A DNA stretch of 29,647 nt. Origin: a virus. Its lineage: Duplodnaviria > Caudoviricetes. Where the stretch lies: IMG/VR virus record IMGVR_UViG_3300045000_000007, positions 1 to 29,647 of that record; one strand, given 5' to 3'. The notes under the pieces were generated by a model. That model was given only the letters and a program-made list of their open reading frames with translations, was not told the origin of the DNA and did not search any database. Made by a program: the position numbers and the translations under genes. Shown in pieces: positions 1 to 29,647 of the stretch (the first letter of the stretch is position 1; the number at the start of each line of letters is the position of its first letter).

Positions 1-25
1 GAAGGGACAGTGAAGGGAAAGTGAG

Positions 26-205
26 ATGACATACCCACAACCAAGCCGTGTAGTGACCAAGAGTCGGAAGCAAACACGTCACGGACTCCATCTCGTCCTG
101 ACCATTTGCACATTCGGCATGTGGGCACTCACCGGTTGGCCAATCGCGTGGGCTTGGAACGTCTTCGGTCCACGAGCAAAGACAATAACGAAGCACACCA
201 ACTGA
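26..205 (+). CDS. Small membrane protein, 59 aa (not in ORF track); paralog of 14406..14663
   Basis: ATG 26 to TGA 203-205 gives MTYPQPSRVVTKSRKQTRHGLHLVLTICTFGMWALTGWPIAWAWNVFGPRAKTITKHTN; purine-rich GAAGGGAAAG upstream; terminator follows directly. Confidence 0.75.
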   Translation: MTYPQPSRVVTKSRKQTRHGLHLVLTICTFGMWALTGWPIAWAWNVFGPRAKTITKHTN

Positions 206-211
206 AACACA

Positions 212-255
212 GAAGAGACCCCACCCGGCTGTGAGAAGCTAGGTGGGGTCTCTTC
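212..255. terminator. Probable bidirectional intrinsic terminator between convergent genes
   Basis: Perfect 14-bp inverted repeat GAAGAGACCCCACC (212-225) / GGTGGGGTCTCTTC (242-255) between the stop at 205 (+) and the stop at 278 (-). Confidence 0.85.
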
Positions 256-277
256 ATGCGTATGACATCAAACATCA

Positions 278-868
278 CTAGAAGGGCAGAAACAGTCGAC
301 TGGTAATTGTAGGCACCACATCTGACTGCGTTGATGTTGAGCTGCCTACTGTTCCATCCCATGCCCAGCCCGATCCGGAATCGCCGTCAGCGTAGGTAAG
401 AGCGGCGTCTGTGATCTGCTCGATCCGGCATGAGGAGAGAGAAAGTGTTCCAGCCGTACCGGCGGCGGGAATGTCGAGATGGAAATTTACGCCGTTGAAA
501 GTGGCAACGTTCAGCGTTCCCGTAACTCGTACTTGAGTCCACACGTTCGCACTCAGAGCAGTATCCACGATTCCCGTTCCACCACCACTCACGAAGGTGG
601 TGCCCTGCCAGGTGACCAGCGCTGCTCGAATCGTGCGCGCGACTGAGGATCGAATCCAGCCAACACCAGTCCACGTCTGACCTGATGCAGCAGTTCCCGG
701 TGTACAACCCATTGATGCACTGAATGAGCCAGCAGCCATCGCTACCGAAGCACCAGTAGTCCGAGGAGGCCCAGTCAATCCAGTCAGTCGAGTTCGCGCA
801 CCAGAACCGAGCCAGCCAGTGAGGTCATTGATCGCGCTGGGGTTCGGGCTCTTGTTGTAACGAGGCAT
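278..868 (-). CDS. Putative receptor-binding tip protein with a carbohydrate-binding-module-like beta sandwich
   Basis: Start coupled by TGATG to the upstream fibre gene at 868; NPS..., WTQVRVTGT and YADGD...W motifs typical of CBM-like tail modules; last gene of the tail operon. Confidence 0.6.
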   Translation of the reverse strand: MPRYNKSPNPSAINDLTGWLGSGARTRLTGLTGPPRTTGASVAMAAGSFSASMGCTPGTAASGQTWTGVGWIRSSVARTIRAALVTWQGTTFVSGGGTGIVDTALSANVWTQVRVTGTLNVATFNGVNFHLDIPAAGTAGTLSLSSCRIEQITDAALTYADGDSGSGWAWDGTVGSSTSTQSDVVPTITSRLFLPF

Positions 869-1725
869 CAGTACCCCTTCACGTATGCGATGACTCGCCA
901 CTTGTTGACAGACGTCCGATACACAGCCTGGACGTAATCCGTCAGCCCAGATGAGGTAGCTGTAAGTGCAGTAATGTCAGTACCATATGCGAAGCCACCA
1001 GTCCCAGTATCGAGAGACAGAGTACGTGCAGCGGCAGACGCGGTCACTTCCCAAACTGCGACCTGACCATCAGTCGGATTCGTCGGCGGACCCAGAGTGC
1101 GGTTGCCGCCCATCGACAGTCGGAAATGCGTACCGAGAGACGCATCTGTAGCGACCGTCGTAGCGTCAGTCAGAGTAACTGGCGGATGAGGCTTGACAGA
1201 TGTAGAAGAGGCAATGGTGATGGTGTCGGAACCATCATTCGGAGTGATCGTGACGTTTGTACCGGCGACGAGTGCCGTCCCCATGGTGTCACGAATCAGC
1301 TCAGGGGCATCCGCGGTAGGAAGCTTGGCATTCAGAGCTGTCTGAGTCGCAGTGCTGATTGGCTTGTTGTCGTCACTCGTGTTGTCGACATTCGTGAGTC
1401 CGACGTCCGACTTCGTTATCGCTGAGGCTGCCCAGGCGCCAGCCACACGCTTGATCAGTTGGCCATCACTGGCAGCCAGACCAGCAATCGTCGACAAGTC
1501 CGTATCGAGTGGTTGATAGGCAGCGTCTCCCTCTGCCTGAGTCAGATATCCCGGATGCGGATTAGAGGCGGCTTCGTGAGTCGCGATGGCACCTGCCGCA
1601 GTACCCGCGTCCTCCTTCGCCGTGATAGTCGCCTCGATACCGGCCAGCTCGTTCACACGATCAATGACGGCCCAGACTTCGTCACCCCAACCAGTCGAGC
1701 CGATCGCTGGCTTCTCAATAGGCAT
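868..1725 (-). CDS. Tail fibre/minor tail protein B
   Basis: Fibre motifs HEAASNPHPGY and KSDVGLTNVDNTSDDNKPISTATQTAL; ~100-aa C-terminal domain shared with 4637..5758. Confidence 0.8.
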   Translation of the reverse strand: MPIEKPAIGSTGWGDEVWAVIDRVNELAGIEATITAKEDAGTAAGAIATHEAASNPHPGYLTQAEGDAAYQPLDTDLSTIAGLAASDGQLIKRVAGAWAASAITKSDVGLTNVDNTSDDNKPISTATQTALNAKLPTADAPELIRDTMGTALVAGTNVTITPNDGSDTITIASSTSVKPHPPVTLTDATTVATDASLGTHFRLSMGGNRTLGPPTNPTDGQVAVWEVTASAAARTLSLDTGTGGFAYGTDITALTATSSGLTDYVQAVYRTSVNKWRVIAYVKGY

Positions 1726-1731
1726 CTTCTT

Positions 1732-1929
1732 CTACTCCCCAAACCCAGTGTTGCCAAAGCCCGCGAGCCCAAAGCCCGAGAGGCCGCTATACGGACTGGT
1801 ACCGAATGGCGCAAGACCAAAGCCATCATCATCTGAGGCTCGCTGCCAAACAAGTGTCGTGCCCACGTAGACCCGATCCACGGCTACCGTTCCGAGCAAC
1901 ACGTCATCGGCTGTATTCAGCAATGCCAT
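1732..1929 (-). CDS. Small tail adaptor protein, 65 aa
   Basis: LLGTVAVDRVYVGTTLVW motif followed by GFG repeats; tightly packed between two tail genes. Confidence 0.65.
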   Translation of the reverse strand: MALLNTADDVLLGTVAVDRVYVGTTLVWQRASDDDGFGLAPFGTSPYSGLSGFGLAGFGNTGFGE

Positions 1930-2847
1930 CTAGCCCACCACCACATACAGCGTCTCAGGATCGGGTGTGAGCAATGCGTCATAGGCTGCCTGGGTTAGCA
2001 CCTCAATTGGAGTCGTGACCTCAGCCCCGGAAGATGCGCCCGATCCCGCCGCCGGAAACGAGGACCCATCCCAGATATAGAGAAGGTCGTCATCTTGGCT
2101 GAAATACACCGCACCTTCATCAGCGGGACCGAGAGTCGACGCAATTGCGGTGAGTTCCGCATAGTCGACCACAACCGCAGTGATAGCCAGGCCATTGCCG
2201 TCTTCCCCATCAACACCGGCCGGACCCTGCGGCCCAGTCACACCTTGAGGTCCAATCCCGCCGGTAGCACCAGCTTCACCTTCCGGACCGACAACGTATC
2301 CCGCGTCCAGAACAGTCGCATCGGAAAGAGTGACCTGCAAATGCCCTAATTCATCGACCTCGGCAGCAGCGACCGATACGCCATCATCACCCACTGCACC
2401 AGTTGCACCCGTGGCGCCAGTCGGACCGATGACACTACCGGCGTCGATGACAGTTGAATCAGACAGAGTTACTTGCAGGTGACCCGATCCATCAACTGTA
2501 GCTGTGGTGACGGAAGTGCCCTGCGGACCAGTGTCGCCCGTCGGACCTGTCGCACCACGAATCTCGACGCCGTCTACTTCCGCTGGAAACGCAGTGCCAT
2601 CCCAGACGTACAGCAGCCCGTTATCGTTGTTGATGTACGCCTTTCCAGCATCGCTAGGTCCAAGGCCCGAAGCGATCGCCGCCAGTCCGCTATAGTTGTC
2701 CACCGCACCCGCAAGCTCAATCCCTACTCCTGAGTGAGTGTGGGAAGCCAGCCGGCTCAGGACCGTGCTCTTGATGTCGTCGAGCTTTCGACGTTCGTCT
2801 CGAACAACTCGCTCGATGCGGTCGAATCTACGCGGATCGGTAGCCAT
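1930..2847 (-). CDS. Collagen-like minor tail protein
   Basis: G-X-Y runs, duplicated LY(V/I)WDG modules and duplicated GHLQVTLSD modules; ends in TQAAYDALLTPDPETLYVV. Confidence 0.8.
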   Translation of the reverse strand: MATDPRRFDRIERVVRDERRKLDDIKSTVLSRLASHTHSGVGIELAGAVDNYSGLAAIASGLGPSDAGKAYINNDNGLLYVWDGTAFPAEVDGVEIRGATGPTGDTGPQGTSVTTATVDGSGHLQVTLSDSTVIDAGSVIGPTGATGATGAVGDDGVSVAAAEVDELGHLQVTLSDATVLDAGYVVGPEGEAGATGGIGPQGVTGPQGPAGVDGEDGNGLAITAVVVDYAELTAIASTLGPADEGAVYFSQDDDLLYIWDGSSFPAAGSGASSGAEVTTPIEVLTQAAYDALLTPDPETLYVVVG

Positions 2848-3914
2848 CAGGTGAACTCCACGCCTAGCCGTTGCTTGCCGTCCCGGTCGATATCGACCGT
2901 CACCTTCGCCACGCGATATGTACCGCTCTGAACTCCGATGCCAGCGTCATATGAATACGACACCGTGTCGCCAGGGCCGAAGTCCCCCGCATCCGATCCC
3001 TCTCGTGGAATCAAAGTGACACCAGGTTGGAACATCTCGTCATCACGAACGTCCTTGTAGGCGTCTGTGTGACCTTCCAGAGTGGTCGAGTTCGAGACTC
3101 CATCGAAGTTCACACCGGCCCACGAACGGCCGTACTGGGCTCGAACCGTGGCGTTCTCCCGCATCGTGTAGAGCTTCGTGTTCGAGCCCGCTGAGTCCTC
3201 GACGGTTCCAGTACCAGCTACGTCCGAGACCAGGTCGTCAGGCGCAACAGAGAGGGCGACGGAAGCTGAGTCGATGTTGAGTCGATCTAAGAACACACTC
3301 TGGGTAAGATCGATGCCGCGTTGCGGATATGACAAGACGAGTTGACGAGTGGTCGGATCAACGTGCATGTCAAAGCCGTTGATGACGGCGCCCAGCTCCT
3401 GAAGGCGTTGGCCGATGTTGTGCAACTCGTCCCTGAGATACACACGATCCCGCAGAACGCCACTCGTCATTACAGCGCTGGTATCGATCCCGTAGTTCCC
3501 ATACGCGAGATCCTGCCAGTGATCGACCAGAGATGCGGCAATCGTAAATTGGTCGGTGTCGTTGAACGTCAGGTCAGTAGTGACGCCCATCCGCCAGGTG
3601 TATCCAAGTAGCCCCGTGCAGTTCAGCTTCACAGTTTGGTCTTCGACCGAGAGTGTCTGAATCTCACCAGCCCATGCGATCCCAGAATTCCGGTACACCC
3701 ACACTTCGCAAGGGAAGGTAGCGAGGTTCGACAGGCGTTCCTTGACGGGGTCACTGAGTGAACTAATCGGGCAACCCAGAGTGGCACTACCAGGCCGGTT
3801 CAGCTCGTCGGTGTAGGACAACTGGTCGAACACCAGTCGGTCCACCTCGACGAGCGTCGGCGGGCCTGACGACGCGGGGACCCGGGCGACGAGGACGGTC
3901 TCGAAGTCGGCCAT
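2847..3914 (-). CDS. Baseplate hub/Tal-like minor tail protein (ReqiPepy6 Gp37-like)
   Basis: 355 aa; LSYTDELNRPGSATL N-terminus, WVYRNSGIAWAGEI, and GDFGPGDTV...YRVAKVTV C-terminus, typical of siphovirus hub proteins. Confidence 0.7.
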   Translation of the reverse strand: MADFETVLVARVPASSGPPTLVEVDRLVFDQLSYTDELNRPGSATLGCPISSLSDPVKERLSNLATFPCEVWVYRNSGIAWAGEIQTLSVEDQTVKLNCTGLLGYTWRMGVTTDLTFNDTDQFTIAASLVDHWQDLAYGNYGIDTSAVMTSGVLRDRVYLRDELHNIGQRLQELGAVINGFDMHVDPTTRQLVLSYPQRGIDLTQSVFLDRLNIDSASVALSVAPDDLVSDVAGTGTVEDSAGSNTKLYTMRENATVRAQYGRSWAGVNFDGVSNSTTLEGHTDAYKDVRDDEMFQPGVTLIPREGSDAGDFGPGDTVSYSYDAGIGVQSGTYRVAKVTVDIDRDGKQRLGVEFT

Positions 3915-4633
3915 CAGAAGAAGAACCCGCCCGTGTCGACGGGGGTGTAGGCGAGGACGACCCGGCCAGCAGCGCCTGCGCCACCCACCGCGAACGCGAG
4001 GTTGTAAGAGCCCGCCGAACCGCCTCCGCCGCCAGGAGCAACACCAGGGAGGCCCGAAAGTGGGGTGGTTCCGGAGTACCCGCGCCCATTTCCACCGGCG
4101 CCTGTGCCTGACCCGCCGGTGGCCTGCCCACCACCTGTAGCAGCCTGGGAACCGTCGCCGCCGTTCGTGTTCGTGAACGCCGACCCGCCACCGCCGCCAC
4201 CCGATCCGCGCAATGGGGAGGTTTCAGTCATCCTGCCTCCTCCGTTGCCGCCCGAAAACTTCACGGTTCCCGTACTGGCTGAAGCTTGGCCACCGGTGGG
4301 GAACGACAAGTCCGACTTACCGCCAGCCGCTACGACAACGGTGCTGGCGAACGTGGTGTCACCTCCGTTTGTGCCAAATCCCGAAGAACCACCCAGCGCT
4401 GGGCCTCCAGTTCCACCGGAACCAACCACGATGGCGTACGCGGTCCCTGGAGTAACGGCAACAATGGAGCTGGCGTACGCACCCCCGCCTCCGCCGTCAC
4501 CGGCGCCGTTGCCACCGCTTGAAGGACCACCACGGCCTCCGCCTCCACCGCCCCAGCACTCGACGGCGACGGACGTAACTCCGCCGGGGCAAACCCACGT
4601 GGTACTTGAGTTGAAGGTCTCAGCAGTAGGCAC
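3914..4633 (-). CDS. Glycine-rich tail tip/adhesin-like protein
   Basis: WVCPGGVTSVAVECWGGGGGG...VTPGTAYAIVVGSGG...GAAGRVVLAY pattern of phage glycine-rich domains; ends GGFFF. Confidence 0.75.
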   Translation of the reverse strand: MPTAETFNSSTTWVCPGGVTSVAVECWGGGGGGRGGPSSGGNGAGDGGGGGAYASSIVAVTPGTAYAIVVGSGGTGGPALGGSSGFGTNGGDTTFASTVVVAAGGKSDLSFPTGGQASASTGTVKFSGGNGGGRMTETSPLRGSGGGGGGSAFTNTNGGDGSQAATGGGQATGGSGTGAGGNGRGYSGTTPLSGLPGVAPGGGGGSAGSYNLAFAVGGAGAAGRVVLAYTPVDTGGFFF

Positions 4634-4636
4634 GGC

Positions 4637-5758
4637 TCAGAACCCCTTCGAGTAGCCGACGACCAACCACTTGTTCAGGGTGCTGTTGTAGATGGCGCGG
4701 ATAAAATCCCGCTTCCCTAACTCCGTCTGCGTCAGTGCGGTGATGGTGGTCCCGAGCAGGAACCCGCCAGTGCCTACGTTTAGCGCCAGTGTCCTTGCAG
4801 CACCGGAAGCGAGGTGCTCAATTGTGATGCCCTGTCCGTCCTTGGGATTCGTGGGTGCTGCAAGGGTACGATCCCCACTAGCCGAGAGCCGGAAGTACTC
4901 TCCGAGAGAGGCATCGAGTGCAACAGTGGCACCATCTGTCAGGGTCACCACAGCCGATGCGAATACAGAGGACCAGCGCACTCCCGCCGTCTGCGTCGAG
5001 TCGACACTAAGAACCTGCCCATTACTGCCAATACCGACTCGGGCGATAGTGTCAGCGGCCGTCCCGGCAATAAGATCGCCTTTTGCGTCGACTATCGTCG
5101 GGCGAATGTATCTGGCGTCTCCACGAGTGTCATTGTGGTATTGCGTGTGGTCGTCATCAGCAAGGCCACTTAGAGTTCCATGGTCGGTAGTAGCAAGACC
5201 GCCCTGTAATGCAGAGGCGATACGCACGTCCGTGATGTTGGCGCTCGTGATGGTCGTAGCAGCGGCACCCACAGCAACGCGAGCGAGCAGAACCCAAGCC
5301 TCCCATTGCGTATCAGGGCCTGGGTTTGCACCGCCAAGGTCGCCCTTCCGATAACCAATCTGTGGGAGCACACGGCTAGACACGTCGTAGGCGTTGTCGC
5401 GAACGACGAGGTAAATTTCATCGGTCCTGGCCTGGCTTGCGTCAGAGGCATCAATCGTGACGTTCTGCGACGTGACATCGAGTCGAACAATGTAATTGCC
5501 CTGGCCCTGAACATCACCAGCCACCACGTAGAAGTCAGCCTTGGCGGTCGCGGACCCCACCTTGACACTCATGTTGGGAACAGCTTGCGGCTGGACCTTG
5601 AATGCAGTGGCCGGCTTGAGGTACCCCTCAGTCAGAATCTCAGCAGGGAAGCGCGCTTCCTCAGCAGAGAAGTCGCTTACAGAGACACCTGCCGAGTCGG
5701 TACGGGAACCAACGACGTTCACTGAGAACGTCGAGTTCGTGTAGCTCGTAGTTGGCAC
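4637..5758 (-). CDS. Upper baseplate/tail fibre protein A
   Basis: PNMSVKV, RTDEIYLVVRD and LARVAVGAAATTITSANITDVR baseplate-anchor motifs; HGTLSGLADDDHTQY and DAKGDLIAG fibre motifs; AAAGGAG SD upstream of GTG. Confidence 0.75.
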   Translation of the reverse strand: MPTTSYTNSTFSVNVVGSRTDSAGVSVSDFSAEEARFPAEILTEGYLKPATAFKVQPQAVPNMSVKVGSATAKADFYVVAGDVQGQGNYIVRLDVTSQNVTIDASDASQARTDEIYLVVRDNAYDVSSRVLPQIGYRKGDLGGANPGPDTQWEAWVLLARVAVGAAATTITSANITDVRIASALQGGLATTDHGTLSGLADDDHTQYHNDTRGDARYIRPTIVDAKGDLIAGTAADTIARVGIGSNGQVLSVDSTQTAGVRWSSVFASAVVTLTDGATVALDASLGEYFRLSASGDRTLAAPTNPKDGQGITIEHLASGAARTLALNVGTGGFLLGTTITALTQTELGKRDFIRAIYNSTLNKWLVVGYSKGF

Positions 5759-5794
5759 TAGAGTTCATCTCCTTTCATGGTTGTAGGCGGCCGA

Positions 5795-6688
5795 CTAGTC
5801 GAGCCACGTGTCACGCCAGGTCAAGTTGCAAACAACATCAGTCGAACTACCCGCCACCTCGAACCGCAGAGTGTTCGAGCCGGGCGCTAGATAGAACGCT
5901 TTTCGTGGAAGCTGCCAATCGCCGTACCGACTCGAACCACTCAGACTGATCACGAGTCTTGGAGATCCAGTGACAGCAGCGTCCATGTCCGCGGTGAGGA
6001 TCTGCCCCGCGCCAATCGTTGTGGTGACTGTGATCTCCTGGCCTGTCGTGGAGTTCGTAAGCGTGAAGCCGGTACACGTACCCGTCACAGGTCCGAACAC
6101 CCGAATCAGTGGGTATGCGTCCGCAGCACCATCGTTCTGAACCACCAACTCACTCTGCGTCCCGCCGGTGAAGTCAACCGGGAACTCAGCGATCGGGAAG
6201 TCCATGCCGCCAGCGGACGTGGCATAGACAGGCACGTTGCCAGCCCGCTCAGTCGTGCTGTAGATCCGAGGATCAACCGCACGCAGCACAACAGGCGGAT
6301 ATCCCCTGATGTTGAAGTCGAGATACTTCTCCACCCGAGTGAGTTGCACTGGCCGGCAACGGATGAATCGCTCTGGCTGTCCAGGCCGTTTGAACGTCAG
6401 CGGGAAGTCATCTTCCCGAGAAGGCTGGAATGTCGAACGTACGGCTGCCCAGTTCGCTTCGTAGTCCTGGCCACCATTCATCGTGGTCTCGTAGTTGACC
6501 AACTCAAACGCGATGGTCCGTGCTCCCACATAGTCGAGACCACGAATACTTCCATCGCCCCGTGGCTGCTCGGAGTCCGAACTACGGACCTCGAAACCCT
6601 CTAGTCCCTCCACGCGATTGACCATGATGTCTTGAGCCTGTCCGAAGACAAGCCCTCGATATGAGAAGGTCAAATCCTCAAGAGCCAT
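5795..6688 (-). CDS. Distal tail protein (Dit)
   Basis: Immediately after the tape measure gene; 297 aa; DPRIYS, NDGAADAYP and LAPGSNTLRF motifs. Confidence 0.85.
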   Translation of the reverse strand: MALEDLTFSYRGLVFGQAQDIMVNRVEGLEGFEVRSSDSEQPRGDGSIRGLDYVGARTIAFELVNYETTMNGGQDYEANWAAVRSTFQPSREDDFPLTFKRPGQPERFIRCRPVQLTRVEKYLDFNIRGYPPVVLRAVDPRIYSTTERAGNVPVYATSAGGMDFPIAEFPVDFTGGTQSELVVQNDGAADAYPLIRVFGPVTGTCTGFTLTNSTTGQEITVTTTIGAGQILTADMDAAVTGSPRLVISLSGSSRYGDWQLPRKAFYLAPGSNTLRFEVAGSSTDVVCNLTWRDTWLD

Positions 6689-6689
6689 G

Positions 6690-8837
6690 TCATCCCACCG
6701 TCCTCATAGCCAGGGCGACGAATCGGCCGGTTTCAGCAGGCGACCCGGAAGTCTGGGTGACATGCACGTTGACTTCCTGCATCCGCTGACCCAGTGCCGT
6801 GAGGGTTTCGCTCAGCAGGCGCTCAAGCGACCGGCTACCGCGCGGCTGGTCTGCCCTGCTGGTCGGTGCCATGGCACCACCGAGTAGCCCTGTAGGAACG
6901 AGCCCAGCGGCCGATGCCGACGCGCTGGCAACCTCCTCCGCGAGCTGCCCCGCCGCGCCTGTGGCGAGCCCAGAGGCCGCATCGATGCCCGCAGCCATGC
7001 CAGCCGGGATCATCTTGCCGACTTCGTCGCGCATCCACTTCGACGGAGACGCGATCCCGAGGAAGCTCAGAATCGGTCCGGGAACAACGCTCTTGATCCA
7101 GCCACTGATCTTGCCCAGCAGCCAACTACCCATGGAGACAATGCCGTTCCACAGGCCGGTAACGATGTCCTTGCCAGCATTCACCAGCAGCGAGCCGAGA
7201 TTGCCAATCGCACTCATGATGCGGCCAGGCAAGCCGGACAGCCAGCTAACTACCTCAGTGAACTTGTTGACAACCGCATCCTTGGCCGCCCCGATCCAGC
7301 CAATGAACTTCCCGGGAAGTTCACTGAACCAGTTCAGGATGCCCTTGATCTTATCGACCGCTCCCTGCACGAAGCCCTTAATGCTGTCCCAGACGGTCTG
7401 AAAGAAGTTCTTGATGCCGTTGAAGACGTTAGTGACCGTGGTCTTGATGTTCTCCCACGACGTCGCGAAGAAGTTCTTGATGCCATTCACTACGTCGGTG
7501 ACGATCTGCTTGATGTTGTTCCAGGTATCAGAGAAGAACGTCTTGATGCCGTTCATGATGCTCGTGACGTTGCTCTTCAAGTTCGTGAAGAAGTTAATGA
7601 CGCCAGTCACAACGTTGGCCACGGTGGTCAGAATCGAAACGATGACCGTGATCAGGCCAGTGATGATGGGGATCAGGAAGTTGATCGCCGGGATCACGAT
7701 GCTCTGAATCGCTTGGGCGATGAGGGGGAGGATGGCACTAGCAAGTTGCAGAATTGGTGGAATGAGCGGAAGGACCGCAGCCACGATTGACATAAAGGCC
7801 GTGGCCAGTACGGGAAGTAGTGGCGCGAGAGCTTGAACGGCTTGAAGCAGAATCGCGCCAAGCTGACTGGCAATCTGAGTGATGATCGGCGCCATCATGG
7901 TGATCAGCGGAGTGATAGCAGCAAACGCAGCCGCCAGCGCCCCGCCAAGAACCGTGGCGACCTGGCCCAAGATCGGAGCCAGCGCCTGAATGACGGGGGT
8001 AAGAACTCCGACGAGGGCTTGAAGAAGTGGTCCAAGCGCGGTCATCACTGAGGTAAAGGCAGTTGCGATGACAGGCAGAATCGGAGCCAGAGTGCCCGAC
8101 AGCATCGTGACGAACTGCGTCATGATCGGTGCGATCGTCTGGATCGCAGTGCCGAGCATCCCGCCAATCGTGGTTGCCAGTTGAACGAGCAAAGGCATGA
8201 TGGCTGCAAGAAGTGGCCCACCGAACTGAGCCATCGTCCCGAGAAGTGTCCCCGCAACTGGTAGCAGTGAACTGATTCCGCCTAGCAACGCACTGACGCC
8301 AGTAGCTGCTCCCCCCATGCCCGAAGACATGTTCGTGAGGAAGCCGCTGATCCCGGTACCGAGTTGCCCGATCCCAACGCCGAATGCGTTGACAACCGGT
8401 GCAGCCGCTTGCGTCACGCTCAGCAGCCCCGGCATCACATTGGTGACCAGCATCAGAAGAGCAGTCGTCAGGGTCGCGATGTATGGAGCAGACGCACTGA
8501 ACGCTTGCCCGATTGCTGGTGCGATCTGATCGAACGTGCCTCGGATCTGAGTAGCTACACCGTTCAAAACGGGAACGATGGGAGCGGCCAGCTTTTGCGT
8601 CTCGGCGACGACGTGATCCTTGAGACCGGTGAAGCTTGCCTTCACAGTCTCGTTCTGAGCGGCGGCAGCGATGCCGATACCGGCGAACATCAGTGGAACG
8701 GCAGCAAGAGCACCACCTACAAGAGGAGCTACAGCCGCCGAAGCCAGAGCGGCCACACCCGAGATGCCTGCCGTCATCTTGGTGGTATCCGCCGATACAT
8801 CGACGAATGCATCTGCGATCTTAAATCCGGCGCCCAT
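6690..8837 (-). CDS. Tape measure protein, 715 aa
   Basis: Ala/Gly/hydrophobic helical protein after the chaperones; GFKIADAFVDV N-terminus; periodic Trp/Phe repeats; LGIASPSKWMRDEVG motif. Confidence 0.93.
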   Translation of the reverse strand: MGAGFKIADAFVDVSADTTKMTAGISGVAALASAAVAPLVGGALAAVPLMFAGIGIAAAAQNETVKASFTGLKDHVVAETQKLAAPIVPVLNGVATQIRGTFDQIAPAIGQAFSASAPYIATLTTALLMLVTNVMPGLLSVTQAAAPVVNAFGVGIGQLGTGISGFLTNMSSGMGGAATGVSALLGGISSLLPVAGTLLGTMAQFGGPLLAAIMPLLVQLATTIGGMLGTAIQTIAPIMTQFVTMLSGTLAPILPVIATAFTSVMTALGPLLQALVGVLTPVIQALAPILGQVATVLGGALAAAFAAITPLITMMAPIITQIASQLGAILLQAVQALAPLLPVLATAFMSIVAAVLPLIPPILQLASAILPLIAQAIQSIVIPAINFLIPIITGLITVIVSILTTVANVVTGVINFFTNLKSNVTSIMNGIKTFFSDTWNNIKQIVTDVVNGIKNFFATSWENIKTTVTNVFNGIKNFFQTVWDSIKGFVQGAVDKIKGILNWFSELPGKFIGWIGAAKDAVVNKFTEVVSWLSGLPGRIMSAIGNLGSLLVNAGKDIVTGLWNGIVSMGSWLLGKISGWIKSVVPGPILSFLGIASPSKWMRDEVGKMIPAGMAAGIDAASGLATGAAGQLAEEVASASASAAGLVPTGLLGGAMAPTSRADQPRGSRSLERLLSETLTALGQRMQEVNVHVTQTSGSPAETGRFVALAMRTVG
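7380..7600 (-). repeat. 11/22-aa periodic tape-measure repeats
   Basis: NGIKTFFSDTWNNIK / NGIKNFFATSWENIK / NGIKNFFQTVWDSIK; TCTTGATGCC recurs at 66-nt spacing. Confidence 0.7.
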
Positions 8838-9130
8838 CAGCGGATCACCACCCTTTCTCCTGCTCCGGGAGCGAATGACTGCAACTCACGAGTTGTCTTT
8901 GCGACTCGTGTGCCGTTCTTGATTCGGGTTCCTGAGCCGGTCGATTCCGCTTCGACCCGTGCCCGCATGACTCCGGGGTATGCGAAGATTCGCTCTGCGA
9001 ACTCAAAGAAACGCGGCCCGTCCAGGCTGTAGACGTCCTCGACCCTGTGGAGGACGGAGAAGTCACTCTCCAAATCCTTGAGATGATCGAGGACCCACAT
9101 CACTTGCCTGGCCCGCTCTCGGAGTTTCCC
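8837..9130 (-). CDS. Tail assembly chaperone, frameshifted (T) portion of GT
   Basis: The -1 frame is open from the slippery site (...LRERARQVMWVLDHLKDLESDFSVLHRV...) to the stop at 8837, coupled to the TMP start. Confidence 0.8.
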   Translation of the reverse strand, partial: GKLRERARQVMWVLDHLKDLESDFSVLHRVEDVYSLDGPRFFEFAERIFAYPGVMRARVEAESTGSGTRIKNGTRVAKTTRELQSFAPGAGERVVIR

Positions 9131-9444
9131 AGGCTCTGATTGAGAGCCCCGAGAGTCAGCTTCGTGGCACCCGAGAGAATCGAGTTGAACTGGTCGGGAG
9201 TCAGGTCCTCGTATTCCGTAAGCGCCTTGAAGCCCTCTTCACCGATGAGCGCCACCAGGAGATTCGTCGCGGCAGGCAGCTCACCAATCGTCTTGGCTTC
9301 CCACAGGTATTTGAGCGCGACGTTCACCTTGGGCTTGGCAGGAATCTGGTAGACCTTGCCGTCGATGAAGAAGAGATCCATCATCTTGGGGTCTTCTTGA
9401 TTAGCCTGCCGCTCAATGGTGACGGGCGTGTAGTTCTCACTCAT
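9100..9444 (-). CDS. Tail assembly chaperone (G)
   Basis: 114 aa between major tail and TMP; LFFIDGKVYQIP; carries the slippery heptamer near its 3' end. Confidence 0.85.
   Translation of the reverse strand: MSENYTPVTIERQANQEDPKMMDLFFIDGKVYQIPAKPKVNVALKYLWEAKTIGELPAATNLLVALIGEEGFKALTEYEDLTPDQFNSILSGATKLTLGALNQSLGNSESGPGK
9124..9130 (-). other. -1 programmed ribosomal frameshift site G GGA AAC
   Basis: Plus-strand GTTTCCC; X XXY YYZ register matches the G frame, and a -1 shift enters the 8837..9103 ORF. Confidence 0.85.
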
Positions 9445-10013
9445 TACGCCGCCTCGCGCTCTTGGATCTTGTAAGACGCAATCGAGCTAGAGACGTAGTG
9501 AGTCGCCAGCGTGCACTTGAAGACGCTCTGCTCGTCCTTCTTGTAAGCGAATTCGACGTTGTCGACGCTCAGGACCTTTCGCAGGATGATCCGGCGACGC
9601 TCACCGTCTGGCCCATATCCGTCGATAATGACCGCGGAGTAGTTGGGCTGGGTTGCGCTGTTGGCATCCGCGGGTTCAAAAGTCTTGTAACCCGTGGCGT
9701 CGCTAACAGTGCCGCCGTTAAGTGAAAATTCCAGATTGTCGAGCGTGCCCTCAGCAAGCGAGAGTTCGACAGTCACCCGGCGCTTGACGAGACGGGATTC
9801 GGGAACGTCAACGATCTGGTCGACGTCCATCTCTTCGTACTCTTGCTCGATTGTGAGGTTCACGCCGTCCTTCGTGAAACCCACATCGGTCCAAGCACCA
9901 GAGTCAGGCACCGCGTCGAGCGCAGTAGTCGTGTCGGCAGGCTCCGTGGCACCGAAAGCGCCTCGATAAACCGTTGCCGGCCCCTGAATCAGGTTGGTGG
10001 TCATACCAGCCAT
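9444..10013 (-). CDS. Major tail (tube) protein
   Basis: 189 aa; NLIQGPATVY, WTDVGFTKDGVNL and VDQ motifs; position before the chaperones. Confidence 0.9.
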   Translation of the reverse strand: MAGMTTNLIQGPATVYRGAFGATEPADTTTALDAVPDSGAWTDVGFTKDGVNLTIEQEYEEMDVDQIVDVPESRLVKRRVTVELSLAEGTLDNLEFSLNGGTVSDATGYKTFEPADANSATQPNYSAVIIDGYGPDGERRRIILRKVLSVDNVEFAYKKDEQSVFKCTLATHYVSSSIASYKIQEREAA

Positions 10014-10035
10014 TTCGATTTCCCCTTATTTGCTA

Positions 10036-10392
10036 CTACGGAGCGACCAGGCTGAACGCCTGGAGCTTTAGGGCAGCGTGTTCAACATCGATCTGAATCG
10101 AATTGCCAAAGATTGATACTGGGAATGGGCCGAACCACTTCTTCACGCCGAACGCAATCGTCTCGATCTTGTCGCCGATAGGAAGTGCGTCACTCCCGAC
10201 AGTCCCCGGCGTCACAAACGTCACGTCGTATTCGGTATCGGCACTGGTATTGGCTACAGCCACGAAGATGTTCCGGCCGTTGTTGTTCACGACGACATTT
10301 CCGTTCACGACATCGCCAGCTGCGCCATCCGTTGCCGAAGGGGAAATCCCGTCGAGCGTGATGGCAGTCAGAGTTATAGCGGTCCTAGGCAT
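10036..10392 (-). CDS. Putative virion structural protein (beta-rich, 118 aa)
   Basis: Coupled start (TAATG); located in the neck-tail operon just before the major tail gene. Confidence 0.65.
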   Translation of the reverse strand: MPRTAITLTAITLDGISPSATDGAAGDVVNGNVVVNNNGRNIFVAVANTSADTEYDVTFVTPGTVGSDALPIGDKIETIAFGVKKWFGPFPVSIFGNSIQIDVEHAALKLQAFSLVAP

Positions 10393-10547
10393 TACTTCTC
10401 ACCCGGCTTTGGGACATCGGTACGTGATGTCCGCTGTTCTTCTTCGGAGTCCTCGACGAGAACGCCCTGACGCCGAAGGTTCTTTGCTTCTCGCTCAGAG
10501 ACCTCAATCTCAAAGCCGAAGGTCGTCTTATACCTCTTGTTCGGCAT
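10392..10547 (-). CDS. Hypothetical protein, 51 aa (not in ORF track)
   Basis: MPNKRYKTTFGFEIEVSEREAKNLRRQGVLVEDSEEEQRTSRTDVPKPGEK; TAATG overlaps at both ends fill the gap exactly. Confidence 0.75.
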   Translation of the reverse strand: MPNKRYKTTFGFEIEVSEREAKNLRRQGVLVEDSEEEQRTSRTDVPKPGEK

Positions 10548-11005
10548 TACTCACCCACCTTTACGACCCAGCTAAGGGCCATATCGAATTGCAGACGCGC
10601 GAAACCGGCCTCGTCACCAGGAACGCGACGTGGCTCAGTCAGTGGATATGCGGATAGAACTCGCGCCCGGTCGTACGTGTCCGCAGGAGTCAGCGAGACC
10701 GTGACGTTGGAGAGTTCCAGCAGATATGTGGCGTTGACGATCGTCTCTACGAGTACGCCCGCCTTACCCCACGGAGTCTTTTCCGAGTTGGGGTTGCAGG
10801 CCCAGCAGTCGATTTGAACGACTGGGGACCGTCGTGGGTTGTGAATCTCGGGAGACCCACCCACCACGCTTACTTGGACGAAGCCAAGTTCCGACCAGGT
10901 CGACGAATCCCCGGGGAGCGTTGTCGCAACGCTCGTGGTTGGGATGCCGGGAAGAGTCTTGAGCCAGGCGATAGCCACAAGCTCTGTAGATGGAGGAGCA
11001 GGCAT
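10547..11005 (-). CDS. Tail terminator/completion protein
   Basis: VATTLP, FVQVSVVGGSP, PVVQIDCWA and ARLQFDM motifs; position after the gp10-like gene. Confidence 0.75.
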   Translation of the reverse strand: MPAPPSTELVAIAWLKTLPGIPTTSVATTLPGDSSTWSELGFVQVSVVGGSPEIHNPRRSPVVQIDCWACNPNSEKTPWGKAGVLVETIVNATYLLELSNVTVSLTPADTYDRARVLSAYPLTEPRRVPGDEAGFARLQFDMALSWVVKVGE

Positions 11006-11007
11006 GG

Positions 11008-11295
11008 CTACTCACCACCCCTGCCGCGCTTCTGATAGAGCGCTGGACGCAGGAACGGCTGTGGCTGCATATGCCGAGTGCCCAGCTCCACATACGTGGC
11101 GTGATCGGCACCGGCAACGACTCGGCCCTGAGCCCTGTCGACTTCGATTGAGGCGACGAGCTGACCGGTATCAACCGGCGCGTAGCGACGCGCATCAGCG
11201 GCAATCTCTTCGAGGACTTCATTCCGGAATCGCAGAACTTCGGCTTCAAGAGCCGCGATTCCGTTCTTGTCCAAGTTCACGCGAACGCGAGACAC
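11008..11295 (-). CDS. HK97 gp10-family neck protein
   Basis: ARRYAPVDTGQLVASI and YVELGTRHMQPQPFLRPAL signature; AAGGAGG SD. Confidence 0.9.
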   Translation of the reverse strand: MSRVRVNLDKNGIAALEAEVLRFRNEVLEEIAADARRYAPVDTGQLVASIEVDRAQGRVVAGADHATYVELGTRHMQPQPFLRPALYQKRGRGGE

Positions 11296-11344
11296 CCTCG
11301 TCGCCTCCTTTACGTTGGCGATCAGTACTGCTGTTACGTTTGGC

Positions 11345-11710
11345 TCAGCCGTTTACGGGCCGAGAAAGGTTCCCTACGCGGAAAGCCGAAACTCGAACGT
11401 CGGCAAGTCCGACCATCGTCTTGGGATTCGAAACGTCAGTAACCTGGTAAATGGTGAAGTCGTCATCGTCAATGACGCGGTCGCTCTCATAAACAGCGAC
11501 GCCAGGCCGAAAACGGATTGTGTATTGCTCGACCAGCGTTCCGCGTTGCTCTGCTGGTCGGAATTTGCGTTGACGATCCTCAGAGATGGAGACCGGAAGC
11601 CCTGTCAGTCCATGTACCGGGAGTGAGTTGTCATCAATCTCATCGTCGTAGGCATCTACAGACGTGCCCCGGTAAATGCTGACCCGGTTGGAGGCGATGA
11701 AAGCCGTCAT
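11345..11710 (-). CDS. Head-tail joining (stopper) protein
   Basis: About 120 aa, beta-rich, DRVID...YQVTDV; follows the adaptor; start at 11710 chosen from the GGAGG SD. Confidence 0.7.
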   Translation of the reverse strand: MTAFIASNRVSIYRGTSVDAYDDEIDDNSLPVHGLTGLPVSISEDRQRKFRPAEQRGTLVEQYTIRFRPGVAVYESDRVIDDDDFTIYQVTDVSNPKTMVGLADVRVSAFRVGNLSRPVNG

Positions 11711-11712
11711 GA

Positions 11713-12153
11713 CTACATTCGCCTCCAACCGAGGTTCTCGAAGTAGCCACCGTCAGTCAGGAAGTCGCCCTCCGTTGCCCTGTTGCCCAGAGAGTCGGTC
11801 GACCGCACGTTTACCGAGCGGGACTTCCTCCACGTCAGGCGATCCAGACAACGCTTTGCAAGAGGAGCAATGATCATTGCGTCTGGCTCTGTAACCGTGA
11901 ACTGCATTCCGTCTTGGTTGACGTTCGAGACGTCAACTCGACTAAAGACATCTTGTTGGCCGGCTGCCCATGCAGCCTGATAACACACGGCCTGCTTGAG
12001 AAGGCGAATGTCTCTGGACTTGAGGTTCGAACGAGCTTCCTCGGTGACCCCTGCGTAAACGTCGATGACTCCCTGAGCCTCAGTAACGTCCTGCTCGACC
12101 ACGGCCACGCCCGTATAGGTCATGACGTCCGCAGTCGTTGCCCAGTTAGCCAT
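11713..12153 (-). CDS. Head-tail connector (adaptor) protein
   Basis: WATTADV N-terminus, LKQAVCYQAAW and IAPLAKRCL; position after the capsid. Confidence 0.75.
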   Translation of the reverse strand: MANWATTADVMTYTGVAVVEQDVTEAQGVIDVYAGVTEEARSNLKSRDIRLLKQAVCYQAAWAAGQQDVFSRVDVSNVNQDGMQFTVTEPDAMIIAPLAKRCLDRLTWRKSRSVNVRSTDSLGNRATEGDFLTDGGYFENLGWRRM

Positions 12154-12159
12154 CTCAGG

Positions 12160-12438
12160 TCACTTCCTGCCCTGAACCTGAACAGCCCAAGTGACGACCT
12201 TGTACTTGCCGTCTGCGGATTCCTTAGTTGACTCGACCTTCGCCTTACCGACGGGCCGATGGCCAAGCTGGATTGCTTCGAGCTCCACAGCGTTGGAGCA
12301 GTCCGTCACCTCAGCGCGAGCAGGAATCGTGAACTCACGCCGGAATACTGGTGCTTCTGATTCCCGAACCGTCTGCGATGCAGGCGTCTGCCGTTCCACT
12401 TGTGATGGAACTGCTGGCTGCTTCTTGGCTTCTGGCAT
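12160..12438 (-). CDS. Hypothetical head-region protein, 92 aa
   Basis: GGAGG SD before ATG 12438; between capsid and connector. Confidence 0.65.
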   Translation of the reverse strand: MPEAKKQPAVPSQVERQTPASQTVRESEAPVFRREFTIPARAEVTDCSNAVELEAIQLGHRPVGKAKVESTKESADGKYKVVTWAVQVQGRK

Positions 12439-12476
12439 CTCTCTTAGACCTCCCTTGGGTGGATAGCTGGCTCGCA

Positions 12477-12516
12477 CCCGGTCCGATGCAGATCGTTAGA
12501 CCCACATCGGACCGGG
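12477..12516 (-). terminator. Post-capsid stem-loop (attenuator or mRNA-stabilising hairpin)
   Basis: 12-bp perfect inverted repeat CCCGGTCCGATG / CATCGGACCGGG, 6 nt after the capsid stop; no U-tract. Confidence 0.65.
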
Positions 12517-12522
12517 CATCAC

Positions 12523-13482
12523 TTAGGAGGCAGCAGGGTTGTCTTCGAGAACTGCGAAGGCGTTCTCGTTCCCGACAGCGAAGCCGCGCCGGATGCGCGT
12601 CTTGAGAAGGACTTCGTCAGTAAGGAACGCAGCACCAGTGTCGGCACCAGCAAGCATGTACTCAGGGCCGGAACGGTCACCGACAACCATGAACTGGCGG
12701 TTGCCGACAATCAGCAGTGGGAAACCAGTCGGAGCGTCAGTCGCAGTAGCGTGCTTCTTAGCACCACGGGACCACGAAACCGGGAGACCAAAGAGGGTGT
12801 CAGCGGACGTACCCTGGCCACCACCAGCAGTGCCGTTGCTCGACTCGTTGAAGATCGGCCGGTTGCTGGAGTCCAGAACCCCACGAAGGATCTTCCGGTA
12901 AGACGGGTGGGCAATAACCACCATCTCGCCGTCCTGCCAGAAGTTCGAGTCCTCAACCAGACCGACAACGTTGGAAAGGTTCGTGTACGAGACCTCAGCA
13001 CCAACACCCGACGTCACGATGTTGGCATTCGCCGAGTAGCCCGTGGCGGAGTTGGCTTGCGTGAGCGCGTAGTAGACCGAGTTGAACGGAATGGTAGTGC
13101 CGTTCGCAACAGCGGTCGTACCGAGGCAAGCGTGATCGAAACCAACCGAGTGGGACCGCGCCCAGTCGAGCTGCTTCGTCTGGATGATATTGACAGCCTG
13201 AGTGCTGTCCTTGATGTCCTCGTCCGCAATTCGAACGACGACACCGAACTTCCGAGCAGTCAGGAGAACTTCGTCGTTGGTGCTTCCGTCCTCGGTGTAG
13301 GCAACACCCTTACCGACTGCACCAACGAAAGTCACACCGCCAGAGCGGGGAACGTGCTTGGTGTCGGTACCCATAGGCTCATGCCGCGCGAAAGCCTCAA
13401 CGGCAGAAGTAGCCTGGATCTTCGTGACAACGGCGCCGCCATACTCTTCCGGCACCCAGGCATCAAAGTTCTGACGACCCAT
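12523..13482 (-). CDS. Major capsid protein (HK97 fold)
   Basis: WVPEEY, EVLLTARKFGVVVRIADE, LRGVLDSSNRPIF, TLFGLPV and RRGFAVGNENAFAVL motifs; AAAGGGG SD before ATG 13482. Confidence 0.93.
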   Translation of the reverse strand: MGRQNFDAWVPEEYGGAVVTKIQATSAVEAFARHEPMGTDTKHVPRSGGVTFVGAVGKGVAYTEDGSTNDEVLLTARKFGVVVRIADEDIKDSTQAVNIIQTKQLDWARSHSVGFDHACLGTTAVANGTTIPFNSVYYALTQANSATGYSANANIVTSGVGAEVSYTNLSNVVGLVEDSNFWQDGEMVVIAHPSYRKILRGVLDSSNRPIFNESSNGTAGGGQGTSADTLFGLPVSWSRGAKKHATATDAPTGFPLLIVGNRQFMVVGDRSGPEYMLAGADTGAAFLTDEVLLKTRIRRGFAVGNENAFAVLEDNPAAS

Positions 13483-13617
13483 TTCGTTCAAACCCCTTTG
13501 TCGGGAACTGCAATCGGATGGGTTGCCCTGTTCCCATCACGGTCCCGAAGGGCGAACTGCTATGTGGCTATTTGAGCGGCACCATCACGGCACCAGCCAC
13601 CGATACCACTGATTGTA
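13483..13617 (-). promoter_or_regulatory. Candidate dedicated capsid promoter and structured 5' leader
   Basis: TACAAT -10 box at 13612-13617; leader holds two CCGTGATGG hairpins (13582-13590 and 13534-13542) inside longer imperfect stems. Confidence 0.55.
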
Positions 13618-13653
13618 CGGCAACGCGCTGCCCCCACACTACTTAGCGAGAGG

Positions 13654-13908
13654 TCACAAGTAGGGGTCGGCGCGGCGAAAAGCCGTCGACTGACTAATAC
13701 CTGTAATTCGCGCAATCTGCGGCCAGGAATGACCACGACGGTGCAATTCAGCCAGCAGTTTTCCACTGTATTCCGGTGCACGGTCACGGATCTGTTCGGC
13801 CTGCTGGGCGCCAACGACTAGGTCATCTTCGTTCAGACTCGACAAATCCTCAGCCAGTAGCCGCGCGAGGTTCGCCAACGCAGCTGAGTCATCCGAGTCC
13901 CTTGCCAC
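13654..13908 (-). CDS. Small HTH DNA-binding protein, 84 aa; likely repressor of the inserted cassette
   Basis: GHSWPQIARITGISQSTAFRRA HTH; GTG 13908 lies 7 nt after a TAGCTT -10-like box (leaderless). Confidence 0.75.
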   Translation of the reverse strand: MARDSDDSAALANLARLLAEDLSSLNEDDLVVGAQQAEQIRDRAPEYSGKLLAELHRRGHSWPQIARITGISQSTAFRRADPYL

Positions 13909-13952
13909 AGTTGGCAAGCTAGGCCACGATGGCCTTTCCAGTCTTGGAAAGG
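13901..13952. promoter_or_regulatory. Two related palindromic operators overlapping divergent promoters
   Basis: CTTGCCA-N4-TGGCAAG (13901-13918) and CCTTTCCA-N4-TGGAAAGG (13933-13952); rightward TTGCCA-N17-CACGAT. Confidence 0.7.
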
Positions 13953-13960
13953 AACACGGC

Positions 13961-14167
13961 ATGATGAACCTGGTCAAGCACAGGCGAGGCAGACGACGTG
14001 GACACGGCCACGGGAGGCCACCTACATACCCGTACCCCCTGGCGGAGCCTGCACGGCAGCACATCAGCGCGCTACGGATCACGGTTGTCGTCCTGGTGGT
14101 GCTTGCCCTGATCACAGTCGCCTTGCTCGTCGCCACAGTCCTGACCTCGTGCAGGTGTCCGACATGA
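13961..14167 (+). CDS. Small single-pass membrane protein, 68 aa
   Basis: AAAGGA SD; basic N-terminus; hydrophobic ITVVVLVVLALITVALLVATVL; ATGA coupling to the next ORF. Confidence 0.6.
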   Translation: MMNLVKHRRGRRRGHGHGRPPTYPYPLAEPARQHISALRITVVVLVVLALITVALLVATVLTSCRCPT

Positions 14168-14409
14168 CCTCTCGGGACGTGCAGGCAGCTCGTCGAGTCC
14201 TGAACGCCAAGCACCTCACGGAGGAGCAGCGGCGTGCCCTGGCGGTGGTCCTGCTGGCTCTGGGCTCGCAGCCCCTCGAAGAGCCGCTGGGGACGGTCTA
14301 CGACGTGGCCGTCCAGTACCTCACCCAGCAGGACGAAGCCCGCACAGGCCATCTCAGGGCGCTCTGTGACGGCCGTGGGTGCGACGAACCGAGAGGCCCT
14401 GTGCGATGA
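14164..14409 (+). CDS. Hypothetical protein, 81 aa
   Basis: ATGA overlaps at both ends; high-GC codon pattern. Confidence 0.65.
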   Translation: MTSRDVQAARRVLNAKHLTEEQRRALAVVLLALGSQPLEEPLGTVYDVAVQYLTQQDEARTGHLRALCDGRGCDEPRGPVR

Positions 14410-14663
14410 CCTACCCACCGCAGCAACCTCCGCAGCCGCCCATCCCTCCGCCGATGCCCGTGCTCCGCAACATCAGCCACGGCGCGCACTTCATCGCCAC
14501 GCTCCTGACGTTCGGACTCTGGGCACCGCTCTGGCTCATCGCGAGTGCGAACACCAGCCGGCTCAACCGCAAGCGCCAACGCGAGTACGCAGAGGCCATG
14601 GCGAGGTACGAGTACAACCGCGCTGAGTACAACCGGTGGCGAGACAGGATGGAGGGTCGGTAG
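14406..14663 (+). CDS. Small membrane protein, 85 aa (Pro-rich N-terminus, HGxH-TFGxW membrane segment, charged tail)
   Basis: MTYPPQQPP...ISHGAHFIATLLTFGLWAPLWLIA...; ATGA coupled. Confidence 0.75.
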   Translation: MTYPPQQPPQPPIPPPMPVLRNISHGAHFIATLLTFGLWAPLWLIASANTSRLNRKRQREYAEAMARYEYNRAEYNRWRDRMEGR

Positions 14664-14827
14664 ACCGGTGCGGTACCTCCGGCGCCGTCCACAACCGACT
14701 TGCACAGTGCCGCATCGTCGTTGGCGGCCTCTGTGGCTCCGCCATCGCTTCTCGGCATCTCGACCTTCCCCCCGTCGTCCGTTGCGGGGATGGGGGCCGA
14801 GTTCGAAACGCTCTTAACCGCGCAAAG

Positions 14828-14868
14828 AGAAGACCCGCCGAACTCGGTATGAGAACGGCGGGTCTTCT
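14828..14868. terminator. Probable bidirectional terminator between the inserted operon and the scaffold gene
   Basis: 13-bp perfect inverted repeat AGAAGACCCGCCG / CGGCGGGTCTTCT with pyrimidine-rich tails on both strands. Confidence 0.8.
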
Positions 14869-14883
14869 TCTATTTCCTAGTAG

Positions 14884-15519
14884 CTACCGCTTGCCGAACA
14901 GTTGATCGGTGATGGTCTGGGCAGAACTCTTCACCTTGTTGCTTGCCCGATCGCTCTTGTCAGCACCATCAACGCCACCACCCGGCCTCCCGTTGCGTCG
15001 AGCAGCGAACAGCTCAGGGAAGTCGGCCTTGATCTCGTCAATCTGCTCTTCGAGACCTTCGACGTTGCCATCCTCATCAACATCAAGATCCGCGAGATCC
15101 AGAAGTCGAATGGCCCTCTTCATCGCGGCATCTCCGCTCTTGCCAGAGACGAGACCGGCCTCAGCGAACGCAGCACGAGCCGCAGTGCGGACGACAGTTG
15201 GCTTCCACTTGGCCTCAGCAGCAGTCTCGCTCTCACGGCGGATCTCATCGACGTTGGGCGCTCCCTCTTCGGAGCCAGCTCCACCAGTCGCCGTGCCCGA
15301 ACCACCCTTGGCGGTCCGCTTCGCCGTGCGTGCATCCTTGCGAGCTTTGGTCAGGGCTTCACGGAGAGCTGCCCAGTCGGCCGCCGTGACGGGCTTGCCG
15401 TCTTCCCTCAGCGCGGGCTCGTCCTGGCCCTCAGCGCCGTCCTGTGCGTCCGTCGTGACGTCCTCGGCCTCCTGGCCCTCGACGTCCTCTCGCTCGTCCT
15501 GCTCGATCGTGGGGGCCAT
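14884..15519 (-). CDS. Capsid scaffolding protein
   Basis: Acidic N-terminus, coiled coil, IDEIKADFPELF and SSAQTITDQLFG C-terminus; follows the portal; AAGGAG SD with TGATG coupling. Confidence 0.85.
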   Translation of the reverse strand: MAPTIEQDEREDVEGQEAEDVTTDAQDGAEGQDEPALREDGKPVTAADWAALREALTKARKDARTAKRTAKGGSGTATGGAGSEEGAPNVDEIRRESETAAEAKWKPTVVRTAARAAFAEAGLVSGKSGDAAMKRAIRLLDLADLDVDEDGNVEGLEEQIDEIKADFPELFAARRNGRPGGGVDGADKSDRASNKVKSSAQTITDQLFGKR

Positions 15520-16847
15520 CACGGCACACTCCTTGTTGCATTAGTTGGCTGAGATTCACTCTCAGCAATCCAGCTATCGACTTGGCTCTGTGGGTAGCCG
15601 GCCTCCATAAGAGACTGACGAAGTGGCACCCCTGCGGCTTGCTTTGCCTGCACGGTTTGCCAGCCAGTGAGGTCGTCAACAACCTTCACTGGACGCCACA
15701 CGACTTCCACGGCCTCGACTTCGTGACCAGCCACCTTCATGGCGAAAGTCAGAGTGTCGTTCCAATCAGAACTAAACCATTGCTGCCTGTCAGTGATCTT
15801 CTCTGAAAGTGGTGCTTCGTCCGCGCGGAGTGCTTCGCCTGATGGGATCTGGCCTTGAGGGTCGAAGAAGCGAAGTGGAGTAGCTGTAGCTGATGCCATG
15901 AGTCGGGTGTAGACACCGACAGGCTTGAGGAAGTTGTCTGGGTTGGCTGGTTGCAGCTCACCCACGGCGGATGCGCCAGGAAGCTTCCAGATTTTGCCGG
16001 GACCACTCTCAAGATCCGAATCGCGGCCAGGCTCAGCCGTATCGTCATCGGCCCAGTCGACTAGGTCATCGGTGCCGTTGTTCATCAGGACGTAGCGTTG
16101 CGGGAAGCCCTGGAAGTCCGTAGTCGCCATCTGCGTCACGATGAGCTTGGTGATGGCGTTCTGAGGTCCGAATGCATCTGCGTGTTCCGGCCGCCCGTAC
16201 GGCTCATCGGTACGGAAGTGGAAGACTGGTACTTCACCGTAAGGATTCGGGATCGGCCACTCTTCGGTGTCACTCGCCACGTACTCCATGAAATCCGCAT
16301 CAGAGTCGTAGACGCCGTCGCGCTTCGAGATGTACTTCTCAATGCGGTTTGCGTAGTACAGATTGACTCGCAGCTTCGCGCCGTCCTCCCACACCTTGGC
16401 GGCGAACTGCTTCCGACGTGGATTCTCTTCGTCGTAGAACACCCGTGTAGTAATTGGCGAGTTGTAGAAGACGTCTACCGAGCCCTCATCCTCACCATGC
16501 CACACGATCTGGTAGGCGTCCCCGTACATCAGCCCGGCGCGATGAGTGACCTTCTCGTATCGGTCAAGCTTGTTGCGATTCCAGACGACTTCATCCAGGA
16601 TCTCGCCTGCTGCATCATCGCCTGGCACCGTCAACGAAGTAATCTTCATTCGATCCAGGACAGCGTCTACTGGCCTTCGAGCAAGATTCACACGGAAGCC
16701 ATTACTCGCTTGAGCAAGTCGGCGCGCTACAGCACTATCAGAAGTGAACAGCTCACCGACCCTACCGAAGTAGTAATCCTCCGCGAGCTTGTATTCCGCA
16801 ACATGTTCGCGGATTTCACGAACGGCACGGAGGAGATCGGACACCAT
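15519..16847 (-). CDS. Portal protein (SPP1 gp6-like)
   Basis: DYYFG, NLARRPVDA, YGDAY, NPYGEVPVFHF, FQGFPQRY and PSGEALRA motifs. Confidence 0.92.
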   Translation of the reverse strand: MVSDLLRAVREIREHVAEYKLAEDYYFGRVGELFTSDSAVARRLAQASNGFRVNLARRPVDAVLDRMKITSLTVPGDDAAGEILDEVVWNRNKLDRYEKVTHRAGLMYGDAYQIVWHGEDEGSVDVFYNSPITTRVFYDEENPRRKQFAAKVWEDGAKLRVNLYYANRIEKYISKRDGVYDSDADFMEYVASDTEEWPIPNPYGEVPVFHFRTDEPYGRPEHADAFGPQNAITKLIVTQMATTDFQGFPQRYVLMNNGTDDLVDWADDDTAEPGRDSDLESGPGKIWKLPGASAVGELQPANPDNFLKPVGVYTRLMASATATPLRFFDPQGQIPSGEALRADEAPLSEKITDRQQWFSSDWNDTLTFAMKVAGHEVEAVEVVWRPVKVVDDLTGWQTVQAKQAAGVPLRQSLMEAGYPQSQVDSWIAESESQPTNATRSVP

Positions 16848-16934
16848 GCCACAAGAATAGCTCGTCGCATGGCACCCGCGCACCTCTCGGGCCGCATTGC
16901 GAATTCTGACTATCCGATTTCTAGGTGAATTATC

Positions 16935-17495
16935 CTACTTCGCACCCAGGTCTTCTCGGGCTTGCTCCAAGAAATGCTGAACATCGTCTTGAAGGTCGAT
17001 CGGTGGAAAACTTCCGGTTAGGGCCGCGATAGCGGCTTTGGGTTCCACTTCTGGAGAGACGCGATGAAGCTGCGTATTAGTTGTATCAACGAATCGTCCG
17101 ACGAAGTCCATCTCGAAGAGAAGCGCGGACGATAGCTCCGCTGCACGCTCCGATCCGATAAGCCGTACAGTTACAACAGCTGCACTGCTCTCATCTAGTT
17201 CAGACGCAACCTTCGTTGCCAGTTCGTCAAATTCGTCAACTACGAGGGGCCTCTCCCCATTATCAACAGCTGATGCATACGCGAAGGCTTTGTTCGCGCT
17301 CATATAGAAGTCCTGGTACTCCGATAAGACTGCCGCGTACGCAACCCTCCGTTCCTCCCTTAAGAACCCAGCTGTGGCTTGCTGACCTTGCTGGCCGATC
17401 GCCAAAAGGCCGAAGACGCCCGCTATCAGTGCCGCAACGACACTCCCGCCAACCAGTGCGCCAAGCAGGAGGTCTCGTCTCTCCCGCGAAACCAT
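16935..17495 (-). CDS. Moron-like membrane-anchored hypothetical protein
   Basis: N-terminal TM segment then REERRVAYAAVL helical domain; inserted between terL and portal; TACCAT box 5 nt before the ATG. Confidence 0.65.
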   Translation of the reverse strand: MVSRERRDLLLGALVGGSVVAALIAGVFGLLAIGQQGQQATAGFLREERRVAYAAVLSEYQDFYMSANKAFAYASAVDNGERPLVVDEFDELATKVASELDESSAAVVTVRLIGSERAAELSSALLFEMDFVGRFVDTTNTQLHRVSPEVEPKAAIAALTGSFPPIDLQDDVQHFLEQAREDLGAK

Positions 17496-17536
17496 CCCGC
17501 ATGGTAAGTCCAACTGCTAGATCAAAGATAGTGGCC

Positions 17537-19066
17537 TTAGATGTAGGACTGTGTAGAAGGTCTGCGACGAGCACCGAATGTCTTCTTCCGATCCTTGAGG
17601 AAGAAGTGAACACCTGAGCAGACGGCATCCAAGATGTCATCGTTCGTCACGTGCGGGTATGCCATTGCCTGTTCTTCAAACGCTGCCAGTCTCTCGGCAT
17701 GACTTACCCAACCACTCTGGTAGTAGTCCAGCACCCGAGCAACGCGGATCGGCTTTGGCTCATGCTGATGGATAGGCAGGATCTTCACTGGCAGTGGAGA
17801 AAGCACAGAGGCCCAAGTGTCCCCACCTTGGTTTGTCTCAATCAGGACTGCCTTGATGGTGGGGTTTGCCTCAAGAATTGTGAGGATGCGCTCCCGGAGT
17901 TCAGCCGGCCCCAGCTTCACACCTTGAGCCATCTCGACCACACACTCACCAACCATCGGGTCATAGCCAACGATTGCTAGGCCGGTGAAGTCGCTTCCTG
18001 CCTTCGTAGTGACCGCTGGATCTACCGAGAGGATGCGACGGGTGACGCTCGTCAGTTCGTCATAGCGGAAGTCAGACGGAGTCCAGAAGCCACCGTCAGT
18101 ACCAGCAGGAAGGTTCATGTAGTCCATACGGAATGCCCTGGTGTGACGGATGCGCTCAAGGTCTTCCATGGACCAACGCTGAGGCCACAGAGAACGCTCT
18201 CTACCGTCCGCATCTCCGATGATCGCCGGGTAGTAGTGAGTCTCTACGTTCTCGTCTCGAACCCAATCAGCGACTCCCTCTTCTGGATCGACAACCGAGC
18301 GGACAAGATCATGCATGACTGATCCGTGCATCGTGGTTGTACCGGCGAACTCGACGACTGCGTTCGGATTCATGTTGAACACAGCTTGTGTGATCGTCAG
18401 GAGTCGCTTCTCTTTTTGGTACAGCGAGTAGTTCGATGCATCAGGTTCAACGTCATCAAACAGGATAAGGTCAGGACGTTGATTCGCAATGTTCGCACCA
18501 AGGATCGATGAGTCAATACCCTTGGCGCTGAACACCGCACCTGACTTAGCAATGTACAGCGACTGGTTATCCGAGACATTCTGACCACGACGAGTCATGG
18601 GCTTGCACAGTTCTGGATAGTCTCGATAGAGGTACTGATTGACTTGCCAATCGAACTCTCGCTTCAACGAAGACAAGTGCTGCTGAGCTTGATAAGCACT
18701 ATCGGCAAATGCGGCGACATAACGTCTGTGCCCATGAGCAAGTGCCCAAGTAGGGAGGATCTTGAATAGCCACGTTGACTTCCCCGAGCCACGTGGAGCC
18801 ACCCAAGCCTCTCGGAGTTCTCCGAATCCAAGATCCTGTCTTGCCCATTGCTTAGCTCGTTCGCACAGATCCAAGTGGAACTGAGAGAAGGAAATCTCGT
18901 CGCCCGTCTCTTTCGAAGACAAAGCCGAACGGAAGTACACAATGGCAAAGAGAAGCGGATCTAGGCGCGTCAGAACGCGCCTTCCCTCTGGGTCCAAGAG
19001 CAAGCGCTCATCGAACTGCGCGAGGTATTCGCGCCAATCAAACTCGACTTCCATCACGGTCGTCAT
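17537..19066 (-). CDS. terL: Terminase large subunit
   Basis: Walker A APRGSGKST, Walker B LILFDDVE, nuclease motifs SVDPA, SDFTG, IETNQGG and DDILDA. Confidence 0.95.
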   Translation of the reverse strand: MTTVMEVEFDWREYLAQFDERLLLDPEGRRVLTRLDPLLFAIVYFRSALSSKETGDEISFSQFHLDLCERAKQWARQDLGFGELREAWVAPRGSGKSTWLFKILPTWALAHGHRRYVAAFADSAYQAQQHLSSLKREFDWQVNQYLYRDYPELCKPMTRRGQNVSDNQSLYIAKSGAVFSAKGIDSSILGANIANQRPDLILFDDVEPDASNYSLYQKEKRLLTITQAVFNMNPNAVVEFAGTTTMHGSVMHDLVRSVVDPEEGVADWVRDENVETHYYPAIIGDADGRERSLWPQRWSMEDLERIRHTRAFRMDYMNLPAGTDGGFWTPSDFRYDELTSVTRRILSVDPAVTTKAGSDFTGLAIVGYDPMVGECVVEMAQGVKLGPAELRERILTILEANPTIKAVLIETNQGGDTWASVLSPLPVKILPIHQHEPKPIRVARVLDYYQSGWVSHAERLAAFEEQAMAYPHVTNDDILDAVCSGVHFFLKDRKKTFGARRRPSTQSYI

Positions 19067-19230
19067 TGCTCACCTGTCATAAACAGTGTTATCGGCTCAG
19101 CGGTGGGCAGAGGCTCAATACTCCACTCCCCCACGAGAATGGCGATGTCGTGAGTAGCGCAGCATTCGCAGCCGAACATTGCGCTACTCACAGCCTCACA
19201 ACTCAATCTCTGGCAATCGATGCAGATCAT
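19063..19230 (-). CDS. Cys-rich small protein, 55 aa (not in ORF track)
   Basis: MICIDCQRLSCEAVSSAMFGCECCATHDIAILVGEWSIEPLPTAEPITLFMTGEQ; ATGA overlaps with both the terS stop and the terL start. Confidence 0.65.
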   Translation of the reverse strand: MICIDCQRLSCEAVSSAMFGCECCATHDIAILVGEWSIEPLPTAEPITLFMTGEQ

Positions 19231-19688
19231 CCATCGGCCACCTTCCTGAGTTGTTCCTCTTGAGCTGCACTCTTGGCCTTCGCTTCCCGAAGGAGTTCTT
19301 GAAGTGCCAGGTCAGCCTGTGTGACCTCATGGACGGTCGCGTCGATTTCTTGTGGTGCGTCGAGACCCAAGAGACGAGCGCGCCGCTCAGCGACCTTCAT
19401 GGCAACCTCTACGTTCCGTGCTACCTGGTTGCCACGCTCGATCTGTGCAGTTAGCCGAGAAATGTAGTAATCCATTCGCTCAATTTCGAGCGTCCTAACC
19501 TCATCAGCGGCCGGAGTGATTGTCTCCTTAAGCGCAGCCTTAATCCATCTATCAACCGTTACGTGACTAACACCAACAATCTTGCCAATTTCCCGAAGCG
19601 TCAAACCATCACGGCGAAGCTTCAAGCATTCCAAAGCCTGTTCATTAGCTTGAACTGGATTGGCGTGGGACTGAGGAACAGCACCCAT
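19227..19688 (-). CDS. terS: Terminase small subunit (HTH type)
   Basis: LRRDGLTLREIGKIVGVSHVTV HTH, LEIERMD and ERRARLLGLDAP; directly upstream of terL. Confidence 0.85.
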   Translation of the reverse strand: MGAVPQSHANPVQANEQALECLKLRRDGLTLREIGKIVGVSHVTVDRWIKAALKETITPAADEVRTLEIERMDYYISRLTAQIERGNQVARNVEVAMKVAERRARLLGLDAPQEIDATVHEVTQADLALQELLREAKAKSAAQEEQLRKVADG

Positions 19689-19714
19689 TTGTTACACCCC
19701 TAGTGTCACGCGAA

Positions 19715-19731
19715 CTCGCCATCACGGCGAG
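19715..19731 (-). promoter_or_regulatory. Perfect hairpin CTCGCC-GTGAT-GGCGAG upstream of terS
   Basis: 6-bp stem with 5-nt loop; best copy of a motif recurring in the head module. Confidence 0.6.
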
Positions 19732-19737
19732 AGCTGT

Positions 19738-21279
19738 CTAGTGCTCGTTCTTGTTGCTTGGCACGTGCTCACTGCCGCACGCACTGCCGTCGTTCTCATC
19801 ACGAGAATTCATTTCGGCAATAGCCCTTGGACTTCTTGCACGAATACGTACCTTGTCCATTCTAGCCTTTTCCGCAGATCGTGGGGAGGCCACACGGCGA
19901 GGTGGAGTCCAATCCGAGGAATCCCCCACGATGGCCGCAATCTCCTCGTCCGACACATAAACGGAACGGAATCGCCGGTAGCCCAACTGGCCTTCCACAT
20001 ATACGTAGCCAATACCTGGCATGTCTTGCGGAATCGCAGAGCAGAGCGCACCATCCTGTTCCGCACCATCTCCCAGGACGGCGTTTGTCAGCGCGCTACT
20101 TCTAACCGCCATACAAACTCGCTGGACGAACACGTCTCGGAGTTCTCCAATGACGCTCTTCTGTCCAAGTTGCGAACATGCCCACACGACATATCCCGAT
20201 GCCCGACCCTGAGTCAGAAGCTGCCCTAGCGGACCGTCAATGCCTTCCGCCAGTACGGTCCCGACAAGCAGGAGCTCGTCGATAATCAGGACGTTGAGTG
20301 GCGTCTCCGGACTGATCTTGACCTTCCGGCCTGGCATTGTCTTCATCCGCTTGAACATGTCCTCAGCAACTCGACGAACGAGTCGACCAGCACCAGTCGA
20401 ATCACTGACGTAGTTCACGGTGTGTTGGTAGCCGGCCAGTTCTCCCATCTCGATTCCGCCCTTGGGATCGATGACGTGCAGCTCGTGCGGAGTCCCGACC
20501 TCTTGCATCCCTCGAAGCAGGGACCACACCACACCCGACTTGCCCGACCCCGATTCACCACCGATCAGCAGTGAGCGTTCTGGGTAGATGCCGACGACCG
20601 TCCGATCCTCGTCGATGCCAAACGGGATGCGCGATCCACGCAGTGACTGACCATCACTCAGAACCGCAGGAGTCACGATCTCGGCAAGCGGGTCTTCCCA
20701 AAGGATTTCCACCCAGCCTCGTCCTGCATCAATCGGAGTGACACGCACCATCACAGCACCGGGAAGAGACGCGCAGATAGTGTCCTTGACGAATGTCTCT
20801 TTGAACTTCGCAATCGGAAGTCCCAGTCGACCTGAGTTCACATAGCCACGTACGCCACGGCAACCTCGTCCGAGATGCAGCAACCAGATGTTCGGAACCG
20901 AGCGACCACGACGATTGACCAGCGCAGCCGCGAAGCAAACCTTGTTCCACTTGTAGTTGACAACGGCCATCTTCCAGAGCATCACCACAACACGCGATGA
21001 CACCCCACCACCGACGACCAGGAGCATCACGGCAATCCAGGCAAGCCCCACAACCACGAGCCCACCCAGGACAGCCATCCCGCTGATCAACCACCCGAGC
21101 CCGTACGACGTGTGGACCCACACGAGCGCCACAGCGAAGAACAAGAGCCAGTAGTGCTTGACCCACCAGACAATCGTTCGTTCGATGACGAGCAACCACA
21201 GAGGCTTGTGGAGGTAGTCAGTGACCCTGGCATCACTGCCGAACGTCTGTGGGTCTACTGCTGTGACTCGCTCACCCAT
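19738..21279 (-). CDS. FtsK/SpoIIIE-family DNA translocase, AICE/TraB-like
   Basis: N-terminal TM helices; Walker A GGESGSGKS, IDPKGGIEM, Walker B LIIDE, QGRASG; VLGDGA...GALCSAIPQDMPGIGYV...RSVYVSDEEI tail resembling actinomycete ICE transfer proteins. Confidence 0.88.
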   Translation of the reverse strand: MGERVTAVDPQTFGSDARVTDYLHKPLWLLVIERTIVWWVKHYWLLFFAVALVWVHTSYGLGWLISGMAVLGGLVVVGLAWIAVMLLVVGGGVSSRVVVMLWKMAVVNYKWNKVCFAAALVNRRGRSVPNIWLLHLGRGCRGVRGYVNSGRLGLPIAKFKETFVKDTICASLPGAVMVRVTPIDAGRGWVEILWEDPLAEIVTPAVLSDGQSLRGSRIPFGIDEDRTVVGIYPERSLLIGGESGSGKSGVVWSLLRGMQEVGTPHELHVIDPKGGIEMGELAGYQHTVNYVSDSTGAGRLVRRVAEDMFKRMKTMPGRKVKISPETPLNVLIIDELLLVGTVLAEGIDGPLGQLLTQGRASGYVVWACSQLGQKSVIGELRDVFVQRVCMAVRSSALTNAVLGDGAEQDGALCSAIPQDMPGIGYVYVEGQLGYRRFRSVYVSDEEIAAIVGDSSDWTPPRRVASPRSAEKARMDKVRIRARSPRAIAEMNSRDENDGSACGSEHVPSNKNEH

Positions 21280-21556
21280 CGAAATCCGCCTCCACTTCGT
21301 AACCCAGCATGGTTGCCCACCTCATGAACGCCCATGCCCAATCGCTATTGACTACGGTCCACATCGAGCAGCATCGGCACCGACATGTCTCCCGCTTTCG
21401 GAACCGCTCTGGGATCTTCCCCATGAGTTCGGCTAGCGACGTATCATCCGCACGGAAGAGCATCCGGTAGCGCATCGGCAGGACGCGGACCTTCAACACT
21501 TCCCGTTCAGCCTTCATAGCCTTGACTTCGTTCCACACCTGACGCCACGCGCTCAT
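21272..21556 (-). CDS. Hypothetical protein with CxCxCC motif, 94 aa
   Basis: TGATG-coupled start; overlaps the FtsK start by 8 nt. Confidence 0.65.
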   Translation of the reverse strand: MSAWRQVWNEVKAMKAEREVLKVRVLPMRYRMLFRADDTSLAELMGKIPERFRKRETCRCRCCSMWTVVNSDWAWAFMRWATMLGYEVEADFDG

Positions 21557-21729
21557 CAGAAAACCTCTCGGAAGAATGGAAGGACATCGATCCCAATCGG
21601 GACCGAGTTGTCCTCCACGATTGGTACCGTCCTGCGTTCAAGGTAGGTCAGCCCGACTTTGCAATACGGGCAAGCCACCTTGTAGACGACCGTGTCAAAC
21701 CAGTTGCCGCACAGCACACACTCATGCAT
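21556..21729 (-). CDS. Zinc-ribbon protein, 57 aa (not in ORF track)
   Basis: MHECVLCGNWFDTVVYKVACPYCKVGLTYLERRTVPIVEDNSVPIGIDVLPFFREVF; CxxC-x12-CxxC; stop coupled to the next start. Confidence 0.7.
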   Translation of the reverse strand: MHECVLCGNWFDTVVYKVACPYCKVGLTYLERRTVPIVEDNSVPIGIDVLPFFREVF

Positions 21730-21778
21730 CACAGTCGGACCTGAGCGTCGTCACCAGCCACACATTGAAATCCGTCAT
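21722..21778 (-). CDS. Possible 18-aa leader ORF
   Basis: AAAGGAG SD (21787-21793) then MTDFNVWLVTTLRSDCDA; its stop overlaps the 5' end of the Zn-ribbon gene. Confidence 0.4.
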   Translation of the reverse strand: MTDFNVWLVTTLRSDCDA

Positions 21779-21841
21779 TGTCATTACTCCTTTGACCCCC
21801 CGCCGGTGGTTTCCCATGGCGGCTCAGCCGTTCGCTTCGGG

Positions 21842-22043
21842 TGTGTACCGCGTGTACTGGTACACATCGGGCGTTTCTGTCTCGCGGCTCCCCTTAGGGT
21901 GCCCTCACCTGACGCGCAACGCTCTGACCTGCATAAACACAACACAACTGTCAGTTAGTAGATAGAGAGCGAAAAGGAGTGAAAGAGGGGCGATGTGTAC
22001 CGGTCCACGTGGTACACAGGTACACATCTCGGGCCTCTGTCTC
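21842..22043. repeat. Repeat-rich non-coding region: candidate replication origin and/or clt-like transfer locus
   Basis: Two TGTGTACC-N9-GGTACACA palindromes (21842-21866 and 21994-22018) plus a tandem GGTACACA (22019-22026); each cluster followed by GGGC..TCTGTCTC. Confidence 0.65.
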
Positions 22044-24297
22044 ATGTGGACGGTCGCGACGAGCCGGGCTTGACGAAGTTCCTATCCGTGATGATCCAGC
22101 CCATATCCTCAGCGTGCTTAATTCCGCGTTCGCCAAACTCCCTGAGCTTCGGGTTCAGAGGTCGAGTTACACCACTTCGAGTCCACTTCTTCGATGGATC
22201 GTCGTGGACGCGCCTGGCAACGTTCTTCGCCACGGTCAACACCTTCGTCTCGACTTCGGAGGACGCATCAGCGATTCCCTGAGCTGCCTTGACCTGGCGG
22301 TTGACCCAAGCCCGATCCTTCGCCTCTGCTTCTTCGCTTTGCTTCTGCCTGCCGTACGCCATGAGGGCATCTCGGACCTTCGAACTGGTCTCCCAGACGA
22401 CCTTGGCTAGCGTCCAATCCTCATCAGTGATCTTGTGGCGGCCATCGAGAAGCGCGAGCAGACCTGAGACCTTGATGAGCATCAGAGGCTTGTGGCTACT
22501 GTGTTCTTCGCCCTTAACGACACCGTATCGAGCGCGGTCAAGGCGATCCGCTTCGAGTTCGTCAATGATGGCCGGTGACACGCTCATGGTGATTGGTTCG
22601 CTTGTCATCAGCGCACTAAGATCGATCGGGAGCCGACCAGGCCACTCAACACGCCGTGGGATGCTTGGGTCCCGAACACCGCACCACATGAACCGCTGCG
22701 CCATGCCAGTGCCGAACTCATTGAGCGTCCCGAGCACAGTATCGAGTTGGAAGCCGATGATCAGGCCAAGACTGTAGTCGTCAACTTCGCGGGTGGTTTC
22801 CTCGTTGCCGTTCTGCTGACCGATCTTCTGGCCCATCCAGGCAGATCGAAGGACGGGGCCGATAGTGGCTCCGTTCCGCGTCTGCATCTTCGTCAGGGTC
22901 TCGCCTTCGTCCACGTAGAACAGGGCGTTGTGCCGGACCTGAGTCCTGCGAAGGGCAGTCTTCGGCTTCCCGTTGCTATCGAGTTGTCCGGTCGGAACCT
23001 GCTTCTTGCCCATGTAGGCTTCGGCGATCCCCTCACCGGAACCGATTTGCAGGTCTTCCTTCATGTCAAGGAAGTTGAGTGGTCCGTTGGGGTCGGTACT
23101 GACCATGACTCGCTTGGCAACGCCATAGCCAGTGCTCTTGCCCTCACCAGAGCCGGCCACTACCCCAGCAAAGAAGTTCAATGACGCATTCGAGCCACCA
23201 ATCCCTGTGTCCACGGTGATGTATGGAGACTTCATCGCAGCGATCCGAGTCAGGACGGAATAGAACGCCAGATCGGCAGAACTCTTGCGGGAGTGCGCAG
23301 CCTTGCGAATATGAGTCAGCATCGGCCGTGCCTCCCAGAAGTCATCAGGAAGGTTCGGCAAGATGATCCCTGCCCGCGTGCGCTCGACCTTCTGGGCCTG
23401 AGCAATGGCCCAAGCAAGACATTCGTTGAACTCCTTATCTGCATCACGCTCGCCACCGATTGAATCCCGAAAGGCGTTTAGCAGTTGGTCTGCGGCAGTA
23501 CGAGCGGGGTACACACCCTCACGCGCTTCCCGCATAGCCCAGCAAATCCCATGAACAAGGCTCTGATGCCGGGATTCGCCAGCGGCAACCTTGGTGTGGA
23601 AGTCTTGCAGGACGGGGATCAGCCTGCCGGGATCGTCGTATCCGTTGTGGGAACTGAGAAAGGTCTCGACCTGGTGAGGGGTAGCAGATTCCTCGTACGC
23701 ATCGACGTCCGGCAGCAGGTCGGCAACCGCCTTGGGCAACTCCGGAACAGTGCCGGTTTGCAGCCACTCGTACTGCCCACCGTCTTCTGCCTTCTCATGC
23801 AGCGATGGCGCGACCACGATCACGCCGTTCTTGCCGCGGATCTCACCCCAACCACCAGCCAGAGCACCAAGTCTGTTGCCGATTTGACGGCCATCAGGAA
23901 CTCGGAACAAGTAGTGGCCCTTCCCATTCACGTTCGTCCTCGTGGACTGGAACGGCGGTTCTTCGTTGGTGATTGCCTGCTTGATGGAGTCGAGCAGACG
24001 ATCAGGCTCATCAACATCGAAAGCCACGCAGCCTGAACGACCGACGTGGATCACGATCCCGCGCTTGGCCTTCGCGCCACCCTTGAACCACTCGGCAAGT
24101 TGTTGCGGGTCACGAGAGCTTTGAGTCTCCCAATCCTCACCGACAACTGAGCCAGGATGCTTCACGCCAGGCTTGATCGGAAGAACATAGAAGCCTGCTT
24201 CTGCGTATTGCAGAGCGGCTTCGTATACTGAACCCGAGGCGTCAATCAGTGGAACTTGCATTTTCCTCGGTCCGGTATTAGTATGGATAGTGGTCAT
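22042..24297 (-). CDS. Bifunctional primase-polymerase fused to a DUF3987-like P-loop ATPase/helicase (replicase); start uncertain (24297 or 24261)
   Basis: AALQYAEAGFYVLPI, SRDPQQLAEWF, AFDVD, GKGHYLF and EIRGKNGVIVVAPS (Prim-Pol); LNFFAGVVAGSGEGKST, FYVDE and GMAQRF (ATPase). Confidence 0.88.
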   Translation of the reverse strand: MTTIHTNTGPRKMQVPLIDASGSVYEAALQYAEAGFYVLPIKPGVKHPGSVVGEDWETQSSRDPQQLAEWFKGGAKAKRGIVIHVGRSGCVAFDVDEPDRLLDSIKQAITNEEPPFQSTRTNVNGKGHYLFRVPDGRQIGNRLGALAGGWGEIRGKNGVIVVAPSLHEKAEDGGQYEWLQTGTVPELPKAVADLLPDVDAYEESATPHQVETFLSSHNGYDDPGRLIPVLQDFHTKVAAGESRHQSLVHGICWAMREAREGVYPARTAADQLLNAFRDSIGGERDADKEFNECLAWAIAQAQKVERTRAGIILPNLPDDFWEARPMLTHIRKAAHSRKSSADLAFYSVLTRIAAMKSPYITVDTGIGGSNASLNFFAGVVAGSGEGKSTGYGVAKRVMVSTDPNGPLNFLDMKEDLQIGSGEGIAEAYMGKKQVPTGQLDSNGKPKTALRRTQVRHNALFYVDEGETLTKMQTRNGATIGPVLRSAWMGQKIGQQNGNEETTREVDDYSLGLIIGFQLDTVLGTLNEFGTGMAQRFMWCGVRDPSIPRRVEWPGRLPIDLSALMTSEPITMSVSPAIIDELEADRLDRARYGVVKGEEHSSHKPLMLIKVSGLLALLDGRHKITDEDWTLAKVVWETSSKVRDALMAYGRQKQSEEAEAKDRAWVNRQVKAAQGIADASSEVETKVLTVAKNVARRVHDDPSKKWTRSGVTRPLNPKLREFGERGIKHAEDMGWIITDRNFVKPGSSRPST

Positions 24298-24356
24298 GGA
24301 GGTCACATCTCCCCGGCTATTTCGGCCCCTGTGGTGTTCCCGCACCCAGGGGCCAA

Positions 24357-24683
24357 CTACTTTGCTGACTCGACTTCGAGCAGTACGGCTAGACGGCTGC
24401 GTTGATACTCAGTCAACGGTGGAGCCTCATCAATGAGTCGAGCGATAGCCTCGTCAATGACGGACTCGTGAGTCGCCATGATGGCGCGCACATCATCAAG
24501 CCGAAGTGCATTGCACAGAGCCTTGAAGACTGGCGGAGACACAGTCTTTCGATGACCCGATTCGAGGTTGGCCACGAAGGAATAGTGGACTCCGACCTCA
24601 TCGGCCAGAGCCTCAGTACGAACTCCGAGTAGCTTTCGGATCTCCCGAAGCGCAGAGCCGTTGATGGCAATCGACTTTGCCAT
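24357..24683 (-). CDS. XRE-family HTH protein with phiRv1 RDF-like C-terminus
   Basis: INGSALREIRK...LADEVGVHYSFVANLESG HTH; C-terminal APPLTEYQRSRLAVLL. Confidence 0.8.
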   Translation of the reverse strand: MAKSIAINGSALREIRKLLGVRTEALADEVGVHYSFVANLESGHRKTVSPPVFKALCNALRLDDVRAIMATHESVIDEAIARLIDEAPPLTEYQRSRLAVLLEVESAK

Positions 24684-25108
24684 AGGTATCCCACCTGTGT
24701 AGAAGCGGTTCGGATACCGGTTAGATAAGCGTCGTCGGCAGACGCAGAAGGTCAATTCTCGCGTGGCCGCAGCCGGGGCGGAACGTTCCTCGCCCTCACA
24801 TGATCCACTCTACAGGGCTCTCCACGGCATTGCCACCGAGCCGACCGTTTCACTCGAACGGGTGACGTCGAGCGGTCCAGCGCACGGCTCTATTCGATGC
24901 CTTGCCCCTGTTGCCCTCTACGTCGGCCGTAGGCGCGAGAAGGCTCGTCGCCGGTGTGGTCTATCGCGGGCACCGCAGAACGGCGCTCAGCGGCGATCGT
25001 GGAGGCCACGCAATTGGGCGCGGTCTTGGATTCAGCCGAAGGAGCTTCGCAGGACACATGACCCTGTATCGTGCTGCTCAGTTCAGTTCCACGGGAGGGA
25101 TGAAGGAA

Positions 25109-25327
25109 ATGTACTCAGCTCAGAATGACCCGCTTTGGTTGGTCACTGATGAAGGCCAAGTCTTTCGAGTGATCGGATGGCGTGAGAAGGATGGTCTCAA
25201 GGCCGTGACCACTACGGGCAATGGAACAGTCACGTTGCTCGACATTCAGGACGACTTTGCGGGCGTCGGTCTTTTCCACAGTGAGAGGAACGCCAACGTC
25301 CGCGGCTACGCGAACAGGCGCCGTTAG
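25109..25327 (+). CDS. Hypothetical protein, 72 aa
   Basis: GGGAGG/GAAGGA SD before the ATG; protein-like composition LWLVTDEGQVFRVIGW. Confidence 0.55.
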   Translation: MYSAQNDPLWLVTDEGQVFRVIGWREKDGLKAVTTTGNGTVTLLDIQDDFAGVGLFHSERNANVRGYANRRR

Positions 25328-25346
25328 GTCAGGGAGCACGACTCCC

Positions 25347-25937
25347 TCACTCGATGACTTCGACCTGACGGCCCATGTCTGTCATTTCTTGCGGTGATGC
25401 TGCCGTGACCGCTGCGTGGTGGAATTCGGCATCGTCGTTGGTCATCTCTTTGAGATGACCAAACCAGTCTCGAACCCACCTCACTCCGGCTGTATCAATG
25501 AAGTACATCTTGACCCTGTACGCAGAATACTTGTGGACGCCAACTTGAGGAAAGCGAACGGCAACTTCCTTGTCGCCTGTCTTAAGGAGCACTGGAAAAC
25601 TGGCAAGAAGCTTGCCCGGGTTTTCGTTTGCAGACAGGAAGGTGACTGTGAAGACGGGGGCGTCAGATGTGTTGATAACTTGGATGGAGAGAGCGCCATC
25701 CTTCCCGTTCGCCGCCCAGAAGGCGACCTTCGAAGCCTGTTCTCGTTTGGTCTGTTCCTGTAATGTGTTGAACTCCTTACGTTGGAGCTCTAAGGTCTGT
25801 TGTTGAGCACGGTTGGTTTGGATTGTTGCTCTTGCCGCAATGCTTGCGACTATGAAGGCTCCGACAGCAACGACCGTGGTTGACCAGTCGGCAAGGCTCC
25901 CGAGCATCGACCAATCGGCATCAGGCAGGAGGATCAC
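25347..25937 (-). CDS. Membrane-anchored hypothetical protein (paralog 2)
   Basis: GTGA coupling to the upstream paralog; LGSLADW-TM, QQQTLELQR, QASKV, NTSDAPV and YFIDTAGVRWVR. Confidence 0.75.
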   Translation of the reverse strand: MILLPDADWSMLGSLADWSTTVVAVGAFIVASIAARATIQTNRAQQQTLELQRKEFNTLQEQTKREQASKVAFWAANGKDGALSIQVINTSDAPVFTVTFLSANENPGKLLASFPVLLKTGDKEVAVRFPQVGVHKYSAYRVKMYFIDTAGVRWVRDWFGHLKEMTNDDAEFHHAAVTAASPQEMTDMGRQVEVIE

Positions 25938-26500
25938 TCGGTGTGCCCCGGCTGTGCGATCAACTGGATGCGGTCCCTCAGTTCTTCGTGCGTCGGGCGT
26001 CTTAGTTCGCCCATTGCTTGCCGAGTCCAGGCCAGCCCAGCAGCATCTTGGAAGTACAGCTCGTAGAACTGGACTTCTAAGACGTTGCGTCCTAGCTCCC
26101 ACGCTTCTGGCTCAGGACCGGTAGGAAACAGACTGTCTGACTCGTGCAGTATCTGCTTGTTCGGCCCCGGACCAGCCCTAAGTAGGGTCAGAAAGTACAC
26201 CGGCGAATCGGACGCATTGACGACGTATGCGGTCATCGGACCCATGTCAACTGCGGTTCCGCCATCTGGTGTCGGATGAGGGTCTAGCCTCATTTCGCTC
26301 ATGTGAAACGAGACCTTCGATGCTTGAGCACGTTCGATCTGTTGACGCTGCAACTCTAAGGTCTGTTGCTGAGAGCGGTTAGTTTCTCGCGCTGCTTTGC
26401 CAGCGCGAGCGGCGAAGAAGAGGGCGACGGCAGCAGTGACCCCAGTGAACCAGTCGGCAATAACTCCGAGTGCGTCCCAGGTTAACCAGTCTGGCACCAC
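25934..26500 (-). CDS. Membrane-anchored hypothetical protein (paralog 1)
   Basis: AGGAG SD; LGVIADW-TM, QQQTLELQR, QASKV, NASDSPV and YFQDAAGLAWTR. Confidence 0.78.
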   Translation of the reverse strand: MVPDWLTWDALGVIADWFTGVTAAVALFFAARAGKAARETNRSQQQTLELQRQQIERAQASKVSFHMSEMRLDPHPTPDGGTAVDMGPMTAYVVNASDSPVYFLTLLRAGPGPNKQILHESDSLFPTGPEPEAWELGRNVLEVQFYELYFQDAAGLAWTRQAMGELRRPTHEELRDRIQLIAQPGHTE

Positions 26501-26550
26501 GACTCCTGTCTGCTATAGGAGTCGCAAGCGTACCGTGCTACTGCATCTGG

Positions 26551-26901
26551 TCAGGGATTGACTGTCTGCCACTCGGTCGGTGGCACTACCCGCGTGATCT
26601 CAAGTGGCTCTAGCCCATCGATTCGATACTTGGCCACCTGATACTCAACGGGTAGGCCAAGCTCTGCGCTCACGTCTTGCGCCTGTTCGTATGCAGATTC
26701 GAGACTGCCGGCTTCAAAGGCGCATCCGATGTCACCGCATCGGATAAGGGCCACGACAACCTCTTCACCTTCGATCGCCCCCCTGATGAAATCCGGAGGG
26801 GGCTCGTATAGCTCTGTTGTGATCCAGTCGCCGTCTTGCTTGATGGACCGGTCGCTAATTTCCAGAGGGATGAGGTCGCTTGCTTGAAGGGTTCGTGGCA
26901 T
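26551..26901 (-). CDS. Acidic hypothetical protein, 116 aa
   Basis: ATG 26901 lies 7 nt after TATCCT; begins just downstream of the integrase stop. Confidence 0.6.
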   Translation of the reverse strand: MPRTLQASDLIPLEISDRSIKQDGDWITTELYEPPPDFIRGAIEGEEVVVALIRCGDIGCAFEAGSLESAYEQAQDVSAELGLPVEYQVAKYRIDGLEPLEITRVVPPTEWQTVNP

Positions 26902-26923
26902 GCGGATTAGGATACGCGGAGAG

Positions 26924-28375
26924 TCAAGTGCGCCAGACAATCCCGATATCGTTCGGGTTGAAAATGCCACCTGGCTTAGAGCGGTTGACAGTCACGTCGA
27001 CCAGGAGACTCACGACGGTTCGCTTCCGCTCGTCGCTCAGCTTCGCCCACACGTTCTTGGGTTCATCGGCTTCCACCAGCTCTCCGATGACCCTATCCCT
27101 AGCAGGCGAAACAGACTTGGTCCGCAGCTCTTCGAGCCTTGGTCGAAGCGAACTGTTGATTGTCGTGAGCTGAGCCATGGTGATGTTGCCCGCAGCGAAA
27201 GCCCCCGCGGCGTCTTGTAAACGCTCTTCGATCTCCTGAATCTGCGCGCGGACCGTCCTTGCCATCTTCGTTCGGCGCCTCGACTCCACCATCAGGTCTC
27301 GAACGTCCATCTTCTCAAGTCTCGCGATGACGAGCTTCGAGACGAAGCGGTCAAGCAACTCCTGGTCTCGGACGACGTGACCTTCTTTGCAGCGGTAAAC
27401 GGTCTTGGCTACTCCCTTGTACATCTTGCCCTTCGCTACCACGATCCGGCCACCACATACACCGCACTTGGCGTGGATCGAAAGCAGATGCACCTTCCCG
27501 CTCTTGCCAGGGTTGGTCACTCGGGAGGGGTTGAGCAGCATCGCTTGAAGCTGACGGAAGTCATCAACGTCTACGATCGCATCCCACAGACCCGGACCGA
27601 CTTCTTCCTTGGTTCCGTCTGCTGAGGTATAGGTTCGGATTCCAGCGTTCCGTTCCCTGAGCAGCGTCGAGCGCACCGTGACTGCCCGCCATTGCCTACC
27701 AGTGGCGGTCAGGACTCCACGTTCGTTCAGCTCTCGTGCAATCCCCTTCATCGAATTGCCTGCAAGAGCCTGCTTCGTGGCCCATCTGATGATCTCGGCT
27801 TCCGCAGGGTCTTCCTTGACGATCGCCCTACCCGATTCGTCTATCTCAACTTCGCGACCCCAGCCATACGGACGGCTCCCGCCATGGTGCTTCCCGGATG
27901 CAGCGTTCTCTTGGAGCTTCCGCTTGATCCGTTCTGATTTGTGACTGCTCTCGTGTTCTGCCACGGCTCCCGCAATCTGTGCCTGCATCCGACCGCTTGG
28001 TGTCGTGAGGTCGTAGATCCCTGACTTCACGGTCTGGACGGTGACCCCGTGATCGTTCACCAAGTCGATGAATGGGACCAGTTCTCGAAGTTGCCTATGA
28101 AGACGGTCAGGGTGCCAGGCAACCACAACGTCAATCTTCCCAGCCGCAAGATCAGCGAGCATCTTCCCGTAGGCGGGGCGCGGCTTCCTGCGCTGGTACG
28201 CGCTCCGGTCGTTGTCGCAGTACACCTCCACGACAACCCATCCCTGGTACTCGCACAGGGCACGACAGTCGGCTTCCTGCCGACCAACCCCCAGGCCAGC
28301 ACCCGTCTGGTCCTCGGAGATGCGCACGTAGACAGCCGCTCGTTGCGGCCCAGTCGATCTTGTTGCGGTCCCCAT
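26924..28375 (-). CDS. int: Large serine integrase, phiRv1 (Rv1586c)-like
   Basis: RAAVYVRISED catalytic Ser, DND.SA, RPAY, WHPDRLHR, recombinase domain (PYGW, IARELNERG), Zn ribbon CGVCGG...YRC and coiled coil; ATG 28375 is 6 nt after TACGCT. Confidence 0.95.
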   Translation of the reverse strand: MGTATRSTGPQRAAVYVRISEDQTGAGLGVGRQEADCRALCEYQGWVVVEVYCDNDRSAYQRRKPRPAYGKMLADLAAGKIDVVVAWHPDRLHRQLRELVPFIDLVNDHGVTVQTVKSGIYDLTTPSGRMQAQIAGAVAEHESSHKSERIKRKLQENAASGKHHGGSRPYGWGREVEIDESGRAIVKEDPAEAEIIRWATKQALAGNSMKGIARELNERGVLTATGRQWRAVTVRSTLLRERNAGIRTYTSADGTKEEVGPGLWDAIVDVDDFRQLQAMLLNPSRVTNPGKSGKVHLLSIHAKCGVCGGRIVVAKGKMYKGVAKTVYRCKEGHVVRDQELLDRFVSKLVIARLEKMDVRDLMVESRRRTKMARTVRAQIQEIEERLQDAAGAFAAGNITMAQLTTINSSLRPRLEELRTKSVSPARDRVIGELVEADEPKNVWAKLSDERKRTVVSLLVDVTVNRSKPGGIFNPNDIGIVWRT

Positions 28376-28390
28376 GTGTCGAGCGTACAC

Positions 28391-28499
28391 TCAGGTGGGT
28401 GAGCATGGCAACGACGCAGGATAGCCCTTGCTCATGTTCCACAAGCCGACTCGTTGACCTTGACTCGATTTCCGATACGCCAATCCGGCGATAGGCGAA
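28391..28499. other. Candidate attachment-site region
   Basis: Non-coding gap 5' of the integrase with imperfect inverted repeat TGAGCA (28400-28405) / TGCTCA (28429-28434); assignment rests on position. Confidence 0.3.
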
Positions 28500-28748
28500 A
28501 TGCATACGAGGTCCGAGGAGGACTCCGAAGTTATGAGGTTCTGGCCCAAGCCGCGAGTGTCGATAGACGACGCCATCGCCGATGCCCTCAAGGCACTGAA
28601 TACCGAGGTAACACAGCTCAGTCCACGACTCAACAACATAGGCGAGCAGCTTACCGAAATGAGTGACAAGTTGTCCGGCCTCGAAAAGCGGATGGACCAC
28701 GTACAGCGCATGTTTGGACTCAATGGTGAAGACACTCACGTTCACTGA
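28500..28748 (+). CDS. Coiled-coil hypothetical protein (start may be 28533)
   Basis: Heptad pattern LNNIGEQLTEMSDKLSGLEKRMDHV. Confidence 0.6.
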   Translation: MHTRSEEDSEVMRFWPKPRVSIDDAIADALKALNTEVTQLSPRLNNIGEQLTEMSDKLSGLEKRMDHVQRMFGLNGEDTHVH

Positions 28749-29196
28749 CGGGTCGAAGGTCTACTACGACTCCGAGGACCACGCCCTCCTGAGCGGATTT
28801 GACTGGCAAATCATCAAATACGATGGCCGGGACTCTGTGGTTGCCCGACGACGCTCCTTCCAAATTTTCATGCATCGGCTCATCTGTGGTGCAACTGAGA
28901 CCGAGCAAATCTTGCACCGCAATGGTAACAAGCTTGACAACCGCAAGCACAATCTCATGGTCAACAATAAGCGAAGCTACGGCTATCCGGGAAGCTCCAA
29001 GTATCGTGGTATCAGTTGGGACGTCGACAAGAAACTGTGGCGCGTGATGGTGTACATTCCTGATGGGAATCCGCGTCGTGTCACCTTCGGCCGATACGCA
29101 GATGAGGTTCACGCCGCGCAGGTTTATGACTTTCACGCTAAGCGATTGCTTGGAGAGTTCGCCCGGCTGAACTTTGAAGGTACGGACGCCCTGTAG
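28723..29196 (+). CDS. HNH endonuclease with C-terminal AP2 domain
   Basis: MHRLI...HRNGNKLDNRKHNL, SSKYRGISW, GRYADEVHAAQVYD and GEFARLNF. Confidence 0.88.
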   Translation: MVKTLTFTDGSKVYYDSEDHALLSGFDWQIIKYDGRDSVVARRRSFQIFMHRLICGATETEQILHRNGNKLDNRKHNLMVNNKRSYGYPGSSKYRGISWDVDKKLWRVMVYIPDGNPRRVTFGRYADEVHAAQVYDFHAKRLLGEFARLNFEGTDAL

Positions 29197-29257
29197 TGCC
29201 CTACACACATCTCCCCAAGAGAAGGGATCTCGCCCAACACGCCAAGGAGCTGTAGCT

Positions 29258-29503
29258 ATGAACCTAACCACTAACTGCGAATACATCATGGATCTCAGAG
29301 ACTTCGACTGGTCGGCCCAACGCACATGGACATTCGATGAAGGCCAGCAGTGGTACTGCAAGCACAACGTCGAAACTCTGCGGTCTAGCGCATACCTGTA
29401 TGGCAAGGTCAGTGGTTTCCGGGTTTACAGCTACTTCAAGAAGAACGGCAGCAAACGCAGACTGACGATCTGCTTCTACGGCAAGCGGAAGGAAGACAAG
29501 TAA
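29258..29503 (+). CDS. Hypothetical protein, 81 aa
   Basis: AAGGAG SD 8 nt before ATG 29258. Confidence 0.65.
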   Translation: MNLTTNCEYIMDLRDFDWSAQRTWTFDEGQQWYCKHNVETLRSSAYLYGKVSGFRVYSYFKKNGSKRRLTICFYGKRKEDK

Positions 29504-29647
29504 ATGGCAACTTCGACGTCAATGGTTCAAACCTTCGAGGGATCAACCCTTGCTGAGCTTCAACAGTTCCTCGATGCGTGTGAGAGAGCGGGCATTTCTA
29601 GCGACACAAAGGTTCTGGCCCGCGTGAAGGCTCGATTCAACTCTGAT
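29504..29647 (+). CDS. Hypothetical protein, open at the window edge
   Basis: ATG directly after the previous TAA; MATSTSMVQTFEGSTLAELQQFLDACERAGISSDTKVLARVKARFNSD with no stop. Confidence 0.65.
   Translation, partial: MATSTSMVQTFEGSTLAELQQFLDACERAGISSDTKVLARVKARFNSD

Follow-up and report, generated by a model that had tools for sequence, protein, structure and literature searches.

Actinomycete integrative conjugative elements (AICEs) are recognised in silico by an integrase, a replication protein and a Tra protein; the integrase may be of the tyrosine or serine type, and int does not lie between rep and tra (PMC3218068). According to the same source, all AICEs of the pMR2 clade use RepSA. 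For pMR2 itself, PMC2440964 gives conjugation as not determined. In the account of PMC4447253, traB alone is crucial for transfer of pSVH1 and sufficient for that of pIJ101, and SpdB2 homologues of actinophages are suggested to aid the spreading of phage DNA. The joining of Tra and virion genes in a single element already has a precedent in the Streptomyces plasmid-phage pZL12, reported as a ParA/ParB-bearing theta plasmid that has a plasmid/lytic phage cycle (Zhong et al. 2010, via PMC3583192 and PMC4487206). MiniFlayer, MulchRoom and Ando are described as helper-dependent Streptomyces satellites (PMC10690885; PMC13587820); Ando is reported to be without lysis genes (PMC13587820), and none are annotated in the MiniFlayer and MulchRoom records. 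FtsK-like genes are also ascribed to Streptomyces phages Jaresh and AndoPrime (PMC13587820).

The window, the whole stretch of 29,647 nt that was analysed, is a 29.6-kb genome that is near-complete and closes into a circle, and it is likely a temperate element of actinobacterial origin. Its features are as follows.

26924..28390, minus strand: large serine integrase (PF00239, Resolvase, E 1e-34; PF07508, Recombinase, E 1e-15; phrog_95 integrase, E 1e-104)
25347..26500, minus strand: two paralogous membrane proteins of ~188 aa, each with a single transmembrane (TM) segment (paralogy by phmmer, E 1e-23)
24357..24755, minus strand: XRE/Cro-type HTH regulator (PF13560, PF01381)
22042..24345, minus strand: replicase, a Prim-Pol primase/polymerase fused to a DUF3987 helicase-like domain (PF09250, E 2e-28; PF13148)
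21842..22026, no strand: 8-mer cluster, an octamer in five copies with two 8+9+8 palindromes flanking an AT-rich stretch
21272..21732, minus strand: two small genes, of 58 aa (CxxC pairs) and 94 aa, immediately preceding the ATPase gene, to which they are coupled (from sequence)
19738..21279, minus strand: Tra-derived, membrane-anchored FtsK/SpoIIIE ATPase, 513 aa (PF01580, E 1.3e-6, 28.5 bits)
19227..19688, minus strand: putative terminase small subunit, terS (HTH, position, and 28-52% matches directly upstream of terL in relatives)
17537..19066, minus strand: terminase large subunit, terL (PHROGs and cultured kin)
16935..17513, minus strand: helical single-TM membrane protein in the terL-portal interval, with a weak lead only to KilB, a plasmid spread protein
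14884..16883, minus strand: SPP1-type portal and scaffold (PF05133, PF06810)
13654..14663, both strands: inserted, GC-richer cassette between scaffold and capsid, with one HTH gene (minus) and three small genes (plus)
8837..13491, minus strand: HK97-fold major capsid, adaptor, stopper, neck, tail terminator, tail tube and two tail chaperone ORFs (Pfam, PHROGs)
278..8837, minus strand: tape measure (715 aa), Dit, minor tail, Gly-rich, hub, collagen-like and fibre genes (Pfam, PHROGs)
28500..29647, plus strand: small genes, one of them for an HNH protein; the final ORF (29504-29647) is cut by the contig end (from sequence)
1..260, plus strand: end of the junction-spanning ORF (1-24), a 59-aa membrane-type gene (26-205) and an inverted repeat (from sequence)

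An earlier note on this DNA had described integrase, Prim-Pol replicase, membrane-anchored FtsK ATPase and a TerS-to-fibre siphovirus set as co-oriented, and all of them do lie on the minus strand, with the reported 49 nt (19689-19737) separating the ATPase stop from the terS start. The integrase is of the serine type, but the boundary given for it, 28375, is only the first ATG of an ORF running 26924-28390; likewise, the structural gene set is present in full but is interrupted by the cassette at 13654-14663 with its plus-strand genes. The proposed core of Int, Rep/Prim-Pol and Tra agrees with the in silico definition of an AICE (PMC3218068), with a serine integrase gene (26924-28390) in the order int-rep-tra and, among the replication genes RepSA, RepAM or Prim-Pol, the last of these (PF09250, E 2e-28). 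For the virion, terminase, portal, HK97-fold capsid, tail tube, tape measure, Dit and fibres were all recognised (Pfam, PHROGs).

The nearest cultured matches of the replicase are mycobacteriophage primase/polymerases (~42% across the N-terminal 40%), and those of terL are found in Streptomyces phages (46%), the satellites MulchRoom and MiniFlayer (42-46%) and Microbacterium phage OscarSo (42%). The name terS (46% to the MiniFlayer-like position) rests on position and on the matches in relatives. The protein of 16935..17513 reached an ESM Atlas feature score of 0.85 against KilB with TM 0.57/0.65, which is below the bar for naming, and tblastn against plasmids gave no match at E<=1, leaving the KilB lead unconfirmed. 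The cassette has a GC content of 63% against 56-59%; two of its three plus-strand genes encode membrane proteins, of 68 and 85 aa, and the 85-aa gene is a paralogue of gene 26-205 (phrog_2697), which the inverted repeat divides from the convergent tail operon. An immunity or accessory role is likely for the membrane-protein pair at 25347..26500, one gene of which (25934-26500) had no sequence match in PDB, and the small genes at 21272..21732 matched no family above cut-off in Pfam, PHROGs or NCBIfam. Sigma-70 and terminator scans of the window gave fewer sites than in shuffles, and plasmid records searched with the capsid protein gave no match.

Closure of the circle is indicated by the right-end ORF (29504-29647, plus strand), which is truncated by the contig edge and whose reading resumes at bases 1-24. 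Its homologue P0241 (60 aa, 64% identity) extends 13 residues beyond the cut, and the terminal five residues and stop of P0241 correspond to an in-frame reading of window bases 7-24, the junction ORF being ~6 codons shorter than this homologue. Assigned genes occupy 94% of the window, the widest unassigned gaps being 359 and 309 nt, and by these measures the genome is essentially complete. Because the circle closes and the widest gap is only 359 nt, a lysin would not be hidden off-contig. Close relatives of the ATPase sit on contigs of 29,216 (73%), 29,596 (47%) and 32,702 bases, so that a size of ~29-33 kb and possession of the pump are apparent family traits; a 72% capsid relative lies on a contig of 29,216 bases, like the 73% ATPase relative, and P0241 on one of 29,596 bases, like the 47% relative.

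No lysis genes had been visible to the earlier note, and the scans agree: at E<=0.01 none of 50 ORFs matched a lysin, holin or spanin family in Pfam or PHROGs, nor did any of the additional small ORFs (nine in Pfam, six in PHROGs) or, at E<=0.1, any of 30 ORFs in NCBIfam; the 715-aa tape measure likewise had no hydrolase domain match in Pfam or PHROGs. Since the genome appears essentially complete, the lysis module is supported as truly missing, as far as genes can be recognised. Profile scans may overlook divergent lysins, as a 258-aa gene at the lysin position of G029 has no Pfam match, and the PF01510 genome search was of limited sensitivity, having overlooked the amidase of G035. When 15 lysis proteins of relatives were run by tblastn on 26 stretches and the window, a single self-hit was all that came back; the search is of low power and is not counted as evidence because the G545 amidase was also missed. 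Six or more small or single-TM proteins of the window have no assigned function, and the small membrane genes sit in accessory cassettes, partly on the strand opposite to the late genes.

The ATPase, whose PF01580 match was judged against a cut-off of 24 bits, has a fold resembling the FtsK motor (top PDB matches 2ius, 2iut and 6t8g, E 1e-16), with one strong hydrophobic segment (residues 68-86) inside two predicted helices (43-59 and 63-89). It is of full length, without a winged-helix C-terminus or a nuclease fusion, and its Walker A (241-248), Walker B (D334 E335), Q370 and R359 are invariant across 18 relatives. In the phylogeny, in which pAmy1 and a Streptosporangium protein were anchored by HMM position, its clade and the pMR2/pAmy1 clade of AICE and plasmid Tra proteins are joined at 96/86 (98 SH-aLRT in the 70-row tree), apart from chromosomal FtsK, EccC and the FtsK of mycobacteriophage Wanda. 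This placement supports a Tra ancestry of the ATPase, as had been supposed; its own phage clade (95/91) is, however, sister to the pMR2/pAmy1 clade and not nested in it. The ATPases of G022 and G018 are long branches beyond the Tra clades in the 70-row tree and bear the Tra label by gene context only.

All six clade members of known context are IMG/VR virus records, and the five near-complete IMG/VR phages that carry this clade all encode endolysins. Occurrence of the clade in such ordinary phages weakens the interpretation of the note, which the conjugation-type genes of other small lysin-less relatives support. In G032 the ATPase gene precedes a probable terL by 105 nt, and in L200 it is flanked by probable terS and terL (terminase names in both being taken from position before the portal gene); in three phages the gene is placed within or beside the packaging module. 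C-terminal GIY-YIG nuclease fusions occur in four of the 17 closest homologues and also in L005-L007, and together with the packaging-module position this frequent fusion may point to a different job for the ATPase. A tblastn with the ATPase against 50,697 GenBank phage records gave no match at 1e-5; viral contigs scanned with the ATPase or terL as single proteins yielded nothing, alignments being required.

Four small relatives of the virion module (32-36 kb; G001, G003, G040 and G346) gave no lysis match among their scanned ORFs, whereas the same scans detected lysins in 10 larger records (G007, G008, G013, G018, G545 and G032-G036). In G003 (36.4 kb, terminal repeats) a serine integrase and a D5 helicase occur with a TraB of 708 aa, encoded behind small membrane genes. 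G346 (~36 kb), flanked at its integration site by host coaE on one side and tetR/S1 genes on the other, has a serine integrase, an intact terL and a 733-aa TraB with a winged helix; both TraB proteins are unrelated to the ATPase of the window. G040 (35.3 kb, 94% complete) combines a serine integrase with a TrwC relaxase, and in G001, which among the lysin-less relatives is nearest to the window in synteny (32.5 kb, terminal repeats), neither lysin, Tra nor integrase was seen. A conjugation-type gene is thus carried by four of five lysin-less elements, the window included, and because these genes come from three different families, selection for a non-virion route is suggested. Tra is nevertheless no general substitute for lysis, since all five ATPase-clade phages have endolysins and G007, G008, G013 and G018 (65-77 kb) carry a TraB-type gene and a lysin together.

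The octamer, with five copies in 185 nt (21842-22026), forms the top 8-mer cluster of the genome, with a maximum of four in 60 Markov shuffles, a significance that is overstated because the octamer was chosen after being seen; comparison with the clusters of relatives is the fairer test. Equivalent clusters follow the helicase gene in G003 and in G001; because G001 has one without a Tra gene, clt was rejected as the reading of the cluster, which is likely a replication origin. The one cluster of the window follows the replicase, and none stands beside the ATPase gene, whereas in the pSVH1 control the same 8-mer test placed five clt repeats directly after traB. No window protein matched SpdB2/DUF2637 by Pfam or direct comparison; as possible spd-type candidates in the wider sense of small hydrophobic proteins, the window has its small membrane proteins and the sub-threshold KilB lead. 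MiniFlayer gp19 and MulchRoom gp15, membrane proteins upstream of terS, were considered as Spd candidates and rejected, with no Pfam, BLAST or phmmer support against SpdB2/DUF2637.

Because no recognisable lysis gene stands alongside a conjugation-type pump, cell-to-cell spread is likely, with particles that would leave only upon breakage of the host from outside. The reading we prefer, at a little short of an even chance, is of a temperate element that outsources lysis, spreads by its Tra protein and has its particles freed by lysis from elsewhere. The serine integrase would excise the element, replication would start at the octamer origin, and a hexameric membrane pump moving double-stranded DNA would pass the circle, once excised, into adjacent cells or compartments of the hyphae; virions would be assembled from the element's own head-tail genes, and a co-infecting phage or autolysis would open the host and release them. 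What has been shown in its support is the gene content and circular closure, the lack of space in which a lysin could lie, the ancestry of the ATPase among Tra proteins with its motor motifs intact, and the recurrence in relatives of a missing lysin together with a conjugation gene. A wider generalisation is possible but doubtful: that actinobacterial integrative elements of 29-36 kb form a class of full tailed viruses without lysis genes, which repeatedly capture motors (pMR2-like Tra, pSVH1-like TraB, TrwC) for non-killing movement between cells and use virions only for dispersal once another phage or autolysis opens the host.

It is unlikely, if still a serious contender, that the window is a temperate phage of ordinary cycle, with an ATPase long domesticated for genome movement or processing near packaging, or for spread inside one mycelium, and with lysis left to small membrane proteins that escape recognition or to host autolysins that it triggers. 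The separate phage clade (95/91, 6/6 in viruses), the proximity to terminase genes in the window, G032 and L200, the GIY-YIG fusions (4/17 and L005-L007), the six or more small or single-TM proteins without an assigned function and the suggested role of actinophage SpdB2 homologues in DNA spread (PMC4447253) would all fit, but a catalytic lysin domain is absent and has no space, the ATPase of the window has no nuclease fusion, its small membrane genes lie in cassettes partly opposite to the late genes, and loss of the lysin is seen again in four small relatives, which do not have those genes. Distinctly improbable is a satellite for lysis only, with its own head, tail and replication, that exits by a helper phage and carries the Tra-like gene as a passenger that does not move it. 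Head genes akin to those of MiniFlayer and MulchRoom, the lysin-less G001 without any transfer gene and a window in which neither clt nor Spd was seen favour such a satellite; yet the ATPase is of full length with invariant motor motifs, it is retained, with 42-73% identity, by relatives whose contigs measure 29-33 kb, and the transfer genes of three families in lysin-less relatives suggest selection for a non-virion route. It is very improbable that the element is a defective prophage or that its lysis cassette dropped out in assembly: the junction falls ~6 codons short of its homologue and a single contig is at hand, but a gene spans the junction and closes the circle, the structural genes are all intact, relatives of the same size exist, and four independent relatives also lack lysins.

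If the pump of our preferred reading does move the genome, one element would have two routes, contact transfer and the virion, with host killing given up. As a satellite borrowing lysis alone, it would occupy a place between AICEs, plasmid-phages and phage satellites that is now empty, and with so small a genome the suggested passage of actinophage DNA across hyphal cross-walls (PMC4447253) could be tested directly. Tra genes are present in many uncultured actinophages and missing from the GenBank phage set, so plaque-based isolation may have missed a Tra-bearing lifestyle. The interpretation of the note is weakened by pZL12, which already joins tra and virion genes, and by G001, lysin-less without Tra; the absence of lysis genes was itself borne out.

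Like the window, pZL12 is one replicon with a major tra gene and phage particle genes; compared by description, the window differs in its 29.6-kb size, serine integrase, lack of a Par family match and lack of recognisable lysis genes. With pMR2-clade AICEs it shares the int-rep-tra order and a single FtsK-domain Tra of ~470-550 aa that has membrane helices at its N-terminus and lacks a winged helix; the Tra of pMR2 is 34% identical to the ATPase over 187 residues and likewise ends in a low-complexity tail. Unlike these AICEs, it has ~19 kb of virion genes and Prim-Pol in place of RepSA, is without DUF2637/SpdB2, GntR repressor and clt repeats, and has a Walker A ending in GKS rather than GKG. 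The mycobacteriophage Wanda type is also a tailed actinophage with an FtsK/SpoIIIE gene, but its protein groups with chromosomal FtsK (100/99). The virion module family is common to the window, Microbacterium phage OscarSo and Streptomyces phages of the Wentworth/Yara type; OscarSo (33 kb) has a primase/polymerase/helicase, an annotated M23 endolysin and holin, and neither integrase nor FtsK gene. Finally, the satellites MiniFlayer, MulchRoom and Ando have related terminase, portal and capsid genes (for MiniFlayer/MulchRoom, terL 42-46%, portal 36-41%, capsid 37-43%) and are, like the window, without lysis genes, and MulchRoom and Ando share its possession of an integrase; to these genomes of 13-17 kb, which have no replicase and no full tail, the window adds a Prim-Pol replicase, tape measure, Dit, hub, fibres and the Tra ATPase.

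The 29,647-base window spans an entire virus record, and relatives of its proteins come from actinobacteria or actinophages. The gene set and order claimed in the earlier note hold, with integrase, replicase, ATPase and virion genes all on the minus strand and 49 nt separating the ATPase gene from terS. Read from right to left where on the minus strand, the features are:

Minus strand, first part: serine integrase, accessory membrane genes, XRE regulator, Prim-Pol/DUF3987 replicase, two small genes and the FtsK-type ATPase (19738-21279)
Minus strand, from 49 nt past the ATPase: terS, terL, portal, scaffold, capsid, connector, tail tube, tape measure, Dit, hub and fibre genes
21842-22026: an octamer present five times, directly past the replicase gene
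26-205 and 14406-14663, each in its own plus-strand cassette: paralogous small proteins (phrog_2697)
29504-29647, plus strand: final ORF, running off the window end without a stop

The end-cut ORF had two matches among 1.84 billion representatives, the better being P0241 (60 aa, 64% identity), which extends 13 residues beyond the cut. The last five residues of P0241 are the in-frame reading of window bases 7-21, followed by a stop, which indicates that the contig closes into a circle, about six codons shorter than its homologue at the junction. P0241 and a 47% ATPase relative (P0003) each lie on a 29,596-base contig, and a 73% ATPase relative (P0002) and a 72% capsid relative (P0122) each on a 29,216-base contig; these identical sizes suggest that the members of each pair share a contig. 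Visible lysis genes are absent, as claimed: lysis families were matched by none of 50 window ORFs (Pfam, PHROGs), of 9 and 6 further small ORFs (profile scans), or of 30 ORFs (NCBIfam). Gene assignments span 94% of the window; the largest gaps, of 359 and 309 nt, leave less room than a typical catalytic lysin domain needs.

In its AlphaFold model (mean pLDDT 80.6), the 513-aa ATPase combines hydrophobic helices at the N-terminus with an alpha-domain and a RecA-fold motor; FtsK motors are the best structural matches, followed by TcpA and EccC. Its Walker A and Walker B motifs, together with Q370 and R359, are unchanged across 18 relatives. It had no match in 50,697 GenBank phage records and 12 plasmid matches, including AICE pMR2 and pSVH1. 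In a midpoint-rooted ATPase-domain tree of 45 rows (IQ-TREE, LG+G4), it falls within a clade of 17 rows (support 95/91) whose sister group (96/86) is the pMR2/pAmy1 Tra clade (98/94), and chromosomal FtsK with that of mycobacteriophage Wanda, EccC and the pSVH1-type TraB clade are placed elsewhere; a 70-row quick tree agrees. The AICE-phage hybrid proposed earlier thus survives both this ancestry test and the completeness test of circular closure. The winged-helix domain is missing from the ATPase and likewise from pMR2 Tra, so its absence is compatible with a Tra role for this candidate pump.

Among the matches listed, at least six clade members (L005-L009 and L200) have known context, all of them IMG/VR virus records. 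Five of these (G032-G036) are 83-100% complete and all five encode an endolysin (GH25 in G032, G033 and G034, amidase in G035 and G036), with holins in G032 and G035, so the ATPase alone is not tied to lysis loss. Virion genes were observed in G032-G035 and L200, and in G032 and L200 the ATPase gene adjoins probable terminase genes. In several members a GIY-YIG nuclease is fused to the C-terminus. Such fusions lie between probable terS and terL (L200:34-3954) and immediately ahead of probable terL (L005:94-3636), which suggests a link to genome processing. From its phylogeny and contexts, the pump is Tra-derived yet a long-standing phage gene. Elsewhere in these records, a lone Cas7 gene lies near the ATPase of a 104-kb viral record (L009:7197-8087), and domain matches to QueC, GTP cyclohydrolase I and radical SAM genes in G032 (L117:11361-16014) mark what we take to be a 7-deazaguanine DNA-modification-type cluster.

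The octamer cluster is the top 8-mer cluster of the genome (maximum of 4 in 60 shuffles), and comparable clusters behind helicase genes in two relatives of the virion module, G001 (9 copies) and G003 (5 copies), make it a likely replication origin. Applied to pSVH1, the same script recovered the five clt repeats that follow traB; it found no 8-mer cluster adjoining the window ATPase. No window protein matched SpdB2 or DUF2637; the gene for a 192-aa membrane protein, located between terL and portal, shows only a sub-threshold resemblance to KilB. Octamer clusters also occur within membrane genes near tra in G003 (L108:15821-15987) and pMR2 (L004:7035-7105), the latter octamer being identical to the pSVH1 clt repeat; both are candidate clt sites inside spd-like genes. 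A conserved multi-TM protein (phrog_10376) near the genome ends of MiniFlayer (L001:14392-15336) and MulchRoom (L002:11331-12287) has a Spd-like layout by eye, yet was rejected as Spd, lacking a significant SpdB2 or DUF2637 match.

Relatives of the virion module were sought by capsid alignment (56 IMG/VR loci; no FtsK gene within the flanking sequence retrieved, at most 10 kb) and Dit alignment (five loci, one new); a close capsid gene occurred in 2/301 and 1/401 genomes of GTDB samples. PF01580 exceeded the cut-off in four of the 31 larger capsid records searched whole, was weak in three more, and was found in none of four additional records. Relatives' ORFs came from a simple custom gene caller, those without a BLAST match to window proteins being scanned; G002 and G004 are fragments. 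Lysis genes had no match among scanned ORFs of four small relatives. G001 (32,464 bases with a terminal repeat of 141 nt) has a Prim-Pol and no FtsK or integrase match; its terL, Dit and hub are 59%, 63% and 68% identical to those of the window. G003 (36,389 bases, 127-nt repeat) has a serine integrase, a D5 helicase and a 708-aa TraB closing its opposite-strand operon. G346, which occupies ~36 kb flanked by the host genes coaE and tetR/S1, encodes a D5 helicase and a serine integrase; its terL is intact, and its 733-aa TraB includes a winged helix. G040 (35,292 bases, 94% complete) has a serine integrase and TrwC relaxase; in this 35-kb tailed element without lysis match the latter is a 1,448-aa relaxase-helicase (L198:5766-10112). 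A conjugation-type gene, from three different families, is thus carried by four of five small lysin-less members, window included, in a small, hand-picked sample. The 34-kb, OscarSo-like G029, in which FtsK was not found, was excluded from this tally; its 258-aa gene without family match sits at the OscarSo endolysin position, so profile scans may overlook a lysin.

Among large relatives (65-77 kb), G007, G008, G013 and G018 each combine a gene of FtsK type with a lysin (CHAP, CHAP, GH25 and amidase, respectively), scans being limited to ORFs of 150-760 aa and, for G018, to some of these. The 88-kb G022, with terminal repeats, has a 688-aa ATPase beside DUF2637, NUDIX and GntR-UTRA genes, and its scanned ORFs, in that same size range, include no lysin. 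In G545 an amidase is present, and Tra is absent from the 49.5 kb fetched. In this small, hand-picked sample of the family, lysin loss goes with small size. Cassettes of glycosyltransferase, cytidylyltransferase or epimerase genes are frequent in the family (L109:1986-4775, L199:15139-17796, L131, L181, L186, L194, L205, L209) and absent from the window; virion or cell-surface glycosylation is a possible role. At eight viral loci (L010-L017; IMG/VR, mostly 62-85 kb records, GC ~70%), a ~700-aa TraB-type gene lies downstream of a ~400-aa gene, SpdB2-like by phmmer in L010, L012 and L014, often with GntR-UTRA and NUDIX genes, and terminase or tail genes follow within a few kb; these appear to be entire AICE/plasmid-type transfer modules inside unrelated tailed phages. 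Against GenBank phages, pSVH1 TraB gave only distant FtsK matches.

From the observed gene content, closure and ancestry, we tentatively favour an integrating, replicating element that spreads by Tra, forms tailed particles and exits by outside lysis, each functional step being one we infer. The element would integrate and excise, and replication would start at the octamer origin; a double-stranded circle could pass through the Tra ring into neighbouring cells or compartments, and genomes would be packaged into tailed particles, released once the cell is opened by host autolysis or by a helper or co-resident phage. That the pump was instead domesticated by a phage with cryptic lysis is doubtful: terminase-adjacent clade members are in its favour, and the small size of the unassigned gaps speaks against it. 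A satellite needing lysis only, with the pump a passenger, would suit head genes akin by sequence match to those of MiniFlayer and MulchRoom, and is unlikely beside the unchanged motor residues. Missing lysis genes could also mark a defective or mis-assembled element, which circular closure makes improbable.

The window feature is real and lies between known kinds. In the literature searched, which excludes most subscription journals, no paper describes an element that integrates, replicates itself and encodes a full tail, carries a Tra gene and lacks a lysin. Published accounts present pZL12 as a plasmid-phage that is conjugative and also has a lytic cycle (PMC3583192, PMC4487206), so Tra and virion in one element are not new in themselves; of the novelty claimed earlier, the combination with missing lysis is real, and its pump and lysis loss are linked loosely. 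Other papers treat MiniFlayer, MulchRoom and Ando as satellites, Ando being closest to MulchRoom (PMC10690885, PMC13587820), and EPIP satellites as tailless (PMC12822802). They list pMR2 conjugation as "not determined" (PMC2440964), name traB the single crucial transfer gene of pSVH1, and propose that SpdB2 homologues on some actinophages might aid the spread of phage DNA (PMC4447253). AICEs are defined by Int, Rep and Tra (PMC3218068), a definition that includes the window element.
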